From: a virus
IMG/VR virus record: IMGVR_UViG_3300029922_000003
Length of the DNA: 64,000 nt
Reading direction: 5' to 3' (one strand)
Shown here: positions 1 to 64,000 of the stretch, piece after piece
How the letters are laid out: every line of letters begins with the position of its first letter
How positions within the stretch are numbered: the first letter of the stretch is position 1
Translations under genes and position numbers: made by a program
The notes under the pieces: model-generated
What the model saw: the letters and a program-made list of their open reading frames with translations, nothing else
Databases searched by the model: none
What the model was told of the DNA's origin: nothing

Positions 1-1365
1 ATTAATAGTCTTAAAAAATATATCTAGATTTTGTATATAATTTATATTTATTTTAATAGGAAGAATGGAATAAGTACAAAGGTCCTCGGCTAGTACCTGA
101 GCCGGGTTCAAAAAGAAATCTACTTGGTTTGTGAAGTCAGTTTCTGGATTTGTACTATCGCTATACTTACTGAACAACTCAAATCCATAATTGTTCCCAG
201 TCTGTCCGGCTTTCTCATTAACAGACGCCCAAAAATCCTTAATAGCCATTGGATCGCCAATTAGTGTAAACGCCACTGACTGGGACAAAGGCTGTGCTGG
301 AGAATTGTTCTGACCATACACCGCTGGGACACTTATGTTGGGGAACGACAAAAACTGATTGGTATTTGTGGTGTACCCTGGCTTGAGGGGCAACGAAGGG
401 AATTCCTCCCACCAGTCATACATTGTGGTATCAACTACCTCAACAACAGTGGAAAGTGGTGTGGATGCAGGAAGTACTGCACCGACCACGATGTTGTTGC
501 GCAACATGGTCTTATCTAGCAAAGAGTACACACTCTTGTCAGTAATGATCAAATACCCCTCAGGAGTGTCCTGGATTACCTCAACGGTCTCTGACACCTC
601 CCTGATTAATGGACTACCACTAACCGCAGATAGAAAGGAATCAAGAGCAGAAATGCTAGGTCCCTTAGACACCAACTCAAACACACTCTGAATGATTATT
701 TTGTACTGCTCAGAAGACTCCTGTAGATTCGTGAAGATAAACCCATACTGGTCATGAAGTCGGAATGTATCCTCATCCACATCGCAGAACCAAATGACGA
801 TCTGCTTGTCCATCTCTCCGGTTGTAGTATTTAATACATCAGCAACAGGGATGAGCGGGTTGCTGAACGGATTGCTCTTAAATACAATGCCGCCATCGTC
901 GGCTGACAAAATAAAGTCTGCGCCATTAGCCAGGGTTACGGATGGTTGGAACAACCTATTTACCGCAAACGATCCGAGCGAAACAACGCTTTGGGGGAGT
1001 GGATAAAAATAGGAGTCACTAAGCTTAGCTGGGGTACCGTACTTCAAGAAAGAACCACTTCTGTACTTTCCTCCATCTGGCTGTTGTCCATAAAACCCAC
1101 CATCTCCATATGAAGGCACCTGAGCGTACTGCAGCATATCGCTCTCATTGATGATTACAGGAAGGACATTCTTCCTGGAGAAAGTAGGGATAGAGTATAT
1201 AGAGGAGGAGTTGATAATCTCCATCACGTCCATATAGCTCTGAAGAAGCATTTCGCTACAAGAATATCCAATTGCGTCTCCTAGTGCACCACCATCAAAA
1301 ATAGATGACCAGAATGAACCCAAGAAGTCCGCAAAGTTGCGTCCGTATGTGAGGTCGTTGTTCAA
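1..1365 (-). CDS. Probable baseplate/tail protein, 3' end beyond window
   Basis: Not in ORF track. TTG at 1365, 2 nt after the previous stop, reads MNNDLTYGRNFADFLGSFWSSIF. Frame open at both ends and in the stretches I translated (...NLDIFFKTIN at base 1). Function from position only. Confidence 0.65.
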   Translation of the reverse strand, partial: MNNDLTYGRNFADFLGSFWSSIFDGGALGDAIGYSCSEMLLQSYMDVMEIINSSSIYSIPTFSRKNVLPVIINESDMLQYAQVPSYGDGGFYGQQPDGGKYRSGSFLKYGTPAKLSDSYFYPLPQSVVSLGSFAVNRLFQPSVTLANGADFILSADDGGIVFKSNPFSNPLIPVADVLNTTTGEMDKQIVIWFCDVDEDTFRLHDQYGFIFTNLQESSEQYKIIIQSVFELVSKGPSISALDSFLSAVSGSPLIREVSETVEVIQDTPEGYLIITDKSVYSLLDKTMLRNNIVVGAVLPASTPLSTVVEVVDTTMYDWWEEFPSLPLKPGYTTNTNQFLSFPNISVPAVYGQNNSPAQPLSQSVAFTLIGDPMAIKDFWASVNEKAGQTGNNYGFELFSKYSDSTNPETDFTNQVDFFLNPAQVLAEDLCTYSILPIKININYIQNLDIFFKTIN

Positions 1366-1367
1366 AA

Positions 1368-3053
1368 TTATACTTCGATTATTGTGAGTGGGACTCCAGA
1401 GCTCTGGGTAAACATAGCGATATTTTCTGGACCATAACCAAGAGTAACGTCTGTTGGAATACCAAGGATAGATTGAGTACTCACAACAACCTCTGTAGCG
1501 TTTTGGTCTGGAGCCAGAATAGTCCCAGTAATAAGGATTGGTGTGTCTACAGATAAGACTGCTGGATCTTTATAAATTGTTGCGATAATGCCATCAACGC
1601 GAAGTTGATCCGTGGATGGGTTTATAGAGTTTATGTAATTGATCACATCAGACTGCAGGTTGAGTGCAGTAGTGGCTCCAGCTTTGACTCTAACCTTTAT
1701 TTCAGAAGTAGAAATAATGCATGGGACATACGCTTTAATTAATGTGTCCACTAGGGCCACCTGGTTTGAATTTGAATTTACAAACCCCTGTATGTCTCCA
1801 ATTCCAGGAGTTGTAATCCCATACACAGTAACTGGGATATAGTTTCCACCTGGATTTGGGTCTACCACAGGATCAAACACCACATACTCATATCCGTAAG
1901 AAGAATAGAATCCCTCAGCGACAGTGGTAATAGAGTGTAGGGTCTGACCAGATGGGATGGTAGCATTAACCCCACGCACCTTCTTAAGAATTGTGTAAGT
2001 ACTAAGTAGGTTGGCAGCCTGTGGTGTTACTCTAGAAACATCGTACATCCCTGGAATATCCCCAACACTCACTTGTACAACATACTTTCCTACATAGTCC
2101 TGAAAATCAGCTGTGCTTGCGTCTCCAGATATAATCTTGGTGGCAGTTTTCTCTATTGGGACCTCAGAGATAGAAACTGCTGTTTTTACATACACATCAC
2201 AAAAACTCCCAGACTTTACACCAAAGATGTTGTGGGAGTTCCTGGTCATTAGGTCTCCAGTTATTCCTTGAACATTGATCTGTAGAATGTAGGGGAAGTT
2301 ATCTCTAAGCGTCTGCTCTATAGACAATGGAGATGCCAGGTTCCTAACTGAAAGTGCTGGTATCAACCTGGAAACTACTTGAGCGTCAGTCTCTGCATCA
2401 CTACCGCCAGAAAAAGCTGAGAATGCCGATGCCGACACAAAGTTGTACACCTGAGCACTGGATAGTGGGGTGTACTGTGGAATGTTGTAGATTGCTCCAG
2501 TGGAGACTGCTGTAGCTGGTACAATAGCAAAGCTTTGGGTACCGGATTGGTCTGGATACAACTGGATCTGACTAGGATTTGACAGGTCTGGCGTTGCAGT
2601 AGCTATGTAATTAATTGTTGGGCTAAATACAACTCCATCCACTGTAGAGAATGTATAGCTTGATTGGATAGATAGACTAGACGGGCTACCAAGGATAGAT
2701 ACTTTAATGAACCCATTGGCAGATGTTCCGGCAACCCTAGACACAGAGAAGTTGGACAGTAGGGCGTCCACAATTGCACTGCTGGCGGTAGATGGGGATT
2801 GAATAACCTTAGATAGGGTATTGGTAGCGTTGAACTGATTAATTAGTGACTGAATCACTAAGAATATCTGAGCTTGTGGCCTAACATTTAGGTCGTTCAA
2901 ACTAGAGAGTGCAGAGAAGTCTAGATCCTGGTATGTATCGCTAAGGTACTGGCGGACAATTGCTTGAGCAGCCTGGATGTCAGACGCAGAAAATAGCGAG
3001 GGGTCAATATTGACTCCTGGGACTATATTAAAATTCTCAATGGATGTGGACAT
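1368..3053 (-). CDS. Baseplate wedge protein, gpJ/T4 gp6-like
   Basis: 561 aa with FSGGSDAETDAQVVSRL (baseplate J motif GG.D.E.D) and RNLASPLSIEQ; follows a gp25-like gene. Confidence 0.8.
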   Translation of the reverse strand: MSTSIENFNIVPGVNIDPSLFSASDIQAAQAIVRQYLSDTYQDLDFSALSSLNDLNVRPQAQIFLVIQSLINQFNATNTLSKVIQSPSTASSAIVDALLSNFSVSRVAGTSANGFIKVSILGSPSSLSIQSSYTFSTVDGVVFSPTINYIATATPDLSNPSQIQLYPDQSGTQSFAIVPATAVSTGAIYNIPQYTPLSSAQVYNFVSASAFSAFSGGSDAETDAQVVSRLIPALSVRNLASPLSIEQTLRDNFPYILQINVQGITGDLMTRNSHNIFGVKSGSFCDVYVKTAVSISEVPIEKTATKIISGDASTADFQDYVGKYVVQVSVGDIPGMYDVSRVTPQAANLLSTYTILKKVRGVNATIPSGQTLHSITTVAEGFYSSYGYEYVVFDPVVDPNPGGNYIPVTVYGITTPGIGDIQGFVNSNSNQVALVDTLIKAYVPCIISTSEIKVRVKAGATTALNLQSDVINYINSINPSTDQLRVDGIIATIYKDPAVLSVDTPILITGTILAPDQNATEVVVSTQSILGIPTDVTLGYGPENIAMFTQSSGVPLTIIEV

Positions 3054-3056
3054 AAA

Positions 3057-3515
3057 TTATGGTGTACCCCAAGCAACAGGTAGGTAAAATACAGCTGTTT
3101 CACCAGCTTGTGTAGATAACTGAAGGCTAAGAGAAATACTAGTGGCTTGAATGGAATAATTCAATAACGTAACAGTATTAATCTGCTCATCAAGGGGGGT
3201 CGTGCTAGTGTACTGAGATTTTATCCACCTAAGGGTAAGAGCACTTTGGCTAGAGAAAGCCTGTTGGATCTGAATAGGAAAGCTAATGTTCTTAGACATT
3301 AAATTTGCTATAAGAGAAGACCCATAAGATGGGTCTTCTAGTCTCTCCCCACTAGTGCTCAGCATAGCTTTTATATAGTTCTGAGATGCCTTTAGCTTCC
3401 CAGTTACGGCAAGTGCGGTAGGACGGATTCCAAGGCTTACTGGATTCCCGGAAGCATTATTATCAAATAAGGCTATATCTACGTTTCTCCCAGAATAATT
3501 TACTGTTGTTGGCAT
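3057..3515 (-). CDS. Baseplate wedge subunit, gp25/gpW-like
   Basis: 152 aa, LSTSGERLEDPSYGSSL resembles the gp25 GER..P.YG motif; directly upstream of gpJ-like gene. Confidence 0.65.
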   Translation of the reverse strand: MPTTVNYSGRNVDIALFDNNASGNPVSLGIRPTALAVTGKLKASQNYIKAMLSTSGERLEDPSYGSSLIANLMSKNISFPIQIQQAFSSQSALTLRWIKSQYTSTTPLDEQINTVTLLNYSIQATSISLSLQLSTQAGETAVFYLPVAWGTP

Positions 3516-3907
3516 TATTGGGTGGTCCAGTTCAGGGATGAATCTTCGAATGTGGCAATAGCTGTAGATAGATCAGTTGCCTCTTGAGCAGCAGCAGCGT
3601 AGATGTCTTTGACATTACTTAGACCACCAGTGTCATACCCACTATACCTTATCCTCATCGCCTTTTCCAGAGCAAGACTGTGCATGCCCTCAAGTTTTAG
3701 TGGTGACCAATCTTCAATTTGAACATCTGACGCTTTTAGTCCCTGGAGTTGCTGGAGCGTGTCTGTCCGGTCAACCTGTGTCATAAAATCCTTAATGCCA
3801 TTAAACCAATCCAAAAATAGCTTTGTTTTAAACAACGATGCCAGGGTAGTAGCTTGATACAGCTCTGCCTCAGAAAAAGTTTTTGTATATGTATCTGTAG
3901 CGATCAT
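3515..3907 (-). CDS. Hypothetical protein
   Basis: 130 aa ORF tightly packed with both neighbours. Confidence 0.6.
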   Translation of the reverse strand: MIATDTYTKTFSEAELYQATTLASLFKTKLFLDWFNGIKDFMTQVDRTDTLQQLQGLKASDVQIEDWSPLKLEGMHSLALEKAMRIRYSGYDTGGLSNVKDIYAAAAQEATDLSTAIATFEDSSLNWTTQ

Positions 3908-4614
3908 ATCGTTTTGTCCCTAGAGTTCACTCCATCCAAAATTGACTGTGCAATCTTTGACGCCCTGTTGGAAACCTCAACTGGGCTAAGATTGAGCTTC
4001 TTTGAAATTTCATCGTTGGACATAGCTGGGTGCCCATTGCGACCTAGCTTCATATCAAGTATTTTCCTGCCATGATGATCTAGGTCATTGTAGACATACT
4101 CTGTCCAGAGGTTTAGTCTGGAGCTTTCTGGATCCTCTCCCTCGTCAACGTCTCCAACTACCTGACTCTCTGGGACCTCGTACTTGACGATTTTATTCAG
4201 CTTCTCTAGCCGGCGTCCAGAAATGCCAAGAGCATCCCTAATCTCAACATCATCGGGCTCTCTGCCATTTTCCTCTGTAAACCCTCTGATCATATTGACC
4301 ATCTTTCCGCTCTCTTCCCCGTAGTACCTAGACATTGGGGCCACCTCTGTCATATCCTTTGCCTCTCTGTTTAGTGGGCGTAGGTGATTGTAGACATGGG
4401 TAGAAAGCTTTGTACCCTGACTAGGGTCGTAAGTTTTAATCGCCTCAGATGTGAGTAGCCTAGCCTTGCTGGTCAGTAGGGCCTTGTTTACCGTCTTATT
4501 GTTATTTGCTGAAGACGCAATCATCCCACCAAAGCTATTTACAGCTCTACTTAGGTTTTCAGGAGTTGGTCTTTTTTTCCAATCCTTCCAAAGATCTTCT
4601 GGTTCTTGCGTCAT
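3904..4614 (-). CDS. Sigma-70 family RNA polymerase sigma factor
   Basis: EAIKTYDPSQGTKLSTHVY (region 2, cf. FDP.RG.KFSTYA), ENGREPDDVEIRDALGIS (region 3), KILDMKLG...MSNDEISKKLNLSPVEVS (region 4 HTH). Confidence 0.8.
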   Translation of the reverse strand: MTQEPEDLWKDWKKRPTPENLSRAVNSFGGMIASSANNNKTVNKALLTSKARLLTSEAIKTYDPSQGTKLSTHVYNHLRPLNREAKDMTEVAPMSRYYGEESGKMVNMIRGFTEENGREPDDVEIRDALGISGRRLEKLNKIVKYEVPESQVVGDVDEGEDPESSRLNLWTEYVYNDLDHHGRKILDMKLGRNGHPAMSNDEISKKLNLSPVEVSNRASKIAQSILDGVNSRDKTI

Positions 4615-4615
4615 G

Positions 4616-5974
4616 TTAGTCCCACTTGTCCATTGTTGCCTTAGGAAAAAAGGGGTGGCTCTTTTGTTTTTCGTATACCCCCTGCTCTAGCGCACACTCG
4701 AACCTAAATATAGTTGAAAATGTCCCTCCTGACAATACGTGATCCACACTTTTGCAGTATCCATCAATAGTTGCGCCAAAAGCACTCATAGGACCGCCAT
4801 CGAATGATTTAGCTCCTGAGAACGGAGAGAATGTAGCGCAAACTCCAGGAAAGGCTCCAGGAGCAACAGGAGTAACAATGTTGAAGGTTTTTTGCCTATT
4901 TGAATATGAAAGAACATGTGTCTGTGCATACGCAGTAATAGGGGATGTGGTACTGTCTGGAAAGTCAGATCCATTCAGCATACTCATCCACCCAGGGGCT
5001 GCAAGCAACATAGACCCCTTTGACCCTGGAAGCGTAGATGAGTAGCTCCCGAGCTTTATAGGAGAAAACTGATTTGTATAGTTGGAGGTTGTGGTTCCAA
5101 TAGCTGTTGGAGCGACAACAATACAATCTTTGGGCGACCTAGTGGTCAGGGCACTCCTATCTACCTTCTGGATAAAACTAGTTGGTATTTGATTTTCCTG
5201 AGCTGCAACTCCAACAAAATTGGGCATTATACACACATTGCCACCTGGTTTGCAGACAAGTGCACAATCAAACGCTGCAATAATGCCAGATAAAACATCC
5301 CACAAAGAACTGCTAGTACCAGCCCTTTGTAAACACCCATCTATGTATCTAGAAGCTCCCGAAGCTATTCCGGCGTTCGACCCAAAAACAAATACTCCCG
5401 TATTGCTCCACCCACTAATCTGGTTGAGTATATTAATGGCAGTCTGCTTGTCTGTTCCAGACACCACCGGTGCATATCCACTAACAGACTGAGCAGAGCT
5501 CTTGCTAATTACATTACCCAATCCGGTACAAATGATACTAGAGAATGGTTGGGTCCAGTCGCTTACAAAAAACTTAGACAACCCGCTAGACGCAGATGCA
5601 ACTGCAGAAGAATCTGTAGTATACAACAGGGAGGTAACATCAGCAGTACTCCCCGGACTCACACCAGGCAGAGAGCTTGTTATTTCATCAAGATCCCTAG
5701 CTACGTGAATCAAAGATACTGATGGGACCAATCCTCCATTCATATTGGAATAACCCACTCCAACAACATAACCAAAGAAAATATTAACACCGTCAACGGT
5801 TAGAGTTGCTTGTATATCTGTACCAATAAAGTCAGTAAGATCCTCTGGCCTAACTCCAACCTGACACGTAGGAATCCCTCCAACCTCAGCGTGGGAATTA
5901 ACTGAGGTTACTGATATGCCATTTAGTTTTACTACTGGCTTGTTTACACTATTGGCAGTACCAAGGAATGTCAT
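4616..5974 (-). CDS. Probable baseplate hub protein
   Basis: 452 aa beta-rich protein (LTVDGVNIFFGYVV) downstream of tape-measure-like gene; mainly synteny. Confidence 0.5.
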   Translation of the reverse strand: MTFLGTANSVNKPVVKLNGISVTSVNSHAEVGGIPTCQVGVRPEDLTDFIGTDIQATLTVDGVNIFFGYVVGVGYSNMNGGLVPSVSLIHVARDLDEITSSLPGVSPGSTADVTSLLYTTDSSAVASASSGLSKFFVSDWTQPFSSIICTGLGNVISKSSAQSVSGYAPVVSGTDKQTAINILNQISGWSNTGVFVFGSNAGIASGASRYIDGCLQRAGTSSSLWDVLSGIIAAFDCALVCKPGGNVCIMPNFVGVAAQENQIPTSFIQKVDRSALTTRSPKDCIVVAPTAIGTTTSNYTNQFSPIKLGSYSSTLPGSKGSMLLAAPGWMSMLNGSDFPDSTTSPITAYAQTHVLSYSNRQKTFNIVTPVAPGAFPGVCATFSPFSGAKSFDGGPMSAFGATIDGYCKSVDHVLSGGTFSTIFRFECALEQGVYEKQKSHPFFPKATMDKWD

Positions 5975-6762
5975 GAATTCTTAAGGCTGCAGGCGTATCC
6001 CATTAGCAAGCAAAGAAGGCTTTGGTGAGGCCTTGTAGTTGTATAGTAAAAATCTCTTAGGGCTGCTGACGCAACACTATTTCCTGTAATTAATCCCTCT
6101 TTCCCTGGGACCTGATCCACACTATTTACAATACCATCAATATCAATGTAGTTTGGGTACTTAAGGTCGAGCGTTGTCTGGGCAAATGAGTCTGGGATAC
6201 TAGAACAGTTTGTGAAAGCTATACTTATGGGAGTATTAGGAACCTTCCTTAGGTCTGATATATCACCAGAGAATGTAAAATTTATTGTGTTAGAATCATA
6301 CCTGCCAGCAGATGCTACAGTGGCCACAACAGATGTCACTGGGTCTGATCCAGCAGACTTTGTGATTACAATTTTCTTCTCATTAATGCCATCAAAGGCA
6401 GACCACAGGTCACTAGTAGAAATGAACATGTTGGGGTGTACCACATTAATAAAAAGTGATGGGTCAAGCGTGGTTGGTATCAACAACTTTCCTTGCACTA
6501 ATCTAGTGTCAAATAACGAATTGGCAATACTAGAGAGTACGGGATCCCTATAGATTCCTGAGATCAGCACATTAGCTCTCCAAGCCTGAATAGCTGGAGT
6601 ATCGTACGCAGAAGACCCCAGGAGTGCATCTCTAAATAGGGAGAATGGGGGCTGAAGTATCTTTTCTTCGTACTCAGAAGGAAAGTAGCAAACGCTCGAG
6701 AATTTATTCGAGTTCAGCAAGTATGTTCTAATTTCTTCTACCATATTAAGATTTCCCTCCAT
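5971..6762 (-). CDS. Hypothetical tail-module protein
   Basis: 263 aa ORF overlapping neighbours within tail module. Confidence 0.55.
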   Translation of the reverse strand: MEGNLNMVEEIRTYLLNSNKFSSVCYFPSEYEEKILQPPFSLFRDALLGSSAYDTPAIQAWRANVLISGIYRDPVLSSIANSLFDTRLVQGKLLIPTTLDPSLFINVVHPNMFISTSDLWSAFDGINEKKIVITKSAGSDPVTSVVATVASAGRYDSNTINFTFSGDISDLRKVPNTPISIAFTNCSSIPDSFAQTTLDLKYPNYIDIDGIVNSVDQVPGKEGLITGNSVASAALRDFYYTTTRPHQSLLCLLMGYACSLKNS

Positions 6763-7195
6763 TGATTATAGACATCTCCAGGGTGAAATTAGCAAAATTG
6801 AATTCATTCATTTCTGCAGATATATTCATACCCTCTAGATACCCAAGGAAAGTAGTACTACCAAGAGACACAGAAATCGGACCGGACTGAGCATACACAT
6901 TACTTGATGTGTAGAACTCATTAACCACTCCAACTCCATCCCCAGATGTTGCTGCACAATTGGGGTTCAAAAAGATTATACCGCTTATAATAATTCTACC
7001 TGGACCCTCTCCCCATGCATACCCGTAGATTGAACTATCAAGAGTTTTGACATATTGGGTCACTTGATTCCTCTGGATTGCAACACCAGTGAATATCAAA
7101 AAATCAGACGGGGCAAGTGACAGAGTCAAGATGCCCATAGCACCATCACTGCTCTTCATCACTGTACCTCTTGTAGCTTTGAAAATATCTGCCAT
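6746..7195 (-). CDS. Tail tube-like/tube initiator protein
   Basis: Start corrected to ATG 7195 (MADIFKATRG), 1 nt after upstream stop; TQYVKTLDSSIYGYAWGEGPGRIIISG resembles tube-fold proteins. Confidence 0.55.
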   Translation of the reverse strand: MADIFKATRGTVMKSSDGAMGILTLSLAPSDFLIFTGVAIQRNQVTQYVKTLDSSIYGYAWGEGPGRIIISGIIFLNPNCAATSGDGVGVVNEFYTSSNVYAQSGPISVSLGSTTFLGYLEGMNISAEMNEFNFANFTLEMSIINGGKS

Positions 7196-7196
7196 G

Positions 7197-9566
7197 TTAT
7201 CTGTTGTTAGGTGCTGGAGCAGCAACTCCACCTAAACCGCTCTTGGAGTCTGCTTTCCCTCCAATTTCGGTTTTGATATCAGCAAGTGCATTAAGAATTC
7301 TAGCAACTAATTGGTCTGGAGTCGATCCATCATTCTTGGTAGAGGAATCGGAGCCAGGAGACCACTTGGCAACAATACTGGCTCGATCACTCTGCTCAGT
7401 AGCGTCTTGAGCTAGTTTTGTGCTGTGTTCGCTGATCATGGAGTAAGAAAGGGCACTCTTGGCCTCATCAATCTCCTTCTGACTCTTCCCGTCCTTTTTG
7501 TATCGGCTCTCAAGATCAGACTGAGCTGACTTAATCTCCTTTTGATAGTCTTTATAGGCGTCACCCTTGTTTGCAGTAGAGAAATCTGCAATATCTTGGA
7601 GTCCCTTATTTATCTTGGCATTATCTCCTGTATTGTCGTCCAGAAGGCTACGGATTGACTTGTTGTTGTATGTAGTAACTCCATTGTCCATCATCTTCTG
7701 GAGAATGTCCTTATAAGAAGCTGCCTGGGATCCCTCACCCCCCTTACCCTTCTTGTAGTTTTCAGCCATTGCGTCCTGGATTGCTGCACCCACAAATCCA
7801 CCAAGTCCTTGATCAATCATTGACCCTACTCTCTTGTCAAATATCTCCTTAGATGTCTTTTTCTCATCCTCCTTGATCTTCTTTGCCTTATCTAGCTCAT
7901 CCTCTTCTTTTTTGTCCCTAAGTTGCGGGATAGCATCTCCTAGATCCTGTCTGCTATCCAAAACAGCTCCACGCGCTGTAAGTAAGGTTTGATACGCGGC
8001 ACTATCTTGAGATATACCATGCCTCTTGGCTACTTCCTTTAAGTCATCCTGGTTCTGAATTGAGGTAGCGTTCATGTCTTTTACAACACTGGCATACTCT
8101 TCTTTGGACACCTCATGTTTAGCCAAGTATGTACCAAACACAGTTGTTTTGTCTTTATTTATTCCATAAAGACCATCTGATAATGCTCTGTGCAGGCTAG
8201 CTTGGGTACTTAGCCCAGAAACTCCATCTACTACGTCTTGTCCCTCTCTTGCTCCTAATTCAGCACGAAGTTCTGGAGAAAATCCTTTCTCTTGGATCGT
8301 GTGATCCATAATAGACATGGCTGTATGAGTCTCGGGAGATATGTTCTTGTCATTCTTTTCTAGCAAATCAAATACAGCAGGAGTGTCGCCTTTTCTGACT
8401 AGATCTCTGACTTGATTCTTTAAGTCACCCTCTGGAAGAGCATAGAGAGCCGCAATGGCCCTTGCATTGACCGGAGAGCTGGCTACATTGATACTTCCCT
8501 GCAAATGCTGCTGAGCAAGGTCAGTAACTCCTGGGCCAGAGTACATCTCGCCCCTAGATGCGGACTCCTTCATTCTGGAATTAACTTCAGCGGTGGCTTG
8601 CAGTAGAGCAGAGTTTGCAATCTCTGTGTGGCCAGAGGAAACTCCACCATAGCTAAGGATCTCTTTGGCAACACCCTGGTACTGCACCATCTGTTCCTTA
8701 CTCATGTCTGCCACAGTGGCGGTTGCCTGTGTGTCTCTTAGGGAGTTGTCAATCATTGACTTTGTAACCCCACGTTGACCCCTGAACATGTCCTGAACAG
8801 AACTAGTGAGTTGTTCAAGTGGCATATCCTTTCCAAACAAGTCTTGGGCAATCCTAACTGTCTCGCTAGTCCCTTGTGCAAATTTTACCGCATCAGCCTT
8901 CTCCTGCTGAGTAGCGTCAGCTCTAGACAAATTCTGAAGATGGTCCCAACCCCCCAATAGAGGTCCAAAGGCAGATAGATTCTTAGCGAACTGCTCGTGG
9001 GTAAACCCAGATGACTTGTTGAAGTCCCACAGGCCATTAGAGCCATGCATCCCATCCTCGAGGTTTTTGACCATGTTGGCGGCTCCCTGCATGTTCGCTT
9101 GGATAGTCCCATTAGATATTCCTGGTCCAGCAATGAATCTACCCATGTCACTAGCAAATACCCCAAACTCATTTCTCATGCTACCCCCCTTCTGTGTGGA
9201 GTCCATAATCATCTGAGTGAGTTGATTGGTACCAGCCTGTCCTAGCATGCCCAGCTGTGGGTTCATGGCATATATCGATGTAGACCACCGATTGAACAAC
9301 TGTGCCCTAGTCTGCGACGCCGTAAGCTCATAGGCAGACATGTTGGGCCGTCCAAGTGTCTGCATTGAGGGCCTTCCACTATTGAACATTTGGGTAACCA
9401 TCGACAAGAACATGTCAATTGATGGATTGCCGGTGAAGAATCCATTTGTTGTCATTCCCCTATTTACGGGACTTCCAGACGCAGATCCATAAACCTGACT
9501 TACCGCATTCGGTAAGTTAGCCATAGCTCCACCAGATATTTGATTCTGTAAATTAAAATCAGCCAT
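7197..9566 (-). CDS. Probable tape measure protein
   Basis: 789 aa helical Ala/Gly/Gln/Ser-rich protein downstream of chaperone pair, upstream of hub-like genes. Confidence 0.55.
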   Translation of the reverse strand: MADFNLQNQISGGAMANLPNAVSQVYGSASGSPVNRGMTTNGFFTGNPSIDMFLSMVTQMFNSGRPSMQTLGRPNMSAYELTASQTRAQLFNRWSTSIYAMNPQLGMLGQAGTNQLTQMIMDSTQKGGSMRNEFGVFASDMGRFIAGPGISNGTIQANMQGAANMVKNLEDGMHGSNGLWDFNKSSGFTHEQFAKNLSAFGPLLGGWDHLQNLSRADATQQEKADAVKFAQGTSETVRIAQDLFGKDMPLEQLTSSVQDMFRGQRGVTKSMIDNSLRDTQATATVADMSKEQMVQYQGVAKEILSYGGVSSGHTEIANSALLQATAEVNSRMKESASRGEMYSGPGVTDLAQQHLQGSINVASSPVNARAIAALYALPEGDLKNQVRDLVRKGDTPAVFDLLEKNDKNISPETHTAMSIMDHTIQEKGFSPELRAELGAREGQDVVDGVSGLSTQASLHRALSDGLYGINKDKTTVFGTYLAKHEVSKEEYASVVKDMNATSIQNQDDLKEVAKRHGISQDSAAYQTLLTARGAVLDSRQDLGDAIPQLRDKKEEDELDKAKKIKEDEKKTSKEIFDKRVGSMIDQGLGGFVGAAIQDAMAENYKKGKGGEGSQAASYKDILQKMMDNGVTTYNNKSIRSLLDDNTGDNAKINKGLQDIADFSTANKGDAYKDYQKEIKSAQSDLESRYKKDGKSQKEIDEAKSALSYSMISEHSTKLAQDATEQSDRASIVAKWSPGSDSSTKNDGSTPDQLVARILNALADIKTEIGGKADSKSGLGGVAAPAPNNR

Positions 9567-9609
9567 TGATCAAATATACCCTTTAATTAGGACAGCCTAA
9601 AGACAATTT

Positions 9610-10188
9610 CTACCTACAAAAGGTCTGTATACATCGATCTACTTCATTTTCCAAATCTATCTTTGTGCCATGGTTTTTTATTTCAATATTATAAGCTAAC
9701 TCATTTGTCTCACTAACATGACCACTAGAGTCAATTTGTATGTGAGACTCTGGAGGCAGGATCTTTATTACCTTACCACCAAGTCTCATAACCATCTGGG
9801 ATTCGTTGTCGAACCTTAGATCCTCGATTGCCACCTTCCCTCCAGAATCAAGAATGGTCCTAGCCTTCATCTCGGCAATATTGACCCAAATATCGTAGCA
9901 AAATAGGTTACGACCCCAATCGGTACCAAGGCTTTGCATTGCATATCTAGGTGACTTTCCACCCAGAGCCTCGCATGGTTGCTCTTTGAGAGATCCCTCA
10001 ATCATTTCATGAATTACATCATCAGGTATTCCGGCCTCTTCAAATAGGGTTATAAGCATCCTCTTTAAGGGTCTGGCAAATTTAAATGTTGTGTATCCAT
10101 GCTTATCCCTAAGAATCCTGGACGCCGTACTCTTGCCACACCCTGCTGGTCCGACAAATGCTATTACTCGTGGTTGTTCCTTTTTCAT
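9610..10188 (-). CDS. Deoxynucleoside monophosphate kinase
   Basis: True start ATG 10188 (MKKEQPRVIAFVGPAGCGKST); P-loop, FARPLK, PRYAMQSLGTDWGR, IEDLRFDNE. The ORF-track extension to 10302 lies inside the IS. Confidence 0.9.
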   Translation of the reverse strand: MKKEQPRVIAFVGPAGCGKSTASRILRDKHGYTTFKFARPLKRMLITLFEEAGIPDDVIHEMIEGSLKEQPCEALGGKSPRYAMQSLGTDWGRNLFCYDIWVNIAEMKARTILDSGGKVAIEDLRFDNESQMVMRLGGKVIKILPPESHIQIDSSGHVSETNELAYNIEIKNHGTKIDLENEVDRCIQTFCR

Positions 10189-10202
10189 CAAAATTTGTGG
10201 GT

Positions 10203-10231
10203 GGAAACCGCGTCCTTTAGGACGCCTTTCC
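10203..10231 (+). repeat. IS left-end hairpin
   Basis: GGAAA-CC-GCGTCC-TTTA-GGACGC-C-TTTCC. Confidence 0.8.
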
Positions 10232-10639
10232 GGGTTTGGTTTGTTGTGACTGAACGTAAAGCTTGAGCGTCTCGATTGGTGCGCCTCCACAGGAAGCGGC
10301 AAAGAAGCTAGGAGTCCAAAAAGCGGAACCCCACAGTTTTTTACGAAGCTCGTCCTTGCAGTCTCTCCGTGCTACAAAGGAACTGTTTCCTTTAAGGGCA
10401 TTCGCCATTTCAGAGATGCTGACTTTTGGCGGATACTCGACAACAAGGTGAACGTGGTCTTTGTCGTGGTTAAGTTCCACGAGAACCAAGTCCAGACGCT
10501 TGGCGGAAAGATCGAATCCGTAGCGAAGGCTTGTCCACACCGAATCTGAAATCACCGCATGGCGGTATTTCACGACGAAAACCAGATGCACGAGCAATCT
10601 GGAGACGCTGTGATTATTTCTTCGTAATTCGGTTGACAT
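10217..10639 (-). CDS. tnpA: Y1 HUH transposase TnpA
   Basis: ATG 10639 MSTELRRNNHSVSRLLVHLVFVVKYR; HUH motif DHVHL; FWTPSFFAASCG; catalytic Tyr in LKLYVQSQ. Confidence 0.92.
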   Translation of the reverse strand: MSTELRRNNHSVSRLLVHLVFVVKYRHAVISDSVWTSLRYGFDLSAKRLDLVLVELNHDKDHVHLVVEYPPKVSISEMANALKGNSSFVARRDCKDELRKKLWGSAFWTPSFFAASCGGAPIETLKLYVQSQQTKPGKAS

Positions 10640-10669
10640 TGTTTTTTCTTGGTAGTAGTATTCAATGTA

Positions 10670-11851
10670 GTGAAAGCAATCCGCACAGTCAAGCTCAAAA
10701 TTTCCGGCAGCACAAAAGCTGACGGGTTGCTTACTGTTTGGTTGAAGGCGGCGAACTGGCTTTCCGACATTGTCTTCAAGACCGAGGAATTGAACTCGAA
10801 TCGACTGGCAAAAGCCCACTACGCCAACCTCCGGGAGATGGGGTTGCCGTCTCAGTTGGCCTGCTCTCTCTGCAAAACAGTCTGCGCTACCTACAAGACC
10901 GCCAGATCGAACAAGCGATGGAGATTGGCTAAGTTCTCCCGCGCCGTGATCCCTGTGGTGTGGAAGCGGGACTTCAATCGCACCCAAAAAGGCGTCACGC
11001 TTTGGGGTGAACTTTTGACCGTTGCTGATTCCCGCCCATTGCCGGAAGGCGCATGGAAAGACTCCAAGATCAAGCGCGTCGGCAGGCAGTGGTTTCTCTG
11101 CTTGGCTCACGAAGTCGAGATCCCCGAGCCAAAGACCGAGGGCTGCATTGTCGGCTGTGATTTCGGCATCAAGCGAATGCTGGTCGCTACCAACTCGGCA
11201 AACGCCAAACCATTTTTCTTCCACGGCGGGGTGTTGAATCACCGTCGTTCTTGTATCCGGCGCACCCGCGCTGCTGTTCAGTCTGTTGGCACCAGAAGTG
11301 CTCGGCGACTCCTGAAAAGGATGTCCGGGCACGAGGCTGCCGTAACAGCGCACTTGCTCCACACAGCAAGTAAGGCACTGGTCAGCTACGCGGTTGAAGT
11401 CGGAGCAAGAAAGGTCGTGGTCGAAAACTTGGAGAATATACGAGACAGTTCTCTGAGCAAAGGGAAGGACTTGCGTTCCAAGGTTCACCGATGGCCTTAC
11501 GCCGATATGCGATTCAAGATCGCATACAAGGCAGCCGCCGTTGGAATTGAATTGGAAGCGGTCAGTCCTCGCAACACAAGCCGTGGGTGTAGTGCCTGCG
11601 GCCATGTCTCGGCATCGAACCGGAAAGGCTTGCGCTTCTGTTGTCAGAAGTGCGGCCACAAGGACGACGCAGACCGCCAAGCCTCGAAGAACATCCGGGC
11701 GCGGTCTGTCTCCATAGCGTGCAACGCTTCGGAGACGGCGAGCATTAAAGCCGCTAAAAGCATCGGGTCTGTCGATATTGACTCTGAATCGTGCGTTCCG
11801 CATGGCGATTTGGTGTTGGTGAAGGACTCGGCTAAATCCCCGTGCCTTTAG
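10670..11851 (+). CDS. tnpB: RNA-guided nuclease TnpB, catalytic residues intact
   Basis: Likely GTG start 10670 (MKAIRTVKLK); RuvC-I GCDFG, RuvC-II VVENL, Zn finger CSACGH..CQKCGH, RuvC-III DADRQASKNI. Confidence 0.92.
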   Translation: MKAIRTVKLKISGSTKADGLLTVWLKAANWLSDIVFKTEELNSNRLAKAHYANLREMGLPSQLACSLCKTVCATYKTARSNKRWRLAKFSRAVIPVVWKRDFNRTQKGVTLWGELLTVADSRPLPEGAWKDSKIKRVGRQWFLCLAHEVEIPEPKTEGCIVGCDFGIKRMLVATNSANAKPFFFHGGVLNHRRSCIRRTRAAVQSVGTRSARRLLKRMSGHEAAVTAHLLHTASKALVSYAVEVGARKVVVENLENIRDSSLSKGKDLRSKVHRWPYADMRFKIAYKAAAVGIELEAVSPRNTSRGCSACGHVSASNRKGLRFCCQKCGHKDDADRQASKNIRARSVSIACNASETASIKAAKSIGSVDIDSESCVPHGDLVLVKDSAKSPCL

Positions 11852-11886
11852 GCCGGGGAACTTTAAATTTTACCCTCCATTATTGC
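11700..11886 (+). ncRNA. Predicted TnpB omega/reRNA (scaffold boundary approximate) plus flank-derived guide
   Basis: Established location of TnpB guide RNAs over the tnpB 3' end and right end; 5' boundary not determinable from sequence. Confidence 0.5.
11837..11859 (+). repeat. IS right-end hairpin
   Basis: TCCCC-GT-GCC-TTTA-GGC-C-GGGGA preceded by AAAT and followed by ACTTTAA. Confidence 0.85.
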
Positions 11887-12186
11887 TTTGTATGCTGCGA
11901 TCAGATCTTCAGCAGAAGACTCTCCGCTTTTCTTTTGCTCCTCTACCTTTATGTATGGATATGAGTCCTTAATAAATTCAATCAGGTTGTCAGATCTATT
12001 TGAATTGGCCTTATTGATATTGTCTGGCGATATATAGTTCATACCACCAAGAGCCTCTATCTTGGCCCTATAGATGTCTGAGTTGTTCTCGTGGGACATA
12101 CCAAGACACGCCATTTCAAGGCGCAGCTCTTCATATCCATCTGGCATATCCAGATGACTTCTCCCACCAGATGTTACACCCCGCAA
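11863..12186 (-). CDS. Tail assembly chaperone, frameshift extension (gpT-like)
   Basis: Frame is open from 12234, overlapping the end of the upstream gene in the -1 frame. Confidence 0.6.
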   Translation of the reverse strand: MRGVTSGGRSHLDMPDGYEELRLEMACLGMSHENNSDIYRAKIEALGGMNYISPDNINKANSNRSDNLIEFIKDSYPYIKVEEQKKSGESSAEDLIAAYKAIMEGKI

Positions 12187-12200
12187 AAAGGCCTGACGGA

Positions 12201-12749
12201 TTAAGAATCTTTTGCGGGATCGGAAAAATCTGGATCAAACACACGCCTAGATAGATCTAGCAGCTTTGTGTTGAACTGAGACAATAGACCGGAAAGTATG
12301 TACGTGTAGGTAGAGGAACCAGCACCAATTGGGCTGGCATCTACTTCAGCGAACAAGTCAAAATCCCCAAGACTCCAAGCACTCTTGGGATACACCCTTT
12401 CCTGCCTTACCCCATTGATCTCCTCTAGCTGATAATACAGACAGCCAAGATTGTACAGAGTGCTACACTCAAATGCATTGGAGATCTTACCAGTCTTCAG
12501 GAGGGCGTCTATTTGCTTCGTGACAATATCCCCCTCTCTCTTTGTCTTATCCCTAAAGGTGACATCAATGTTCTGATTTGGATTGGTTATGCGAGAGGAG
12601 AACGTCTTGCCAGTTGCCAAGCATTCAGCGAACTTGGTCTTATCCTCATCTGTGATCTCTAGCTTTGGTAGCTCGTAGTTTGCAACCTCGGTCTCTTTGG
12701 CCTTTATTTCGTTTGCCTCTTCTTTTATCTTTTGAATTTCTTCGCTCAT
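12201..12749 (-). CDS. Tail assembly chaperone (gpG-like)
   Basis: 182 aa acidic protein between tube/spike and tape measure genes; slippery site plus hairpin at 3' end. Confidence 0.6.
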   Translation of the reverse strand: MSEEIQKIKEEANEIKAKETEVANYELPKLEITDEDKTKFAECLATGKTFSSRITNPNQNIDVTFRDKTKREGDIVTKQIDALLKTGKISNAFECSTLYNLGCLYYQLEEINGVRQERVYPKSAWSLGDFDLFAEVDASPIGAGSSTYTYILSGLLSQFNTKLLDLSRRVFDPDFSDPAKDS

Positions 12750-15139
12750 ACGTCAGGGTGGAATTTTTGTGTGGATAGTGGCACTTGCGTGAACACACCG
12801 CCAGTCATGCTCTGTTGATCCCTTGGCTTAGGGGTTCCGTCTGGATAAACATTTGCTTCTTGGTATGTAGTGAGTGCTGTGCCGCCGATTAAGTTGTCCT
12901 TACCTGGATACGGCATTTCTCCAGCAGCGTCAACATCCTTATGTAAATTTGTCCACTCCTCTAGTTGAGAAAGGTATTGCCTCTGCCAGAATGTCTCAAA
13001 CCATTGATATCCATCAGTACCATATTGATCAGTAGTACGATACTTCCATTCAATCTTGTCGTAGTCGGCCTGCGTGTAGGGGGACAGTGCATAGGTTATC
13101 CTAGGTTCAGAAAGTAAGTCTTTTGTGGCTGCAGCAACTTGTTCCTCAAACACCTTCTCTGTCGGAGGAGCTACCATTGGTTTTTCAATTTTTTTGACAT
13201 ACTCCCCATTTGTTGTAGATGCTATATATCCATTCACACCAAAGTTCTGTAGGCCATATATATTCCCCTCGGAGAATATCCCACCAGTTGTGTAGATCTC
13301 ATCATCAAAGTGTCCTTGTCCACCAGCGAACACATCACCATTTGTCATAATGATCATATTACTGGAGGGATCTGATTCAGCTCCAGTTCCCATGTAGATA
13401 TAGTGTCCATCTTGACTCCAGTTCATATGGTCGCTCGATCTCATAAGAACTGACGGATACGTACCCTCCGTTTGCCCTGTAACCGAAAATGAACCATCTG
13501 CTGTGACACCAACATTGTTGGCAGAAAGTAAAACCTTTGAGGCTGTTTTTAGTATAATTCCAGATGGTGCGTAATCCCCGCCCTCTCCATCAAGAACTAA
13601 AACTGGATTGTACATGGCAGTAAGCTGAATAGCTCCGTTCTTGGAGTCCATCAATATGTCCTTGCCCCCACGAATTCTTACAGACTCGTCTGTGCAATAA
13701 ATCTCAGCAGACTTCTGTGCACGGATGATTGTATCCTTTCCAGACAGGATGACCGTAGTGCGTCCAGAAATGATCTCTACGTCCTTTGCAGCAGTTACGG
13801 TTAACTTACCCGCCCTGAGCTCTACAGAAGCCCCCCAGGCGTCTCTAAGGAGCACTGAGCCATCAGGTAGAACTCCACAGAAAGCATCTCCAGCGTTTGT
13901 CGCAGCTATATCACTATTAATTGTTTCTGTGGGTCCTGATTGAGTAGGAGAAAGACCAATACCTGCACCAAAGTCACATGTCTGATTTTCTGCTGCAAGA
14001 TTTGGGAAAGAAACACCCAATGGGCTTGGATCGTCCCAGTCACTGTCATATCCCTCGTGTCTTATAAACCTGTACTGACCAGATGTCTGCCATGCAACAT
14101 AGTCTCTTACAGAGCACCACAATCCAGCAGTAGTTCCAACAAACCCCTGCCTAGCAACAGCAGTGTCTACATTTGTATCCCCCTCTCCAGATAGATCATC
14201 AGCTTCATACTTCTTGATCGGGACATAGATGCCATTAACCTTGGCCATCCATGCGCCTTGTGTAGTTTTTATACTAAATGTTCCAAGCTCGTCGTGCCAA
14301 ATATCAGAAAATAGAGTACCACTAGCAGAGCTCCTGTTGGATTGTATAGCCTGACCTGCTGCAAACCACCCAGAGACTACTCTAATTGTATGGTTTGCGT
14401 ACTGGTCAGCAACAAATGGTCCTAGGAGTGGGGATATGAGTGTTTCTGTGTTTGTACGACCATAATCACAAATACTCCTGACCTTAAACCCAGAATTAAA
14501 CATCTGGAAGTTATGTGCCACCACATCAACAAAATCATCTATCTTATTTAGTGTAATAGATGCAAGAACTCCAGCTTGAATTCTTTTATATAACTTACCA
14601 TCAATTCCTCCTACATGGTAGTCACCAAACGAAGCCTTTTCTCCAGGTAACATATCATCAGCAATGCACGTATCTGATGTATCAAAAGCTATATCTTGGC
14701 ATTTGAAAGTATTCGCATCTATCATCTCATCAAAGCTGTCTGCATAATCCCCAAATGTTGGGATCTCTGTCTTTGTCCCAGGAGGAGAAAGAACGTTCAT
14801 TATCGCAGACCCAAGTACAAACCCATGGTGCGACTCTGGTAGCTTTGCAATAATTATCATATCCCCAATAACAGGAGAGAAAACATCACTGTGTCCAGTT
14901 GTTGGAGAAAATCCAGTAGATGGGTATGTGCACTGGGCATATCCCTCAAACGGGCACACCACCACACAAGTATTTTGAAGTGGGAATGTGTCTACAACCC
15001 TTCCAACAACAATTACATACCTGGCTGCAGCTATATCTCTCTGTGAGTACTCACTTGCAATACCATTGATCGGTTCGCATGGAGTCTGATACCCAGAACT
15101 TAGGGATTTAAACTCTGGAGATGTAGGATTTCTAGGCAT
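12746..15139 (-). CDS. Baseplate central spike protein (gp5/VgrG-like)
   Basis: N-terminal OB-fold-like VVGRVVDTFP...PVIGDMIII; beta-helix-like repeats GASVELRAGKLTVTAAKDVEIISG. Confidence 0.65.
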   Translation of the reverse strand: MPRNPTSPEFKSLSSGYQTPCEPINGIASEYSQRDIAAARYVIVVGRVVDTFPLQNTCVVVCPFEGYAQCTYPSTGFSPTTGHSDVFSPVIGDMIIIAKLPESHHGFVLGSAIMNVLSPPGTKTEIPTFGDYADSFDEMIDANTFKCQDIAFDTSDTCIADDMLPGEKASFGDYHVGGIDGKLYKRIQAGVLASITLNKIDDFVDVVAHNFQMFNSGFKVRSICDYGRTNTETLISPLLGPFVADQYANHTIRVVSGWFAAGQAIQSNRSSASGTLFSDIWHDELGTFSIKTTQGAWMAKVNGIYVPIKKYEADDLSGEGDTNVDTAVARQGFVGTTAGLWCSVRDYVAWQTSGQYRFIRHEGYDSDWDDPSPLGVSFPNLAAENQTCDFGAGIGLSPTQSGPTETINSDIAATNAGDAFCGVLPDGSVLLRDAWGASVELRAGKLTVTAAKDVEIISGRTTVILSGKDTIIRAQKSAEIYCTDESVRIRGGKDILMDSKNGAIQLTAMYNPVLVLDGEGGDYAPSGIILKTASKVLLSANNVGVTADGSFSVTGQTEGTYPSVLMRSSDHMNWSQDGHYIYMGTGAESDPSSNMIIMTNGDVFAGGQGHFDDEIYTTGGIFSEGNIYGLQNFGVNGYIASTTNGEYVKKIEKPMVAPPTEKVFEEQVAAATKDLLSEPRITYALSPYTQADYDKIEWKYRTTDQYGTDGYQWFETFWQRQYLSQLEEWTNLHKDVDAAGEMPYPGKDNLIGGTALTTYQEANVYPDGTPKPRDQQSMTGGVFTQVPLSTQKFHPDV

Positions 15140-15148
15140 TAAACAAAA

Positions 15149-15178
15149 GGGGTGGCACGATTAGTTTCGCGCCACCCC
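15149..15178 (-). terminator. Rho-independent terminator after tail tube gene
   Basis: GGGGTGGC...GCCACCCC stem followed by TTTTGTTT on minus strand. Confidence 0.75.
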
Positions 15179-15198
15179 GTATTGAAGTCAACCCAATA

Positions 15199-15711
15199 TT
15201 AGCTATTGGCGGCGGACATACTAGCAAACAGACCCTGGAGACTCTCTCTGATCATAAGCTCCTGGGTGTTCATTGTGAAGCCGTAGCTTGTGATGAATAC
15301 TCCAGTAAGGGTTCTAGCAAAGTTTGCCGTGATTCCATCGCAACCACCATTAGTTCCAGAGAACGAAATCGTAGCTCCACCAAGGCAAGCATTGAATAGG
15401 TTGGTGTCAAACTCCTTAGTGCTGACAATTTTACCTACAGAAATCTGACCAAGGGGACGGCCAGCAAGAACATACATCTTGCTAGATCCAAGCTCGTAGA
15501 TTGCATTAGCCTGTTGAGCGTATGTACACTCTACATTCTGTACAAGTGCTCCAACCCCAAGTGAGGCTGGTGTTCCACCTGAGGAAGAAGCTTGTGAGCT
15601 AGTCCCTGTCCCAGCACTTGTGCTGAGGGTCATGATAGCCATGTCGGAAAGGAACACCCCTCCGACCTGAACTGGGGTCCGTCCGTAGATATCTGTTGCT
15701 GATGTTGACAT
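15199..15711 (-). CDS. Tail tube protein
   Basis: 170 aa directly after sheath; VQNVECTYAQQANAIYELGS..YVLAGRPLGQISV. Confidence 0.75.
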   Translation of the reverse strand: MSTSATDIYGRTPVQVGGVFLSDMAIMTLSTSAGTGTSSQASSSGGTPASLGVGALVQNVECTYAQQANAIYELGSSKMYVLAGRPLGQISVGKIVSTKEFDTNLFNACLGGATISFSGTNGGCDGITANFARTLTGVFITSYGFTMNTQELMIRESLQGLFASMSAANS

Positions 15712-15728
15712 AGTTGTTTTTTCCTAGA

Positions 15729-18464
15729 TTAGATTACGTTGAGCACCAGGTTCACATTGTTAACTGGATATGGTAGAGTCAGATTGATATTTGAATTAAT
15801 CTTGGTCCTGATGATTGGATCAATCGACAGGCTGTTGATTGTGAATCCAAGCAGCTGGGCTCCAGCACTATCAGTGACTGCATTTCCCATCAAGTATGTC
15901 AGACGGTCTGTAAGACGAGTCTGCATTAGCTGAACGAAATATGGATTGTTGTTGTACTGACCAACATACACCAGAAGATCCCCTCTGAGATACTTGGCAA
16001 TAGAATCCAAGTTTGTTGTGATAGAGATTTCAGACGTATTGTCGTCAGTATAGTCAGTAGTAAGCTGATGACGATTGAAGATCGCTCCACCATTTGATGC
16101 CTGATCGATGATCCACGTTCCCCCACCAGCGATAACGTTGAGCTGGGTGAGAGAGAAGTATGGGGTAGAGTGAGCAGCAGATGTGAATCCAAGAAGTGTC
16201 ACATTTGTCAGAGGTTGGTGAGGAGCAACACCAGACTTAAGTCCAGCAACAGCAGCGGCACCGAAGTAACCTGCAACAGTTAGAGTGCCATCACCCAGAA
16301 CGTCTGGCCAGACATTAACAACGCGGCGGTTTCCAAGGGCGGAAGAGGAGGCGGCGATAGCAGCTGCCTGCTCGTCCTTGCTCAGGCTGCGAGAAATCTG
16401 GATGCGGCGTGGGCTACCGGAAGATCCAATAGGAGCTGCGAACCCAGGAGACACAAGCTTGAGGTTTTGCTCATCTATGACACTGAGAATAACAACCGAA
16501 TCGTACACATTGTTTCCAAGGGCATCAACCGTGAAGTTGGAGCGGAACACATCTCCAGGGCGGATCCCATCAGTGATAAATGTAGCACCTGATACTGTGG
16601 CCAGCGTATAAGCTGTGACCTCGGAGCTACTATCAATAGCAACATACCCTGTCCAAGCTGTGCCGGTACCTGGGTTGATGTCGTACTTGAGGACTGTAGG
16701 AGAAAATGCCTGATTGACGATTGCAACGCGCTCTCTCGAGATAGAGGGATCGCTAGCAGCTAGGACGTGAGCCTCAGCAGCCTGGATGATCGTAGGATCA
16801 GTTGTAAGAGGGACGATGTAGTAAGCAGTAGGATCTGAAATGCTAGACTCGAAAGCCGCATTATACCCATCAACTGTTTCTGCAGTCACTGGGACGTAGT
16901 ACACAACCGCTCCAGCGGAGTTCTCAAGAGCCTTTCCAACTGCATAAGCAACTGGGTTCTCAGGAACGTTTTTGCCGATCTGAGCAGGGATCAGGGATGG
17001 ATCGCTGATCGTATTGAGCTGATTGGCATTGTCGATAACAAGAGCCTCGTAGCCAATGTTAACAGTAGCGCTAACAATCGGCATCTTGAGCAGAGTGCTG
17101 TAGGAATCAGTAAAGTTGCTGTTAGAAGCAAACAGCTGATCTTCGACAGTAACCGTCTTGCTGTCTGAGGAGATAGTGAATGCAACGTCACCTGGTGTTG
17201 GGTATCCAGCACGAGGGATGTTTAAAGAGGCTACGCTGTAGCAGAAATTGACTGTGATTGCGCTAGTGTTGGTCACTCCCGATGGAAGTGGGTCAGCAAG
17301 CGTAACAGTTGTTGCAGCACCAGCTGAGACAGCAGTGGCTGGAACGTAGAAAATATCTCCCAGTCGTAGTCCGGTATTGGAGCTACCCGAGAAAGTTGCA
17401 GTAAGCCCTAGGGACCCAAGGTAGAAAGACTTATTGCTCGAAGAGAGAGTCTGAGGTACCGCAGAGTCAACACCGTTGTTGGTAGATACAGCAACCTGTG
17501 GTCCGCTAGCCCATGTACCGCCCTTCACAACCTGGACTTCGTAAATCGTATTGTATTGACCAACATAAGTACCGGAGACGGATGGCTCTTGGTCAGCAAA
17601 AACAGCAGTAACGGCAACCGTGTACTGTTCGCCAGTGACATAGGCACCAGTTCCAGTGAAGTGAATAACAAGACCGCAAGTTCCAATAGTGATAGCAGTT
17701 CCTTCCGCTGCAGAGGCAACGCTAGCAACATTATCTCCCTGAACGCTTGTGATATTGAGGGTGGCTGCAGATCCTGTTCCACCAGATGCAACTGTGATGG
17801 TGTAGGTGTCGCTGATATAACCAGCGGCGATGTTGCCGATAAAAGCACTAGATGAATCAATTACAACAGCGTGACCTGTACCTTCGGCATTTACCGTTGT
17901 AATGGTATTAGCACCGGCGCTGTGTAGGTTACTAGCATCAGCAGTAACAGACCCAACCGAAGAGGCAACAACAGCGCGAGTAATCCCAGTTACGCGAGTT
18001 TCGCTAATGGTAGAGCCAGAGAGTGAAACAACAACTCCGTCGCCCACATTAACGTCGCGGCCATAGAAAGCCCCATTGCGAGCAAAGGCAACGCTTCCGT
18101 CAGTGTTGTAGTACTGAACAAATCCACCACTAGCAAGGGTCAGAGAATTCTGAGCAGAACCAAGGGTGATAGCGCTATAAGAAAATGATGCGTAGGAGGC
18201 GAGAACGTCAGTAAGCTGAAGTTCGATAGAAGTGGGATCAACTTCGTCAAGTAGTCCAAGTCCTTTGAGGGCGTATGGAGTGTTGGCAGTTGTAACAAAG
18301 CTACCATACCCAGTATAGGAGGCATCGGTAGGATCATTAACATCCTTGATGTTTTTCTGAGATCCAACAATTACCGCAATAAGGTCTTGGGTGGCAGTCG
18401 CTGGGAGGGCTGCAAAGTCCTGCTGAATGTCAACCTGAGGAAGGAGATATGTTCTAGTGGCCAT
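15729..18464 (-). CDS. Contractile tail sheath protein
   Basis: 911 aa; C-terminal sheath domain RRVVNVWPD..AAAVAGLKSGVAPHQPLTN..IFNRHQLTTD..SITTNLDSIAKYLR. Confidence 0.85.
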   Translation of the reverse strand: MATRTYLLPQVDIQQDFAALPATATQDLIAVIVGSQKNIKDVNDPTDASYTGYGSFVTTANTPYALKGLGLLDEVDPTSIELQLTDVLASYASFSYSAITLGSAQNSLTLASGGFVQYYNTDGSVAFARNGAFYGRDVNVGDGVVVSLSGSTISETRVTGITRAVVASSVGSVTADASNLHSAGANTITTVNAEGTGHAVVIDSSSAFIGNIAAGYISDTYTITVASGGTGSAATLNITSVQGDNVASVASAAEGTAITIGTCGLVIHFTGTGAYVTGEQYTVAVTAVFADQEPSVSGTYVGQYNTIYEVQVVKGGTWASGPQVAVSTNNGVDSAVPQTLSSSNKSFYLGSLGLTATFSGSSNTGLRLGDIFYVPATAVSAGAATTVTLADPLPSGVTNTSAITVNFCYSVASLNIPRAGYPTPGDVAFTISSDSKTVTVEDQLFASNSNFTDSYSTLLKMPIVSATVNIGYEALVIDNANQLNTISDPSLIPAQIGKNVPENPVAYAVGKALENSAGAVVYYVPVTAETVDGYNAAFESSISDPTAYYIVPLTTDPTIIQAAEAHVLAASDPSISRERVAIVNQAFSPTVLKYDINPGTGTAWTGYVAIDSSSEVTAYTLATVSGATFITDGIRPGDVFRSNFTVDALGNNVYDSVVILSVIDEQNLKLVSPGFAAPIGSSGSPRRIQISRSLSKDEQAAAIAASSSALGNRRVVNVWPDVLGDGTLTVAGYFGAAAVAGLKSGVAPHQPLTNVTLLGFTSAAHSTPYFSLTQLNVIAGGGTWIIDQASNGGAIFNRHQLTTDYTDDNTSEISITTNLDSIAKYLRGDLLVYVGQYNNNPYFVQLMQTRLTDRLTYLMGNAVTDSAGAQLLGFTINSLSIDPIIRTKINSNINLTLPYPVNNVNLVLNVI

Positions 18465-18488
18465 GGGATTTATTTAATTACTATTAGA

Positions 18489-19166
18489 TCAGGTAAGTGC
18501 CTGTTGTGGCAAGATGTTTTTTGCTGTTTCGCTTATTTTTAGATTAGTAAATACCGATTTAACCCTAAGGCTTTCTGTTGTTATTCCCCAGTGCTCTTGA
18601 TATTTGACCTCGCAAGCAAAATCTGTTGTCCAATACTCCTTATATTCTTCTATTCTTTGGGTTTTCCCAGTGCTTACAGCCCTAACTCTATCTAGAGAAA
18701 AAGCCCTTTCTATTTGGTTTCTGAACCCAGAGACAAAGTACCTAAGTTCTGTTGCAAGTTCCATGCTAGCAAGCATGCTCTCGGCAATACATCTAAATTG
18801 TACAACAGAGTGATTCATGTTGAACATTGATACCAATCCAGTATTCGGATCAAATCCAAAAAAGTCATTAATAGCATCCTGTGGGTATTGAGCCTGATCA
18901 ATGCTAACTAGAATAGATGGCCTTTTGCCAACTACTGCTCTGTCTGCATTATATGTCTCACTGATCCAAACATTGGACACAGCTTGGTCTGGATTCCAAA
19001 GGTAATTAGAGGCTCCAGAAGAAATTCTATTTGTAGATCCAAAGTACTGACGTAGTGATGCGACAAATACAGACAGTACATAAATAGGTGTCTTTAGGTA
19101 GCACCCATCTTCTGCTCTAACTGGGTACAAGGTAGCGCCGGTTAAACTCTTGATTTGTTCACTCAT
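18489..19166 (-). CDS. Probable tail terminator/completion protein
   Basis: 225 aa between neck genes and sheath; RPSILVSI pattern. Confidence 0.55.
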   Translation of the reverse strand: MSEQIKSLTGATLYPVRAEDGCYLKTPIYVLSVFVASLRQYFGSTNRISSGASNYLWNPDQAVSNVWISETYNADRAVVGKRPSILVSIDQAQYPQDAINDFFGFDPNTGLVSMFNMNHSVVQFRCIAESMLASMELATELRYFVSGFRNQIERAFSLDRVRAVSTGKTQRIEEYKEYWTTDFACEVKYQEHWGITTESLRVKSVFTNLKISETAKNILPQQALT

Positions 19167-19939
19167 CGTAGAGGTATCTTAAATGCAGGATCTGTAACAG
19201 GCAACCTTGTAATTTTAACTGACTGCTTAACCTTAAGCCCGCGAAATTCAATCTGATCTACTTGAGCAACTTTGTAGCGAGCATTTGCGTCTTTGCTAAT
19301 CCAGATATCCTGAGGCTTTATAGTTGGATATGGCATTGCCAAGAAGGCGCTGTCTGCCTGCTCTACTAGCCCTTGCTCTTCCACTGGGATCTTTGACGTT
19401 CCACCTGGGGGTACATACTCATAGGCGACAAACATGTCAATTGGTGGCCAATAACCACCTTTGAACTTCTGTCCAAGCCCATCCTTGTCTTCAGTACCAA
19501 TTGGCTGTCCAAGAATCGGATGGACATTGCTTGCAGGCTCTCCAAAGGTCTTTAGCCTAAGAAGTGTACCTGTAGCACCGTTGAATTTCTTTAGCTCAAG
19601 ATTCCACCTGCGGAGCATCTCCCTGTATCTAAGGTAGTCAGGACGAGTAGGTTCTCCGGCGGCATTGTCTGGAGAGGACACAGCTACCTGTACCCCATTC
19701 TCCTTTGCGATTACCCTAAACCAAAGAGCGTCTATATTAGACAGAATCCTATCTGGCTTGGTAATTGTTATTTCATTGTCGCCAAATACGTCAGCAGCTT
19801 TAACCCACGGACCAGAATCAGTAGGAGACAACTCTACAGTAAACGAGAAATTACCCATGCCTTGACCATCCCACTCAACGTGGTACTTACTGTCTAGGAG
19901 TGATGGGTATATCGATAATCTTGTAAACTTGAAAGCCAT
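19163..19939 (-). CDS. Probable neck/head-closure protein
   Basis: 258 aa; GQKFKGGYWPPI, YPTIKPQDIWI..RYKV; synteny. Confidence 0.55.
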   Translation of the reverse strand: MAFKFTRLSIYPSLLDSKYHVEWDGQGMGNFSFTVELSPTDSGPWVKAADVFGDNEITITKPDRILSNIDALWFRVIAKENGVQVAVSSPDNAAGEPTRPDYLRYREMLRRWNLELKKFNGATGTLLRLKTFGEPASNVHPILGQPIGTEDKDGLGQKFKGGYWPPIDMFVAYEYVPPGGTSKIPVEEQGLVEQADSAFLAMPYPTIKPQDIWISKDANARYKVAQVDQIEFRGLKVKQSVKITRLPVTDPAFKIPLR

Positions 19940-20389
19940 TTAGAACGGACGTATATATCTGTATGGTCCCGCAATAGATCCATAACACAATTCTGCATTC
20001 TTCATCCTCTTGATGTCTACAATGCGCTTATTAAATTCTTGGACTAATTGATTGGCAATAGACAGGTACTCCTGGGTCTTACCTTTGTCCTGAATTGTTG
20101 CTCCGTCCTTGGTAGAGAAGTCTAGTCGATTTCTTGAGTAATTAATTGCCTTGGATCTCATGAGATATCCAGAGGCACCCACAAGCATCTCGTACCGGTA
20201 CGGGAAGTCTTCGACAGTATAGGTGTCTACAAAAGGTAGAGTAGAATTATATGTATCAGTAACCAGGATCATCGCTTGTTCGATGTCCTTATCCTCGAAC
20301 TCTACAGAGTCCAATAGAAAATTTTCCGCTGCGGACCGATCCATAAGAAAGAATCGGACATCTGCAGGGGTTACGAGTTGCTGTATCAT
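19940..20389 (-). CDS. Probable head-tail connector protein
   Basis: 149 aa; VRFFLMDR..NFLLD.VEF.D.DI, SRNRLDFS; first gene of neck block. Confidence 0.55.
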   Translation of the reverse strand: MIQQLVTPADVRFFLMDRSAAENFLLDSVEFEDKDIEQAMILVTDTYNSTLPFVDTYTVEDFPYRYEMLVGASGYLMRSKAINYSRNRLDFSTKDGATIQDKGKTQEYLSIANQLVQEFNKRIVDIKRMKNAELCYGSIAGPYRYIRPF

Positions 20390-20392
20390 GTT

Positions 20393-21067
20393 TTAGCCCT
20401 GAAGCTTGCTCGCTAAAAATCCACTAGTAATATCTCTACCATGTTGACCAGCGTCCAATCTATCTTTTAGCCACAGTCTAGATGCATCTACCCCAGATTG
20501 TGGCTGGGGAGAGACCCCAGGTATCTTTATGTCAGTACTTGACCTAGTAAGTTTTCCCAAAAGATCATTTATCTTAATGGAGTTGTCTTCCCCGTAAATA
20601 GATGGGTTTAGTTTATACCCATGATGCTCCATCATTTCCCCCTCTAGTCCTGCCGCCTCCGCAAGACTTGACCCTTGCGTAATTTGCTCATTAAGAGGCA
20701 AGGTCTTCATGTATGGACTATTTTTGACAATGTGATCCATTAGAGATTGCTCCTCAGGTCTTCTCCCTGTGAGCCTACCAAACTCGTTCGACTCAAACAC
20801 CGCCTGCCCTGTCGGAGCTGCAAAACCTTTTCTTACAATATCTGGACCAAAATTTTTTATCTGCCTTAATTGATTCGCAGCAGCATTCCTAGACCTTCCA
20901 ATCATATCACCTATTACATTAGAAATTACATCAGGACTATGACCAATTATTCCACTCTCGAAAGGTCTTCCTTTTGATAAAAGACCTCGTAGTTCCTCTA
21001 GCATATGTAGCCCACCAGCAGCTTCCTTGTGTATTTCTGTTAAATATAGTTTTGCGTATTTATTCAT
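20393..21067 (-). CDS. MNKYA-leader protein, probable internal head protein
   Basis: Starts MNKYAKLYLTEIHKEAAG. Confidence 0.7.
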   Translation of the reverse strand: MNKYAKLYLTEIHKEAAGGLHMLEELRGLLSKGRPFESGIIGHSPDVISNVIGDMIGRSRNAAANQLRQIKNFGPDIVRKGFAAPTGQAVFESNEFGRLTGRRPEEQSLMDHIVKNSPYMKTLPLNEQITQGSSLAEAAGLEGEMMEHHGYKLNPSIYGEDNSIKINDLLGKLTRSSTDIKIPGVSPQPQSGVDASRLWLKDRLDAGQHGRDITSGFLASKLQG

Positions 21068-21069
21068 AA

Positions 21070-21564
21070 TTATTGTTTGTTTGAAATTCTGCTCAAGAGA
21101 TCTGCGACTGAAACTGATGGAAGCATTGCTTTGTCTCCAGCAGTAACTGCAGCATTGGCTGTATGTTTGACTGGCTTCATCAAGCTCTCGAGAAGTCCAC
21201 CTTCTGGAGTGCCAGCACCGATAGCGGCATCTCTGGCATTTCCCTGAAGTGATGTAACACCCTGAGCAATGGTAGGAGCAGCAAGAGCAGCACCGACGCC
21301 AATCCCACCACCGGCAAGCATACCTTTGATGGCTTCACTCACTCGGCTCTTCTTGTGACCGTGAGAATCGTATCCAGGTTCCTTTACTGCTCCAGCAATT
21401 CCACCGATGCCGGCACCAATTGCTCCAAGAGCAGGAGCACCTTCAGTGAGGGCCTGAGTAGTATCAAAAGGATGATAGTTCTTAACAGCTGTGGCAGTCT
21501 GGTCTGCAATTCCACCAAGGGATTTGGAGACCTGGTCAAAGTATTGATTGGCGTATTTATTCAT
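21070..21564 (-). CDS. MNKYA-leader glycine-zipper protein
   Basis: Starts MNKYANQYFDQVSK; two Gly-zipper helices. Confidence 0.75.
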   Translation of the reverse strand: MNKYANQYFDQVSKSLGGIADQTATAVKNYHPFDTTQALTEGAPALGAIGAGIGGIAGAVKEPGYDSHGHKKSRVSEAIKGMLAGGGIGVGAALAAPTIAQGVTSLQGNARDAAIGAGTPEGGLLESLMKPVKHTANAAVTAGDKAMLPSVSVADLLSRISNKQ

Positions 21565-21567
21565 GAA

Positions 21568-21903
21568 TTAAGTGTATTTGGGAATAGAAGCAGCGGTAAT
21601 TGCTCCAACAGGGATTCCTGCAGCAGCTCCGACTCCAAGTCCAACAGCTCCACCAGCAAGCATCCTCTTGAGAGCCTCTTTAATGCGGCTCTTTTGATGG
21701 CCCTGCTCATCAACACCTGGGTCTATTGCTCCGCTAAGAGCACCAATAGTTCCTCCTGCCATCAACCCCTTTGCACCCAAAGCTCCCATAGACCCAGCAA
21801 CTATTGCAGAACTTGGGATTGTATCATTTTGTAGGCCACCATTTATGTTCCAGGATGCCTGCTTGTCTAAATTATCGAAGTATTGATTGGCGTACTTGTT
21901 CAT
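21568..21903 (-). CDS. MNKYA-leader glycine-zipper protein, paralog of previous gene
   Basis: Starts MNKYANQYFDNLDKQAS; shares PG.D..GH.KSR..EA.K.MLAGG. Confidence 0.75.
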   Translation of the reverse strand: MNKYANQYFDNLDKQASWNINGGLQNDTIPSSAIVAGSMGALGAKGLMAGGTIGALSGAIDPGVDEQGHQKSRIKEALKRMLAGGAVGLGVGAAAGIPVGAITAASIPKYT

Positions 21904-22064
21904 CGCTTAAATCTATCAAAGATTCTACTCGCAATAAAGAATATTAGTAAAATAACAATAGCATACAGCGCCGGAGCCTCTGGGACGGGATGTATGTGGT
22001 GATCGTCGTCGTTGAAACTTCCAGGAACTATACTGTTTGCGTTCAAGGTAAGAGAGTTGTCCAT
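21900..22064 (-). CDS. 54-aa membrane protein with PEP-CTERM-like C-terminus
   Basis: Not in ORF track. MDNSLTLNANSIVPGSFNDDDHHIHPVPEAPALYAIVILLIFFIASRIFDRFKR; TAATG overlap upstream and ATGA overlap downstream. Confidence 0.75.
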   Translation of the reverse strand: MDNSLTLNANSIVPGSFNDDDHHIHPVPEAPALYAIVILLIFFIASRIFDRFKR

Positions 22065-22324
22065 TAATGGAAGTTTGATTTGAATACGTCTGGGCTCATT
22101 GGGTAGTACTGACCAGATGCTTCTAGGATGTAATCACCAGGGCAAACCTTAAATAGATTGCCGTTGCTCTGAATGATCCCATGTGTACTGTTTTTGTTTT
22201 TGCAGAATCTACAAATGGGGTCAGGACCCTGTGTAGACTTCAGGTTCTTGACATGGGGGTGTGGTTTGTCCTGACTCCAGAGAGAAGCCTGTACCTCTGA
22301 ACCCTTTTTGTTGTAGAGAGCCAT
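22064..22324 (-). CDS. Small phage protein, PGDYG-like family
   Basis: HGII...VCPGDYIL...GQYYPMSPDVF pattern. Confidence 0.6.
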   Translation of the reverse strand: MALYNKKGSEVQASLWSQDKPHPHVKNLKSTQGPDPICRFCKNKNSTHGIIQSNGNLFKVCPGDYILEASGQYYPMSPDVFKSNFH

Positions 22325-22442
22325 GGGTTAATTGTAGCATGTCAGTTGTCTCTAGTGCATCTCTTTCTAAAAAAATATTTTAAGATATTTTTAGGAAAAA
22401 CATGAACATGAATTGTTGTTAACAATATAACTACAAAAGAAA

Positions 22443-22468
22443 AGGCCCAGCAATTTCTTGCTGGGCCT
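22443..22468 (-). terminator. Rho-independent terminator after major capsid gene
   Basis: AGGCCCAGCAA/TTGCTGGGCCT 11-bp stem followed by T-rich tract on minus strand. Confidence 0.85.
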
Positions 22469-22487
22469 GTGAACTTTCTATTCTGTA

Positions 22488-23519
22488 TTACCAGAATTTA
22501 GCTTTCGAGACGCCAAAGCAGTTACCGAGGCTTGCACCAATACTGGAATACAAGAACCACTCAAGCATGAACGCTCTGCGATCCACGAACATCGTAGGCT
22601 GCTCAAGCTCATAGAACTTGCCCAGGAACTGGGGAGCTGCGAAGGCGTAAACCTCACCGTCCTTGATGATGTCATCCTTGATGGTGAACAAGTGCTTCTG
22701 TCCCAACAGGGTCGTTTCCGTGAGACCGTTCTTGAACAGCTCTTCGGAGAGATCACCGATGTTGGAGTGTTGGAACTTGAGGTACTCGCGTCCTGTATTC
22801 ACGTTCATCACGATCAGATCGGGATTGAGGCGAATAGGAGTACTGTACTGACCAAGTGTTCCACCACCAGGGGTGAAGCCTGTGCTCATGATCTTCAGGA
22901 AGTCAACGATGTTGCTGCGGGTAAACCCATCAGTAGCACCGTTCGGGTTGCCCCAAACATTTGTGAAGTCATAGAACTGTACCTTGCCGGTTACTGGGCT
23001 GACGTTCGATCCACCAGTAGGTGCAGCGAAAGTTCCGCCAGTAGGGGCAGCAGAAGGAAGGACGATAGCATTGACCGACTGGAAGAACGGAACGTCCTCA
23101 GCTGTCATGTGATCCTTGACTGCATTCTCCTTGAACACATTGCGGATGTCGTAGTCGTAACCTTCAAGACGGCGAGCGTCCTGGAAGAAACTTGGACTCA
23201 CAATGCGAGCAAAGTCAACGCGATAGCGGTCACCCTTCATGATGCGGTTCTTAGGAAGTGTAGCAAAACCAACTGTCATGGACAGTGGCTGGCCAACTTC
23301 CTTGTCGACGATCTTGACAGGCTCTTCAGTGTCGAGCTGTTTGTCGAGCTCGGCAGTGGTGATTGTCTGAGGGGGAAGGATCTTGCGGAGCAGTCCCTCT
23401 TCGCGAAGAGTCAGACGAGTATAGTCCGTGGCGACCTCAGCGGCCTTATCAAGATTACCAGAGGCAATCTTCTCCATGAACTTGTCGTTGATCAATTTTG
23501 CGGGAATATCTTTATTCAT
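22488..23519 (-). CDS. Major capsid protein
   Basis: 343 aa after scaffold and decoration genes, strong terminator, DYTRLTLREEGLLRKILPPQ pattern; N-terminal EKIAS site. Confidence 0.8.
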   Translation of the reverse strand: MNKDIPAKLINDKFMEKIASGNLDKAAEVATDYTRLTLREEGLLRKILPPQTITTAELDKQLDTEEPVKIVDKEVGQPLSMTVGFATLPKNRIMKGDRYRVDFARIVSPSFFQDARRLEGYDYDIRNVFKENAVKDHMTAEDVPFFQSVNAIVLPSAAPTGGTFAAPTGGSNVSPVTGKVQFYDFTNVWGNPNGATDGFTRSNIVDFLKIMSTGFTPGGGTLGQYSTPIRLNPDLIVMNVNTGREYLKFQHSNIGDLSEELFKNGLTETTLLGQKHLFTIKDDIIKDGEVYAFAAPQFLGKFYELEQPTMFVDRRAFMLEWFLYSSIGASLGNCFGVSKAKFW

Positions 23520-23544
23520 AAAATTATTTTCCTGTGTTTAGCTA

Positions 23545-24018
23545 TTAGCTGATGCGATGGCTAGTGGAAGGAATGTAGGTAAGATAAGTCTTCGTACCGA
23601 GGGAATAAGGGGCAACCGAAACGGTGCCGATAATCACTTCGCCAGAAGCAGCTTTCTTGATGGTACCAGCGGGAGCCGAAACCGGATCGCCGATGTTGTA
23701 GGAGGCGGCTGTGTAAACAGCAGTTTCGATCTCAAGCGCATTGCTGAAAGCGATACCGTGAATAGCACCATAACCAACCTGGACATATGACGTAGGGTTG
23801 TCCGATCCACGGTTAGTGGAAGGATCCGTAGCGTCGACCATGATCACAAAAGGGATCTGGTCCACTGAGGTAACTCCGAGCTGCCATACACCTGCGGTGG
23901 ACACGGTAGCAATGAGTCCCTGTGAGAGCGTCACGCCGGAACCGGCGGGAAGACTCTTTTCAACAATAAACGGACTGGGCCAGCCCTTTGTAATGTTGAC
24001 ATTGACTTGTAGAGACAT
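23545..24018 (-). CDS. Probable capsid decoration protein
   Basis: 157 aa immediately upstream of MCP; YNIGDPVSAPAGTIKKA..IGTV. Confidence 0.65.
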   Translation of the reverse strand: MSLQVNVNITKGWPSPFIVEKSLPAGSGVTLSQGLIATVSTAGVWQLGVTSVDQIPFVIMVDATDPSTNRGSDNPTSYVQVGYGAIHGIAFSNALEIETAVYTAASYNIGDPVSAPAGTIKKAASGEVIIGTVSVAPYSLGTKTYLTYIPSTSHRIS

Positions 24019-24166
24019 TGTATTTTTTTCCTTGTTTTGGATTTGCTCCTACTACATTCCGCTTAGCAGAATCATCTCGAGAGCTTGATGAGATCAACCT
24101 AAGTATTACTTAGAATTGACGTTGAATATATATTGCGTTAAATCCTTATTTTTTGCAACATTTATT

Positions 24167-24565
24167 TTAGCCTTCCATCGCAAGTCTCTCGAACGGATCG
24201 AGATTTGCTGTGGAAGGAACGTCACCAGCGGAACCGAAGCTATCAGCTTTAAGTTCTCCAGCTAGCTTATCTAGTACATTAAAAATTTCAGAAGGATCTT
24301 CGACGAGCGTTTTTACGAAAGCCACCTTGTTAGAGTCTTCAAGAATCCCACGAGTAACGAGAGTGTTCGCGACCTTATTGACGTTGGTGCGGAATTCCTC
24401 TTCACGCTCTTTAGCGGTCTTCTCAAGCTTTTCGAGCTTGAGGGAGGCCTCTTTGTAGCGTGGCTGAATATCATGGAGGGTCTTCTGGGCTTCAAAAGCC
24501 GAGACCGATTGCTCTGCGAGTTTCGCTGCATCTTCGATGATTTGTTTAACAATAGTGTTATTCAT
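24167..24565 (-). CDS. Coiled-coil head/scaffold protein
   Basis: 132 aa heptad-rich. Confidence 0.55.
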   Translation of the reverse strand: MNNTIVKQIIEDAAKLAEQSVSAFEAQKTLHDIQPRYKEASLKLEKLEKTAKEREEEFRTNVNKVANTLVTRGILEDSNKVAFVKTLVEDPSEIFNVLDKLAGELKADSFGSAGDVPSTANLDPFERLAMEG

Positions 24566-24567
24566 GA

Positions 24568-26298
24568 TTACTCTGCGTCAGGGGATTCTTCTTTCTTCTC
24601 TTCTTTTTCCTCTTTCTTAGGCTCTTCCTTCTTTTCAGCAGGAGCGCCTTCTGATTTTTCTGGAGGGGCGGGAGGACCATCTTGAGAAGGGGCATCTCCA
24701 CCTGGGGCTCCACCAGGAGCTGCACCATCTGGCGCACCACCCTGATCACCACCGCCGGTTAGTCCAAGTTCGTGTAGAACCTGAGTAGCCTCTTCTTCCG
24801 AAATCTGTCCAGTCTGGAGAAGCTCTTGGAGAGCCTGAAGGATCTGCTGCATTTCTGGAGGAAGATTAGCGATCTTCTCTTCGCGAACTGCGGCTACCTT
24901 AGAAACAATAGCTGATTTGATATTCTCTTTGGCAAGAACCTTAGCGTCTTCGATAGCAGCCTGCTTGAGGTAATCCTCAATCTGCTCTTCGTTGTACCCA
25001 GCGGCCTTGAGCTGCTCTGCCTTGTCAGAAACTAACTTAGCGATCTTCTCGTTGATCTCGATCTCTTCAGTGGCTTTCTTTACAAAAGCGTCGATATCTT
25101 CCTTGCTGTAGCCGAGTTCTGTGAGAGCGGCAACCTTACGGCCAATAAATTCATTGATGGAAGCCTCTTTCTTCTTAGAAGATAGAGTCTCTGCATCAAA
25201 CTTAGCAGCCTGCTTGACAAGCTCAGTAATCTCCGCATCAGTCTTGCCTTCGGAAACCCATGTGGCGACCTTAGCATTGATGTTAACTTCGATCTGAGCG
25301 ACCTGCTCGGGAGTAAAAAGTTCGGCAGCAACCTTACCTGGGACCTGTTCTGGTCCAGGGGCAGCATCACCAGAGGCACCTGGAGCAGCTCCACCTTGAG
25401 AGGCGGACTGAAGTTCCATAACAATCTGCTGAGCCTGCTCTGGAGTGACCTGCCCTTCTTGGACAAGTTCCTGAAGAGCCTGAAGGATGGCCTGGATTTC
25501 TCCACCACCATCTCCACCAGCTGCGGAAGGATCAGGGGCTCCACCAGCGTCAGGGCCGGCAGCAGCACCAGCGTCGGGAGCGGGGGCTCCACCAGCGGCA
25601 GAAGGGTCTACGGTAGGAGGGGTTACGTCATCGGCAACCTTACGTCCGAGTGTGGAAAACAGAAAACGTCCAAGCTCATATCCAACGGAAACGTTGCGAT
25701 AGCTGGAAGCAATTTTGGTAGCAATAAGATCTAGCTTATCTTCGGAAGCAGCCTTCTCTTCGCGATCATCCTTTTCGAGTTCTTTCTTAGCATCGGGCTT
25801 CTTCTCATCCTCATCAGCCTTAGTGACTGTAGCGGGTTCTGGGAGCTTGCGAGATGTTTTGGAATCTTTATCGCCCTTAGCGACCTCTTCGAGTGATTCG
25901 CCCTTGCCCTTAGCAGCTGGGGTCTCATCCTTCTCGATCTCTTCCTGAGCAACCTTGATGCTATTTAGGAGACGATTAACAAGAGACTCTGGCTCGTCGG
26001 AAGCAACCTTGCTGGAAGCAGGAACTTCTTTGCGCTCAGGAGACTCTTCCTTGGGGGAGAATTGTCCTTCGACTTTCTCGTCAGCCTCTACGCCGCGAGT
26101 AGAAAGTGGGTCAGTTGGTCCACCCTTAGTCTCACCACCACCAGGAAGCTCTTCTTTAACTTCTGGGTCAGTGTGTGCTTCTGGTGCCTTGGAATCTTCC
26201 TTGCCCTGCTCATAAAGAGCAATCTTTTCGGATTCCCCAACGAACTTGCGGAAGTCTTCTAGTGTGGCATTGAATTTGGGAGCTTTTCTCTTATTCAT
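24568..26298 (-). CDS. Probable prohead scaffold/core protein
   Basis: 576 aa acidic low-complexity protein between protease and capsid genes; about 18 K-x-A sites. Confidence 0.65.
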   Translation of the reverse strand: MNKRKAPKFNATLEDFRKFVGESEKIALYEQGKEDSKAPEAHTDPEVKEELPGGGETKGGPTDPLSTRGVEADEKVEGQFSPKEESPERKEVPASSKVASDEPESLVNRLLNSIKVAQEEIEKDETPAAKGKGESLEEVAKGDKDSKTSRKLPEPATVTKADEDEKKPDAKKELEKDDREEKAASEDKLDLIATKIASSYRNVSVGYELGRFLFSTLGRKVADDVTPPTVDPSAAGGAPAPDAGAAAGPDAGGAPDPSAAGGDGGGEIQAILQALQELVQEGQVTPEQAQQIVMELQSASQGGAAPGASGDAAPGPEQVPGKVAAELFTPEQVAQIEVNINAKVATWVSEGKTDAEITELVKQAAKFDAETLSSKKKEASINEFIGRKVAALTELGYSKEDIDAFVKKATEEIEINEKIAKLVSDKAEQLKAAGYNEEQIEDYLKQAAIEDAKVLAKENIKSAIVSKVAAVREEKIANLPPEMQQILQALQELLQTGQISEEEATQVLHELGLTGGGDQGGAPDGAAPGGAPGGDAPSQDGPPAPPEKSEGAPAEKKEEPKKEEKEEKKEESPDAE

Positions 26299-26360
26299 AG
26301 TATTTGATAATGATGTTACGTGGGTTTTGTTTTTGTGTCTATTAAAAATTGATGAAATAG

Positions 26361-27689
26361 TTAATTTAATACAAGAGCATTAAATATCATTTCATCATTC
26401 GCTGACACGCTTTCCAAGACAGCTACCTTGTATGCCAGATACTGCCTCACAAGAGCTTGTGATTGTGCAGTAGCCCCAGACTTACATTGCGTCTGAGTCG
26501 GCGTCATTAGTGCTGCCATCTTGATTTTTTCTTCCTGCCATGTTGGCTCAATTGAAAACTGTCTCAATTCTGAAGTTGTGCCCTGAGTGAGGGGAATATT
26601 AATTGATGTGTTAGGATCAAATTCATGAATAGAAGCAATAGACTCGAGATTGCTAGCTTCTTTCAATTCACGCCTAATGCACTCACGAAGAATTGGCTCA
26701 GCTTGTTTGATGATTAATTCAAAGTCTTGATATCTAGATCCAGAAGCTAGTTTGAAGAAGTTTTTAAATGATAGTATGGACCCACTCTTTGCAAGAGCCC
26801 CAAACATTTCCTTCGGTGATTTATCCTGGAGTTCTCGCACAGCAGACTCAGAAAGGTCAATGTGATCCACTGGACTGTTGATGGACTTAACCCCAATAGC
26901 ATCAATACGCTTTTGCATCTCAGATAGTTTCTGTGCAATAGCCAACTTAGAAGTAGAGAGGATTCTATTCTCCAATAGCTCGGCAAGATCAGCCCCACCT
27001 AGTACCTCAGAGGAGTCAATTCCTGCAACCTTTGCAAGATCCATAGCAATCATGTCTGCGCCACGGTCAACCTTAGAGATATCATTCCAATATCCAGATT
27101 CGTTGATCATGTAGCACTTACGTCCATCAGGTAAAATTCTGTTTCTTCCAAAGGGAGCGCTGGCCTTCTTCTTGAGGTGCTCACAATACTGACTAGCGGT
27201 CTTACTGATGTTCCCACAAATACTGCACGTGTCGTGATCGCAATGCCAACCCATACTGAACTTCGCCTCTCCCCCTTTCTCTAGGTTTCCAAGCCAATCA
27301 GCACACTTGTCGTGGCTTGCAGCGATTAGGAGTTCGACTCTACCCATCTTTTCGTTGTAGGCAGATCTGATCACATCTCCGTCCCTCTGCTCACGCGGGA
27401 TCTTGCTGTTGTGGTTGCGATAAAGATTTGCCTTCTTAACAAAAGTGTCGTGAGAATTACGGCAGATAGCTTCTGGGAAAAAATCTGCATTAAGGTTTGA
27501 CCCAGTTTTCTCGCCAGCACCAAGTGCAATCAGGTGAATTAGTGTATGATCCTTGATGGGAGTAATCTCACCCCACGAATCCGTAACAGCACTAGCGATC
27601 TTACGACGGTCCTTAGGGTCGTCGACAATCTTTACAAGATGCTCTGCCTCTGGATAATCAAAGGAATCGTTGAATACTAATTTTCTCAT
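26361..27689 (-). CDS. Probable prohead maturation protease with Cys/His Zn-binding insert
   Basis: Candidate His (LYRNHN) and Ser (KFSMG) in HK97/herpes-type order; CSICGN..CEH; DISKV..GAD; upstream of scaffold and MCP. Confidence 0.65.
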   Translation of the reverse strand: MRKLVFNDSFDYPEAEHLVKIVDDPKDRRKIASAVTDSWGEITPIKDHTLIHLIALGAGEKTGSNLNADFFPEAICRNSHDTFVKKANLYRNHNSKIPREQRDGDVIRSAYNEKMGRVELLIAASHDKCADWLGNLEKGGEAKFSMGWHCDHDTCSICGNISKTASQYCEHLKKKASAPFGRNRILPDGRKCYMINESGYWNDISKVDRGADMIAMDLAKVAGIDSSEVLGGADLAELLENRILSTSKLAIAQKLSEMQKRIDAIGVKSINSPVDHIDLSESAVRELQDKSPKEMFGALAKSGSILSFKNFFKLASGSRYQDFELIIKQAEPILRECIRRELKEASNLESIASIHEFDPNTSINIPLTQGTTSELRQFSIEPTWQEEKIKMAALMTPTQTQCKSGATAQSQALVRQYLAYKVAVLESVSANDEMIFNALVLN

Positions 27690-28537
27690 TATGAGTTCTG
27701 AAAGGCGGGACGATTGGCAAACGCCTGATAAAGAAATGTTGTCAGAGCGGCTCCACCCAATCCACCAACAAGGTGTTTACTCACTCCTCCAAGGGATTTA
27801 ATCCCTGGGCGATATCTGGTAGCAGCCTGAACGTCTGCAGCCATTGAGTTGTTTTTAGTAGCCTTAGCTAGAAGATCTTTTAATTCCTTAAGCCTATCCT
27901 CTCCTTCTCCCTGATTCATTGCTTTGTCGTAATTGTCAGCAGCAGCAGTTAGTCCAACACCAGCTCCTTGGGCAGCAGTTCCAGCGGCTGCATAATTCTT
28001 CATTGCAATGTTTTTATCAAGGTGAGCCAATCCAGCACCACCAAGAGCACCAGCACCAGCTACAGCGCTAGTTGGGTTGATCGAGAAAGACTTAATTTTG
28101 TCCCATACACTAGGAACTGGATCAGGGCCAGCCCCTACCATCTTAGCAACAGAAGAGACGGCAGCAGGAGCAGCTAGTCCAGCAACGCCTCCAGCGGCAG
28201 CTCCAGTGAGCATTGAGTTTCTCTTGCGAGACTTGAAGTCGTCGTCAGTTTCAAATTCCCCCTGAGAACCGGTCTGGCTACCAATAGCAGCACCTAGCCC
28301 AGCTCCGGCAAGTCCAGTAGCAGCAGGTACTAGTGATGGATTCTTTTGGAAAGCAGTAGAGGCAGTGTCTGTAGCTTTCCCAAGAGCGTTGAGGATCTCA
28401 TCTTTGATACCAGCGTTCTTCACGCAAGTAAGAGCAAGATCTCCAATCTGTGCATCGAAGCACTGAAGCAAGAGCTTCTCATTTGGCTGAGATGCAAGTT
28501 TTTGGTCTACTCGTTTAAAAAGTTCAGTGAAGTCCAT
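27689..28537 (-). CDS. Glycine-zipper probable internal head protein
   Basis: MDFTELFKRVDQKLAS leader; several Gly-zipper segments. Confidence 0.65.
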   Translation of the reverse strand: MDFTELFKRVDQKLASQPNEKLLLQCFDAQIGDLALTCVKNAGIKDEILNALGKATDTASTAFQKNPSLVPAATGLAGAGLGAAIGSQTGSQGEFETDDDFKSRKRNSMLTGAAAGGVAGLAAPAAVSSVAKMVGAGPDPVPSVWDKIKSFSINPTSAVAGAGALGGAGLAHLDKNIAMKNYAAAGTAAQGAGVGLTAAADNYDKAMNQGEGEDRLKELKDLLAKATKNNSMAADVQAATRYRPGIKSLGGVSKHLVGGLGGAALTTFLYQAFANRPAFQNS

Positions 28538-28540
28538 AAA

Positions 28541-28906
28541 TTATACGTTGGTAACAGCCTCTCCAGAAAATGTATCAGACAGTGCCCTAAGAGTTGTTAG
28601 TGCTGTAGTGATTCTAGTCACTAGGATAGCAGCTAGAGCAGAGGACCTGGCAGCAGCGTTGGAATATGTTCCTCCATCAAAGGAGAATGTAAATGGCTGA
28701 AACCCTTTGCGAATATATACATACCTATCTGGAAGGGTCCAGGTGCTTGTAGTGTCATCATCTACGTTGCCATAGAATCCACCAACATCAACCTGGGGCT
28801 CTCCGAACTTCTGCATTGCAGCAAGATCGTCCTGGGAAAACTCTTCGTTCTTGATATCTACAAAGAACTTGTCGTCAGCTACATATTTAATAACTCTGAT
28901 TTTCAT
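28541..28906 (-). CDS. Hypothetical head-module protein
   Basis: 121 aa tightly packed ORF. Confidence 0.6.
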   Translation of the reverse strand: MKIRVIKYVADDKFFVDIKNEEFSQDDLAAMQKFGEPQVDVGGFYGNVDDDTTSTWTLPDRYVYIRKGFQPFTFSFDGGTYSNAAARSSALAAILVTRITTALTTLRALSDTFSGEAVTNV

Positions 28907-28908
28907 GA

Positions 28909-30342
28909 TTATTTACCTTGGGTAGCAGAAAAGTTTTTGGTCTTCAGGAGATTGTGCTCCAACTCCACAAGGGAGTTGGCAAAGTGAGGATCAATAGTTT
29001 GGGCAGTCCCCTGACGGAGAACCGAGCGAACAACATCCTTGATCATACTTGCGTGAGGAGCAAGTTCTGACATTGCATTGTAAGCATTAGCTACCTCTGC
29101 AGGATCCTGCTGAGAGATAATCTCGTCATGCATAAGCTCGCGGAGGATGGCTTCTCTCTTGATGTTTTCAACATCGTGGTCAGCCTGGGCTTTGATCTTG
29201 GGATGAGAATTGCCCTTTAGCTTAAGCTCATAGCCCTTACTGGCAAGATCGTCCTCAGAGCTGTGAGCGGGAACCAAACCAGAAACTCCAGAGATAGTCT
29301 TAGCTGGTCCATCCACTAGGGTATCAAGGATACCTGGGATCTTAGGGGCTTTAAATCCACCACTAGATGGCTTTGGTTTCGCAGGGGCATCTTCTGCCCC
29401 TTCTTTTTCAAAAAAAAGGGAATACGAGATATCACTAACCAAATCAACTGGGAATTCAGCAAACTTGTGAGATGCGACCTTCTTGTTGGATGATCCACCC
29501 CAAAGAAGATCAGAAGCATTGGATTTTTGCTCTACGATATTTCCAGCCTTCCTTACCAAAGACTTTAATTCTGCCTGCTTAGAATTAACCTCTTCCAGGG
29601 AGTTATTGAACTGAGCAGAATGCGTGGAGTACCTAGAGTCAGCCTCTACCATTTTCTCAAAAGCATCCATAAATGACGTAACCTTGTATGGTACGTGAGC
29701 AGCAATCTTGGGTGTCATCTCTGACATAGAGATCCCGTTACATTTGGCTACCAAGCCAAGGATCTTTCCGGCCCTTGGTGTATCAGAGTACTCTGAGAAA
29801 ATCTGAGCTGCATAGTCTGCAATTTTTTCTCTCTCGTGAGTGTACTGTAGAAGGTCGGTTGCTTCCTTCAGGGCCGAGGTAAAATTTTCTTTAGCCTCCA
29901 CGACAGAATCACGAGCTTCAGACAGTTCCCTGTCCTGCTCACCAATGGCGTGGTAAGCCTCTTTAATTCGAGAAGCTAGTGGCCTCTCAGAAGTGCTGGA
30001 TACAGAGTAATTATCCTCAACAACATTACCAGTGAATACTGCGTTAAAGTCGTCATCAAAAGACTGGAAAGATGCTGTTTTATCCTGCTTAGTAGTTGGA
30101 GCAAATGATTGCTTGATGATCTCCTTCTTGTCAGCAATATCAAAGTCAGCTGTCTTATCAGAAGCCAGTTTTACATAAGCCTTTGTCTTAGCAATATTAA
30201 AGGCTTCAACAACTCTGCTAATTGTCTCTGGGTTGAGCTCCTGCTCCTGGGCTACCTTAACAATGCTCTCGTTTGCAGAGAGTCCACTGTTGTGTAGCTT
30301 GATAGCACTATTTAGTGCGTTTTCGATGCGCTCGTAGATCAT
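28909..30342 (-). CDS. K-x-A-rich coiled-coil head protein
   Basis: 477 aa; KVAQ, KLAS, KTAD, KTAS, KIAD, KIAA, KVAS, KFAE. Confidence 0.65.
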   Translation of the reverse strand: MIYERIENALNSAIKLHNSGLSANESIVKVAQEQELNPETISRVVEAFNIAKTKAYVKLASDKTADFDIADKKEIIKQSFAPTTKQDKTASFQSFDDDFNAVFTGNVVEDNYSVSSTSERPLASRIKEAYHAIGEQDRELSEARDSVVEAKENFTSALKEATDLLQYTHEREKIADYAAQIFSEYSDTPRAGKILGLVAKCNGISMSEMTPKIAAHVPYKVTSFMDAFEKMVEADSRYSTHSAQFNNSLEEVNSKQAELKSLVRKAGNIVEQKSNASDLLWGGSSNKKVASHKFAEFPVDLVSDISYSLFFEKEGAEDAPAKPKPSSGGFKAPKIPGILDTLVDGPAKTISGVSGLVPAHSSEDDLASKGYELKLKGNSHPKIKAQADHDVENIKREAILRELMHDEIISQQDPAEVANAYNAMSELAPHASMIKDVVRSVLRQGTAQTIDPHFANSLVELEHNLLKTKNFSATQGK

Positions 30343-30361
30343 GTTTCAAATATACCTTATG

Positions 30362-31258
30362 TTATAGGGCTTGTGGAGCAGAATATTCAATTTGTTTAAC
30401 TTCCTGCTTGTCCTTTAATGACAACTCCCTCTCTTTATCTCCAATCATTTTCCTCACTGGATCATTATAGTCAAGACTAGAAGACACTTCCTTGATCCCA
30501 CCCCAAAGAGCTTTTCTGAAGTAATCCCCATTTGCGATAGCACCCTCTGCTGTTTTGTTTTGTTCAGCAATACTCATGGCATTGGTGAGAGAGATGTGCC
30601 GCTCAAAGTCACAAGGCCTCGCCTTCATAGTCATTCTTGCACCAAGTACAAACTCACTAGCCTGCATTTCAAGAGACTGCCTCATTGATTCAGATATCTT
30701 CTTTGAAACATCCGTAGCCACATTCATTCTCCTCTGTAGCAGGTTCCTTGAAATCTGCCACCCAAAGGCATACGAAAGTCCCAACCAAAGACAAGTAGCT
30801 GCAACATCTTCAGTAAGCTGCTCAGACTTATTGTATGGAGAAATAAGGGAGTAAATAAGTGTATCGCAATCCAAATACTCTTCTACATCAAAAAATAGCT
30901 TCAGGTAGCAATCAATATTCTTTCGTTTAGTCCTAAAGCTTTTTGCTATGTCTTCTATATTTTTACCGCCAAGAAACATAGCCTGTATTGTAGTCCCAAG
31001 CCCATTGTTAACATTGCCACAAAAACAGGAATATGCGTACCTGACCTCTGGGTAGTGACACGCACCATGTACAAGCAGTGAATAAAAATCTATGACATAC
31101 TTGTCGTCTTCCGATAGTGGTATTACAGATGGATTTTGCTCCCCACGCTGCTGAGCCTCTTGGTAAGCACGACGATACTCTAGCGCCTGCTGCGCCCTCC
31201 ATGCTGGTGTATAATTGGGGTCGGAACTAAAGTCCCGAGAGTACATCTTTATGCTCAT
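30362..31258 (-). CDS. Hypothetical protein
   Basis: 298 aa ORF; starts ATGA at the target site of the IS remnant. Confidence 0.7.
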   Translation of the reverse strand: MSIKMYSRDFSSDPNYTPAWRAQQALEYRRAYQEAQQRGEQNPSVIPLSEDDKYVIDFYSLLVHGACHYPEVRYAYSCFCGNVNNGLGTTIQAMFLGGKNIEDIAKSFRTKRKNIDCYLKLFFDVEEYLDCDTLIYSLISPYNKSEQLTEDVAATCLWLGLSYAFGWQISRNLLQRRMNVATDVSKKISESMRQSLEMQASEFVLGARMTMKARPCDFERHISLTNAMSIAEQNKTAEGAIANGDYFRKALWGGIKEVSSSLDYNDPVRKMIGDKERELSLKDKQEVKQIEYSAPQAL

Positions 31259-31505
31259 ACTAATTCGGATATTTATATGCGAAAACTGCGGCGAGCATTT
31301 GGACAGAGATCAGAATGCCGCGAAAAACATTCTTCAATTTGCCGGTGGACAGCCGGTTAAAGGACATGGAGAGCATATCAGTCACGCCAAGGCTTCGGCC
31401 TCGGCGCGCAATGCTCGTCGAAGTGTCAACCAACCTAGCTCTGCAAATGTCTAGCATATTTGTATTCAAGGAATCCCCGCGCCTTCAGGCCGGTGAGGAT
31501 GTCAA
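31259..31505 (+). mobile_element. Degenerate IS605-family remnant (tnpB 3' fragment, omega-RNA region, right end)
   Basis: Translates FICENCGEHLDRDQNAAKNIL (TnpB Zn finger/RuvC-III); right end GAAT-CCCCGCGCCTTCAGGCCGGTGAGGATG-TCAA; TCAT immediately left; no left-end hairpin seen. Confidence 0.85.
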
Positions 31506-33328
31506 CCGTGATTAGAATCATAGTACTTCTGATCCAGATCTGCAAGCTGAGTTGTTGCCCCATTATCTTTTAGCTTTCTATAAACATTCAACTTGTCTGC
31601 TGGAGACAACCCCTGAACCTGATTAGAGAAGCTATCTCCAAAGTATTTATTTAAGACTGGGCTCTGTGCAATCTGATCCATACGGCCACTGTCGCTAGTG
31701 TCGTACATATGGTCTCCCGCAATATTTAGGCCCTGTGTAGCAATAATATTGGGGGCATAATTGCCCACATGTTTAATCCCCCTAGTAAAAGCCCCATCAG
31801 CTGCATTTGGGGGGACCAGCTTGTGCTCTCCAATTATATGCCCAATACCTGGGGTGTTGTTTACATAATCCTTGGGCATATTAAGGACTCCTTTTGCAAC
31901 CCTTCCAGCAGCTTCAATCCCCTCACCAGCTCTATCCAAATTCATCAACCTAGCTCCGGCACCAATTGCTTTGGCACCAAGACCAAGCCCCTTACCCAAC
32001 ACACCAGCACCTGGAATGAAGTTGGCAATACCAAACGCAGCATCACCAGCGGCAGAAACTAACTTTCCAGCTCCACCTTGATAATCTCCTGAAGCAAGTA
32101 GTCCCATGGAGTTCTTTGCCTCTTGTCCTGCATTTAGGAATGGGTCAACGAACCACATCTTAGCCCCATCTCCAACTAGGGAGCCAGTGTCTTTTACTGC
32201 CTGCCAGGGGTCGTTAACAACTTCACTGCCGAAATTTCCTATGCTGGAACCTATGTTCTTCACGCCACTCCCGAGCATGCTCATAATCCCATGATCAGCA
32301 ATCTTTTCCTCTCCATACTTACCAGCAAAGTGTTTGGTCTCAAAATCTCTCCCGATAGCAGTTCCTGCAGCTGAACCAGCAGATGCTGCTAGAAGGGATT
32401 GAAGTAAAAATCCCTTTAGCCCGGCTTTGGTTGTTGGAGCTTTTCCCTCCAGAAACATTCTTTTTAGCCCATTCTTTACACTCGAGGATCTTCCAATCAA
32501 GTGAGCAATTGGACCAGCGGCAGTTCCACCAATAGAATATGGCTTAAGCTTGTTCTCGCTCTCCATCGAGCTCTCTCCATTCATAGGGGACCAAGACCCA
32601 GAAAGAGCACCACCCATCATGGGGATAGCAGATAGGCCTGAACCGATAAAATCAGATTGTTTGGTCATTGGATTGGCAGTATCTAGGGGAGGTGGCGTAG
32701 CTGGCTTTGGTAACATTGCATTGTGCTTGGCAATGTTTCTGGCTCCGTTAATGTCATTTAGATGCTCTTGGGAATCAAACATGGCCCTAGGCCCTTCCTC
32801 ATTTTGCTTTGTAATAGCATTCAATCCATTATAAATTCTAACACCCTTTCCAACAACATCTCCCACACCACTCCCGAAAGCACCTACTACTGCACCATAT
32901 GGACCACCAGTAGTATATCCACCAGCAGCACCAGAAATAACGCTTTTGCCAAAACCCTTCATTTCGTCAACGAAGCTAGATCCATCTCCCTTGGTTGGCA
33001 CAACATAGTCCAGCCCTTTTTGAGCAAGATACTGAGCCCCTATGCCAGCACCAATTCCCACTCCACCACGGACAAGTCCACTAGTGTTTTTCAATAGATT
33101 TGATCCTAAAACACCTCCACCACCATTTTGGAACGCTGAATTAATCGCTGAGCTTCCGGATACATTTGGCTTGTACTTAGCCGCAACAACATCTGAAATA
33201 ATGTTTGCACCGGCTCCAATAAGTTGGGCACTAGTACTCGATGCTTCTGTGCCTAGTGGGGCAACTTGACCTGGAGAGAGGGCGATCTTTTTAATCCCCT
33301 CAATATAGACTCTAGTTAGTCTGTCCAC
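31502..33328 (-). CDS. Gly-rich multi-module probable internal head/ejection protein
   Basis: 608 aa; leader MDRLTRVYIEGIKKIA; internal TKQSD and EKIAD; many Gly zippers. Confidence 0.7.
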   Translation of the reverse strand: MDRLTRVYIEGIKKIALSPGQVAPLGTEASSTSAQLIGAGANIISDVVAAKYKPNVSGSSAINSAFQNGGGGVLGSNLLKNTSGLVRGGVGIGAGIGAQYLAQKGLDYVVPTKGDGSSFVDEMKGFGKSVISGAAGGYTTGGPYGAVVGAFGSGVGDVVGKGVRIYNGLNAITKQNEEGPRAMFDSQEHLNDINGARNIAKHNAMLPKPATPPPLDTANPMTKQSDFIGSGLSAIPMMGGALSGSWSPMNGESSMESENKLKPYSIGGTAAGPIAHLIGRSSSVKNGLKRMFLEGKAPTTKAGLKGFLLQSLLAASAGSAAGTAIGRDFETKHFAGKYGEEKIADHGIMSMLGSGVKNIGSSIGNFGSEVVNDPWQAVKDTGSLVGDGAKMWFVDPFLNAGQEAKNSMGLLASGDYQGGAGKLVSAAGDAAFGIANFIPGAGVLGKGLGLGAKAIGAGARLMNLDRAGEGIEAAGRVAKGVLNMPKDYVNNTPGIGHIIGEHKLVPPNAADGAFTRGIKHVGNYAPNIIATQGLNIAGDHMYDTSDSGRMDQIAQSPVLNKYFGDSFSNQVQGLSPADKLNVYRKLKDNGATTQLADLDQKYYDSNHG

Positions 33329-33331
33329 GGA

Positions 33332-34711
33332 TTATGCTCCTGGCAAGAATGATGTATTTCTATAATCTTGGTGCTGGCCTAAGGTCCCCTGAAAAAGATG
33401 CTTCATGGAATCACCAGCTCTTCCAATTGCATTGGAGGCAGTACCCTCTACCCCACCATACTGACTATTGGGCCTCACATTCTGCTGAGGGGGAGGGGCA
33501 ATCTGGGACTGAGGGGCAAGAGTTGGTCTAGTAGATTCTATTGGAGCAGAGGATCGAGGCTTGTTCAGCAAGGCTCTTGCTTGATCGTTCTGTGCCTGAG
33601 AGTCGGCAAGTAATTTACTTAGCCCATTATCTCCAGCAGGAGCAGCAGGCTGAGTAACCCCTTGATTAAATGGCTTACTAAAAGGATTTTCTCCAAACGA
33701 TCCACCTGGTGTTCCACCGGCTTGTGATGTGGCAGGATTAGGGGCTAGATTGGGAATTGAACCATCGGATAGAGCAGTGGCACCAGCAATACCAGCAATA
33801 CCAGCAACTGGCAGTGCCGAAACACCTTTGCCAAGAATCCCCTTGTTGGGCATAGGCTTGGCACCAGTTTGAGGTTCTGGAGCGGTTGCCTTGGGGGCGG
33901 TAGGATCTGGAGCGGTTGCCTTGGGGGCGGTAGGATCTGGAGCTGCTGCTACTTCAGGAGCTGCTGGCCTAGCATTAGGGTCAAGCGTTGGCTTAAATGG
34001 ACGACCTGCAATCGCGGCCTCTCTCTCTGACCCAGGATGAACATATTCAGGCAATGAGCTACCAGATTCCTGTAATTGCTTCAACTTAGTAGCAGCAGCG
34101 TTAGCACCAGAGGCCCTATTGATTCCAGTCCCAGTCGTAAGACCAGAGTTGGGCATCTCTAGTAGTTCCCCAGGGGTCATGATGGCGTTTGGCATATGCT
34201 GACTCGCAGGAACACCCCACTCTGAAGCACGAGTACTCAGAAATGGAGTTTTGGGTAGTGGCCTACCAGCAGATGGAGATATAGACGCAACAGATGGAGC
34301 CGGAGCAGCAGCGGCGGCTGGGGCTGCAGGAGCAGGAGCAGGCTTCGCTCCTCCAGCTCCCATCTCTGGCGAGGCAGCGAATGGAGCAGGTTTTACTGCG
34401 CCGGTTGCTACTGCTGGTGCAGCATCTGGTACCAAACTATCTGCGGCGGCGGTAAGTGGCTTTATCTTATTGGCTATTGCATTAGCCCCCCAATTAATCA
34501 CCCCCTTTGAGTTGTTCCAAATGGAATGTCCAACATCACTAGCTAGTCCACCAAAACCCTTAGTGGCTGCTCCAACCCACTTAGAGGTCTGTGGAAGATG
34601 ACTAAGCGCATACCTGCCAGCCACCTCCGCTCCGTCCGCTAATGCAGTACCCAGACCAGCGGCAACTTTGTTGTGTACTTCACCAAAATATAGTTTTGCG
34701 TATTTATTCAT
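33332..34711 (-). CDS. MNKYA-leader Pro/Ala-rich protein
   Basis: True start ATG 34711 (MNKYAKLYFGEVHNKVAAG), 1 nt after upstream stop. Confidence 0.75.
   Translation of the reverse strand: MNKYAKLYFGEVHNKVAAGLGTALADGAEVAGRYALSHLPQTSKWVGAATKGFGGLASDVGHSIWNNSKGVINWGANAIANKIKPLTAAADSLVPDAAPAVATGAVKPAPFAASPEMGAGGAKPAPAPAAPAAAAAPAPSVASISPSAGRPLPKTPFLSTRASEWGVPASQHMPNAIMTPGELLEMPNSGLTTGTGINRASGANAAATKLKQLQESGSSLPEYVHPGSEREAAIAGRPFKPTLDPNARPAAPEVAAAPDPTAPKATAPDPTAPKATAPEPQTGAKPMPNKGILGKGVSALPVAGIAGIAGATALSDGSIPNLAPNPATSQAGGTPGGSFGENPFSKPFNQGVTQPAAPAGDNGLSKLLADSQAQNDQARALLNKPRSSAPIESTRPTLAPQSQIAPPPQQNVRPNSQYGGVEGTASNAIGRAGDSMKHLFQGTLGQHQDYRNTSFLPGA
33876..33943. repeat. Perfect 30-bp tandem repeat (about 2.3 copies)
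   Basis: TCTGGAGCGGTTGCCTTGGGGGCGGTAGGA x2 + TCTGGAGC, encoding APDPTAPKAT repeats. Confidence 0.9.
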
Positions 34712-34712
34712 A

Positions 34713-36956
34713 TTATTCGAGAACGTCAGTCTGTCCTGTGGAGCTTTCAACAGCCTTCTGTTTCAAGAACAGAACAACCTTGGAGGTAGACTTGATGGTA
34801 GACAGAATCAGATCCTCGAAGTCGGCCATTTCGTCAATTCCATACTCGTCAGCAAATTCAGCATTGTGCCAATAGAACAGAAGAATGAGTCGGCACATAC
34901 GGTCAAGGTTATCAACCAGCTCTGGGATGTAATCCGCAACAATCGCTTGAGAGCGAGAAGTACGAACCATCACACCGATCATAGCTGGATCAAAGACCTG
35001 ACGGGAGTTGCTGTCGCTTGCTCTCTGTAGGAAGTCGATGTCGTCAGCAGATGGTTGATTCCAGTCTCCGATGCCCTGCTCTGTGGCAGGCTGAGGCCCT
35101 GTGCTGGCTGGTATCATCTCCTGACGTTCAGCCTGTTCTGTCTGCTCTGGAGTCCCATCTCGCCCAGCGCCCATGTACCCCTGAGGGTCCATCATGTCTG
35201 GATAAGCAAACTTAACTTGAGAGCGGGGTAGGGTCCATCCTGTAGCTCTTCCAGCTTTCTTTTCAAAAATTTCAGCGGCAAACTTTTCAGCAGCACTCTC
35301 TGAGAGGTTGGCTCGGCTCATGAGGTCTAGGACAACTTCTCCGCGCTCACGGAAGGTCTTGCTCACATCATAGAGACAAACCTTAACATCGAAGCTGGCG
35401 GACTTCTCAATAACCACCATTGCTCCGTCATTGGAGGATAGGGCAGAATATAGAGCAGCGTCGCAACCTGGCTCAACAAGGTCTGTAATCTCATGCCCCT
35501 GCTCCATGCTAGAGAAGTCATGTGCGTTCTTAAGTTCAACAACCTTTGCGTCCTTAGGAACATAAACGATGTGCCTGGAGTATTCAACTGGGCCTGTTTC
35601 TCTGTCTACAAGCTTAATAGAGATTTTGCTGTCGTGGTCCTCATCAGAATAATCTTCTGAGTAGCATCCATAACTAGGGCTACCTGCATCTCTAAGTAGC
35701 CAATGAGATGGATAGCTGATGTGCTCCTGACGACCAACAAAAGTAACCTTACCCTTGTCTGTAGTCTTGTTGATAACCTTAAATGGGCCGTAGACTCCAA
35801 GCTTTGAATCAATGATCACATAGGTTTTGCCAACCTCTGCGTCTTTGACCTTTTCTCCACTCTTGTCCAAAATCTCGGACTTTGCATCCTCTTCGATCTT
35901 ATCTGTTGAAACTCCACTTCGGAAATAAACTGGCTGCTTAGACCAGTTATGTGCCCCGGTCTTAGGGTCAATTACAAGCTGGGGCTCAAACCCCTTGGAG
36001 TTGTGAACGCGGCGACCACTAATAGGTGATACATTAACAAACACCAGGGCTTTAACAAGCTGGGAGTTTTTGTTGAGAATCTGATAGTAACCACTCTCTG
36101 TGACTTGGTTGAATTCCTTTCGGAAGTCTCCGAGGTAGAGGTCGCTCTTCTCCTCTTCTGCACGCAAATCTTTGATGGAGTAGCCCTTAGAGACAACCTT
36201 CTCCTTTTCTTTGCTGTCCATGTCGCAATAGTCTTCTGGGCAACCCATTATGTCACTAGAGCTAACAAGGGTGATAGTTTTAACACTGCGCTTGTTTGTC
36301 TCAACGCCTGACTGATTGGCAGCAATCTTGTCTGCGGGGAACTGAATTTTTAGATCATCAAGATTGTAGATGTTAGATACAGCCTGGAAGATCCTTGGCT
36401 CATCCGTAGCCATCTTTACAAAATTCTTATATGTATTCCAACCAGCCTGCTTGAGGAAGTCAACCAGATCGTGCTCTGGTTTAGATAGAGCAATCTTGGT
36501 GTCGATGAAGTCTTCGACAGAGAGATCGAACATGTTCTCGACAGAAGCAGCCTTGCTGTTTGCACTAGCAGGAGGGCGGGAGAAGATACGAAGGGAGTTG
36601 TTTGTTTCTCCGCTAGTGTTCTTGCTCTTGCTGTCAGAAGGGCCTCCGATGTCGGTTGGGTTCTGAGAAGCAATGTAGTTCACCCACTGTTCGTTGTTAG
36701 CAACAAAGGTGTCGGTATTTTTAAGATACATAACCTCCATGCCGCGAACCTTGCCATTTAGGAAGAATACTGGAATATAAATTAACTGGCCACCGATCTT
36801 AAACCCCATAATTCCAGCAGCCCTAGTCCCATCATCGTTCTTGTCGATGAGATCGAAACCGAGGTAGTAATTAAGAAGATTAGGATTCTTTTCTGAGACC
36901 TGAGAAACCGCAATTTCTGCTAGGTTTGTTTCGACTTGTTGGAGTGGAGATGGCAT
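34713..36956 (-). CDS. Large K-x-A-containing hypothetical virion protein
   Basis: 747 aa; KAAS, KIAL, KMAT, KIAA, KSAS, KFAY. Confidence 0.65.
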   Translation of the reverse strand: MPSPLQQVETNLAEIAVSQVSEKNPNLLNYYLGFDLIDKNDDGTRAAGIMGFKIGGQLIYIPVFFLNGKVRGMEVMYLKNTDTFVANNEQWVNYIASQNPTDIGGPSDSKSKNTSGETNNSLRIFSRPPASANSKAASVENMFDLSVEDFIDTKIALSKPEHDLVDFLKQAGWNTYKNFVKMATDEPRIFQAVSNIYNLDDLKIQFPADKIAANQSGVETNKRSVKTITLVSSSDIMGCPEDYCDMDSKEKEKVVSKGYSIKDLRAEEEKSDLYLGDFRKEFNQVTESGYYQILNKNSQLVKALVFVNVSPISGRRVHNSKGFEPQLVIDPKTGAHNWSKQPVYFRSGVSTDKIEEDAKSEILDKSGEKVKDAEVGKTYVIIDSKLGVYGPFKVINKTTDKGKVTFVGRQEHISYPSHWLLRDAGSPSYGCYSEDYSDEDHDSKISIKLVDRETGPVEYSRHIVYVPKDAKVVELKNAHDFSSMEQGHEITDLVEPGCDAALYSALSSNDGAMVVIEKSASFDVKVCLYDVSKTFRERGEVVLDLMSRANLSESAAEKFAAEIFEKKAGRATGWTLPRSQVKFAYPDMMDPQGYMGAGRDGTPEQTEQAERQEMIPASTGPQPATEQGIGDWNQPSADDIDFLQRASDSNSRQVFDPAMIGVMVRTSRSQAIVADYIPELVDNLDRMCRLILLFYWHNAEFADEYGIDEMADFEDLILSTIKSTSKVVLFLKQKAVESSTGQTDVLE

Positions 36957-37034
36957 GGTTTGAGATTATTGTGCACTAACAGTGATCGGCATAAAAGGTA
37001 TTTCTTTTCCTATCTTAGCTGGCAGCTAAAAAAA

Positions 37035-37059
37035 AGCAAGCGAGAAAACCTCGCTTGCT
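37035..37059. terminator. Bidirectional-type terminator hairpin
   Basis: AGCAAGCGAG/CTCGCTTGCT 10-bp stem flanked by A-run and T-run. Confidence 0.85.
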
Positions 37060-37070
37060 CTTTTTTGAAC

Positions 37071-37295
37071 CTACTCCTCCTTCTTGGCTCCCTTTCGGTT
37101 GCCGAAGTGGCCCATCCTCATGGGGGTCTTTCCTTGAACGCCAGATTTCTCAAGTCGCTCGTTCATCTTTTCCTTCATCTTAGTGGTATCTACACCCCCA
37201 CGGCGATCAGGAGCATACCCCTCCTCGATTGCTATGGAAACGCAGGATCCATTTTGCTTTCGTGCACCAAGTTGGTTTAGCTCGTCGTATTCCAT
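37071..37295 (-). CDS. Small hypothetical protein
   Basis: 74 aa, ends just before terminator. Confidence 0.5.
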   Translation of the reverse strand: MEYDELNQLGARKQNGSCVSIAIEEGYAPDRRGGVDTTKMKEKMNERLEKSGVQGKTPMRMGHFGNRKGAKKEE

Positions 37296-37300
37296 AATGG

Positions 37301-37486
37301 TTATCGACGGTTTGCCCTCTTGGACATCTTGGCCATCTTACGACGACCTTTTTCGTATCGCTTGGTCTTAGTGACCGACTTGCCGGAGCCATAACCTCCG
37401 GTATTCGACCACCTCTTAGCGACCTTGATGCCGGGGACTGATGCGGATGCTGCCAATCCAAATATGACTGCGAGTAGTTTACTCAT
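37301..37486 (-). CDS. Small basic protein with hydrophobic N-terminus
   Basis: MSKLLAVIFGLAASAS then Lys/Arg-rich. Confidence 0.55.
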   Translation of the reverse strand: MSKLLAVIFGLAASASVPGIKVAKRWSNTGGYGSGKSVTKTKRYEKGRRKMAKMSKRANRR

Positions 37487-37697
37487 TTGTGCTTGTTGGG
37501 TTGTTTGTTGTGTTTTTGTTTAGTAGAGCTGCACCCGCAGCTCCCAATGCATAGATTGCTATCAATATAACTACACCGAACGCCACCATGGCTAATCCGG
37601 CTACGATGTTTATAAAGGCAGTGATGACTATACCGACTACGTAGATCGCAAGAATCACTAGTCCGATGCTTGTTGCGATTTTTACTAATGTATTCAC
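37479..37697 (-). CDS. 72-aa two-TM membrane protein
   Basis: GTG 37697 in GTGA overlap; long hydrophobic stretch. Confidence 0.65.
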   Translation of the reverse strand: MNTLVKIATSIGLVILAIYVVGIVITAFINIVAGLAMVAFGVVILIAIYALGAAGAALLNKNTTNNPTSTNE

Positions 37698-37951
37698 TTT
37701 TTTGTTATGTAGTGGATGTTTATACCGATTGATGTTGCCAATACGATAGGTAGAATGACGCAAAAAGCAATGACATTGATTTTCACGTAATCCATTCCAC
37801 CTGGAGTATATGGGTCCAAAATTTCTGCAGTTCTCTGTAGCCCTCTCACACACATATCAAATGGTGTGTCGAATGGCCCAGCAACAGATTCATCATCTTC
37901 CTTGACCGGCTTCCTTTTTGCTATTGGCTTCTTAGCCTTTTTTGTTGCCAT
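37694..37951 (-). CDS. 85-aa protein with C-terminal TM helix
   Basis: Likely start ATG 37951 (MATKKAKK); VIAFCVILPIVLATSIGINI. Confidence 0.65.
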   Translation of the reverse strand: MATKKAKKPIAKRKPVKEDDESVAGPFDTPFDMCVRGLQRTAEILDPYTPGGMDYVKINVIAFCVILPIVLATSIGINIHYITKK

Positions 37952-38072
37952 TTTTATTTTTAGGGTTAGACGGTTCGATCCCAGGAATATGGGGGCAAGA
38001 AACAAAGACAGCGGAAATGATTACGCCCCCTATCGCGAGGGCAAGTGCTGACATACCAATAAGTATTCTCAT
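37932..38072 (-). CDS. 46-aa lipoprotein-like peptide
   Basis: Not in ORF track. MRILIGMSALALAIGGVIISAVFVSCPHIPGIEPSNPKNKNGNKKG; lipobox-like FVSC. Confidence 0.55.
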   Translation of the reverse strand: MRILIGMSALALAIGGVIISAVFVSCPHIPGIEPSNPKNKNGNKKG

Positions 38073-38112
38073 ATAATGGTGGTTGTTAGTAGCTATTCAA
38101 ATAATAGCTATA

Positions 38113-38133
38113 TCCATTATATTATGCCCGAAA
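38113..38133 (-). promoter_or_regulatory. Candidate phage promoter motif, copy A
   Basis: TTTCGGGCATAATATAATGGA on minus strand, upstream of small-gene cassette. Confidence 0.45.
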
Positions 38134-38154
38134 GTGGGCTTAAATTACCTACCC

Positions 38155-39528
38155 TTACTTGTCAGCCCAATCATCTATCTCTTGGGTCTCACTAGGGTCT
38201 TCTAGCAAGTCATCTTCTGGAGAAGTGTAAATTCTCTTGCCCAAGTTGATCCCTTTGGGGTCAAAATCTTTTTTCCCGAGCATTGATACGAGCTGCGCCC
38301 TGATCTTAGCCTTCCTGCCTGCATTACCAGTCATATCTATATTAGAGATATAATTGTTTACATTTGTACGATCAGTATTGTTTGATTTGGCTATTAGGTC
38401 CCTAATGTCTGTGCCGTCAGATGGGTTCTTATAGAACGAATCATCAAGTGATCCAAGCTCCCCTTTGTACTTAGAGAGTGCCTCACCCTGGGAAATAGTT
38501 TTGCCCTCTATGGCACTTGGCTGAGTAAACATATTGGCAATTCCTCTAAGGAGATTTGTCCCACTGTCTATCTTATTGCCGTCCCCCAATCCAATATCCC
38601 ATTCGTCTCTGTAGGTGCCATCTGGGGCGATGTGATATCCCCCCATCGTAGACTGTGTCGCAAATAGCGGATTGCCTGCTACGGCCTTGTTACCAACGTA
38701 ATCTCTCGTACCATGTGCTGTGCCGAACCCTTCCTGCAGATTCTCTTTCACCTCATTTATTGCATACCTTCCTCTTGGGTCATTAGGATTAAATCCGTAC
38801 ACCTTACTACCACTAGGCTCCACCCTACTCAGATTTAATGCGCCAAGCGATTGTTCTCTAGCCGGAAGGTCGAACATGTCTCTATACATCTGATGCCTAG
38901 CCCCCATTCTGTAGATAGAATCCTTGTCACCATACCCAGCAGATCCAAAGTTCCATGCACCACTCTCTGGGCTATTCACTACATGATCCATTGGCTGATC
39001 TTTTAAAAAGGCCCTTAGGTAATCCATGGGCTTTGATCCAGCAACATTCTTGGCGTGCTCCTCCGCCTCATAGGAAATAGGTACAATGGAGTTGGTCATA
39101 GCCCTTCCAATGCCACGCTGGATCACCTTTGGTAAGAATCTACCAGCCAGAGCGCCAGGAACTGCCCCCTCAGCAAATCCACTTCCAATAGATTGACTTA
39201 TGGACTTTGCCTTGCTCATTGTGTCTTCATCGCTAGAAAGTATACTTGGGGTATTTGCCACTCCAGATATACCAGCCCCAAGGGTGCCCATGCCCACAGC
39301 CCCACCAATTGTATTTTTTAGCTGATTGGTCTTGTCTACCAAACTGTATTGACTAATTCCCCTAAGCTTCTGCTCTAGTCCTGGGTTTTCCCCAATCGCC
39401 CTACCCACAGAATCAAATGCCTTAAATCCTCCAGAGGTAATAGCGGGAATGGCTTTTGATAAAATCTCTGCGACCCCCGCCAACTTTGTAGTCACCTCAC
39501 TGAAGTAGGTATGGGCGTATTTGTTCAT
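38155..39528 (-). CDS. MNKYA-leader protein with Gly-zipper and globular C-terminal domain
   Basis: Starts MNKYAHTYFSEVTTKLAG. Confidence 0.75.
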   Translation of the reverse strand: MNKYAHTYFSEVTTKLAGVAEILSKAIPAITSGGFKAFDSVGRAIGENPGLEQKLRGISQYSLVDKTNQLKNTIGGAVGMGTLGAGISGVANTPSILSSDEDTMSKAKSISQSIGSGFAEGAVPGALAGRFLPKVIQRGIGRAMTNSIVPISYEAEEHAKNVAGSKPMDYLRAFLKDQPMDHVVNSPESGAWNFGSAGYGDKDSIYRMGARHQMYRDMFDLPAREQSLGALNLSRVEPSGSKVYGFNPNDPRGRYAINEVKENLQEGFGTAHGTRDYVGNKAVAGNPLFATQSTMGGYHIAPDGTYRDEWDIGLGDGNKIDSGTNLLRGIANMFTQPSAIEGKTISQGEALSKYKGELGSLDDSFYKNPSDGTDIRDLIAKSNNTDRTNVNNYISNIDMTGNAGRKAKIRAQLVSMLGKKDFDPKGINLGKRIYTSPEDDLLEDPSETQEIDDWADK

Positions 39529-39561
39529 GGATTTTTAAATATTATCTATTAATATAGAGAA

Positions 39562-39894
39562 ATGCAAACCAGTTTTCTTCCTAGCGATCCAGATCCTTAT
39601 ATACCCCAAAGAGAAAATGCTGAAAATGCCCTAAAAGTATTCAAAGATTCAGTTCAGGCATTTTACCACCCAACCCCATCTGCCACTCTCCATAACATAG
39701 ATCAGATATCAACAGGGGGACACTCTTCCCTTCAGTTCCTAGAGGAAGCAGCTAGACACGCCCATACATATATCTCTCACCTAGAGAAGAACTTCCCTCA
39801 GTTCAACTATCCAGAAACTAGATCTAATGCTGTTCTTAGGGCAAAATTCGAGGAAAGCCTCCCGTCTGCCATAGCCCACTTGTTTAAGGCTTAG
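39562..39894 (+). CDS. Lone plus-strand hypothetical protein
   Basis: 110 aa exactly filling the gap between two minus-strand genes; AT-rich upstream. Confidence 0.65.
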   Translation: MQTSFLPSDPDPYIPQRENAENALKVFKDSVQAFYHPTPSATLHNIDQISTGGHSSLQFLEEAARHAHTYISHLEKNFPQFNYPETRSNAVLRAKFEESLPSAIAHLFKA

Positions 39895-42251
39895 TACCCT
39901 ACTGTACCTTTGGGTGGCTTTCCAAACTCTTTCCCGTACGCGAGGGCAGGGATTGGGTTTGTCCCGTGGATGTCTGAGTAGACATCGCCACTGATGACGT
40001 TCTTCTTGAGATTCTTCTGCACATAGGACGTACCCATCTGGGACATCCAATCCTTGTCGTGGGATGGGTTTTCCATCAGTCGAACCATGTGAGGCTCAAA
40101 GGCTGGCTTGTGATGGCTAACTAGAACCTGATCCTCACCCATGTCTCCAAGATTCTTGGCAACACTAGGAGTAATCCTTGTACCGATGCTGTAGTGCATC
40201 ACAGGAGCCTCTAGATAGTGATTGAGTGCTTTGGTTGGGTGCATGACAACAGAATCCCTGTGGGGCTTGTAGTCCTTGCTGAAGGCACTGTACTCAACTG
40301 TCTCATCGGGCAGATAGGAGTTTGTCTCGTCAGAGTCGTTGATCCTGACGTGATCTACAATGCCACGAACCAACACCTCAGCATTCCTTCTGAGCATAGG
40401 AATTCCACTCTCGCTGAAAGTGTCTTGTACCTGCTTTAAGAGATTTAAACGTCCCGCTCCGATCCCCTTCAGTCGAACAACATCAGATGGATTAATTGTA
40501 CCGGTAGAAATTCTGTCCCCAGCCTCTAACTTATCACCATGCTTTACCAGAACCTGGTGGTCTGGAGATACATAGTGCTTGTGCCCACCAATAGATACAT
40601 TGAACCCACCCTGTGGCATCGTTTCGATCTTGTCAACCTGTCCATCGTGTTCCGACAGAGAGGCTTTGTCTGGGAAAGTGTCTGGGACTTGAAACAAAGC
40701 ATTGATAGCCTTGAATCCTGTAGCTTTGGACGAGTTGGCAACGCCTGCTGAATTAGAAACAACAAGTCCATTTGCAAGAACAAATAGGTGATCTGGGTGA
40801 CCCACTTCTATATCAAATGTAGGTACACTACCCATCTCCTCAATGCCAACGCGCCTGAGCTTTCTGCAATCTACCACACAATCAAATGGTTCATCTCTCA
40901 ATCCGACAGAAGTAAATCCCATTGGTAATACTCCATAAAACTTATTGGTCTTAGTACCAATAGGCAAAACTTGATTTGTCCAATTTAGGTCATCCCCAGC
41001 ACACATACTTTTGTACCAACGAGATAGAATCTTGTGGTCAGCCGTACAAACAACACTTGTCCTTCCGAGATTGTTTATGCTGAACGTGTACCGCTGGCAC
41101 ACTCTATTCCCATTATCAAAAACATTTAGCACCTCAGATGGGAATGTATTGCCATTAATATCAGATCCAAGGACAAAATCCCCAGTCCGAACGTCTTGTA
41201 TTTCTTTTGTTGTCCAATCTGCCATCCTAACCAATGTTCCTTTTGATAAACAGTGCTTTTTAGATAGTTGCATTTGGCTTAAAGGCTCCGATGCAGAAGA
41301 TCCAGCAGACAGCCCAACTGCTTCTCCAAGGGCAGGGAACCCACCTCTCTCTCTTGTCCCAGCACACTTTGCGCATATTCCATTAGGTGACTCACAGGTC
41401 AAGGTAGATCTTACAACAATTCTATCCTTACCCGATTTTTTTATGTCACCAATAATCTTTGAAGTTAGTAAGGTACCAGCCTTATGCCCAGACGTATCTT
41501 TGGCTAGTACTGACCCTATGTTATCACCGTCATCTATATCTACTGGAATCCCAGTCTTGGTGCCGCAATCATGCTGCGTCACTATAAGATCTAACATTGA
41601 AGAATTGAGTTGTTTACTCAAAAATCCTGAATGCATTGTTGAGAATTTCGTTGATATTAGGCCAGCACGAGTTCCATATGACGCAGCAAAGTATTCAGCA
41701 GGGTTCAATCCCTCTGTGTAGGAATTCTTAATACCAATAGGTACTGGCTTGTTGTTTTGATCAACCACCAAGAAATCGGATCCAATATTACTATTGAGCT
41801 GGGCTTTATTACCACGAGCACCTGATGCAACCATCCTAGCAAGGTTTGATCCCTTTGCCATAGATGCATCAAAGATCATCCCTGGCATCTTGTTGGAGTA
41901 GTGATCGTAGAGCTTTACGAGGGCTTGCTCTCTTTTGTCCTGATCCAGACCTTTGTCTCCAAAGATACCACGCTCCTTCTGGGACACCTCATCCATCAAC
42001 TTGTCTTTGTCGATGGGGGATGCAAGGTCGTTCATAGAGAACGAGCTGCCAGTCTCAACCGCACCCTTTGACCCAAGGCGCAAGAGCTTGAAAGAAATGT
42101 CCCGATACTTATCAGGATCCTGCTCAGCTACTTGCTGAAGGATATCTTTGACCTCTTTGCTCCCGATGGGCTGATCGGGGGGTAGATCAGCCCTATACTT
42201 CTCGGGAACAATAGAGTCAAAAATTAGTCGTGCAACAGTAGTCGAGGCCAT
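39891..42251 (-). CDS. RNA polymerase beta' C-terminal subunit with mini-intein
   Basis: MVASGARG, bridge helix GLNPAEYFAASYGTRAGL..SGFLSKQL, Zn site HDCGT..CESPNGICAKC, trigger loop EPLSQMQLSKKH. Confidence 0.93.
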   Translation of the reverse strand: MASTTVARLIFDSIVPEKYRADLPPDQPIGSKEVKDILQQVAEQDPDKYRDISFKLLRLGSKGAVETGSSFSMNDLASPIDKDKLMDEVSQKERGIFGDKGLDQDKREQALVKLYDHYSNKMPGMIFDASMAKGSNLARMVASGARGNKAQLNSNIGSDFLVVDQNNKPVPIGIKNSYTEGLNPAEYFAASYGTRAGLISTKFSTMHSGFLSKQLNSSMLDLIVTQHDCGTKTGIPVDIDDGDNIGSVLAKDTSGHKAGTLLTSKIIGDIKKSGKDRIVVRSTLTCESPNGICAKCAGTRERGGFPALGEAVGLSAGSSASEPLSQMQLSKKHCLSKGTLVRMADWTTKEIQDVRTGDFVLGSDINGNTFPSEVLNVFDNGNRVCQRYTFSINNLGRTSVVCTADHKILSRWYKSMCAGDDLNWTNQVLPIGTKTNKFYGVLPMGFTSVGLRDEPFDCVVDCRKLRRVGIEEMGSVPTFDIEVGHPDHLFVLANGLVVSNSAGVANSSKATGFKAINALFQVPDTFPDKASLSEHDGQVDKIETMPQGGFNVSIGGHKHYVSPDHQVLVKHGDKLEAGDRISTGTINPSDVVRLKGIGAGRLNLLKQVQDTFSESGIPMLRRNAEVLVRGIVDHVRINDSDETNSYLPDETVEYSAFSKDYKPHRDSVVMHPTKALNHYLEAPVMHYSIGTRITPSVAKNLGDMGEDQVLVSHHKPAFEPHMVRLMENPSHDKDWMSQMGTSYVQKNLKKNVISGDVYSDIHGTNPIPALAYGKEFGKPPKGTVGY
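40752..41252 (-). mobile_element. Mini-intein (167 aa, no endonuclease)
   Basis: Starts CLSKGTLVRMAD, block B VCTADHKI, block F TFDIEV, ends LVVSN, Ser at +1. Confidence 0.92.
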
Positions 42252-42282
42252 CGTCTAATGTTGCACTAATAACAATCAAAAA

Positions 42283-42789
42283 TCAAGAGATGAACTTAGC
42301 ATCGCCTTTCTTGATCATACTTACTGTGAGCGTGGAGGTCTTCCCGTTGTCCCAGTGGACTTCACCACTGTCCTGTAACGTACCCTCGATACAGCGCCAT
42401 CTGGAATAAACACGGCATCCTACCTTATGGGGGAAAACATCAACAACCTCAGACACATCATCAATGGGATCAGATTGCTGAGTAAATAGCTCAACCTCTG
42501 GTTCCTCCTCTGACTCTGCCCAATCTGGGCTAATGACAACATCTCCAGATATTGCGGGATTCTCTTTGTAAAAGGTCTTTCTAACAACCCTAGCGGTTCT
42601 TTCATCCCAAATTGGGAATGTTTTTGTTAGGATATCCCCGCTCTTGATTGCATAAGAAAGTATCTCAGATACCTTATTGCAGGGGCACTGCAATTCACTT
42701 GCTACAACCTCTTGAGAGTCCCACCCCTCTGGTGCAGTAAATTGCTTGGAGGACTGGCTCTCGTATATTTTAACCCATTTCTTTGTCAT
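42283..42789 (-). CDS. Hypothetical protein
   Basis: 168 aa ORF in tight packing. Confidence 0.6.
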   Translation of the reverse strand: MTKKWVKIYESQSSKQFTAPEGWDSQEVVASELQCPCNKVSEILSYAIKSGDILTKTFPIWDERTARVVRKTFYKENPAISGDVVISPDWAESEEEPEVELFTQQSDPIDDVSEVVDVFPHKVGCRVYSRWRCIEGTLQDSGEVHWDNGKTSTLTVSMIKKGDAKFIS

Positions 42790-42810
42790 GTGTGTGTATT
42801 GTGTTTGTGT

Positions 42811-43827
42811 TTACTGTTCCTCTCTGTTCTTCAATAGAAGACCAGCGAAGGATTCGCCATTGTTGATCGTGACATTCATCATTTGAAAGTTCCCAGTAGA
42901 TCTGGAAATAACTCGTACTAGATACCCGTGTGTCCAGGTGGTCGGATTGGTGTTTGCGTAGTGGGGCTGACGTTTGCACAAGCACCCAGGATTCCATGCG
43001 GCGATAAGCCCAACATTGGGCAAAAACTTTGGCTTGAATGTAGCCCTGTGTGAATCGAAGAATACAATATTCCCTGCAGCCTTGGAAAGGGCAACCTCAG
43101 CGGCGTCAGTAGCATTGCTGATTTTGTGAACAAAAGACACCTTATCAAACTTAACCCAACCAGGTGTAATACAGTCTCCGTGAGTCATACCTTGCCGATA
43201 ATACTGGATACCCCTTTCCTTAAGACCCAGGACATGCTCTGCACAAAATGTGTTGCGTAGAAGCTCTACGTCTTTATGATGGGCTAGCTTTTGATTAACG
43301 GCCCAGCGCTCTACACGCCACTCATGATTACCCTCAATATAGTGGATATCTTCACACGAAGAGTGTTTTTGGATTTGATCCAACAATATATTGGTTACCT
43401 TTACGTCGTCCTCGTATGAGTCCTCAGTCTCAGCGAGATACCCGAGCGTATGATGTTCTGCAAGAAATCCCGAGCAGTCTAGAAGGTCACCGCCGATAAT
43501 AATTCTATCCGGCCTGATCGTTTTTAGATCTCCTAGTAGTGCCGAAAAAGCCAGTGGGTCATGTTTGTTGCCGTGAACATCCGAGAAGATTACCTCGACT
43601 ATATCACCCTTGCTAGCCAAAGTCTTTTTGGGTCTTGGAGCGACCACCACACTTTCGCTCGAAGATCGAGCAGACTTTAGGGCTTTTGCTGTTTGTTCGT
43701 GAGCTTTTCGCTCCGCTTGTAAAGCCAACTTAAGGGCTTTGATTTCATTGCTGTGCTCAGCTTCTGAACTTCTGTGGGCGATCTGGCCCCAATTAGAACT
43801 GACAGGTTTTTTGTCTATGTTGCTCAT
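42811..43827 (-). CDS. Calcineurin-like metallophosphoesterase
   Basis: SDVHG, GGDLLD, EGNHE, later His motifs; N-terminal coiled coil. Confidence 0.85.
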   Translation of the reverse strand: MSNIDKKPVSSNWGQIAHRSSEAEHSNEIKALKLALQAERKAHEQTAKALKSARSSSESVVVAPRPKKTLASKGDIVEVIFSDVHGNKHDPLAFSALLGDLKTIRPDRIIIGGDLLDCSGFLAEHHTLGYLAETEDSYEDDVKVTNILLDQIQKHSSCEDIHYIEGNHEWRVERWAVNQKLAHHKDVELLRNTFCAEHVLGLKERGIQYYRQGMTHGDCITPGWVKFDKVSFVHKISNATDAAEVALSKAAGNIVFFDSHRATFKPKFLPNVGLIAAWNPGCLCKRQPHYANTNPTTWTHGYLVRVISRSTGNFQMMNVTINNGESFAGLLLKNREEQ

Positions 43828-43879
43828 ATGAAGTTCAATTCTTACGCTGCCAGAATCGATTGTGCAAGTACTTTTTGCG

Positions 43880-44110
43880 TCAATCCTTAATTTTTAAGGC
43901 AAAGCCCATATTGGCAGCGAACGAAGAGAAGTCATCTTGCTCACTTTTTGAGACAATCCACACAGGATGTCCTGGGACCATTATTACAAGCGCCACAAGA
44001 TTACCATCGGTGTCCCGTAGCTCCAGACTAGTTACCTCCCTGGAGTCGAGGAGTGGTTCGGACAATGGTCCATTTCTGGCAATAACCCTCAATGAATTGT
44101 CTGTTGCCAT
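43880..44110 (-). CDS. Small hypothetical protein
   Basis: 76 aa coupled to upstream gene. Confidence 0.55.
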   Translation of the reverse strand: MATDNSLRVIARNGPLSEPLLDSREVTSLELRDTDGNLVALVIMVPGHPVWIVSKSEQDDFSSFAANMGFALKIKD

Positions 44111-44664
44111 TACCCCTGTGGCGGCTGCTGAGAAGGATCTGGAGCTGTCTGTCCGGCAGCGGCAGGATCTTGGCCCTGACTAGGATCTTGCGGAGCTTGC
44201 TGAGAGGGATCTGGGGGTGGCTGCTGTTGTGCACTTGGGTCGCCACCAGGAGATGGAGCACCACCGCCGCCCATAGCCTGCTGCACTAGCTGTTCCAGTT
44301 TGTTGATTCGCTCTGTAACACTCAGCTTCTTTTCTTTCTTCTCTCCCCCACCCTCACCACCTTCTGCTGGGGCAGATGCTGCAGCCTGCTGCTGAGCAAG
44401 TTGGATCTGCTGGAGCATTTGAGCTAATTGCTGCAATCCCTGATCTATGCTCTGGAACCCTTGATTTAGCATCTGAGAAATTTCTGGAAACCCAATTACT
44501 GGCTGCTCGTCCGAGCCTGGAGGTGGAGGAGGAGGCTGGGGGATCTGTCCAGATTGCTGGGCTGTGGATACAGCTACTTGAGTGGCGGGAGAAGCAACGA
44601 ATGCTTTCTTGCTTAGGTTTCCCATCACTTCAGCGAGGAGGGCTTTGTTAAAGGATTCTTTCAT
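44110..44664 (-). CDS. Gln/Pro-rich low-complexity protein
   Basis: 184 aa; leader MKESFNKALLAEVMGNLSKKA. Confidence 0.65.
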   Translation of the reverse strand: MKESFNKALLAEVMGNLSKKAFVASPATQVAVSTAQQSGQIPQPPPPPPGSDEQPVIGFPEISQMLNQGFQSIDQGLQQLAQMLQQIQLAQQQAAASAPAEGGEGGGEKKEKKLSVTERINKLEQLVQQAMGGGGAPSPGGDPSAQQQPPPDPSQQAPQDPSQGQDPAAAGQTAPDPSQQPPQG

Positions 44665-44673
44665 GAGGATCTA

Positions 44674-45297
44674 TTATTCTGAGGTATTAAACAGTAAACG
44701 GCAAGACAAGAACTCACCTGGCTCAGTAGTTCCTACTGAAGACAAGATTAGTGCCCAAGAAGTGTTGGGTGTCATTGTTATCGGCTGAAAAAAGATTGAA
44801 CTTACAGAAAGGGAGTTTTGTGTTAGACGGAAGCTCGTAGACTGAACCTGTGGGATCCCACTAACAATCTGGACAAGATACACAACAATATCTGCGCCAG
44901 TTGATGGAGTAAACACACTAGCCTGAGCCCCATAACAAGAGAGAGTAGTCCCGCTTGGAACCTGAAAGTACCCAAATTGATTTCCAGTAGATAGTGCTGC
45001 TGGATATTGGAACTCAGCCCAGGACTGAGTCGTACCACCAGATGTTTGGGTAGGTATGCCAATCAGAGATGAAATAGGCTTCCACACAATGCTGTTAATA
45101 CCATCCCATGTTGGTACCCAACCAGCGCCAACACCAGAGGGTGGCTGAGCAGCCATCTGCCCCCACGTATTCCCACCATCTGTACTAAACTGTGTAGAAA
45201 GCAACCCGGACACTGGGTCTCTAAAAAACCTAGAGATGTAATTGGGAGTCAGAGCGTTTGGTACAAACTGCTGATCTCCTAAAATTGGTGCACCCAT
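44674..45297 (-). CDS. Probable virion structural protein
   Basis: Asp-box STDGGNTW; beta-rich C-terminal domain. Confidence 0.5.
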   Translation of the reverse strand: MGAPILGDQQFVPNALTPNYISRFFRDPVSGLLSTQFSTDGGNTWGQMAAQPPSGVGAGWVPTWDGINSIVWKPISSLIGIPTQTSGGTTQSWAEFQYPAALSTGNQFGYFQVPSGTTLSCYGAQASVFTPSTGADIVVYLVQIVSGIPQVQSTSFRLTQNSLSVSSIFFQPITMTPNTSWALILSSVGTTEPGEFLSCRLLFNTSE

Positions 45298-45299
45298 AT

Positions 45300-45920
45300 T
45301 TACCAGTGAAGTAGTCGACTAATCAGACCTGGCTTCTTCTCTGGAGCAGGAGGAGCCTCCTCGACCACAATAGGTACCTGTGGGTCCGTGTCGGCTGGAT
45401 CGTCGTTGTGATTCTTGTTGTGTCGTACGCTTGTGCTAACTCTGACAGCGTGACCACTACCAATTCTCTTGGCAGCAGAACTGATGTTCATGAGGGCTGG
45501 AATAGCAGCAGTGGTTGCCGCAGCACCCCCTCCGACAAGTAGGTCTCTCTGGAGTGGAGAAAATCCCTTTCCGACTGGATTCTCCTTCATGTACCTGCTG
45601 GCATCTCTAGATGTTGCAGCAATGTTAACAGCCATGTCTTTTAGGGGGGCTCCTGCAATCACCTCAATACCATGCATATTGCCTTTAGATAGCATATGAC
45701 TACCAGCTCCACCCAATCCAGCATTAAGGGCAAGGTTCACTAATCTGCCAGTATCGAAGTTTTTGTAATTACCATTGTTCTGTACAGCATCCAGGGCTCC
45801 AGCAGTACCAACTGCTCCAATAGCAGCAGGAGCCGCTTTACCTAAATGATCCAAGATGCTCTTTATAATCTCTGGAGAAGCAGCTTTCTTGTCAAACAAA
45901 ATGGTTTTGGGTGTGTCCAT
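45300..45920 (-). CDS. Glycine-zipper probable internal head protein
   Basis: Likely start ATG 45920 (MDTPKTILFDKKAAS); Gly/Ala hydrophobic segments. Confidence 0.6.
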   Translation of the reverse strand: MDTPKTILFDKKAASPEIIKSILDHLGKAAPAAIGAVGTAGALDAVQNNGNYKNFDTGRLVNLALNAGLGGAGSHMLSKGNMHGIEVIAGAPLKDMAVNIAATSRDASRYMKENPVGKGFSPLQRDLLVGGGAAATTAAIPALMNISSAAKRIGSGHAVRVSTSVRHNKNHNDDPADTDPQVPIVVEEAPPAPEKKPGLISRLLHW

Positions 45921-45933
45921 ATCTCTCTGAATA

Positions 45934-48900
45934 TTACCCAATATCAACTTGACTGTCGATATTTAAGTCCCCTCTTCTATAGGCAGCAATAACATCTTCG
46001 GCGCTCTTGAACTTAGTCTTGGGTTTCTTATGATCCACAGCAGTAGTGTTGTACAACCCGAGGACGAACTCCTGAGATGGTGTATAGTGGGCATCTCTTC
46101 CTTTAATGGAGAGAAGGTTCTGAGATGGCATGAGCCTGTCTTTAATCTCTTTCACTGCGTCATCAGATACAGGGACGTGTACATTCATGGTGTTAGATAG
46201 AATAACTCCATCAGCGGCCATGAAGGTCTCATATCCTGGAACCGTTAGGTCGTATCCATCTTCTAACACTCCAGTCTTTTCTACAGAGTCGACGGGGGAC
46301 CAATTGATAGATTTGTTCTCTAGGAACCTCTCAGACCATTCCAGGAATTCAGGAGTGTCCACGTAGCATTGAGGGCGCTCAGTTTCGGCCAGGAATTTGA
46401 TAATGCGATCAGCAGTGGACTCTGGCAACTTACCAGTCTTGATTGGCCTGTCCAGTCCGCTATACACATTCTTCACCAATTTGTAGTTGGGGGTTCCAGC
46501 TGGAGCAACCCGAACGATTCCAGCCCTAATCTGCTGAGCGGACTTCATATCCAGCTTGCCAGAATCACGGCACTTATTGGCTACCTCAAGAGCGATTTCT
46601 ATGATTGCTCCGTCGCGACGATAGGTCTCCCTAATCTGATCAATTGCCCTGTAGGCGGAATTCCTAGAGACAGCTCCTCTGGCAATTCCTCCCCAAATAT
46701 TTCTGTAAACGGCCTTCTTATCAAGAGTCTCTTCGAGAGCAGCCCCACCAATCTTTTTAAGGTCAGAGGTAATCTGTGGGCTACCAAGTTGCCTCGAAAA
46801 CTCCTTCGCAAGACTATGCGGTATAAATACTGTATCGTACTTACCAAGCACAGGGGAGTCATCTCTGACAGGCGTGGTCAAAAATGCCTCTTTCTTCCAG
46901 GGGCACTCAAGATTCACAAAAATATTGTGTCTCTTACAGTCAACAGAGGAAAATGCCAGTATCCACGAATCATTTCCTGCGGTAGTGGTTTTGGACCAGG
47001 TGATTGTAGAATTAATCCCAAGAGTAGATGCAAGAAATTTAACATCGCGAACAAGCCTGAGTGACGTGCTAGAAAAAGCACATAGTAGCTGTGGCTTTTC
47101 CTTTGCGTGCGACACCGAGCAGGATCCATCAGTATCGACCAGTCCACAAAGAAGTCCCTCTCGGAACTCCCGTGGAGCTTGATACATAAACCCAGATAGG
47201 TGCTTGTTGCCAGAACCAGCGGTATTTTCGTCCCCCTCGCCACCCAAGTGAGTAGAAAGAAATTCTGCAAACAACTCGCTGTGCTTGAAGTTAAAAGTGT
47301 GCTTGACGGTATCTCCGTATCTGGATGGGTTGTTTGCTTTGAGCGTCTCTATCGAATAATGATAAAGAGGCCCAGACTTTAAAAACAAGTCTGTCAATAT
47401 TTTCTTTATAGATAAGGCATTATACCCCTTTAGATCTGCCATATTAATATTTCTAGAACCAAACATATCTGTTCGCTTGTGGTAATATTCATAATCTTTT
47501 TTGTCCCACCACCCATCACCACATAGGGCACCAAGCAAATACCCTAATTCCCTAGTGAGTGGGAGTTTCTTGAAGATACAATCCTCTCGATCTGTTATTG
47601 TGATCTCAGAAATTTCTGGCAACTGGCTCACAGCAGCTCCAGCGTGGGGGGAATATGGTACACAAATCTTACGGTTTAGCGCTTCAGTTGGAGTGCAGCG
47701 AATAAGGCCGTCTTCTGGTCTTGATGGATCCATTCCATAAACAGCGCGAGGGTCGTCGTCTGTAATGATCTGCCTACCAGCCAGCAAATTTACAATCTCT
47801 ATTTTCCTTTGGTAATGCTTGCTATAAAACGCAACTTGCGCCCATACAGGCTTGTTTGTCTTTTCGTCGAGTGCTAAGACCATTATATCCTCTGGGACAG
47901 AAAAGAAATCTATTGGACCATTCTTACCGTTCTCGTTGCGATTCGTAAACTCTCCGCGAGGAAAGTCCTCTAGGTCAACAACTGATACTTCATGAGTGGT
48001 GGGATTGTAATGTGGTAGTGTGATATCCTTGAACATGTCTTCACTACCGCACAATAGTGATGGATGTGTCAAATGATTTTTACTATTTGTGCATTTTTTT
48101 TGCAAACTCCTTAAAATAAGCACTTTACCAACCTGTTCGTCGCCGTCAAAGTCCGCAGTGAAGGGCTTTACAACTAATGGACTGATCCTAATTGAATCGC
48201 CAGTCACAATCTGTGGCTCTGCTCCCATTATGTTGAACCGGTGCAAAGATGGAGCTCGACTATACATGACCGGCCTAGCCTTCATCTCCTCCAACAAAAA
48301 CCTCTTTGCATAATCGGTCTTTCTCTCCACATTCAGAGCTGCCTGACTAGATGGCATTCCGTGCTTTACCAAGCGCCTCATGACAAACGGAGAATACATC
48401 TTCCACGCCATCTTTTCTGGGACCCCGATCTGATCCATATCTAGCTCATCGCTCGGGATAATTGCCCCCCTCCCAACAGTCCCCACTGTATGACCAATAA
48501 CCTTCCCCAGGAGAGATCCCGTCTTGGGTCCTCCACTCCCCGCTAGCTGGCGAATAAACCCTTTAACTCCCTTCTGCACAAGCTTGGGATGAAGCGGGTC
48601 ACCAAGCCCCATAACAGCAGCAAGCGAGTCGTACACAGCAAGTCTCTCATTGCCAGCCTCTTGATCACCAAAATCTTGTTTTGATTTTTCGTGAAGATCC
48701 CTGGCTGTCATTAGGTCTTTGTATAGATAATTGGAGTCAGCACTCAGCATCATCCTCCCAGCCATAGAAATAGGGCGATATGCGGCGGGTAAAACCGGAA
48801 CCTTAGTCATAAAGAAATCTTCCTTCCCAATACCCTGTTTCTTGATTCCAGAAATAATATTTAGCTTCTGTACGGCGCTATTCCTAGTCGTGCTAGATCC

Positions 48901-50946
48901 ATTGCGAATCTTGCTTCTAAGGTCTTGCTCCTCCTTGTCTAGATCAAGAGACCCCAAGGCATCAATCAACGCTTTGGGCCCAGTATTGCCATTGATCTGT
49001 CCCTTGTTGGATAGAATGTCGCGCATCTCGCTCTCAGTCAGCCCAAGTATCTTCCTAAGTGGCTCCTCAAGGATCGGATTTGGTACTGGCTCCCCAAGAT
49101 TAATATAGCTCCATCTCTTTCCATCAATTCCATGCAGAGATTGATCCATTAATCCACCTGGTATGGGTTGGCCACTACTAGGGTCAATAGTCTCAGAATT
49201 CTTTACCTCTCTCTGTCCAACCAATTCATCAATATCCTTAGCTTTTAGCGCTTTGATAAAAATCTTTGATCCCTTCCTCTCTGTATTAATACCAGCCCCC
49301 TTAAGCGTATTAATAAACTTATCATACACAAATGGGACCTTTGGGGCGGGAAGTGGGTGACCCATACGGATTGCACGCCAAAGATCTGGGTCGCCTCCAG
49401 TACGATAGTTTTGGATATCATACAAGTTCTTTACTGCGCCATGAGACAGTAAGGCAGTTACGTCAAGGTTTCCGATTCTTTTTGCGCTACTCGTTCCGCC
49501 TGGCTTTGTGGGCTGAAAATTTTGATCCACCCCACCCTCATCAATAGCACTCCACTTAGTATCAGCTGTGTGCTCTAGTTTGTAAAACGCCTGAATACCA
49601 GTAAGAACATTGGGAATTTTTTTGCCAGTCTCTGGATCAAATAGATCTTCTGTATCGGATACGCCGTGCTTCTTTAGTTCCCCCGAGACGAACTTGTGGA
49701 ATGAATCAGTGGAGAAGGAGGGCATTACATACTTTTGTCCAGTCTTGTGGGCTATCTTACCAAGCATTGCCTCGAAAACCATCATGGGATTCTTTCTGCC
49801 GATTAGGGCCGCTGGGTTAATTAAAATATCAATAGGGTTCCCATCACTATCCCTAAACATCTTGTGATCTGGAACAATAGACCCAATTACGCCTTTTGCC
49901 GCAGCCCTAGAAGAAATCTTATCAGCCTGACTTAGTGGGAAGTCAGCAGAAATATTTGCAGATAGACCATGCCTAGTCTCTACGGCATCTGCCACCACAC
50001 CAGGAACCGACTTTTCCCAGGTCTGACTCTTATCAGAGAATGACTTTTTAAGAATCTTGTGTAGATTGCCCTTGGCGCGGTCCTCAGCCCTAAGTACCCT
50101 AGGAGACAAAGACAAAAATATTGGATCTCCAGTTTGCAATGTTACGCCCTTTCTGGCCATTCCATTCTCTCCGATCTTATCCAATTGATCTTTTGTGTAC
50201 CTGTTTGGGAACAGTTGCATAAACTTCGACTTGTCCGACACAACACCCCCCTTATGGTCGACATCAAATCCAATCATGTGATTAGACGTAAGTTTCTTAG
50301 CAGCACCTTCACTCACTGTAATGGCATCCTCAAATGTACCACCACCCTTTCCTGGCATGAACGCTACCCTGAGGTTCTTACTTAGAGCTAGAGTGCCATC
50401 CGGCATCACATAATTAGAGTGAGCCAATGACTGACCAGGCTTAACAACATCCCCCTCCTTCACCAAGGGAGTATCGGTAGTTTGAGTTTTCCTGTTATGG
50501 CTATAGAAGTTCCTCAGTTCTACGTTGTGCTCTTTGCCGTCAGCGCCAGCTATTAGTACATTTTCTTTGTCTACCCTCTTTATAGTCCCATGCACAGGAG
50601 ACTTGACTAAGCCAACCTTAGATCCAATCACTTGTTCTAGCGGCTTGCCTGTATCATCATCCAATACCTGGACTAGCGCAGCCTCTGGATCCTTGAGCGG
50701 CAGAGCTTGATTTACGTACTTCGACCCCATGAACAATCTAGCGCCTGCCATGGTACTCCCCATTGGAGACAAATTAGAGGCCTCAGTATACAAATGACTA
50801 GGAGACATGATCTCGTAGTCTACCTCCTTGGGGGAGGCATAGGTCAGCTTGCCCCGTCTCATTGCAGGGATAAACTCTGCAGAGTGCGCATCAAAAGCTC
50901 CAGCCTCTTTTAGGAGGCCAGGGAACATCTGTTCAAAAAGATCCAT
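45934..50946 (-). CDS. RNA polymerase beta-C / beta'-N fusion subunit with intein
   Basis: beta motifs ARLFMGSKYVNQALP, DKISSRAAAKGV, DILINP, KRIGNLDVTALLSHGA; then beta' motifs VPVLPAAYRP, GRGAI, SRAPSLHR, FTADFDGD..TMNVHVP, PSQEFVLGLY. Confidence 0.93.
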   Translation of the reverse strand: MDLFEQMFPGLLKEAGAFDAHSAEFIPAMRRGKLTYASPKEVDYEIMSPSHLYTEASNLSPMGSTMAGARLFMGSKYVNQALPLKDPEAALVQVLDDDTGKPLEQVIGSKVGLVKSPVHGTIKRVDKENVLIAGADGKEHNVELRNFYSHNRKTQTTDTPLVKEGDVVKPGQSLAHSNYVMPDGTLALSKNLRVAFMPGKGGGTFEDAITVSEGAAKKLTSNHMIGFDVDHKGGVVSDKSKFMQLFPNRYTKDQLDKIGENGMARKGVTLQTGDPIFLSLSPRVLRAEDRAKGNLHKILKKSFSDKSQTWEKSVPGVVADAVETRHGLSANISADFPLSQADKISSRAAAKGVIGSIVPDHKMFRDSDGNPIDILINPAALIGRKNPMMVFEAMLGKIAHKTGQKYVMPSFSTDSFHKFVSGELKKHGVSDTEDLFDPETGKKIPNVLTGIQAFYKLEHTADTKWSAIDEGGVDQNFQPTKPGGTSSAKRIGNLDVTALLSHGAVKNLYDIQNYRTGGDPDLWRAIRMGHPLPAPKVPFVYDKFINTLKGAGINTERKGSKIFIKALKAKDIDELVGQREVKNSETIDPSSGQPIPGGLMDQSLHGIDGKRWSYINLGEPVPNPILEEPLRKILGLTESEMRDILSNKGQINGNTGPKALIDALGSLDLDKEEQDLRSKIRNGSSTTRNSAVQKLNIISGIKKQGIGKEDFFMTKVPVLPAAYRPISMAGRMMLSADSNYLYKDLMTARDLHEKSKQDFGDQEAGNERLAVYDSLAAVMGLGDPLHPKLVQKGVKGFIRQLAGSGGPKTGSLLGKVIGHTVGTVGRGAIIPSDELDMDQIGVPEKMAWKMYSPFVMRRLVKHGMPSSQAALNVERKTDYAKRFLLEEMKARPVMYSRAPSLHRFNIMGAEPQIVTGDSIRISPLVVKPFTADFDGDEQVGKVLILRSLQKKCTNSKNHLTHPSLLCGSEDMFKDITLPHYNPTTHEVSVVDLEDFPRGEFTNRNENGKNGPIDFFSVPEDIMVLALDEKTNKPVWAQVAFYSKHYQRKIEIVNLLAGRQIITDDDPRAVYGMDPSRPEDGLIRCTPTEALNRKICVPYSPHAGAAVSQLPEISEITITDREDCIFKKLPLTRELGYLLGALCGDGWWDKKDYEYYHKRTDMFGSRNINMADLKGYNALSIKKILTDLFLKSGPLYHYSIETLKANNPSRYGDTVKHTFNFKHSELFAEFLSTHLGGEGDENTAGSGNKHLSGFMYQAPREFREGLLCGLVDTDGSCSVSHAKEKPQLLCAFSSTSLRLVRDVKFLASTLGINSTITWSKTTTAGNDSWILAFSSVDCKRHNIFVNLECPWKKEAFLTTPVRDDSPVLGKYDTVFIPHSLAKEFSRQLGSPQITSDLKKIGGAALEETLDKKAVYRNIWGGIARGAVSRNSAYRAIDQIRETYRRDGAIIEIALEVANKCRDSGKLDMKSAQQIRAGIVRVAPAGTPNYKLVKNVYSGLDRPIKTGKLPESTADRIIKFLAETERPQCYVDTPEFLEWSERFLENKSINWSPVDSVEKTGVLEDGYDLTVPGYETFMAADGVILSNTMNVHVPVSDDAVKEIKDRLMPSQNLLSIKGRDAHYTPSQEFVLGLYNTTAVDHKKPKTKFKSAEDVIAAYRRGDLNIDSQVDIG
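46192..48138 (-). mobile_element. Atypical 649-aa intein with LAGLIDADG homing endonuclease
   Basis: Between DFDGD and TMNVHVP; YLLGALCGDG, LLCGLVDTDG, FSSTSLRLVRDV; block F GYDLTV; ends ILSN, Thr at +1; begins EQVGKVLIL. Confidence 0.88.
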
Positions 50947-51302
50947 TAGGCGATTGGTTGTGGTGGCAGGGCATTAGATACACTATCAAACACATGAGGG
51001 TTTTTGTCGATAAACTTCTTTAGAGTGTCTTGGGGAATCTTTGTCTTCAGCAACTCCATGTAGTGGGGTTGATTGGTCTTAATCCCAGAAATTACTGCAG
51101 GCTTAAGAGCATTTGCCACTAATGGACTAAGACCTGGGACATTGAGATGAGAGTGGCTAGCATTATCTAGCATCTTATTTACATCAACATTTCCTTCGTA
51201 AAGTCTTTTAATCAAGTGGGTTGCATCTTCTCCCTGTATATTAGTCTGAAGATCTGATTGCTTCTCAAGCGTGTCAAAATAAATAGAGGCGTACTTGTTC
51301 AT
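50946..51302 (-). CDS. MNKYA-leader small helical protein
   Basis: Starts MNKYASIYFDTLEKQSD; stop overlaps RNAP start. Confidence 0.75.
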   Translation of the reverse strand: MNKYASIYFDTLEKQSDLQTNIQGEDATHLIKRLYEGNVDVNKMLDNASHSHLNVPGLSPLVANALKPAVISGIKTNQPHYMELLKTKIPQDTLKKFIDKNPHVFDSVSNALPPQPIA

Positions 51303-51369
51303 GTCCTTTTAAAGTCTAGCTTGACCATATTATAAAGACAAGAGCGTACATAGCTGGTAGCTAAAAAAA

Positions 51370-51388
51370 CGGGAATTGTTAGTTCCCG
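51370..51388 (-). terminator. Terminator ending the small-gene island
   Basis: CGGGAA/TTCCCG stem followed by T7 on minus strand. Confidence 0.75.
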
Positions 51389-51397
51389 CCTCTTGTA

Positions 51398-51778
51398 TTA
51401 CTCAGTAACCTTCTCTAGGAATATAATGCCGCCATTATTCCCCAGAGCAATTACTTCCAGCTCTGGCTTGCCATCCCCTTTTAGACGAGCCGAATACTCA
51501 TCAAGCATTTTGCTGACCTCTGCGTGAACCTGTTCCATATTCTTCCATATGGAATCTAACTCTTCAGCAGGAATATCCCTTCCATCTTGCAGTCTAATCA
51601 AGACTGACTTGAGCTCCAGATTGGCATCCGTCACTTGGCTGACGTTTCTATCGATCAGCCCCATGGTTTCAAAATCACCCTGATGCTCAGCTAGGGTTTG
51701 GAGGAGTCCTTGCGCAGCAATGAATGCTTCGCTAGAACTATCCAGCCCCCGAATTTGCTCTTCATATTTGCAATTCAC
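51398..51778 (-). CDS. Coiled-coil hypothetical protein
   Basis: 126 aa, GTG start, AC-rich leader. Confidence 0.6.
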   Translation of the reverse strand: MNCKYEEQIRGLDSSSEAFIAAQGLLQTLAEHQGDFETMGLIDRNVSQVTDANLELKSVLIRLQDGRDIPAEELDSIWKNMEQVHAEVSKMLDEYSARLKGDGKPELEVIALGNNGGIIFLEKVTE

Positions 51779-51829
51779 TTTGTTTGTGCCTATTTACTGT
51801 TTGGCTTCAGTTTTGTTGTTTACCAAAAA

Positions 51830-51853
51830 GCCATGGGGGAAAGCCCCCATGGC
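51830..51853 (-). terminator. Terminator-like hairpin
   Basis: GCCATGGGGG/CCCCCATGGC 10-bp stem followed by TTTTT. Confidence 0.8.
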
Positions 51854-51864
51854 AATTTGTGTTG

Positions 51865-52257
51865 TTATTGATCCATTATGGTTTTTGCCAATAATGCTGA
51901 GCTTTCTAGCTCAGCTAGATATTGCGTCTCGATCCGCATCCTGTAAGAATGCAACTGTGGGTGATCCCCATATTCCATCCTCACAAGGGCAATAACCCCA
52001 GCCAGAGCAGCGAGCCCTGGTTTTGTTTTTGCTAGATCTATATAGACCGTCCCAGATTCATCAGCACGCAATATAGCGTGCAAGATTAAAACATTCTTAT
52101 AGTTGAGAGAGTTTATATCAACCTCTCCGCTGTCCCATCGAGAGACCGTAGCCTGAGACACATTCATCAGATTTGCAAATTGTACCTGATTCAACCCGAT
52201 ACTATCTCTTACCTCCCTGGGACTTGGTGGGCTATGCTTCAGTTCAAGTATGTTCAC
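51865..52257 (-). CDS. XRE/Cro-type HTH DNA-binding protein
   Basis: REVRDSIGLNQVQFANLMNVSQATVSRWDSG. Confidence 0.85.
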   Translation of the reverse strand: MNILELKHSPPSPREVRDSIGLNQVQFANLMNVSQATVSRWDSGEVDINSLNYKNVLILHAILRADESGTVYIDLAKTKPGLAALAGVIALVRMEYGDHPQLHSYRMRIETQYLAELESSALLAKTIMDQ

Positions 52258-52276
52258 TATTGTTCTCCTTTGTTAG

Positions 52277-52325
52277 TTGTTTACCGAAAATTATCCTGGT
52301 TTTAAAGATCCAGGAACTTTGATTA
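52277..52325 (-). repeat. Intergenic hairpin repeat, copy 1 of 3
   Basis: TTGTTTACCGAAAATTATCCTGGTTTTAAAGATCCAGGAACTTTGATTA. Confidence 0.9.
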
Positions 52326-52449
52326 TCCGACGTAGAGCAGTGGTGATTGCTCTCTACTTTGAACTGATGTCCGACTTCCACTCTGCAGTGGAAATAACGG
52401 AACCATCGTTCAGGATAACATAGTTCATATGTGTGTCTCCTTTTGTTTG

Positions 52450-52490
52450 TTGTTTACCGAAAATTGTCCTGGTTTTAAGAACTCCAGGAA
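52450..52490 (-). repeat. Intergenic hairpin repeat, copy 2 of 3
   Basis: TTGTTTACCGAAAATTGTCCTGGTTTTAAGAACTCCAGGAA. Confidence 0.9.
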
Positions 52491-52500
52491 ACTAAATCTA

Positions 52501-52773
52501 CTAATCCTCAGATACCAGATCACTAAGGATCTTCTTGATCTCATTGGGGGTTGCCGATTCCCAATCAAATTGTGCAGAGCGCTGACGCAGATTATCTATC
52601 TTCTCCTTCAGGTCGATTTGAAGTTGCTTAGCTCCGTCTACCTCCTCTTGCTTGACTGGGTCGCTATAGGTAGCGACCTTTAGCGAGAAACTAGACACCA
52701 GCTCTGCTATCTCTTCGATCTTGTCGATAAGCTTCAGCCCATCGTCCCTGATCTCTTTTACTTTTTCGTTCAT
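52501..52773 (-). CDS. Coiled-coil hypothetical protein
   Basis: 90 aa between repeat copies. Confidence 0.65.
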   Translation of the reverse strand: MNEKVKEIRDDGLKLIDKIEEIAELVSSFSLKVATYSDPVKQEEVDGAKQLQIDLKEKIDNLRQRSAQFDWESATPNEIKKILSDLVSED

Positions 52774-52810
52774 TTTGTTTGTGCCTCTTTACTGTTTGGC
52801 CTCAGGTTGT

Positions 52811-52859
52811 TTGTTTACCGAAAATTGTCCTGGTTTTAAAGACCCAGGAACTTTGATTA
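52811..52859 (-). repeat. Intergenic hairpin repeat, copy 3 of 3
   Basis: TTGTTTACCGAAAATTGTCCTGGTTTTAAAGACCCAGGAACTTTGATTA. Confidence 0.9.
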
Positions 52860-53273
52860 GAGACTATCCTGAAGACTCCACTCACCATCCCTAACCAGCT
52901 TCATTGGTTTGACCAAGAAGGCTGTGAGGAGTATCGCCATAACTATGGCTCCTGGGATAATCGTGGATATCAGCACCCCAAATGCTATTGGGACGCTCAG
53001 GAAGCTTATGATAGCTGCTCCTGGGATAATCCCCACAAGAGAGTACATGGCGTTCGCCCATTGCATCTCGAAGAGCTCGCCTGGATAAGAGAAGCCACCA
53101 AGCGCCTTAAATGTCCATACCAAGGATGTTATGGACAAAACTAGCACAATACTCCCAATCACAGCAGTGCCTACTATGACACTGCCGGCTACCAAACTAG
53201 CAGCCCAAATCACCATACCCCAAATTAGGGTAAGGAACATGGACGTTGATATACTCATCATTCTATAGTTCAT
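52857..53273 (-). CDS. Multi-pass membrane protein
   Basis: 138 aa with about four hydrophobic segments. Confidence 0.7.
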   Translation of the reverse strand: MNYRMMSISTSMFLTLIWGMVIWAASLVAGSVIVGTAVIGSIVLVLSITSLVWTFKALGGFSYPGELFEMQWANAMYSLVGIIPGAAIISFLSVPIAFGVLISTIIPGAIVMAILLTAFLVKPMKLVRDGEWSLQDSL

Positions 53274-53352
53274 ATTTCAATTGCTCGGCTTTGGTCTGTT
53301 GAGCATCAGGTTGTTTGTTTGTTGGTCGATACTAAAAATAACTTAATAATCG

Positions 53353-53374
53353 ACTCATAATATTATGGCAAAAA
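53353..53374 (-). promoter_or_regulatory. Candidate phage promoter motif, copy B
   Basis: TTTTGCCATAATATTATGAG directly after a terminator. Confidence 0.45.
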
Positions 53375-53395
53375 GGGGGGTATTTTATACCCCCC
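53375..53395 (-). terminator. Terminator hairpin
   Basis: GGGGGGTAT/ATACCCCCC stem followed by TTTTT on minus strand. Confidence 0.75.
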
Positions 53396-53456
53396 TCCCC
53401 ACCGTGATTACTCCCCACACCAGTCTTGCAAGTCTTTCTCCGTTGCTTAATCCCAT
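53385..53456 (-). CDS. 23-aa micro-peptide
   Basis: AAGGAG 4 nt before ATG; MGLSNGERLARLVWGVITVGRGV. Confidence 0.4.
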   Translation of the reverse strand: MGLSNGERLARLVWGVITVGRGV

Positions 53457-53505
53457 AAGTCTCCTTTTGTTTGTTGTTGTTTTACCAAGTCGAATATTAT
53501 CTTAA

Positions 53506-54162
53506 TCAGTACCCGCACTTTTTATGAGCTACGTACTGGACACTAACGACGTCACCATCATTAAAGAGATAGTCCTCAGCAGGCTTTACCCCATTAATGA
53601 GATACTCAACACGTTCTGGGCTATACCCCAATGCAGCCGCTATGTTGCGATTTTTTCTAATCGCATCGAGTCCAGCTTCACGAGGCAAACTACGGACTAG
53701 CAAAGAAGTCCCATGAAAGCTCACGTTAATGGAGGGGAAGTTCTCTTTTTGATAAGCGTCTGCATCCCTTTTGGCTTTACTAAAATGCCCTATTAGAGAA
53801 TCCAGCGAATCCCTATCTACCCCCCAGCAACTATATGCTGGGTCTGTCTTGGGGATCAACAACACGCTAAACCCACGGACCTCAAGAACCCCTCTTAGGT
53901 GATACACTAGCTCCGTTATAGTGGCGCTACCCACACCAGCAATTGCCTTCAACCCATGCTCCTGCAGGACTATCCCGCTTGGCCCAAACCTCCCAATTAC
54001 ACTGGTGTGTTTTGGAACTAGTCGTCTGCGACGTCCAATCGCAATCTTACCATCCCCCTCTATTGTTGTAGTCCAGGTAAGACCCCACAACGCAGCAAGT
54101 GTGCGAATGGGGTTATCCTCACTTAAAATCGCCTTTATCGGCGGTATGATTCCTTTTTTCAC
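53506..54162 (-). CDS. Protein with C-terminal ubiquitin-like (beta-grasp) domain
   Basis: AALGYSPERVEYLINGV..DYLFNDGDVVSV. Confidence 0.6.
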   Translation of the reverse strand: MKKGIIPPIKAILSEDNPIRTLAALWGLTWTTTIEGDGKIAIGRRRRLVPKHTSVIGRFGPSGIVLQEHGLKAIAGVGSATITELVYHLRGVLEVRGFSVLLIPKTDPAYSCWGVDRDSLDSLIGHFSKAKRDADAYQKENFPSINVSFHGTSLLVRSLPREAGLDAIRKNRNIAAALGYSPERVEYLINGVKPAEDYLFNDGDVVSVQYVAHKKCGY

Positions 54163-54186
54163 AATTCCTCCTTTTGTTTGTTGTTT

Positions 54187-54525
54187 TTACCAGTCGAATC
54201 CAACATCAATTTGACTCCCATGATAGGGGTCGTCTATTGAGTTTATGCTGGATCCAAGTGTCCTGATGATATTGTCAGCATATGATTCTGGTTTCTCTTT
54301 GAGGACCTTGCTGACCCTTTTGACTTTCGCCCTACACAAAGCTGCCTTCCCCTTAGCAGACTTGAAGTACCTCTTCGCGCTCTTCTTCCCAGACTCGGAC
54401 TGCCTCCAGTCTTTGATGTACTTCTTGCCAGCTTCTGTAGCACTCCACCACTTTCTGTAAGCAGGATTTGGCTTCCCATTTATTCTGGATGGTGGTCTCT
54501 CTGTTGTAGCCTCAGTTTGTTTCAC
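54187..54525 (-). CDS. Basic hypothetical protein
   Basis: 112 aa with repeats S..GK....R(W/Y). Confidence 0.6.
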   Translation of the reverse strand: MKQTEATTERPPSRINGKPNPAYRKWWSATEAGKKYIKDWRQSESGKKSAKRYFKSAKGKAALCRAKVKRVSKVLKEKPESYADNIIRTLGSSINSIDDPYHGSQIDVGFDW

Positions 54526-54545
54526 TTTTACCTCCTTGTTTGTTG

Positions 54546-55112
54546 TTATACTACCGCTATCTGTTCGTACTCTTTAATTGCAGACAGGTCCCATACGCAA
54601 CCCCCAGTGACATCCCACCCCCAAAATGGAGATATATAGTCACCAGTATCTGAAGAGTGCAAAAGCTTGGGATTTGCCACAACTATTCCTTTGTGTTGGG
54701 CTGCTACCCTACTCCAATCAGTTATTCCAACTCGAGCCGCAAAGTCTTGCTCACTACACCCATCTTTGTCAGCTTTATCCCATTCAAATGGATCTACCAT
54801 GAATTCCCGGACAAAATCACTTACATCCTCAATTGTATTGAGTACCAAGAAGTCTTGTTTGTGGAACTCAAAAAGTAGAACCCTTTTGTATATAGATAAC
54901 CTTTCTTCCCCCCAGTCATCGTCTTTGATTCCAACTAGGAAGTCGAACCACTCGGTTCCGTGTGAGAACCAAATCCCCCTGGGCTTTCTTCTGGTCTTTT
55001 GCTCATAGGGATAATTGAGATTAAGGTGTTCTATCCTAGTTAGAGAAACTGGCTTGTCTTGATACATCGACAAGCTGTCCCTAATCTTAGCCCAATACCG
55101 CTTATCAAACAT
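54546..55112 (-). CDS. Trp-rich hypothetical protein
   Basis: Start ATG 55112 with GGAGG RBS; KPRGIWFS..EW, WGWDVTGGCVWD. Confidence 0.7.
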   Translation of the reverse strand: MFDKRYWAKIRDSLSMYQDKPVSLTRIEHLNLNYPYEQKTRRKPRGIWFSHGTEWFDFLVGIKDDDWGEERLSIYKRVLLFEFHKQDFLVLNTIEDVSDFVREFMVDPFEWDKADKDGCSEQDFAARVGITDWSRVAAQHKGIVVANPKLLHSSDTGDYISPFWGWDVTGGCVWDLSAIKEYEQIAVV

Positions 55113-55189
55113 ATGCCTCCTCTTGTTGTTTGTTGTTAACCTCCAATAGCTGCCCACCCCTATAGGGATGAGCAGACTTGATTGTTACT

Positions 55190-55666
55190 CTACTGGGGGG
55201 GGCGACCCATTGGAAGACCAGCAGGAGAGGGAGTTGTCCTTCTCGACTCATCCTTCGCTTTTTGTGTCATCTTGGGGATCGCTTTACCTTTTAGACGACG
55301 TATGTCGAAGTCTGCAGGGTCGATCATCTCGCCAGTCTTTGGGATTGTACCCTTGGGCTGAACAAGTACGTGAACGCACCCATTGGTGTGTTCGGTGAGG
55401 CCGATTGCCATTCCTTTGAAGCCGCTAGCCTCATCCTCGACCTCTGTGCCTAGGATTTGACGTGGCATCAAATCTTCCTCAAGGGTGCCACCATTGATCC
55501 TGGAGGCAGCAATGTACTCGGGTTTCAGAGGCTGAAGGGTCTCGGGGTTTAGCCCCTTTGGCTGAAAGATATAGCTTTCATTTCCACTCAGGCTCACATG
55601 CTTGTGAGTCAAGCGCCCCTTGATACCAGTTGCTTTGTCCGTTACTGATGTGTTTAGTTTAAACAT
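55190..55666 (-). CDS. Hypothetical protein with internally duplicated small beta domain
   Basis: VTDKATGIKG..YIFQPKG and VEDEASGFKG..VLVQPKG. Confidence 0.7.
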   Translation of the reverse strand: MFKLNTSVTDKATGIKGRLTHKHVSLSGNESYIFQPKGLNPETLQPLKPEYIAASRINGGTLEEDLMPRQILGTEVEDEASGFKGMAIGLTEHTNGCVHVLVQPKGTIPKTGEMIDPADFDIRRLKGKAIPKMTQKAKDESRRTTPSPAGLPMGRPPQ

Positions 55667-55696
55667 TTTCGTTTTCCTTTGTTTGTTGTTTTTGTG

Positions 55697-55996
55697 TTAG
55701 ACGAGATCCTGCTGTTGTGGCAGGTCGTCTGCGTGTAGTCCTCTCGATATGGCATCTCGCAAGATATCTCCAATGGAAACATCCTCCTGAATGGATTGTG
55801 AAATCAGCTTTCTGAGTTGCACAATAGTTAAAGCATCAAGGTTAATCTCAACCGGCACCCAAGGCACCAGAGTTATTGACCCATCCTGATTAGCTCGAAT
55901 GGTGAACTTATCCCCACATTCGATTCCCAATTCTGCCACTTCTTCATCACTGAACTGGATGAAGTATTCTTCTTTGGACTGCACAACCTTCTTCAT
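55697..55996 (-). CDS. AbrB/MazE-like DNA-binding protein
   Basis: Start ATG 55996; KVVQSKEEYFIQFSDEEVAELGIECGDKF. Confidence 0.6.
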   Translation of the reverse strand: MKKVVQSKEEYFIQFSDEEVAELGIECGDKFTIRANQDGSITLVPWVPVEINLDALTIVQLRKLISQSIQEDVSIGDILRDAISRGLHADDLPQQQDLV

Positions 55997-56027
55997 TTTT
56001 GTTTGTTTGCTTGTTTTGGTTTGTTGT

Positions 56028-56399
56028 TTACTGACTGATCTTTTGATCTGATAACCACTTGATCTGCGCATGATCGTTGACACACTTACTGTACCTATTG
56101 ACCACCCCGGCTGTAGACAATAGCGCTAGCGCACCAAACACCACTGTAAGGATAGCGGCAATCATTACTAAAGTGTCTCTCTGTTGCTGGGATGTCGTGA
56201 CCCTTTTAACCATGCTTGGCCGCGCATTTTCAATAAGCGAAATGACACTCCCCACAGCTAGCCATCCAAATAGCATAACCCCAGAGAATGCAAACAACGC
56301 TACAATCAGGTCTGTGTAAAACGCGAACTCGAACTGGTTTATGTAGAACTGCCTACTGGTCTCATCAAGTGCTGCACTGTATTCGATAATTGGATTCAA
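56028..56399 (-). CDS. Two-TM membrane protein
   Basis: TTG start with GGAGG RBS; two hydrophobic segments. Confidence 0.65.
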   Translation of the reverse strand: MNPIIEYSAALDETSRQFYINQFEFAFYTDLIVALFAFSGVMLFGWLAVGSVISLIENARPSMVKRVTTSQQQRDTLVMIAAILTVVFGALALLSTAGVVNRYSKCVNDHAQIKWLSDQKISQ

Positions 56400-56753
56400 T
56401 TATTCCTCCTTTTTGATTTTGTATTTGAAGACATTAACTGTTGAAGTTTTGTCCTCCTGAAGGACATGGACAAGGACCAAAAAGTGTGTTTTGTCTAATG
56501 AGTAAACAGGGTTAGTGCTGGAAATAGTGACTTTTGTATCTTTCTCTTCAGCAGCTTCCGTCATACCATCTACAGCCTCTTTCTGAAAGGCATACACTTC
56601 GGGGTACTTGCCCTCGTCAACTTCCTCACCATGTGAGATGCTGTCGTCATCAAAGAGTAAATCCATGTCAAAGACATTGGGATCTATCACCTTGATAGCT
56701 TCTACCATCTTGAGCCTGGTGGGCTCAATTAGTATTTGTCTTAGTATATCCAT
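56400..56753 (-). CDS. Acidic hypothetical protein
   Basis: 117 aa ORF. Confidence 0.6.
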   Translation of the reverse strand: MDILRQILIEPTRLKMVEAIKVIDPNVFDMDLLFDDDSISHGEEVDEGKYPEVYAFQKEAVDGMTEAAEEKDTKVTISSTNPVYSLDKTHFLVLVHVLQEDKTSTVNVFKYKIKKEE

Positions 56754-56766
56754 TCTTGTTGTTAGT

Positions 56767-56841
56767 TGGTGTGCCCGACAGGACTCGAACCTATAACCAG
56801 CTCTTTAGAAAAAAGCTGCTCTTCCATTGAGCTACGAGCAC
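56767..56841 (-). tRNA. tRNA-Arg(UCU)
   Basis: GTGCTCG/CGGGCAC acceptor stem, encoded CCA, D arm GCTC/GAGC, anticodon stem GCTTT/AGAGC with loop TT-TCT-AA, T loop TTCGAGT. Confidence 0.92.
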
Positions 56842-56853
56842 ACTAAAAACTAA

Positions 56854-57138
56854 TTAAGCGTCGATATCCGGCGCTTCGTTCTGGCCCTTCCACATTGCTG
56901 TGGTTTGGGGTGCAGACTGATCTGAGGCTGGTTGGTGGAGTGGCTCATCGGAGAAAATTCCGATCACCGCCTCAATAACCTTTTCCTCATCCTTGGTCTG
57001 TCCTGCACCACAGACGGCATTGCCAATGGCAGTGACGGTTGTAGCAAGGGCAAGCCCCTCCTTCGCTCCCATCTGGGACTCGATGAATTCTGCCATTTCC
57101 TTGGCGGCATACGCCAAGTCTTCTTTTGATTTAATCAT
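56854..57138 (-). CDS. Hypothetical protein
   Basis: 94 aa with AC-rich leader. Confidence 0.6.
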   Translation of the reverse strand: MIKSKEDLAYAAKEMAEFIESQMGAKEGLALATTVTAIGNAVCGAGQTKDEEKVIEAVIGIFSDEPLHQPASDQSAPQTTAMWKGQNEAPDIDA

Positions 57139-57155
57139 TGTTGGTGTGTTTGTTG

Positions 57156-57425
57156 TTACTTGGACTGAGCTGGAATTTTTCCCAGATCAGCCAATCGTTT
57201 GTTCTCTCGCTCTTCCTCACTAACACTGGCAATAGCCAGCTTTAGCTTGCTTGTGTCCTCTTCCAAGGACTCCCTTGCTAATATCAAATACCTCGTTGAG
57301 TCATTTGGTAAATTCAAGAGGTGTTTTTTGTTCAGCTCGTTGATGCCAGCTAGTGCAGCCTCGAAATTCTTCAAGTGCCTATGCATCCTCTCGAGCCTCG
57401 ACTCTTCTTCTTCTGTTGTTGCCAT
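57156..57425 (-). CDS. Coiled-coil hypothetical protein
   Basis: Start ATG 57425 with AGGAGG RBS. Confidence 0.6.
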   Translation of the reverse strand: MATTEEEESRLERMHRHLKNFEAALAGINELNKKHLLNLPNDSTRYLILARESLEEDTSKLKLAIASVSEEERENKRLADLGKIPAQSK

Positions 57426-57432
57426 TTTCCTC

Positions 57433-57624
57433 CTATAGTGTGAACTTTGATTTACTGTCGTTATCTGGCCCAAGTAGTTCGTCCATTATTCCCTCTTCTT
57501 CGAGGTAACGTATGACGGCCTCCTTGTCCAGCTCGGGTGGGCACTCTACCTCAATGGTATCAGCAAATTCCAATACCGAGACTACGTGCCCACCCTGATA
57601 GATGAAGCGCTTAAGGATCCTCAC
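57433..57624 (-). CDS. Small hypothetical protein
   Basis: 63 aa filling gap. Confidence 0.5.
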   Translation of the reverse strand: MRILKRFIYQGGHVVSVLEFADTIEVECPPELDKEAVIRYLEEEGIMDELLGPDNDSKSKFTL

Positions 57625-57892
57625 CTAGCATTTCTCCTGTAATTGGATTTATGAATACAGACTTAGGCAGTGGTACCCTCAATAGAGAGTAAACCATCGC
57701 CTTGCCTTTGTCGGTGAGATAGAACTTCGTTCCCGTTTTGTCCCCCGCCATAGCAGCGATAAGATCCTGTCCTATTAGCTGATGCGAGGAATGTTTCCAT
57801 GCCACCTTTTGGGACTCTGAGGGTTCTTCATTGGAATAGTATATATGTAGCAAAAGCTCTATATCAGCTGGGCTCCATCTTCTATCTTTCAT
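57611..57892 (-). CDS. Small hypothetical protein, possibly winged-helix
   Basis: LIGQDLI...FYLTDKGKAMV pattern. Confidence 0.55.
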   Translation of the reverse strand: MKDRRWSPADIELLLHIYYSNEEPSESQKVAWKHSSHQLIGQDLIAAMAGDKTGTKFYLTDKGKAMVYSLLRVPLPKSVFINPITGEMLGEDP

Positions 57893-58149
57893 GATCCACC
57901 TCCTTCTGAGTACTCATCCCCCCGGTCGCAGAAGTAGTTGTGAGCAGCCTTTAGGTCTCGGACAGTTTTCTCTGTCTCTGCGATATCCTCCTTGTCCAAC
58001 TTGGTCTTCCCCTTTGCTTTGGATGCATCCTTGATCCACTCCTCAAGGTCTTCAATCTCTGCCTTTAGCAAAGCTGCAGTCATTGCTGTTGTATCGAAGA
58101 AGTCTGCAAACCTCTCTCCAAAACTTTTTCTTCTTTTCTTTCCACTCAT
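57889..58149 (-). CDS. Small hypothetical protein
   Basis: 86 aa with AGGAG RBS. Confidence 0.6.
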   Translation of the reverse strand: MSGKKRRKSFGERFADFFDTTAMTAALLKAEIEDLEEWIKDASKAKGKTKLDKEDIAETEKTVRDLKAAHNYFCDRGDEYSEGGGS

Positions 58150-58167
58150 CGTTTTTCTCCTTTGTTG

Positions 58168-58383
58168 TTATACAACGGCATTTGCCGCGTATTTGGGTTC
58201 TAGTGGTCTGTACTCCTCTGGAGGAGCTATCTCGCCACACTTTTCGCACTTCATCTTTGGAATGACGTGCCTGTGGAAGTGGTGGTCATCATAACCACCG
58301 CCTTCCTGCTCGTAACCGCAGTGACATATGTACACTGCTGTAAAATCACGACGATACTGACTCTTGATGTCTTTTATTTTCAT
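58168..58383 (-). CDS. Small Zn-ribbon protein
   Basis: RRDFTAVYICHCG..CEKCG. Confidence 0.7.
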   Translation of the reverse strand: MKIKDIKSQYRRDFTAVYICHCGYEQEGGGYDDHHFHRHVIPKMKCEKCGEIAPPEEYRPLEPKYAANAVV

Positions 58384-58862
58384 TCTGCTATTTCAAAAGG
58401 GTCTACCCCTTCTATGAATTCCGGTGTGTACCGACAATATGATATTGGAGGGGTACTGATTAAATAAACAGGAGTTATCTTGTCTACTGCATACCCAAAC
58501 AAAAACCCAAGCACTTGCTGGGCCATAGCACAGTTCTTTTCTTCTTTATCTAAATCTGTCGAGAATGGATCAATACGGTAAAAACAGTCTTTGAACAATT
58601 CAAACACCCAGTCATGTTTATAGATAATAATATCCATAAGCCCCATTTCACTATCAGAAAACCAGTTTCCTATTCTAGCCTTTACTGGTACATCTAGACG
58701 GAATGAGAGTATAGTCTTAAGCTGCTGCTTGAAGTACTTAGACTGATACACATGAATTGGGATAATACAGTGTGCCATCGCTTTCGCTCCGCCATCCACA
58801 GACATTATCATTGCATTTTGAATTACTGTGATTATTGAACTAATTTGATCTCGCTGCTGCAT
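58380..58862 (-). CDS. Hypothetical protein
   Basis: 160 aa; LGFLFGY. Confidence 0.6.
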   Translation of the reverse strand: MQQRDQISSIITVIQNAMIMSVDGGAKAMAHCIIPIHVYQSKYFKQQLKTILSFRLDVPVKARIGNWFSDSEMGLMDIIIYKHDWVFELFKDCFYRIDPFSTDLDKEEKNCAMAQQVLGFLFGYAVDKITPVYLISTPPISYCRYTPEFIEGVDPFEIAE

Positions 58863-59172
58863 CTTGTTCTTTTAGTTTCTTTGTATGAAAGGAGCTCGAT
58901 ATGTGCCAGTGTGAACAATGCTCACACATGTACACTCTCAGAGCTGATGTATTTCCTTTCTTTGTTCTTAGTAAGTGATTCTTACTATCATTTGCCCCAC
59001 CTTCCGATGGATACATTGTTTTTCCCGTAGTTGGGCATTTCTTCTTCTTCTCGAACTTAGGTCCGAGAGATTCGATCAGCTCAATGGGGACATCTTTGGG
59101 TGGTAGTCCAATTTCCTTTAGGATCTTGTCTACTACCCCATTTGTTGGGCCGAGGCCCTTGACTCCTTTCAT
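58840..59172 (-). CDS. Small Zn-finger protein
   Basis: CPTTGKTMY..RVYMCEHCSHWHISS. Confidence 0.7.
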   Translation of the reverse strand: MKGVKGLGPTNGVVDKILKEIGLPPKDVPIELIESLGPKFEKKKKCPTTGKTMYPSEGGANDSKNHLLRTKKGNTSALRVYMCEHCSHWHISSSFHTKKLKEQDAAARSN

Positions 59173-59207
59173 AAATTACTCAATTTTAACCAAATTGATT
59201 TTTCTCC

Positions 59208-59252
59208 TGTTGATTGTTAAAAATAACCACAAAGCCCCTCCATGCGGAGGGG
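59208..59252 (-). repeat. 45-bp intergenic hairpin repeat, copy 1 of 2
   Basis: TGTTGATTGTTAAAAATAACCACAAAGCCCCTCCATGCGGAGGGG. Confidence 0.9.
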
Positions 59253-59309
59253 ATGTGATGATTGACTATTACACAAGAATCTATTCTGTGTGCCTACCTT
59301 TAATTTTTA

Positions 59310-60065
59310 TCAGGACTCCTTTTTTACACCACATTCCACGACAAATAGTCCCTCTGATATTAAGAATTGTTTCAGCTGCATAGCAAATAGATAGGCAGTA
59401 TGGGGGGCAAACCTCAAATCAACAGCAAAGCTCTCACGAGATGGAGAATAGATCCTGTAAACCAGCTTCCCCTCCAAAACATTAAGATTAATAGCCAAGT
59501 GCCTCATTACCAGACGCCCCCCGACACCAGCAATAATAAAATCAACCACCCTCGACCAATGCTTGCCAGGCGCTGAAGCTATCCATCGCTCCCCAGTACC
59601 CGAATAAAACTTAATCATAGCAAAAAGCCCTACTTCTTTTTTATATCCACTACGATAAAACCTAAAAGCACGAGTAGTATAAAGATTTTCTGCATAAAAA
59701 CTCTTACGACTTTTTTGTAACTCCTTTAGCTGAATTTTAAAATTTGCAATTCCAGTTGGGGAATTTATGTAAAACTTTTTGTTGTAAAATTGTTTTATAA
59801 AACTAATGCCCTCCCTTAAATATCTTAGTGCAGTACGGTGGGGGAACCCGCAATGCCTATAAACCTCTGAGATAGGAATTGGCGGCATTTCTCCAAGTCC
59901 ATACACCATAGACAAAACCGTGGCTTGATTCTTAGATAACTTACATAAGCACATCTTTAAAAAATCCAGCTCAAGTTTGTCCTCTAGATCTTGCCACGGA
60001 GGTGGACAGTTGTCCGCAACACCATGCGCCTTTTCTATTTGTACCACGGTAAAGTTCATTTTCAT
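59310..60065 (-). CDS. Protein with N-terminal sigma-70 region-4-like HTH
   Basis: LSKNQATVLSMVYGL..PPIPISEVYRHCGFPHRTALRYLREG. Confidence 0.6.
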   Translation of the reverse strand: MKMNFTVVQIEKAHGVADNCPPPWQDLEDKLELDFLKMCLCKLSKNQATVLSMVYGLGEMPPIPISEVYRHCGFPHRTALRYLREGISFIKQFYNKKFYINSPTGIANFKIQLKELQKSRKSFYAENLYTTRAFRFYRSGYKKEVGLFAMIKFYSGTGERWIASAPGKHWSRVVDFIIAGVGGRLVMRHLAINLNVLEGKLVYRIYSPSRESFAVDLRFAPHTAYLFAMQLKQFLISEGLFVVECGVKKES

Positions 60066-60074
60066 TTTCCTTTT

Positions 60075-60119
60075 TGTTGATTGTTAAAAATAACCACAAT
60101 GCCCCTCCATACGGAGGGG
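60075..60119 (-). repeat. 45-bp intergenic hairpin repeat, copy 2 of 2
   Basis: 43/45 identical to copy 1. Confidence 0.9.
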
Positions 60120-60137
60120 CTGTGTGTATTTAGTTAA

Positions 60138-60758
60138 TTACTCCTCCTTGAGACTGACACCCATCTCATTAAGCATCCTTACCAACTGCTTTGGTGTTAA
60201 CCTAGTTGATGCGTAGTGGATGATGACAGACTTGCCATCGATACTGTAGGGAGAGGGATTCCCTGGAGTTGCATTGCGAATGGCCTTTGCCTTTTGGCTT
60301 TCGATCCAAGCTCTTTGGGCAGGGATGTCACGGACCTTATTCCTATCAAATACCTGGCGGCACTGATCGAACGTAAGGTTCTCTGCGTCAATCTGCAGGA
60401 TAGATACTTCATCGTTTTTGCCGACGATTAATACCTCAAGTGGACCACTCAGCAATCGGTCCTGATCACTCTTCGCAATGCGAGTCATGTATGAACAGGC
60501 TGGGTAGTTCACCGTCAATAGGATTGGGTTGAGCTGCTTGCGTCCAATCCTCTCGAGCTGGATGATTACATCCTTACCTCCACCAGACTGTTCAGCAACT
60601 TCCTGTGCGCTCATCCCAAGATTGTCCATCATATGGACACAGACGTTTCCTGCCTCTGCAAGATTTCTAACAGCTTGGGACAGTAATTGCCTAAACTGTG
60701 TGATGGCTTTTTGCCGAGCCTCATCCATTGTTTCTGCTACTTCTACTACTTCATTCAT
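60138..60758 (-). CDS. Hypothetical protein
   Basis: 206 aa ORF. Confidence 0.65.
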   Translation of the reverse strand: MNEVVEVAETMDEARQKAITQFRQLLSQAVRNLAEAGNVCVHMMDNLGMSAQEVAEQSGGGKDVIIQLERIGRKQLNPILLTVNYPACSYMTRIAKSDQDRLLSGPLEVLIVGKNDEVSILQIDAENLTFDQCRQVFDRNKVRDIPAQRAWIESQKAKAIRNATPGNPSPYSIDGKSVIIHYASTRLTPKQLVRMLNEMGVSLKEE

Positions 60759-61254
60759 TTCGGTTGTTTGGTTGTGCCATTTCTGGCGGGTTGTTTTCTG
60801 ACACTAATGCGCTGGACTGAAAGAATACTTTGACGCATAGCTCTGAGTGTTTTTTAGCTCTAGCCTTGGCATTTAAAGCTATTTGATGCTCCCGAGCCCT
60901 CTCAGGGTTTTGGGCTCTCCATTTGATTGAGTGCATTTTTTGCATTTCCCGAAACCTCTCAGGATTTTCAGCCTTAAGCTTGTCGCAGTATCTCCTTCGT
61001 CTCTCTCGACGCTCCTTCCGAAGCTTCTCAGGATTTTCAGCTTTCTTTTTTTTCCACCACCTTCTATATGCCTCCCTTCTCCTCTCTAAGAACTTCTCAG
61101 GATCTCTAGCTTTACTTTTTTCGTAATGTACTCGAGCCATCTGGATCATCTCCCGAAATTTCTCGGGATTTTCAGACTTAAGTTTGTAGTAGCGTTTCCT
61201 GGAGTTCTCACTTTTCCTCTCCTTACGCTCTTCCTCAGTAAAAACTTTTCTCAT
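60751..61254 (-). CDS. Charged ENPEK-repeat protein, tandem paralog 2
   Basis: True start ATG 61254 (MRKVFTEEERK) in ATGA overlap. Confidence 0.7.
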   Translation of the reverse strand: MRKVFTEEERKERKSENSRKRYYKLKSENPEKFREMIQMARVHYEKSKARDPEKFLERRREAYRRWWKKKKAENPEKLRKERRERRRRYCDKLKAENPERFREMQKMHSIKWRAQNPERAREHQIALNAKARAKKHSELCVKVFFQSSALVSENNPPEMAQPNNRNE

Positions 61255-61670
61255 GTTACCTCCGTTGGTTGAATGTTTCCTGACACTAATAGAGATGATT
61301 GGAAGAATACTTTGACACAAAGAGCTGAGTGTTTTTTAGCTCTAGCCTTGGCATTAAAAGCTATTTGATGCTCACGGGACTTCTCAGGGTTTTGGGCTCT
61401 CCATTTGACTGAGTTTATTTTTAGCATTTCCCGAAACCTCTCAGGATTTTCAGCCCTAAGCTTGTCGGAGTATCTCCTTTGGGACTCTCGAGCTTGCTTC
61501 AAAAGCTTCTCAGGGTTTTTAGCCTTAAGCCTGTAGTAGGTCTCTCTCCCTATCTCCCTTCTCCTCTCTAAAAATTTCTCGGGATTTTCAGCCACCCCTT
61601 TGTGGTAGTATCTCCTATAACTCTCTCTTCTCCTCTCCTTACGTTCTTCCTCAGTAAGAACTTTTTTCAT
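61251..61670 (-). CDS. Charged ENPEK-repeat protein, tandem paralog 1
   Basis: MKKVLTEEERK; shares KWRAQNPE..REHQIA.NAKARAKKHS.LCVKVFFQSS. Confidence 0.7.
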   Translation of the reverse strand: MKKVLTEEERKERRRESYRRYYHKGVAENPEKFLERRREIGRETYYRLKAKNPEKLLKQARESQRRYSDKLRAENPERFREMLKINSVKWRAQNPEKSREHQIAFNAKARAKKHSALCVKVFFQSSLLVSGNIQPTEVT

Positions 61671-61714
61671 GTTACCTCCGTTGGTTGAATTTTACGGATG
61701 GATAAAGAATCCAT

Positions 61715-61734
61715 TCCATTACATTATGGCGAAA
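61715..61734 (-). promoter_or_regulatory. Candidate phage promoter motif, copy C
   Basis: TTTCGCCATAATGTAATGGA at the head of the small-gene island. Confidence 0.45.
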
Positions 61735-61806
61735 ACAAGCCCTCTTTTGACCCACCCATAAATGCACACTAGCGCACAGCTAGTATCTAAAGAAAACACT
61801 AAAGGA

Positions 61807-63237
61807 CTATACCTTTAGGAGCGACGCTGCACCAACAGGAGCAGGGATAGCATTGTGCTCAGGGATCTTATTGCCCCTAGGGAATGCAACAACCGACTGG
61901 CTCATCTGGATAGCATTGATGTACTCAGGCTTTCCAGTGCGCTTGTTCATTACTGGGAAGTAGATGTTTCCATCACTTCCTTTTTTAGCTACTGAGGAGT
62001 AGCGCTGATCGACACCAATGTTCTTGGACTCAGAGGATCTAATAGGATCCAGCACCATTGCTTGAGATGGGGACACTGCCCTACTGGACATCGGCACCGC
62101 ATCCATTGAAGTAATAGCTCCCTCACCTGTCTGCACAACTCTCTTCTGGTAGTCGTAGATCTCCATAGGATTAATCCCAGAGATGTGGTTGCTCAAGCTA
62201 TTGCCGACAATTAATCCATCTAGTTGCGGAGTAAAGTATCCAGGACGAATTCCCTTCAATGTCCTATTGTAAGTAGAGCGATGCAGAAGTGTCCTTGCTA
62301 GTTGGCCGGCATCCTTCTTAACCCTTTCTTCAAAGAGATCCTCTGGGCCCATGAAGTTCTTGTTGGCCATGCTATCACGGTCATCCTCCTCCTCAAGCCC
62401 CTTATTGATGTTGAGCAGCTTCTGGCTAGCCCTAAGAATCAACCTAGGACTAAGGTTCTTATCAGCGACGCCAAGCGTCCTTTGAGTAACCTCAGGATCA
62501 ACCTCACCTCTGCCAAGCTCTTCGAGGAGCTCTTTCTTTTTTTGCTTGTCGTCTGCGCCAGGCGTTGCCTTTCGGCCCATGAGTTTATCATAGAATTTGC
62601 CAAATGACTTGTCGTCATCATGGCTCTTATTGGCGTCCAAAAGTTGTGGACCCCAATACTTCATAATCTCCCCATCATCCATACCCATTCCCTTAAGGAC
62701 TGGATATAGCTTAATGCGGCTTTTACCGATCATGACTCTATAAACACCAGTATCTGGCTCCATAAAAAGTCGCATTCCTTGGCCCGTGCCGCTAATTGTA
62801 TTTATGTGACTTTCTATTTCGCCACTGTCTTTGCGCCTAGCGTAGATACCTGGCTTCAGGCGTTGTTGTCCAGCCACAAGGCTGTACTCACTACCCCCGT
62901 TGATAAAAGTCCCCCTGTGGGTCATCCAGGGCACCCTAGAAACCACCCCCTTAAATTCATCAAGCTTCTGACCGGTTAGCTTGTCGTGCAAAGTAATTGT
63001 CCCACTAATGGGTACAGATAGCTTACCTCCTGTTAGGAGTGCTTTCTTTTCGTCGTGCACACCATATGGCTTCTTCTGGTCGTAGTGCAGATCCTTGGCA
63101 CTAATAACAACCTTTTCATTCTCCATGGGGAACTTAGCCTGATAGGCACCAAGAGTCCTGTCCAGAATGTCCTGCCTCAGCCCCTCTGGATCGTCAAACC
63201 CACGGAGGGTAACTCCTTTGGGGGATGGGATGTCCAC
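61807..63237 (-). CDS. RNA polymerase beta N-terminal subunit
   Basis: PWMTHRGTFINGGSEYS..QQRLKPG, RDSMANKNF, INPMEIYDYQKRV..GEGAI, DPIRSSESKNIG (cf. CPIETPEGPNIG). Confidence 0.9.
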   Translation of the reverse strand: MDIPSPKGVTLRGFDDPEGLRQDILDRTLGAYQAKFPMENEKVVISAKDLHYDQKKPYGVHDEKKALLTGGKLSVPISGTITLHDKLTGQKLDEFKGVVSRVPWMTHRGTFINGGSEYSLVAGQQRLKPGIYARRKDSGEIESHINTISGTGQGMRLFMEPDTGVYRVMIGKSRIKLYPVLKGMGMDDGEIMKYWGPQLLDANKSHDDDKSFGKFYDKLMGRKATPGADDKQKKKELLEELGRGEVDPEVTQRTLGVADKNLSPRLILRASQKLLNINKGLEEEDDRDSMANKNFMGPEDLFEERVKKDAGQLARTLLHRSTYNRTLKGIRPGYFTPQLDGLIVGNSLSNHISGINPMEIYDYQKRVVQTGEGAITSMDAVPMSSRAVSPSQAMVLDPIRSSESKNIGVDQRYSSVAKKGSDGNIYFPVMNKRTGKPEYINAIQMSQSVVAFPRGNKIPEHNAIPAPVGAASLLKV

Positions 63238-64000
63238 TATTGTGTATTTGCTCCGAGAGCAAAGCTCTTGAGGATTTGTTCTTTGTGCTTCTCGAGAGCA
63301 GCAAGGGCTTGGGGATCAAGTGCGTCAAGTTGGACATCTCCACCATTAGTCTGCAGAACAGTAGTCTGTGGGCTAATCTCAGTCACATCTCTATCCGAGA
63401 AGATTGGGCGCTTGTGGGGATTTGTTTCAGTTGGGTCTGCTCCCACAGCGGGTTCGGGTTTGTGCCCCTTACCCATAAGAGAGGCGGCGATAGCCCCCTC
63501 AAGGATTCCACCCTCTTCTCCAGCCATCTTTGGTTGATTCGGGTCTGAGAGCTGGTCGGGCTGTTGAGGTGCAGACACAATCTTAACATACTGTGGAGTC
63601 TTCTGCATCTTTTTAGCCTCTTCGTCCTCAATGGCGCGATCAACGTCCTTCTGGCGACTGTAGTAGTATTGATGGGCAGCAACTGCAGCCAGTAGAGCTG
63701 GTACAGTAGAAAGTGAGGCAAACATCGTGCCGGCAGTAGGCTGGCTAACTGCTGTCTTTTTAAGAATGTTGAGAGCAGCTTCCTTGCGAGTAGGCTCAAC
63801 TGGAGCATCCTTAATCTGCTCAGTTACAGCCAAAAGTATTCCATCAAGTGTCGGATATTCAGAAGCCTGCTTGGGAGCGAGTTCCTGACCAAGATACCCA
63901 GCATACTGTTTCTTAACCGAACCAAGCTCATCATCCATCTGCTTCTGTCGGTACTTCTTCAGGATAGAGTCAATAACTGCATATCCAGCACCACCAGCAG
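63237..64000 (-). CDS. K-x-A-containing probable head protein, 5' end beyond window
   Basis: Frame stays open upstream of ATG 63938 to the window edge (AGGAGYAVIDSILKKYRQKQ); KQAS, KEAA, KTAV, KMAG. Confidence 0.7.
   Translation of the reverse strand, partial: AGGAGYAVIDSILKKYRQKQMDDELGSVKKQYAGYLGQELAPKQASEYPTLDGILLAVTEQIKDAPVEPTRKEAALNILKKTAVSQPTAGTMFASLSTVPALLAAVAAHQYYYSRQKDVDRAIEDEEAKKMQKTPQYVKIVSAPQQPDQLSDPNQPKMAGEEGGILEGAIAASLMGKGHKPEPAVGADPTETNPHKRPIFSDRDVTEISPQTTVLQTNGGDVQLDALDPQALAALEKHKEQILKSFALGANTQ

Follow-up and report, generated by a model that had tools for sequence, protein, structure and literature searches.

A complete IS200/IS605-family insertion sequence at a probable ATGA stop/start overlap of an uncultured peat-soil phage

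Introduction

How can a 1678-bp transposon lie exactly where the stop codon of one phage gene overlapped the start codon of the next and leave both proteins as they were? The question is raised by a 64,000-nt stretch of DNA (hereafter, the window) from virus record IMGVR_UViG_3300029922_000003, an uncultured peat-soil phage. A first-pass annotation had proposed that an IS605 element sits in an ATGA overlap in front of a dNMP kinase gene, that IS608-type guides specify its two ends, that its TCAT target directs insertion to coupled gene junctions, and that its stop-containing end makes the insertion nearly neutral. Our analysis partly supports this interpretation. We estimate a probability of about 85% that the locus carries a genuine and complete IS200/IS605-family insertion sequence at an ATGA stop/start overlap with both proteins kept; why such elements are found at gene starts, and at what cost, is considered in Discussion.

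Results

The element occupies positions 10189..11866 of the window (+ strand), from C10189 (CAAAATTTGTGGG...) to A11866 (...GGGGAACTTTAA), and is present as a single copy within the 103-kb virus record. Its G+C content is about 0.53–0.58, versus about 0.45 for the flanks. The two genes that it carries, tnpA and tnpB, are divergent, which is the IS605 layout. The tnpA gene (10217..10645, − strand), oriented as the phage genes are, encodes a 142-aa Y1 HUH transposase matching Pfam PF01797 (Y1_Tnp) with an E value of 2.7e-33. The best match among solved structures is ISHp608 TnpA (E 6e-18); the HxH motif (DHVHLV) and the tyrosine of LKLYVQSQ are aligned, and the catalytic-helix tyrosine is kept. 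The tnpB gene (10649..11851, + strand) is antisense to the phage genes; its first start codon is TTG at 10649, but the GTG at 10670 is likelier. Its product matches PF07282 (Cas12f1-like_TNB, E 7e-18) and PF01385 (OrfB_IS605, E 2e-8), as well as Cas12f/TnpB structures, with the Glu and Asp of the ...VENLE... and ...DADRQASKNI... motifs aligned and two CxxC pairs present; the first RuvC Asp (GCDFGI) was assigned by inspection alone. Terminal inverted repeats are absent, as is a target-site duplication; the sequences on the two sides, TTCAT| and |ATTTT, show no relationship to each other. With a Y1 TnpA, an accessory tnpB, subterminal hairpins, a specific 4- to 5-nt site, and guide/cleavage pairing, the element belongs to the IS605 group of the IS200/IS605 family.

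On one side, the element adjoins the ATG (10186–10188) of the phage dNMP kinase gene (9610..10188, − strand; 192 aa, Pfam PF21448). On the other side, it supplies the stop codon TAA (11863–11865) and the third base of the last codon (11866) of the upstream phage gene (11863..12186, − strand; 107 aa, without a Pfam family). The minus strand of the occupied junction reads GGT AAA ATT TAA (...MEGKI*). When positions 10189–11866 are deleted in silico, it reads GGT AAA ATA TGA, and the TGA overlaps the kinase ATG. The TTAA at the right end provides the TAA stop; therefore, both proteins are identical with or without the element, and the occupied and reconstructed junctions encode the same ends, ...MEGKI* and MKKEQ.... 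Together with the Pfam matches, this confirms the proposal that an IS605 element in an ATGA overlap has left both proteins unchanged. As reconstructed from the occupied sequence, the empty site would be AAAATATGAAAAAG (that is, ...GGTAAAAT|ATGAAAAAG..., with the junction GGAGGGTAAAATATGAAAAAGGAAC).

Comparison with relatives establishes the target and the ends. The target site TTCAT (10184..10188, + strand) is the reverse complement of ATGAA at the kinase start. Among elements with the same 21-nt left end, TCAT (10185–10188 in the window) precedes the left end at 24 of 24 distinct insertion sites, and T is preferred at position −5 (18 of 24). Because TCAT precedes every left end among these sites, the boundaries are beyond chance. 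The left end (10189..10231, + strand) begins with the conserved 21-mer (10189–10209), which contains the guide GAAA (10204–10207), and continues into the hairpin GCGTCC/TTTA/GGACGC (10210–10225). The stems of this hairpin covary between copies (GCGTCC/GGACGC, CCGCCC/GGGCGG, CCGTGC/GCACGG, CTCCCC/GGGGGA, and others). Two conserved C residues (10208–10209) precede the hairpin, whose Watson-Crick pairing starts only at 10210, and GAAA is located just 5′ of the foot only if both of these unpaired residues belong to an imperfect palindrome. GAAA is 15 nt from TCAT, and the hairpin foot is 19 nt from the target, as in IS608. A longer stem, GGAAA...TTTCC, around the left-end hairpin would shift the guide; this candidate was rejected, as relatives conserve the stem only in part and GAAA is favored by the spacing known from IS608.

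At the right end (11834..11866, + strand), the guide AAAT (11834–11837) adjoins the hairpin CCCCG(T)GCC/TTTA/GGCCGGGG (11838–11858), which has a bulged T, and the cleavage site TTAA is at 11863–11866. The match among independent copies (L041, L042, L043/L037, L044/L053, L054, L063, and L069) ends exactly after ...CTTTAA. L053, which is full-length, and L044, a copy of 196 nt, occupy one and the same site. Guides and cleavage sites covary across the right-end subfamilies in four pairs, AAAT/TTAA, GAAT/TCAA, CAAT/TGAA, and AAAG/TTAC, and the covariation falls at positions −3 and −1. Position −1 reportedly pairs with guide base 4, as Barabas et al. are said to have described in 2008. The published IS608 rule pairs C at −3 with guide base 1 and T at −4 with guide base 2 (PMC3201880). 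Rule and geometry thus fit the guides that had been proposed, GAAA for TCAT and AAAT for TTAA, and the ends are where they had been placed.

IS608 (ISHp608) of Helicobacter pylori, the reference for single-strand transposition in the IS200/IS605 family, likewise has a Y1 HUH TnpA, a tnpB gene, and subterminal hairpins with a bulged T. Like the phage element, it lacks inverted repeats and target duplication and has its insertion point 3′ of a tetranucleotide that is recognized by a 4-nt guide located 5′ of the hairpin foot, and in both the left-end site is 19 nt from the foot. The two differ in target (TCAT here versus TTAC), in right-end site (TTAA here versus TCAA), which ends 8 nt from the foot here versus 10 nt in IS608, in the arrangement of tnpA and tnpB (divergent here, co-oriented in IS608), and in host, which is a phage here. 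The element would have entered the phage by single-strand “peel and paste” transposition. Pairing of the left-end guide GAAA with TCAT would lead to integration 3′ of TTCAT, which on the gene strand is immediately 5′ of the ATGA where the stop of the 107-aa gene presumably overlapped the kinase start. With AAAT as guide, cleavage at the right end would follow TTAA; this end reads T-TAA on the gene strand, and ATA-TGA would become ATT-TAA with both the isoleucine and the stop retained.

The predicted IS-free allele of the phage was not found by any of our searches. The region had no match when 50,697 phage records were searched by megablast, a search for the empty-junction pattern in IMG/VR was likewise negative, and the exact 107-aa product was found in no record. 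An identical kinase is encoded on 24 contigs that were read, and on all of them the element seems to be present (7 shown, 17 similar). Among the contigs of four peat runs, none joins across the element, a comparison of contigs that is uninformative on rare excision. The element is present in about 20 peat metagenome runs, which speaks for its persistence. In the nearest IS-free relative (kinase 66% identical), the two genes abut, and the upstream C terminus has the same length, as the prediction would have it; the junction there reads TAA-A-ATG, however, not ATGA. No relatives of the 107-aa gene were found in IMG/VR, and the kinase relatives there are at most 44% identical and are uninformative on the junction. 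In genome contigs, a TnpB protein scan yielded nothing, and the left-end pattern matched only two cyanobacterial metagenome-assembled genomes.

We also surveyed where related elements are inserted, as the first-pass annotation had suggested. Of the 21 informative sites, 18 have an ATG adjacent to the left end that opens a reverse-strand open reading frame (ORF) 60 or more codons long, compared to 32% of background ATGA sites (P = 5e-7). By a crude null restricted to background sites that leave called genes uninterrupted, only 29% are gene starts versus 86% observed. The association with gene starts is thus established across the family. Stop/start overlaps of the ATGA type are found at five insertions (in the window, L045, L063, L058, and L040) among ~14 sites with both flanks. 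A further one is occupied by a second, decayed TnpB element in the window (31259..31505, + strand), which consists of a 3′ remnant of tnpB and a right end with guide GAAT and terminus TCAA; TCAT (31255–31258) precedes it, and the stop codon TGA (31502–31504) of a 608-aa gene is inside its right end. The two cyanobacterial-genome copies, the only cellular ones found, and one viral copy are in non-start positions.

The effect on the upstream protein varies. Among relatives, three insertions are silent and two change Lys to Asn; the codon table predicts a silent outcome for 8 of 14 NNA codons, roughly a coin toss. All cleavage sites of the family are T-N-A-N, and two of the four possible right ends yield a stop on the opposite strand. 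A stop-bearing right end is not universal, since TTCA, as given by the TGAA subfamily, is no stop codon. In the reconstructed site, the kinase ribosome-binding site GGAGGG is 6 nt before the ATG; in the occupied site, it is 1.7 kb away. The idea that the left end supplies a ribosome-binding site of its own was rejected, as no Shine-Dalgarno motif is present in it (reverse complement GGTTTCCACCCACAAATTTTG), nor in the left ends of TCAT-targeting relatives. The insertion leaves the ribosome-binding site and the stop/start coupling of the kinase beyond 1678 bp and may not be harmless. Given this displacement, the stopless TGAA subfamily, and the 8 in 14 chance of a silent change, the description of the stop-containing end as making the insertion nearly neutral was overstated.

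A stop-free frame on the host-gene strand (10217..11866, − strand) crosses the entire element, in frame with tnpA and in the codon-complement register of tnpB; its first ATG, at 11803, defines a “528-aa ORF.” The window tnpB contains no TTA, CTA, or TCA codons versus about 15 expected. In 16 TCAT-targeting elements (13 with the left-end 21-mer in common, together with L036, L037, and L038; TnpB identity to that of the window 25–100%, G+C content 0.39–0.56), there are 0–2 such codons in tnpB versus 8–19 expected. Since these codons are nearly absent from tnpB, the host-gene strand is stop-free across the element, and the stop-free frame covers 88–100% of each of 13 full-length elements. Avoidance was absent from co-oriented tnpB genes of five other phages or contigs, a small set, in which observed/expected counts were 23/19, 16/16, 6/7.5, 15/21, and 15/12.6; high-GC controls (Thermus MN1 and RM378) were uninformative on codon avoidance. 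In L041, L052, and L069, the reverse frame ends in a TGA overlapping the host ATG. In most members, it ends 73–91 nt before the host ATG (31 nt in the window), and in most copies, the first start codon of the frame is 23–65 nt inside the element, usually without a Shine-Dalgarno motif.

Discussion

The insertion of such elements immediately 5′ of ATGA is already in print. The N|ATGA target was described for IS605B-1_MA, IS605B-1_HM, and ISC1-1_MA by Kapitonov, Makarova, and Koonin in 2016 and verified with 12 empty sites (PMC4810608). It is the target found here, N|ATGA being TCAT| on the other strand; the motif is present at all 24 insertion sites compared, but a true empty site of the phage element was not recovered. 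Those elements, too, are mostly tnpB-only nonautonomous copies with shared ends recognized by a Y1 transposase, and they start with TT on the gene strand. They end with CG, whereas the family of the phage element ends with TG (5′-TT...TG-3′), and they reside in cyanobacterial and proteobacterial chromosomes rather than in phages. With these termini, the phage element shares the target type of the 2016 group and would be at most a putative member of it by sequence. The 2016 paper contains the phrase “start codon” 0 times and mentions neither start codons nor stop/start overlaps (PMC4810608).

The same pentanucleotide is known from a homing system. In ISGst5 (IscB) of Geobacillus stearothermophilus, TTCAT serves as native target and as TAM, and in the model proposed for ISGst5 and for ISGst2 (TnpB) of this species, the nuclease cuts the vacant site and recombination restores the copy (Meers et al. 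2023, bioRxiv 10.1101/2023.03.14.532601). ISGst5 encodes IscB, whereas the phage element encodes TnpB, and homing is putative in our case. By analogy, TTCAT would be the expected TAM for TnpB. Following the published TnpB mechanism, the flank at 11867..11886 (+ strand) is a candidate guide of a right-end–derived omega RNA, TTCAT plus this flank would constitute the empty site, and TnpB with such a guide RNA would cut IS-free siblings. A search against Rfam matched no omega-RNA family and returned only a chance-level ctRNA match.

What places these elements at start codons? The pattern would be accounted for by a target motif that coincides with the start codon, combined with the loss of harmful insertions from gene-dense genomes. 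In its simplest form, survivorship is the whole explanation: TnpA reads just TCAT, phage genomes dense in genes lose the insertions at other positions, and the stop and the silent codon are by-products of T-N-A-N sites. The target is merely four to five bases long, two of the four T-N-A-N right ends give a stop anyway, the silent fraction among relatives (3 of 5) fits the expected 8 of 14, the TGAA subfamily does without a stop, and three copies, two of them cyanobacterial, lie away from starts. We regard this explanation as possible, though at somewhat less than even odds. It does not readily account for the excess of gene starts over the crude null of nondisruptive sites; insertion at an ATG strips the gene of its ribosome-binding site and should not be harmless by default; and the recoding of tnpB that leaves the host strand open suggests selection tied to lying backwards in operons. 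The proposal that TCAT directs insertion to gene junctions is overstated: enrichment at gene starts and ATGA overlaps is strong, but survivorship can explain much of it, and the two cyanobacterial copies are elsewhere.

A tentative alternative, to which we likewise give a little less than an even chance, is adapted operon parking, that is, specialization of a TCAT-targeting IS200/IS605 lineage to sit backwards in operons of phages and other gene-dense genomes. Its target reads as a start codon on the opposite strand, most of its right ends would restore the upstream stop, and its tnpB avoids TTA, CTA, and TCA. Ribosomes on the host mRNA would then translate across the element, which would lessen polarity and bring ribosomes toward the downstream start; a recoded, stop-free reverse strand of tnpB may thus lower the cost to the operon. 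The deficit of the three codons in all 16 elements, the open frame in the full-length copies, the co-oriented controls that show no avoidance, and the three elements whose frame ends in a TGA overlapping the host ATG argue for such specialization. There is also a published precedent for a coupled ORF at start codons, namely MIRUs (short for mycobacterial interspersed repetitive units; PMC12548453). MIRUs are unrelated in sequence and mechanism: they are 40–100 bp repeats with a sense ORF whose mobility mechanism is unknown, whereas in the present case an element of 1.3–1.7 kb keeps open the strand opposite to a genuine gene, tnpB. Bridging by ribosomes, however, is predicted from sequence. The frame of most members stops well short of the host ATG, its first start codon is inside the element and usually lacks a Shine-Dalgarno motif, and the control set is small, its high-GC members being uninformative.

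The insertion could instead be costly, with the kinase cut off from its ribosome-binding site and upstream gene, poorly made, and tolerated through dispensability or TnpB-driven retention. The move of GGAGGG from 6 nt to 1.7 kb before the ATG and the lack of a Shine-Dalgarno motif in the left end are in line with such a cost, as is the gap of 28 nt between the tnpA stop codon and the kinase ATG downstream, too wide for a classical overlap. We consider this unlikely, since the 24 contigs, which come from many samples, all have the kinase ORF intact and identical, an argument for continued selection on it, and since tnpA and the long reverse frame are read toward the kinase and could support reinitiation.

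It is improbable that the 528-aa reverse ORF corresponds to a genuine protein, such as a TnpA with an N-terminal extension, rather than to a frame that is kept open. Gene callers predict it on many contigs, and it is in frame with tnpA both here and in L052; against this, most members keep the frame despite having no tnpA, the 386 residues upstream of TnpA are the mere complement of tnpB codons, the recorded Pfam match on the called product is only in the TnpA part, and the start and end positions of the frame vary between subfamilies. Misplaced ends, which would make the neat stop/start reconstruction a coincidence of arbitrary boundary choice, are very improbable, and this reading is effectively refuted: an IS-free allele was not recovered, but 24 independent left and more than 10 independent right junctions agree to the base.

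In itself, the element is unexceptional for a family that has been studied thoroughly. The case is of value because it shows, cleanly and in numbers, how a start-codon target of four bases allows a transposon to settle in tight phage operons with the proteins unaltered. That tnpB avoids three codons throughout the family is a hint that such elements have been shaped by host ribosomes reading them backwards. If specialization for operons is true, the cost of a 1.3–1.7-kb operon insertion would be cut by features built into the element itself. Backward reading, if true, would explain how genes of RNA-guided nucleases persist in phages and would yield a simple rule of design by which cargo could be placed in operons at the price of little polarity.

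Insertion junction and flanking proteins

The element is a 1678-bp IS200/IS605 insertion (10189–11866) located between a 107-aa gene (11863–12186, minus strand) and a dNMP kinase gene (9610–10188, minus strand; PF21448) of a peat-metagenome phage whose IMG/VR virus record is 103 kb long. The surrounding phage genes are on the minus strand, as is tnpA, which encodes a Y1 HUH transposase (10217–10645; PF01797, E = 2.7e-33); tnpB (start at 10649 or 10670, end at 11851; PF07282 and PF01385) is on the plus strand. The G+C content is about 0.53–0.58 in the element versus about 0.45 outside. When TnpA was aligned with that of ISHp608, the HxH motif and catalytic Tyr were in place; TnpB matches Cas12f/TnpB structures and contains the Glu and Asp motifs of RuvC as well as the zinc-ribbon cysteines. 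No other full copy is present in the 103-kb record.

The element follows TCAT (10185–10188), begins with C10189, and ends with ...GGGGAACTTTAA at 11866. On the gene strand, the occupied junction reads GGT AAA ATT TAA, while in silico removal of 10189–11866 yields GGT AAA ATA TGA, with the TGA overlapping the kinase ATG. With or without the element, the upstream protein ends in MEGKI followed by a stop, and the kinase starts with MKKEQ. The first-pass annotation had described both sequences correctly to the base, and its observation of an insertion that leaves the flanking proteins unchanged is confirmed. The kinase frame is open for 38 codons further upstream, into the left end (10189–10302, minus strand), forming a 230-aa ORF up to a TTG at 10302; this opening is probably due to chance.

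A megablast search of phage records for the empty allele returned no match, nor did IMG/VR contain the empty-junction pattern. Each of the 24 contigs read with an identical kinase appears to be occupied (7 shown, 17 similar), and contigs of four further peat runs span the two junctions without ever omitting the element. In the closest relative lacking the IS, whose kinase is 66% identical and whose contigs reach 190 kb, a homologous 95-aa gene abuts the kinase as TAA-A-ATG, and its C terminus past a conserved AY is of equal length. This arrangement is consistent with recent insertion into a tight junction, although it is not proof of an ATGA overlap.

Element ends and guide/cleavage pairing

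Since no empty allele was found, the element ends were fixed by the boundaries shared with other copies. Scanning IMG/VR, JGI/ENA metagenome contigs, and GTDB genomes with the left-end 21-mer CARARTTTGTGGGTKGAAACC yielded 24 distinct insertion sites. TCAT lies directly 5′ of the left end at all of them; 18 have T at −5, and 14 have T at −6. In independent copies with unrelated flanks, the match breaks off exactly after CTTTAA.

In IS608, the left end is cleaved 19 nt 5′ of the foot of the hairpin, the four bases 5′ of that foot serve as the guide, and C−3 and T−4 pair with guide bases 1 and 2 (PMC3201880). The left spacing of the element is likewise 19 nt, provided that the two conserved C residues at 10208–10209 are taken to form the foot of the imperfect palindrome. 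With this foot, the left guide is GAAA (10204–10207), which pairs C−3:G1, T−4:A2, and T−1:A4 with the TCAT ending at 10188. The right guide AAAT (11834–11837) adjoins the hairpin and fits TTAA; as in IS608, the hairpin contains a bulged T.

Left ends are no test of covariation because the copies were selected on them; right ends of elements sharing the left end were used. Four right-end subfamilies were found: guide AAAT with site TTAA (the window and others), GAAT with TCAA (loci L045, L058, and L065), CAAT with TGAA (L062, L067, and L068), and AAAG with TTAC (L036, L038, and probably L055). The boundary of each is confirmed by copies with flanks that differ immediately beyond the site. Site positions −3 and −1 therefore covary in Watson-Crick fashion with guide bases 1 and 4, in agreement with the guide/cleavage assignment originally made from this sequence. 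The left-end stems covary too.

One 21-nt left end is common to elements whose TnpB proteins are only 25 to 30% identical and whose right ends use four guide/cleavage pairs, and only 2 of about 24 loci sharing it carry tnpA. This suggests that many TnpB lineages are mobilized in trans by one kind of TnpA. The sole other tnpA-bearing copy (L052, 3167–4940; TnpA 97% and TnpB 92% identical) adjoins another hairpin element that contains no genes and differs in its right end, so that the pair is either nested or in tandem.

Insertion at start codons

Of 21 informative sites, 18 have an ORF of 60 or more codons on the strand opposite tnpB that begins with the ATG complementary to the CAT of the target. 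Closed ORFs span 61 to 713 codons, and two others run off their contigs (at least 416 and at least 481 codons). Such an ORF starts at 32% of the 1024 background ATGA sites present in these flanks (P = 5e-7), and by a crude gene call only 29% of the background sites that interrupt no gene are gene starts. The IS-free window (62 kb) contains about 490 ATGA sites, about 10 of which are plausible stop/start overlaps.

Junctions were reconstructed where both flanks were known. As the first-pass annotation had anticipated, homologous elements were also found at ATGA stop/start overlaps: the last upstream codon changes from ATA to ATT in the window, from CGA to CGT in L045, from GTA to GTT in L063, and from AAA to AAT (Lys to Asn) in both L058 and L040. 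At other sites, a spacer precedes the ATG (4 nt in L054, 7 nt in L067, 9 nt in L069, 32 nt in L042, and 83 nt in L053). The three non-start sites are L041, L055, and L059; the latter two, both in cyanobacterial MAGs, are the only cellular-genome copies found.

Decayed and minimal copies

A second, decayed TnpB element of the window (31259–31505, plus strand) consists of a tnpB 3′ remnant and a right end (guide GAAT, end TCAA), with no recognizable left end. It is preceded by TCAT (31255–31258), the start of a 298-aa gene (ATG at 31256–31258), and its terminal TCAA supplies the TGA (31502–31504) of a 608-aa gene; the reconstructed change, GGA TGA to GGT TGA, is silent. A 69-aa ORF on the host strand (31260–31469) crosses most of this element and stops 1 nt before the ATG.

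Separate contigs L053 and L044 have the same flanks and insertion site, with a full 1300-nt TnpB element in the former and a 196-nt internally deleted form with both ends intact in the latter, which shows in-place decay to a gene-less mini-element. L048 (47 nt) and L040 (43 nt) are tiny elements, each just 5′ of an ATG, in which the right-end hairpin is reduced to its right half and fused to the start of the left end. In L037/L043 (IMGVR_UViG_3300038479_000056; TnpB 96% identical to that of the window), tnpA and the left end are lost, an 800-aa gene still receives its TAA from the right end, and the gene that begins a few bases from the truncation point (430 aa) belongs to no known family.

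A stop-free frame opposite tnpB

One frame of the host-gene strand runs without a stop between the right junction (11866) and the stop codon of tnpA (10217). This frame, the "528-aa ORF" of gene callers on many contigs, is the codon-complement register of tnpB, which therefore has no TTA, CTA, or TCA codons. On public contigs, automatic callers annotated the reverse ORF, with its Y1_Tnp hit, but not tnpB.

The frame is kept over 88 to 100% of the length of each of the 13 full-length elements with the shared left end, whose TnpB proteins are 25 to 100% identical to that of the window; in their remaining two reverse frames, the longest open stretches are 130 to 420 nt. Their tnpB genes contain 0 to 2 TTA, CTA, and TCA codons versus an expectation of 8 to 17 based on the third-position usage of the respective gene (P = 4e-3 to 6e-8). 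Three TCAT-targeting elements or close relatives (L036, L037, and L038), with G+C contents down to 0.39, contain 0 to 1 versus 13 to 19 expected. No avoidance was seen in five control tnpB genes co-oriented with their phage neighbors (observed versus expected: MLC-A, 23 versus 19; Mgbh1, 16 versus 16; Cimandef, 6 versus 7.5; MMB025, 15 versus 21; L039, 15 versus 12.6); two high-GC controls were uninformative. Ordinary genes of the window phage gave 6 versus 9, 29 versus 38, and 27 versus 36. Selection for an open reverse frame appears likely.

The frame ends in a TGA overlapping the host ATG in L041, L052, and L069 and 31 to 91 nt before it elsewhere. Its first start codon lies 23 to 65 nt inside the element in most copies, usually with no Shine-Dalgarno motif before it. 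For mycobacterial interspersed repetitive units (MIRUs) at start codons, ribosomes have been proposed to cross the element, limiting polarity (PMC12548453); by analogy, the open frame may allow ribosome crossing and reduce polarity.

Targeting and neutrality

The proposal that the TCAT target directs nearly neutral insertion into coupled gene junctions is partly supported: the ends and guides hold, but the stop-bearing end is not universal. Since cleavage sites of this type all read T-N-A-N, an opposite-strand stop arises if N at −3 is T or C, and the TGAA subfamily provides none. Insertion at an ATGA overlap turns the last upstream codon, NNA, into NNT, a synonymous change for 8 of the 14 sense codons; among the relatives, three outcomes are silent and two are not. 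The insertion may not be neutral: at the reconstructed site, GGAGGG precedes the kinase ATG by 6 nt and the stop/start overlap is present; at the occupied site, both are 1.7 kb away, and the left end contains no Shine-Dalgarno motif. The nearest stop upstream of the kinase ATG is that of tnpA, 28 nt off.

The target itself is not new: Kapitonov et al. (2016, PMC4810608) described N|ATGA for IS605B and ISC elements and verified 12 empty sites, and TTCAT is known to serve ISGst5, an IscB element, as both target and TAM. Kapitonov et al. do not mention start codons, and no paper tying the N|ATGA target to them was found in the literature searched. The patterns seen at the level of the family, namely parking at start codons, stop-bearing ends, and a recoded tnpB, are of more interest than the single element.

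Follow-up and report, generated by a model that had tools for sequence, protein, structure and literature searches.

The viral DNA analysed here (IMG/VR record IMGVR_UViG_3300029922_000003, a stretch of 64,000 nucleotides, hereafter the window) specifies a bacterial-type RNA polymerase made up of three proteins. These are a free-standing N-terminal part of beta (beta-N), a chain in which the C-terminal part of beta runs directly into the N-terminal part of beta-prime (beta-C::beta-prime-N), and a separate remainder of beta-prime (beta-prime-C). Taken as a whole, the data are best explained, with a probability of roughly 75%, by an uncultured, large tailed phage related to Salmonella phage Arash which carries this single three-polypeptide enzyme. 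Our best reading is that the polymerase is sigma-dependent, alpha-free and probably carried in the virion. In cellular RNA polymerases beta and beta-prime are separate chains assembled on an alpha dimer. Known departures from this plan are fusions of the entire genes in a few bacteria, split subunits in cyanobacteria, plastids and archaea, and the phiKZ-type enzymes, which are fragmented throughout. The features are collected in Table 1.

Table 1. Polymerase genes and associated features of the window (positions from its first nucleotide; residue numbers of beta and beta-prime follow E. coli).
Feature	Position	Strand	Description
Sigma-70-family gene	3904..4614	-	236 aa; phrog_351, E 4.5e-14
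beta-prime-C gene	39891..42251	-	Precursor 786 aa, spliced form 619 aa; beta-prime ~569 to end
Intein 2	40752..41252	-	beta-prime-C residues 334-500 (C334-N500); 167-aa mini-intein directly after trigger-loop His (E. coli H936)
beta-C::beta-prime-N fusion precursor gene	45934..50946	-	1670 aa; 1021 aa minus intein
C-extein	45934..46191	-	Fusion residues 1586-1670; beta-prime 464-550; chain ends ~85 residues past DFDGD
Intein 1	46192..48138	-	Fusion residues 937-1585 (E937-N1585), 649 aa; LAGLIDADG endonuclease; between DFDGD and next strand
N-extein	48139..50946	-	Fusion residues 1-936; beta 626-1342 equivalents, then beta-prime ~24 to 464
Covalent junction of beta C-terminus and beta-prime N-terminus	49249..49281	-	Fusion residues ~556-566; no linker
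Block between beta-N and fusion gene	50947..61806	-	10.9 kb; ~24 small ORFs without family matches
tRNA-Arg(TCT)	56767-56841		Within the 10.9-kb block
beta-N gene	61807..63237	-	476 aa, GTG start; beta 1 to ~625-640: protrusion, lobe, fork

All three polymerase ORFs lie on the minus strand and are open under translation table 11. Searches against Pfam revealed Rpb2_2 in beta-N (E 3.9e-10); Rpb2_6 (residues 119-474, E 1.6e-33), Rpb1_1 and Rpb1_2 (to residue 938, E 3.4e-17), followed by LAGLIDADG_3 and Intein_splicing, in the fusion chain; and Rpb1_5, broken by a Hint module, in beta-prime-C. Residues were mapped by blastp against Salmonella RpoB and RpoC and are given in E. coli numbering. Fusion residues 19-556 correspond to beta 626-1338, and residues 636-963 together with 1585-1669 to beta-prime 160-550; beta-prime-C residues 1-333 match beta-prime 569-936, ending at the trigger-loop His, and residues 557-655 match RpoC 1186-1283. 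The last protein contains the bridge helix, the second zinc site, the trigger loop and region H, and Arash gp216 aligns with it on either side of an insert. The closest solved structures in the PDB are bacterial beta-prime and beta chains (E 8e-39 in one search, 5.9e-45 in another). An earlier note, made from the letters of the window alone, had described the three pieces and their motifs, and the ORFs, Pfam matches and blastp alignments agree with it in content and in position.

The N-extein holds the barrel of beta, including both catalytic lysines (E. coli K1065 and K1073), the GDK...R...KGV motif aligning with that of Salmonella; an NRAPxLHR-type motif is also retained. It ends in DFDGD (fusion residues 932-936), with intein 1 directly after. 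Both double-psi barrels, contributing the beta lysines and the DFDGD magnesium loop, are found in the one 1670-aa ORF, as the earlier note had proposed. When the family is aligned, fusion residue 560 falls opposite beta residue 1342, and the beta-prime match picks up at about residue 24, with beta-prime residues 1 to ~21 missing. The earlier note was also right that the N-terminal zinc finger of beta-prime is gone: the segment 66-98 is absent from the window protein and from all aligned family members, Arash included, and is the sole conserved part missing in the residue-level mapping to RpoB and RpoC. In E. coli the cysteines of this zinc finger are C70, C72, C85 and C88.

On a single metagenomic contig a sequencing or assembly error could in principle conceal a stop or a frameshift that divides a beta-C gene from a beta-prime-N gene, making the long ORF an artefact. 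Beyond that general point we found no support for such an error and regard its probability as negligible. The identical 1670-aa protein is present on 16 contigs from independent assemblies covering at least four samples (Logan, JGI and two ENA samples), and the members of its cluster vary by just one residue, which excludes the hidden stop at the junction that the earlier note had allowed for. With a query limited to the junction, 540 clusters at 50% identity were retrieved (E<=1e-30), and each of the 150 best matches crosses it. The junction is unbroken in 120 of the 120 nearest proteins, intein-free homologs align without a gap across the N-extein, and it recurs in two finished genomes, those of Arash and Vibrio D69, whose gp206 and gene 0261, respectively, are members of the family from sequenced isolates. 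An AlphaFold model of an intein-free homolog (P0005, 73% identical; pLDDT 84, pTM 0.70) has an ordered junction with pLDDT values of 75-92, and bacterial beta chains are its top Foldseek matches.

These numbers also bear on novelty. The earlier note had considered the arrangement unfamiliar, which holds for the additional cut in beta but not for the fusion, given its occurrence in 540 clusters, in all the nearest proteins and in sequenced isolates. Its proviso that the architecture might already be common among phage polymerases applies to sequences, but not to the literature or to biochemistry; no paper describing either the two-chain or the three-chain layout was found in the literature.

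What is new in the window is that beta is cut once more and that beta-N lies 10.9 kb from the fusion gene. The same gene order occurs on independent contigs, and one relative has ~9.9 kb of other cargo at the same place. Beta-N is 29% identical to residues 12-472 of Arash gp206 and is a conserved gene, with ~55 stand-alone homologs of 460-510 aa. A separate beta-N occurs in 45 of the 120 nearest family members; in several cases a stand-alone beta-N sits on a contig equal in length to one that carries a split fusion gene, and one such pair was confirmed directly. The end of the fused chain 85-95 aa past DFDGD, with beta-prime-C as a separate gene, is family-wide. In a tree rooted on Salmonella, built with FastTree only and with a root that joins long branches, beta-N is fused in the isolates and throughout a 69-member clade, and a single clade of 51 members takes in the split forms. 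At the site where the window protein is cut, the fused relatives possess a variable linker of 100-130 aa. Within what is a very large family of phage polymerases, the split-beta form is the rarer sub-variant. The ancestor of this family would have had two chains, one of whole beta fused to beta-prime-N and one of beta-prime-C; beta would have been cut later by fission in a variable surface linker, after which ~10 kb of gene insertions may have accumulated between the beta halves in the lineage of the window.

No alpha gene had been seen by the earlier note, and profile searches for alpha and omega gave the same picture: there was no match to PF01000 or PF01192 in the genome to which the window belongs (~54% complete), nor to PF01000, PF01193 or PF01192 in the complete genomes of Arash and D69, while the profiles found matches in 14 of 14 control genomes. 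An alpha-like or further subunit could be encoded elsewhere in the genome, be too divergent for HMMs, or be replaced by a borrowed host alpha. The beta-prime barrel is present in a single copy in the genome of the window and in the complete genomes of Arash and D69, that is, as one polymerase set. The product of 3904..4614 scores 22.8 bits with Pfam Sigma70_r3, which is below the cut-off, and is syntenic with, and over its full length 26% identical to (E 2e-17), Gp10 of Arash; by sequence and position it is an ortholog of this virion sigma factor, and it is likely to be the initiation factor of the window's polymerase. Purified Arash virions contain gp206, gp216 and Gp10 in abundance, in a proteome of 88 proteins called structural for which the authors allow carry-over (PMC10585845). 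It is this one proteome from which a virion location is suggested here.

A non-canonical jumbo-phage polymerase of the phiKZ/AR9 type, sigma-independent and with separate virion and non-virion sets, would share a number of these traits. Such enzymes are phage-encoded and lack alpha and omega, their beta and beta-prime are in pieces (PMC7598289, PMC7824862), and beta-prime is cut after the barrel (PMC7598289). The scattering of the window's polymerase genes among other genes would also fit. We nevertheless consider this identification very improbable. The best PHROG matches of the window proteins are families of full-length beta and full-length beta-prime (E 5.5e-47 and 2e-42), with the "RNA polymerase beta subunit" families at E 5.7e-20 or weaker; the PDB matches are all bacterial or cyanobacterial chains among the best 60 per search; and of 41 tblastn matches, the 30 listed include none from a phiKZ-type phage. 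PhiKZ-type phages have two paralogous sets of far more divergent sequence, and encode no recognisable sigma (PMC7598289, PMC7824862), whereas a single set and sigma genes are found in the family of the window. Lastly, all phiKZ/AR9 pieces are separate, and no phiKZ-type subunit joins beta to beta-prime.

The preferred reading, a sigma-dependent enzyme of the Arash kind, has to accommodate two inteins in the beta-prime-bearing chains, which are absent from the earlier note on the polymerase. Class 1 inteins are recognized by Cys or Ser at position 1, a block-B TxxH, (H)N at the end and a nucleophilic residue at +1. Intein 2, whose ends follow from the blastp mapping to RpoC, is assigned to this class from its Cys1, its terminal Asn, the Ser at +1 (where Ser, Thr or Cys is expected) and its Hint fold; the Hint and Hom_end_hint matches (21-23 bits) are below the Pfam cut-offs. 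The insert is missing from Arash gp216 and from partner genes of 618-629 aa, the beta-prime-C genes of relatives spanning 606-629 aa overall. The ends of intein 1 were placed by comparison with intein-free homologs. It possesses blocks F/G and the LAGLIDADG domain, in which both LAGLIDADG motifs are open, but it starts with Glu, its block-B His is replaced by Asp, and a penultimate Ser precedes its last Asn and the +1 Thr. Since related inteins at the same DFDGD site have Ser or Thr at position 1 and the block-B His, canonical splicing of this copy is doubtful from its sequence. Mature chains would form only once the DFDGD intein and the one at the trigger-loop His have both been removed. An unspliced fusion chain would hold 649 residues inside the catalytic loop, and the exact location of intein 1 bears on whether this polymerase copy works.

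It is conceivable that the copy is crippled: intein 1 would lack N-terminal splicing chemistry, the central chain would never mature and the phage would depend on the host polymerase. The polymerase would then be inactive, or would work only after C-terminal cleavage. The Glu1, the block-B Asp and the penultimate Ser speak for this view when set against the residues of the same-site inteins. We think it unlikely, because all 1670 codons, the 649 of the intein included, are open and identical across samples, the catalytic residues of the exteins are intact, and intein 1 retains its terminal Asn and the +1 Thr. A phage lineage whose polymerase, probably an essential one, was dead would not be expected in several environments, and inteins (class 2 and 3) are known that splice despite a non-nucleophilic first residue.

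If the three-polypeptide polymerase is functional, it would most likely assemble through the contacts that bacterial beta and beta-prime use, and the covalent junction would hold its two catalytic halves together. Transcription would most likely start with the phage's own sigma factor and, by analogy with Arash, the enzyme is probably packed into the virion so that it can transcribe early genes. A more tentative proposal combines these elements: the beta-to-beta-prime junction might replace the alpha dimer as scaffold in a self-sufficient, sigma-dependent, virion-delivered polymerase without alpha or omega, and the Glu1 intein might splice by a chemistry outside the three known classes or gate the polymerase. 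Were the scaffold part true, the three-chain variant would show that only the link between the barrel modules must be covalent.

In this phage family, which comprises hundreds of clusters at 50% identity, the enzyme has been re-cut so that both barrels lie on one chain and the remainder is supplied in trans, with sigma kept and alpha, omega and the zinc finger absent. Nature thus supplies, in this family, a minimal sigma-dependent polymerase on which assembly without alpha can be tested, and for this the cultured members Arash and Vibrio D69 are available. The three-chain form indicates the extent of possible fragmentation, and the window documents what appears to be a gene fission in a disordered linker, after which the halves were dispersed.

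Among known systems, full-length rpoB-rpoC fusions are described as natural in Helicobacteraceae and Wolbachia in work cited in PMC7483510 (Zakharova 1999; Lane and Darst 2010). There too the C-terminus of beta is joined to the N-terminus of beta-prime, with both barrels in one chain; these are, however, cellular enzymes that retain all of beta and of beta-prime, two alpha subunits, omega and the zinc finger, whereas the window's chain is trimmed at both ends and its partners are separate genes. As the earlier note had it, the layout differs from these whole-subunit fusions as well as from phiKZ/AR9. In cyanobacteria and plastids (gamma, RpoC1; beta-prime, RpoC2) beta-prime is also cut downstream of the catalytic barrel, but this break is ~20 residues further on (RpoC2 residue 34 aligns with beta-prime-C residue 54) and gamma is not joined to beta. 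The mReC phages, such as Rhizobium phage RHph_Y65, are likewise tailed and have bacterial-like, deep-branching beta and beta-prime. The definition of the group (Weinheimer and Aylward 2020, PMC7481178) relies on beta and beta-prime matching separately, with matches of at least 800 aa, and the paper mentions neither fusion nor split in it. RHph_Y65 has an unsplit beta-prime of 1127 aa, unlike the window; some mReC contigs may be fused forms. The closest resemblance is to Arash (gp206, 1525 aa, and gp216, 606 aa; OQ632216) and Vibrio D69, D148 and D181. The Arash paper names gp206 "beta" without mention of a fusion (PMC10585845). At 29-32% identity, these polymerases share with that of the window the beta-to-beta-prime junction, the beta-prime end ~90 aa past DFDGD, the lack of zinc finger, alpha and omega, the single set, an orthologous sigma and the placement among head and tail genes. 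They differ in keeping the whole of beta in the fused chain, giving two chains, where the window has beta cut at ~625-640 and three; the window also carries the two inteins.

The three chains of the window form a single, real and conserved bacterial-type RNA polymerase belonging to an Arash-like phage, and the central chain of this enzyme, in which the beta C-terminus is joined to the beta-prime N-terminus, holds both barrels. The window corresponds to the minus strand of G000:C1:26741-90740, part of a 103,653 bp IMG/VR viral record judged to be about 54% complete; its minus strand carries nearly all of its genes, among them those for baseplate-J-like, tail sheath and major head proteins. The three polymerase ORFs match those described in the earlier note, and their positions are tabulated with those of the other features.

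Features of the polymerase region and associated genes in the window
Feature	Position	Strand	Description
beta-N ORF	61807-63237	-	476 aa; Pfam Rpb2_2
ORF-free stretch	61321-61806		486 bp, directly downstream of beta-N
tRNA-Arg	56767-56841	-	anticodon TCT
fusion ORF	45934-50946	-	1670 aa; Pfam Rpb2_6 (residues 119-474), Rpb1_1, Rpb1_2 (to residue 938), then LAGLIDADG_3 and Intein_splicing
intein 1	46192-48138	-	E937-N1585 of the fusion, 649 residues after DFDGD; set against intein-free homologs
metallophosphoesterase	42811-43827	-	phrog_221 (E 1.5e-20)
beta-prime-C ORF	39891-42251	-	786 aa; Pfam Rpb1_5 broken by a Hint module
gp7-matching part of beta-prime-C	41292-41582	-	residues about 224-320
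intein 2	40752-41252	-	C334-N500 of beta-prime-C, directly after the His aligned to trigger-loop His936
sigma-family gene	3904-4614	-	phrog_351 (E 4.5e-14)

The best PHROGs matches were to phrog_24349 (E 2e-42) and phrog_25354 (E 5.5e-47), both of which are families of full-length beta or beta-prime size; those labelled "RNA polymerase beta subunit" came well behind (E 5.7e-20 or weaker). Nothing in the phage collection matched the polymerase region by megablast. When the Arash portal, helicase gp217 and sigma gp196 were used as tblastn queries on the window, none had a hit at E 1e-3, and a k-mer search over 22 intergenic regions revealed no convincing shared promoter motif. A metallophosphoesterase gene lies between the fusion and beta-prime-C genes, and such genes are also found near the polymerase genes in Vibrio phage D69 (gene 0256) and on the contig of a relative (L012). 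Among 61 window ORFs scanned, one matched the IS200-like transposase Y1_Tnp (E 5.7e-32), and two transposase PHROGs were matched as well.

Comparison with Salmonella RpoB and RpoC (blastp; numbering shared with E. coli) places fusion residues 19-343 and 341-556 on beta 626-958 and 1063-1338 (of 1342), and residues 636-963 and 1585-1669 on beta-prime 160-494 and 464-550. Beta-prime-C continues with residues 1-333 on beta-prime 569-936 and 557-655 on 1186-1283. In an alignment of 123 sequences, fusion residue 560 corresponds to beta residue 1342 and beta-prime picks up at about its own residue 24, the two being joined directly with no linker. The beta lysine motif, an NRAPxLHR-type motif and DFDGD are retained, and the absence of the beta-prime zinc finger, noticed earlier from the sequence, extends to every family member shown, Arash included: segment 66-98 with its four cysteines is gone. 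Among solved structures, the fusion comes closest to bacterial beta-prime (8k60_D, E 8e-39) and beta chains, and beta-prime-C to bacterial beta-prime chains (E 5.9e-45). Residues 45-140 of gp7, a 226-aa Arash "structural protein", are 34% identical to part of beta-prime-C (E 5e-7), which suggests that Arash encodes a beta-prime domain a second time as a separate protein.

A stop hidden at the junction by a sequencing or assembly error, which the earlier note had named as a possible refutation, is ruled out by the recovery of an identical 1670-aa protein, its neighbours unchanged, on 16 contigs (Logan, JGI and two ENA samples) and by conservation of the junction across 540 clusters. The 90% cluster of the protein has two other members, each differing at one residue. 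An intein-free homolog 73% identical to the window protein (P0005) was modelled from a 50-sequence alignment with a mean pLDDT of 84 and a pTM of 0.70. The junction scored 75-92, and only the first 60 residues, those that would contact beta-N, had low confidence. Foldseek searches with the model returned bacterial beta chains at the top (E about 4e-38).

The fusion is widespread. With residues 300-940 as query, Rpb2_6 and Rpb1_2 occur together on a single chain in all 120 proteins listed. When 1.84 billion representatives were searched with 261 residues centred on the junction, 540 clusters passed E<=1e-30 and 991 passed E<=1e-10, and all 150 best stretches cross the junction position. In every member with a recognisable DFDGD the chain ends 85-95 residues past it. 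Many far longer members of up to 3350 aa exist (P0056, P0067, P0073, P0084, P0099, P0187, P0310 and others), with precomputed Pfam matches of the fused chain to SET (PF00856), PF22547, PF02834 and inteins. Cultured phages are included: fusion residues 26-936 align unbroken with gp206 of Arash (1525 aa; 32% identity) and, in the same manner, with proteins of Vibrio phages D69, D148 and D181, of which that of D69 (gene 0261, 1527 aa) is annotated "hypothetical". Beta-prime-C is supplied by gp216 in Arash (606 aa) and by gene 0264 in D69 (609 aa). The earlier note did not recognise this arrangement from characterised enzymes and allowed that it might already be common; it is indeed common in sequences, but our literature searches found no published description of a beta/beta-prime-N fusion, and the Arash paper names gp206 just "beta" (PMC10585845). 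The interest lies mainly in a very large phage family whose re-cut polymerase has gone undescribed, and whose cultured members make the enzyme testable.

The three-piece composition first proposed also holds. Arash gp206 aligns with the separate beta-N ORF over residues 12-472 and with the fusion over 478-1438, so that no part of beta is missing; it is merely cut. Among the 120 nearest family members, 75 include beta-N in the fused chain and 45 lack it, while beta-N also exists as a stand-alone protein of 460-510 aa, in about 55 clusters (43-89% identity). For several of these the longest contig equals in size one holding a split fusion protein, and one pair, with fusion gene P0007, was directly confirmed on the same contig. 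In a FastTree phylogeny of shared columns, rooted on a concatenate of Salmonella beta and beta-prime-N, Arash and D69 are the earliest branches; beta-N is fused in every protein of a 69-member clade, and a 51-member clade contains all 45 split forms and 6 fused ones. The window protein falls in a 13-member clade that is split throughout (support 100), and at least five state changes are needed. As long branches meet at the root, the direction of change is probable but unproven.

Fused relatives near this clade (P0016 and P0022) have a variable, partly Pro/Ala-rich linker of 100-130 aa exactly at the window's beta cut, and distant fused forms have no linker there. In the history of the split form the linker probably expanded first, fission followed, and the two halves then dispersed. 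Trans-splicing of beta-N to the fusion by a split intein is opposed by the few residues outside the homologous region (about 18 in beta-N and 25 at the head of the fusion), and further ruled out by the plain variable linker. Spacing of the two genes differs among split relatives. On contig L011 (7767-12372, carrying P0018, whose sister P0016 is fused) the gene for a 504-aa beta-N precedes the fusion gene by only 100 bp, which may be the result of a fission of recent date, of a frameshift or of a stop. In the window's clade they are about 10 kb apart with cargo that differs between contigs: about 24 small ORFs and a tRNA-Arg in the window, and a glycosyltransferase, a MYG1 exonuclease and a 1545-aa protein on the contig of P0007. 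The window's tRNA lies within the 10.9-kb small-ORF block; none was found in the 486-bp stretch next to beta-N, which is one of the window's longest non-coding gaps.

Intein 1 was delimited from intein-free homologs, which resume with NVHVP two residues past DFDGD; in the window protein 649 residues intervene before Thr-Met-NVHVP. An intron at this site is made less likely by the in-frame insert, its blocks F and G, the Intein_splicing match and relatives with TxxH. The intein has Glu1, Asp in place of the block-B His and a penultimate Ser, with the terminal Asn and Thr +1 retained; those of P0039 and P0049, at the same site, begin with Thr/Ser and have the block-B His in place. This one site is occupied by at least three kinds of intein in the family: the P0039 and P0049 inteins end in Asp with Ser +1, and that of P0080 looks canonical (His-Asn end, Thr +1). 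Both window inteins would have to splice, and from its residues intein 1 is the main doubt on function. Beta-prime-C less intein 2 is 619 aa, consistent with the partner genes of relatives (606-629 aa).

No alpha subunit had been seen earlier, and profile searches agree: PF01000 has no match in the roughly 54% complete record, Arash, D69 or Rhizobium phage RHph_Y65, nor PF01193 in these three phage genomes. Omega (PF01192) is likewise undetected in the record (about 54% complete), Arash and D69; the profiles matched in 14 of 14 control genomes. The beta-prime barrel is present in a single copy per genome. The polymerase would assemble free of alpha and omega. A sigma ortholog, detected solely through phrog_351 and comparison with Arash Gp10 (26% identity over full length, E 2e-17), is syntenic with Gp10 and adjoins the baseplate-J/gp13 homolog; Pfam Sigma70_r2 and Sigma70_r4 have no match in the record. 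We infer a sigma-dependent enzyme served by the phage's own sigma. Arash gp206, gp216 and Gp10 are abundant in purified virions (PMC10585845), and the window's polymerase is probably virion-borne.

The position of the cut in beta-prime has parallels. Residue 34 of cyanobacterial RpoC2 aligns with beta-prime-C residue 54, so the gamma/beta-prime break of cyanobacteria lies close to that of this family, about 20 residues farther on. The phiKZ-type beta-prime break also comes after the barrel, in roughly the same region (review PMC7598289).

What the first reader, a model, noticed from the sequence alone, without database searches (positions are those of the whole stretch)
46192..48138. Intein in the catalytic DFDGD loop with Glu1 and no block-B His
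Seen: exteins DFDGD and TMNVHVP fix the boundaries. The intein starts EQVGKVLIL (aligns to CxxGxxLV with E for C), block B is ITDDDP instead of TxDHP, block F keeps Asp (GYDLTV), and it ends SN with Thr+1. Known: class 1 needs Cys/Ser1, class 2 (KlbA) uses Ala1 with Cys+1 and the block-B His, and class 3 needs the Trp-Cys-Thr triad; none fits. An unspliced 649-aa insert here should inactivate the enzyme. Inference: a non-standard splicing route, perhaps direct Thr+1 attack assisted by the -1 Asp or block-B Asp.
Basis: partly seen in the sequence, partly recalled or inferred. Interest (0 to 1): 0.85.

Follow-up and report, generated by a model that had tools for sequence, protein, structure and literature searches.

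The report
Nucleophile-less intein in phage RNA polymerase
A mobile self-removing protein insert (intein) sits directly after the magnesium-binding DFDGD loop of a peat phage's only RNA polymerase catalytic gene; it belongs to a large, apparently undescribed family that lacks the first-residue nucleophile, every conserved cysteine and the usual catalytic histidines, so it probably comes out by splicing chemistry nobody has studied.

Summary
Observation confirmed in every detail. The gene at 45934-50946 (-) encodes a fused RNAP beta-C/beta'-N protein. It carries a 649-aa HINT+LAGLIDADG insert between DFDGD and TMNVHVP: Glu1 (GAA), block B TDDDPR, block F GYDLTVPG, ending SN|T.

Glu1 is not an error. 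The codon is identical in contigs from four other peat samples, and the identical protein lies on 16 contigs.

The insert belongs to a family of over 500 clusters at this same RNAP site. Residue 1 varies (Q, D, E, A...), no Cys is conserved, and block-B His is always Asp. The only invariant His of the splicing domain is H108, in an S/T-x-H motif. Thr+1 and Asn are essentially invariant.

The closest orthologue (about 85% identical exteins) lacks the insert and has Ala where this gene has Thr+1. On an extein tree the insert was gained or lost at least 43 times, and Thr+1 travels with it. Naturally split forms exist.

The AF2 model is a complete intein fold, with Glu1 at the place of Cys1.

None of intein classes 1-3 fits. 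Most likely it is a functional intein that starts splicing with a hydroxyl other than residue 1, probably Thr+1. No experiment exists.

This scan has flagged the same family before on other DNA.

The parts
45934..50946 (-). Host gene: 1670-aa fusion of the RNAP beta C-terminal part (Rpb2_6) and the beta' N-terminal half (Rpb1_1/Rpb1_2), interrupted by the intein
   Evidence: orthologues in phages Arash and D69
48139..48153 (-). N-extein catalytic motif DFDGD (residues 932-936); Asp936 is the -1 residue
46192..48138 (-). Intein, 649 aa (E1 to N649)
48136..48138 (-). Codon GAA = Glu1, a non-nucleophilic first residue
   Evidence: the family's residue 1 is Q68 D29 E26 A22 of 194
48106..48135 (-). 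First beta-strand of the HINT fold (QVGKVLILRS; family motif x-Q-[ILV]-[GN]-x-[VI]-h-h), kept at the end of the N-terminal gene in split relatives
   Evidence: (strand, pLDDT about 85)
48019..48105 (-). Variable linker (residues 12-40). It has low pLDDT and is where natural splits fall. It holds the unconserved Cys16 and Cys30, and the G31D polymorphism at 48047
47815..47823 (-). S106-K107-H108: the family-invariant S/T-x-H motif. H108 is the only invariant His of the splicing domain and is probably the 'NX-motif' His of cysteine-less inteins
   Evidence: Pasch et al. 2023 PMC10189870; the positional match is inferred
47746..47763 (-). Block B T126-D-D-D129-P-R131, with Asp in place of the B:10 His
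47509..47547 (-). First LAGLIDADG motif (LGYLLGALCGDGW, catalytic Asp208)
47122..47157 (-). Second LAGLIDADG motif (GLLCGLVDTDGS, catalytic Asp337)
46234..46257 (-). Block F GYDLTVPG with invariant Asp630 (F:4) and Thr632
46192..46212 (-). Block G DGVILSN: penultimate Ser648 and terminal Asn649
46189..46191 (-). Thr+1 (ACC), first C-extein residue; Ala or Gln stands here in the nearest insert-free orthologues
45937..46188 (-). Rest of the C-extein (MNVHVP... to the end of the beta' N-half)

Best explanation
This is an intact, mobile LAGLIDADG intein. It belongs to a large cysteine-less family specialised for the DFDGD|x site of phage multisubunit RNA polymerases.

The precursor cannot be an active polymerase, because 649 residues interrupt the Mg-binding loop. 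The intein must therefore be removed and the exteins joined to give DFDGD-T-MNVHVP.

Residue 1 (Glu here, variable in the family) cannot make the usual first (thio)ester. I propose that splicing starts with a direct attack of the Thr+1 hydroxyl on the Asp(-1)-Glu1 amide. That is class-2-like logic, but with oxygen chemistry. Three groups of residues would take part:
- the invariant His108, acting with Asp630, as base;
- the block-B carboxylates Asp127 and Asp129 with Arg131, in place of the lost block-B His, activating the scissile bond and protonating the leaving amine;
- Asn649, which then cyclises in the standard way, helped by Ser648 rather than a penultimate His, before an O-to-N shift completes the peptide bond.

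Shown here: the anatomy, the fold, the reality of Glu1, family-wide conservation, mobility, and the link of Thr+1 to the insert. Inferred: that splicing occurs, and every chemical step.

The umbrella claim is that this is a functional intein whose first step does not use residue 1. I put that at about 0.8. The specific Thr+1-direct route I put at about 0.4.
For: Real and intact:
- The frame is open through the intein.
- The HINT+LAGLIDADG fold is predicted with pLDDT 86.5.
- It matches solved inteins at Z 16-24, with E1 aligned to residue 1 and N649 to the last residue.
- Both LAGLIDADG Asp residues are kept.
- The GAA codon recurs in four other samples and the protein on 16 contigs.

Under selection as a splicing element:
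- Over 500 50%-identity clusters carry the same insert at the same site.
- S/T106, H108, D127, D129, R131, D630, T632 and N649 are (near-)invariant, and the junction SN|T stands in 184 of 186.
- Residue 1 is Q/D/E/A/L/F..., with Cys or Ser in only 8 of 169.

Needed by the host: complete relatives Arash and D69 have a single beta' catalytic gene, and so does this contig.

Mobile:
- The orthologue with about 85%-identical exteins lacks the insert.
- There are at least 43 gains or losses on a 383-tip extein tree.

Ligation through Thr+1:
- Intein-bearing alleles have T+1 in 166 of 168.
- Insert-free alleles have A 99, T 69, Q 31.
- In independent pairs T goes with the insert about 11 times and never the other way, p about 0.001.
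- The nearest insert-free relatives of this gene have Q or A.

Precedent:
- Class 2 inteins also have Ser at G:6, lack a residue-1 nucleophile, and let the +1 residue attack the amide directly (PMC4031507).
- In cysteine-less inteins a His outside block B is essential, and the block-B His can be dispensable (PMC10189870).
Against: - No experiment shows splicing for any member of the family.
- A hydroxyl attacking an unactivated amide is chemically demanding. The only studied direct-attack inteins use Cys+1 and keep the block-B His.
- I could not read coordinates of the model, so the proximity of H108, D129, D630 and Thr+1 to the scissile bond is inferred from alignment to Npu/Ssp DnaE by eye and from the literature. 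It was not measured.
- Ser/Thr106 is as conserved as a nucleophile would be, and the invariant Asp-1 offers another route. Comparative data do not separate these routes.
- About 14% of family members encode DxNGD instead of DxDGD. The simple picture of splicing restoring a normal RNAP does not explain that.
Confidence: 0.4

Rival explanations
1. Class-3-like route with an internal oxygen nucleophile. Ser106, activated by His108 two residues on and on the same face of the strand, attacks the Asp(-1)-Glu1 amide. This gives a branched ester inside the intein. The N-extein then passes to Thr+1, followed by Asn cyclisation and an O-to-N shift.
For: Position 106 is Ser in 206 and Thr in 10 of 216 family members and never anything else. 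His108 is invariant. Class 3 shows that an internal residue can take over from residue 1 in phage-derived inteins that have Thr/Ser+1 (PMC2807308).
Against: The known internal nucleophile sits at block F:4, where this family has an invariant Asp. Ser106 may be purely structural, part of a W-S-x-H strand. No distance could be measured.
Confidence: 0.17
2. Extein-assisted route. The side chain of the invariant Asp(-1) cyclises onto its own peptide carbonyl, mirroring Asn649 cyclisation at the other junction. This releases the intein N-terminus and leaves an N-extein anhydride, which Thr+1 captures.
For: Asp at -1 is present in every member, because the site is the third catalytic Asp. An intein fixed at this site could come to depend on it. 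Inteins with a C-terminal Asp are reported to cleave by the analogous cyclisation (cited in PMC2807308 and PMC4031507). The block-B and block-F/G histidines are replaced by carboxylates and Ser.
Against: Asp-1 is conserved for the polymerase anyway, so its invariance says nothing about splicing. An anhydride could open to isoaspartate and spoil the Mg-binding loop. There is no precedent at an N-terminal junction.
Confidence: 0.1
3. Excision without ligation. Asn649 cyclisation cuts the C-terminal junction, and hydrolysis or a phage protease cuts the N-terminal one. The polymerase then works as two non-covalent pieces broken inside the catalytic loop, or as a permanently split enzyme in the split-gene relatives.
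For: Phage multisubunit RNAPs are often split, and this one already ends 85 aa after DFDGD. In relatives the gene is physically split inside the intein.
Against: Asn cyclisation needs no +1 nucleophile, yet Thr+1 is tied to the insert. No gene split directly at DFDGD|x without intein parts was seen among about 320 insert-free homologues. The N-junction is a buried strand of the fold in the model.
Confidence: 0.08
4. A dead or decaying intein in a polymerase gene that no longer functions, or that functions only through another copy elsewhere in the unsequenced half of the genome.
For: The contig is estimated at 54% complete. Loss of Cys1 and of the block-B His is what decay would look like in a single sequence.
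Against: The same substitutions are fixed in over 500 diverged clusters, and all other blocks and both endonuclease motifs are conserved. The exteins are about 85% identical to an insert-free orthologue, with no frameshift or stop. Complete relatives have one catalytic gene only. The same protein persists across samples of 2019-2024.
Confidence: 0.05

Closest known systems
Class 2 inteins (Methanococcus jannaschii KlbA orthologues)
   Same: No nucleophile at residue 1. Ser instead of His at the penultimate position (G:6). Thr at B:7 and Asp at F:4. The +1 residue is thought to attack the N-terminal amide directly (PMC4031507).
   Different: KlbA inteins have a conserved Ala1, Cys+1 and the block-B His, and they are orthologues in a single archaeal host protein. 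Here residue 1 is variable (Glu), +1 is Thr, B:10 is Asp, no Cys is conserved, and the host is a phage RNAP.
Class 3 inteins (mycobacteriophage Bethlehem DnaB prototype; split AceL NrdHF)
   Same: Non-nucleophilic residue 1, Thr/Ser at +1 and a phage origin. Split members exist. The AceL NrdHF structure aligns to the model at Z 14.9.
   Different: The defining Trp(B:12)-Cys(F:4)-Thr(G:5) triplet is absent: Arg131, Asp630 and Leu647 stand there. The block-B His that class 3 needs is Asp here.
Cysteine-less class 1 'oxyester' inteins with the NX-motif histidine (PolB16 OarG, Psp Pol-1, Tko Pol-2/PI-PkoII, Aes123 PolB1)
   Same: No cysteines and Thr+1. A His upstream of block B is essential for the first step. 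In PolB16 the block-B His is dispensable, and the intein is split after a 15-aa N-fragment (PMC10189870). Split relatives here have N-fragments of 15-39 aa. PI-PkoII (2cw7) and Aes123 PolB1 (9hth, the best mini-intein match) are among the top structural matches.
   Different: All of them keep Ser1, which forms the first ester, and the block-B His is absolutely conserved in that subgroup. Here Ser1 is gone and B:10 is always Asp. The Lys/Arg before the NX His is present in this window (K107) but in only about 35% of the family.
Homing-endonuclease inteins of known structure (TliVMA, PI-PfuI, PI-SceI)
   Same: The overall two-domain architecture of HINT plus a nested LAGLIDADG endonuclease (Z 17-24).
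   Different: Those are standard class 1 inteins with Cys1 and the block-B His. Sequence identity is 12-16%.

Membership tests
Intein (HINT splicing domain with nested LAGLIDADG homing endonuclease) | HINT fold flanking an endonuclease domain | tested here: met
   AF2 model with pLDDT 86.5. Foldseek E 2.6e-13 to TliVMA. VIA-align Z 23.6 to 7qsu and Z 16-19 to mini-inteins at rmsd 2.2-3.0 over 139-167 residues. Pfam LAGLIDADG_3 at 2e-8.
Intein (HINT splicing domain with nested LAGLIDADG homing endonuclease) | In-frame insertion at a conserved host site, absent from orthologues | tested here: met
   P0227 (about 85% identical exteins), P0228-P0234, D69 and Arash lack it and read DFDGD-[A/Q]-M.VH.P.
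Intein (HINT splicing domain with nested LAGLIDADG homing endonuclease) | C-terminal Asn followed by a Cys/Ser/Thr +1 residue | tested here: met
   The junction is SN|T. The family shows SNT in 184 of 186.
Intein (HINT splicing domain with nested LAGLIDADG homing endonuclease) | Protein splicing actually occurs | not testable with these tools
   Only comparative evidence is available: conservation, a single catalytic gene, and linkage of Thr+1 to the insert.
Class 1 intein | Cys, Ser or Thr at residue 1 | tested here: not met
   Glu1 (GAA), reproducible across samples. In the family Cys or Ser occurs in 8 of 169.
Class 1 intein | Block B Thr-x-x-His | tested here: not met
   The motif is T126-D-D-D129. 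Asp stands at B:10 in 85 of 86 members and in 185 of 186.
Class 1 intein | Block F Asp (F:4) | tested here: met
   Asp630 is invariant, and it aligns to the D of DnaB FDLTVPG.
Class 2 intein (KlbA type) | Ala1 with Cys+1 | tested here: not met
   Glu1 and Thr+1. No conserved Cys in the family.
Class 2 intein (KlbA type) | Ser at G:6 (penultimate position) | tested here: met
   Ser648, present in 85 of 86.
Class 2 intein (KlbA type) | Block-B His retained; orthologue of KlbA | tested here: not met
   Asp129 stands at B:10, and the host protein is RNAP beta'.
Class 3 intein | Trp B:12, Cys F:4, Thr G:5 triplet | tested here: not met
   Arg131, Asp630 and Leu647 stand at these positions, and all three are conserved in the family.
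Class 3 intein | Non-nucleophilic residue 1 with Ser/Thr +1 | tested here: met
   Glu1 and Thr+1.
Cysteine-less Ser1 inteins with NX motif (Pasch et al. 2023) | Ser1 forming the first oxyester | tested here: not met
   Glu1. The family's residue 1 is variable.
Cysteine-less Ser1 inteins with NX motif (Pasch et al. 2023) | [quoted passage not shown] | tested here: inconclusive
   His108 is invariant (216 of 216) and lies 18 residues before Thr126. K107 precedes it in this window, but K or R does so in only 76 of 216 family members. No residue-level superposition or distance was obtainable.

The most novel reading that the evidence does not exclude
The family represents a fourth mechanistic class of protein splicing, free of cysteine and of the three canonical histidines. 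Its first step would use either an internal Ser106-His108 dyad or the extein's own catalytic Asp(-1) through an anhydride, so it would pass through an intermediate not seen in classes 1-3. In a subset of the family the second catalytic Asp of the polymerase is encoded as Asn only when the intein is present. Maturation may therefore also rewrite an active-site residue.
Probability: 0.3. Interest if true: 0.95.

Novelty: new variant of a known kind. Interest (0 to 1): 0.8.

Why it matters
All studied inteins fall into three mechanistic classes. Each is defined by which residue attacks the N-terminal junction. This family has hundreds of diverged members, is evidently mobile, and is needed for an essential enzyme, yet it has none of the three signatures. 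It uses no cysteine and has a single conserved histidine.

If it splices, it widens the known chemistry of protein splicing. It would also offer natural cysteine-free inteins, including split ones with N-fragments of only 15-39 residues and no required first residue. That is what protein-ligation technology has been looking for.

Biologically, the phage's transcription would depend on a maturation step inside the polymerase's Mg-binding loop.

The question is directly testable with a standard reporter construct and mass spectrometry.

Tried and rejected
- Phage GenBank collection searched with the intein protein and with the gene's DNA: no match. Only the exteins find relatives there.
- Profile comparison of the family's HINT part with the window's own canonical mini-intein (hhalign against a single sequence): uninformative, probability 0.5%.
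- Sequence search of the N-terminal HINT part against PDB chains: no intein hit.
- Profile of split-form members against PDB: dominated by RNAP beta' through the C-extein, so no residue-level alignment of H108 to a solved NX-motif intein was obtained.
- Coordinates of the AF2 model are not exposed, so no active-site distances were measured.
- Literature searches and four papers on jumbo-phage inteins gave no description of an intein at the RNAP DFDGD site or of a nucleophile-less family like this. The library does not hold subscription journals, so absence is not proof.
- Sequencing error at the GAA codon: rejected.
- An N-boundary shifted by one or two residues to rescue a nucleophile: rejected. 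Residue 2 is Gln here and in 119 of 194 members, and residue 3 is Ile/Leu/Val.
- Intein starting at Cys30 (CGSEDMF), leaving a 29-aa tail in the loop: rejected. Cys16 and Cys30 are unconserved and lie in a low-confidence variable linker. The first strand docks as the canonical beta-1, and insert-free orthologues have no extra residues.
Full report
WHAT IS THERE

The finding lies on the minus strand. ORF 45934-50946 translates to an uninterrupted 1670-aa protein. Pfam finds RNA_pol_Rpb2_6 at residues 119-474 and Rpb1_2 at 889-938. It also finds a LAGLIDADG_3 domain and, below its cut-off, the C-terminal part of Intein_splicing. The host is therefore a fusion of the C-terminal part of RNAP beta with the N-terminal half of beta'.

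The window is part of a 103.7-kb viral contig. It recurs in about 20 peat metagenome runs. The nearest cultured relatives are Salmonella phage Arash and Vibrio phage D69, with about 32% identical exteins and the same fused architecture.

Residues 932-936 are DFDGD. A 649-aa insert follows:
- It begins EQVGKVLIL, with E1 encoded by GAA at 48136-48138.
- It has TDDDPR at 126-131.
- It has two LAGLIDADG motifs, with Asp208 and Asp337.
- It has GYDLTVPG at 628-635.
- It ends DGVILSN, followed by Thr+1 and MNVHVP.

BOUNDARIES

D69 reads DYDGD-A-MSVFAP with nothing in between. The closest orthologue in the protein collection is P0227, with about 85% identical exteins. It reads PFTADFDGD-A-MNVHVPVSDDAVKE against PFTADFDGD-[649 aa]-TMNVHVPVSDDAVKE here.

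A family profile aligns the C-extein from Thermus beta' Met745, the residue after DFDGDQ. The insert is therefore exactly E1-N649, and Thr+1 takes the place of the Gln or Ala of uninterrupted polymerases.

I folded the insert with 20 flanking residues on an alignment of 54 relatives. The model has pLDDT 86.5 and pTM 0.83. It is a HINT domain with a nested LAGLIDADG domain:
- Foldseek matches TliVMA, PI-PfuI, PI-PkoII and PI-SceI.
- VIA-align gives Z 23.6 to TliVMA.
- VIA-align gives Z 16-19 at rmsd 2.2-3.0 Å over 139-167 residues to mini-inteins. These include the cysteine-less Aes123 PolB1 intein and PabCDC21-1.

In those alignments model residue 20-21 (E1 is 21) pairs with residue 1 of the solved inteins, and residue 669 (N649) pairs with their last residue. 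Glu1 therefore occupies the place of Cys1 in the predicted fold, to within one residue.

IS GLU1 AN ERROR?

No. GAA needs two or more substitutions to become any Cys, Ser or Thr codon.

Contigs from four other peat samples, including runs of 2020 and 2024, cover the junction without a difference. The only variants in 701 bases are a synonymous change at codon 23 and G31D, both in the variable linker. The identical 1670-aa protein is encoded on 16 contigs of independent ENA and JGI assemblies.

IT IS ONE MEMBER OF A LARGE FAMILY

A word-indexed search found 181 proteins, and an exhaustive HMMER search found 514 representatives of 50%-identity clusters. Of these, 210 score below 1e-30, and they carry the same insert. 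The hosts are very diverse phage RNAPs, ranging from beta' N-half proteins of about 1000 aa to beta-beta' fusions of about 2900 aa.

Residue 1, anchored on the junction in 194 members, is Q 68, D 29, E 26, A 22, L 12 and so on. Cys or Ser stands there in only 8 of 169. Residue 2 is Gln in 119 and residue 3 is Ile/Leu/Val, so moving the boundary by a residue or two does not recover a nucleophile.

By contrast, the following are invariant or nearly so:
- Ser/Thr106 (Ser 206, Thr 10) and His108 (216 of 216).
- Thr126, Asp127, Asp129 and Arg131.
- Asp630, Thr632, Ser648 and Asn649.
- Thr+1.

None of the 13 cysteines of this intein is conserved. The only invariant histidine of the splicing domain is His108. 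No His column exists in blocks F and G. Both endonuclease Asp residues are conserved.

The first 11 residues form a confident beta-strand. Residues 12-40 are variable and of low confidence.

NATURAL SPLIT FORMS

Several hits begin about 40-50 residues into the intein. In two contigs the preceding gene is the RNAP:
- In the first, the RNAP gene ends DYDGD plus 39 residues. After 12 nt, a gene for the rest of the intein and the C-extein follows.
- In the second, the tail is DFDGD plus 24 residues and the gap is 55 nt.

A third N-terminal gene ends DFDGD plus 15 residues. The break always falls in the variable linker after the first strand. This shows that the nucleophile-less strand is a working part of the element.

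EVIDENCE THAT IT IS FUNCTIONAL AND MOBILE

Complete relatives Arash and D69 have a single beta' catalytic gene, and so does this contig. The interrupted gene is therefore most likely the phage's only one.

I built a tree of 383 homologues from the 240 residues upstream of the motif, with the motif excluded. On it, presence of the insert changes at least 43 times.

Thr at +1 is found in 166 of 168 resolved insert-bearing alleles. Insert-free alleles have A 99, T 69 and Q 31. In phylogenetically independent pairs, Thr goes with the insert about 11 times and never the other way, p about 0.001. The nearest insert-free neighbours of this gene have Gln or Ala.

Asn cyclisation alone would not need a +1 hydroxyl. 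This linkage is therefore the best available argument that the exteins are ligated through Thr+1.

The same genome has a second intein in the beta' C-half gene. It is entirely canonical (Cys1, T-A-D-H, SN|S). The odd features here are therefore not a habit of this genome.

COMPARISON WITH KNOWN CLASSES

- Class 1 needs Cys/Ser/Thr1 and normally the block-B His. Both are absent.
- Class 2 (KlbA) shares the missing residue-1 nucleophile, Ser at G:6, Thr B:7 and Asp F:4. But it has Ala1, Cys+1 and the block-B His, and it is confined to KlbA orthologues (PMC4031507).
- Class 3 shares the non-nucleophilic residue 1, Thr+1 and a phage origin. But it is defined by Trp B:12, Cys F:4 and Thr G:5 (PMC2807308). 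Here Arg131, Asp630 and Leu647 stand at those positions.

The nearest relatives by logic are the cysteine-less 'oxyester' class 1 inteins. Pasch et al. (PMC10189870) found in them an essential 'NX-motif' His. It lies upstream of block B, within hydrogen-bond distance of Ser1 and of the block-F Asp. They also found one intein (PolB16) whose block-B His is dispensable and which is split after 15 residues.

His108 sits 18 residues before Thr126. By my alignment to Npu DnaE it sits at the place of Arg50. That alignment was made by eye from a sequence recalled from memory, so it is an inference. His108 is probably that histidine. I could not superpose residues, so the match remains inconclusive. 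Those inteins all keep Ser1 and the block-B His, and this family keeps neither.

MECHANISM

I put about 0.8 on the umbrella reading: a functional intein whose first step does not use residue 1. Within it I favour three routes in this order:
- Direct attack of Thr+1 on the Asp936-Glu1 amide (0.4). His108 with Asp630 would act as base. The block-B carboxylates and Arg131 would activate the bond. Canonical Asn649 cyclisation and an O-to-N shift would follow.
- An internal Ser106-His108 dyad, in the manner of class 3 (0.17).
- Cyclisation of the invariant Asp(-1) to an anhydride (0.1).

These remain open, because conservation alone cannot separate them. Excision without ligation (0.08) is disfavoured by the Thr+1 linkage. 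A decaying element (0.05) is disfavoured by family-wide conservation.

AN UNEXPLAINED SIDE OBSERVATION

In 25 of 182 insert-bearing alleles, and in 0 of 201 insert-free ones, the second catalytic Asp is encoded as Asn (DxNGD). The state is scattered over the extein tree, with at least 23 changes. In independent pairs it goes with the insert 6-9 times and never against it, p about 0.03. The first and third Asp never vary. This window has DFDGD, so the puzzle does not touch it directly. It does suggest that the precursor and the mature loop are under different constraints.

EARLIER NOTES OF THIS SCAN

Other agents reported the same family on other genomes, including split members, and they pointed to the Pasch paper. 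I found the family, the split forms and the conservation pattern before reading those notes. The NX-motif reading of His108 I took from them, and I checked it only partly.

VERDICT

This is a new variant of a known kind, and possibly a new mechanistic class. No description of it exists in the searchable literature.

Noticed in passing
window 40752-41252 (-), inside the beta' C-half gene 39891-42251: A second intein in the same polymerase: a 167-aa mini-intein inserted after ...SKKH. It is fully canonical class 1 (CLSKGTLV..., block B CTADHKIL, ends VVSN|S). Its host gene has Rpb1_5.
   Followed up: partly
relatives, e.g. P0056, P0039-P0044, P0050-P0057 (not in the window): The second catalytic Asp of the RNAP triad is encoded as Asn (DFNGD/DHNGD) in 25 of 182 insert-bearing alleles and in 0 of 201 insert-free alleles. 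Insert-free proteins up to 86% identical to P0056 all read DFDGD. The state is scattered on the extein tree and goes with the insert in independent pairs. It could be co-conversion hitch-hiking, Asn-Gly deamidation after maturation, or a requirement of the splicing step.
   Followed up: partly
L005:5860-6070 and L006:5890-6060; P0367: Naturally split members of the family. The RNAP gene ends 15, 24 or 39 residues after D[FY]DGD. A separate gene starts 12-55 nt later with the rest of the intein plus the C-extein.
   Followed up: partly
P0227 (the closest orthologue found in the protein search, about 85% identical exteins): It lacks the DFDGD-site intein but carries other inteins at other sites of the same protein. 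One is a Cys1 LAGLIDADG intein between GGPK and TG (window equivalent: residues 808/809). Another ends VLVHN|T near residue 150. This polymerase lineage is an intein hot-spot.
   Followed up: no
P0250, P0256 and 4 further relatives of the same search: A different insert at the same loop reads DFDGN|C..., with the third Asp encoded as Asn and a Cys1. This is apparently the second RNAP active-site intein family that other agents of this scan described.
   Followed up: no
window 39891-50946: The polymerase is broken up unusually. Beta-C and beta'-N are fused in one gene. The beta' C-half lies 3.7 kb downstream, behind five unrelated ORFs (four without family matches and a metallophosphoesterase at 42811-43827).
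   Followed up: no
window 48047 and 48070: These are the only polymorphisms in 701 bases across four other peat samples. One is G31D in the intein's variable linker, and the other is a synonymous change at codon 23.
   Followed up: yes
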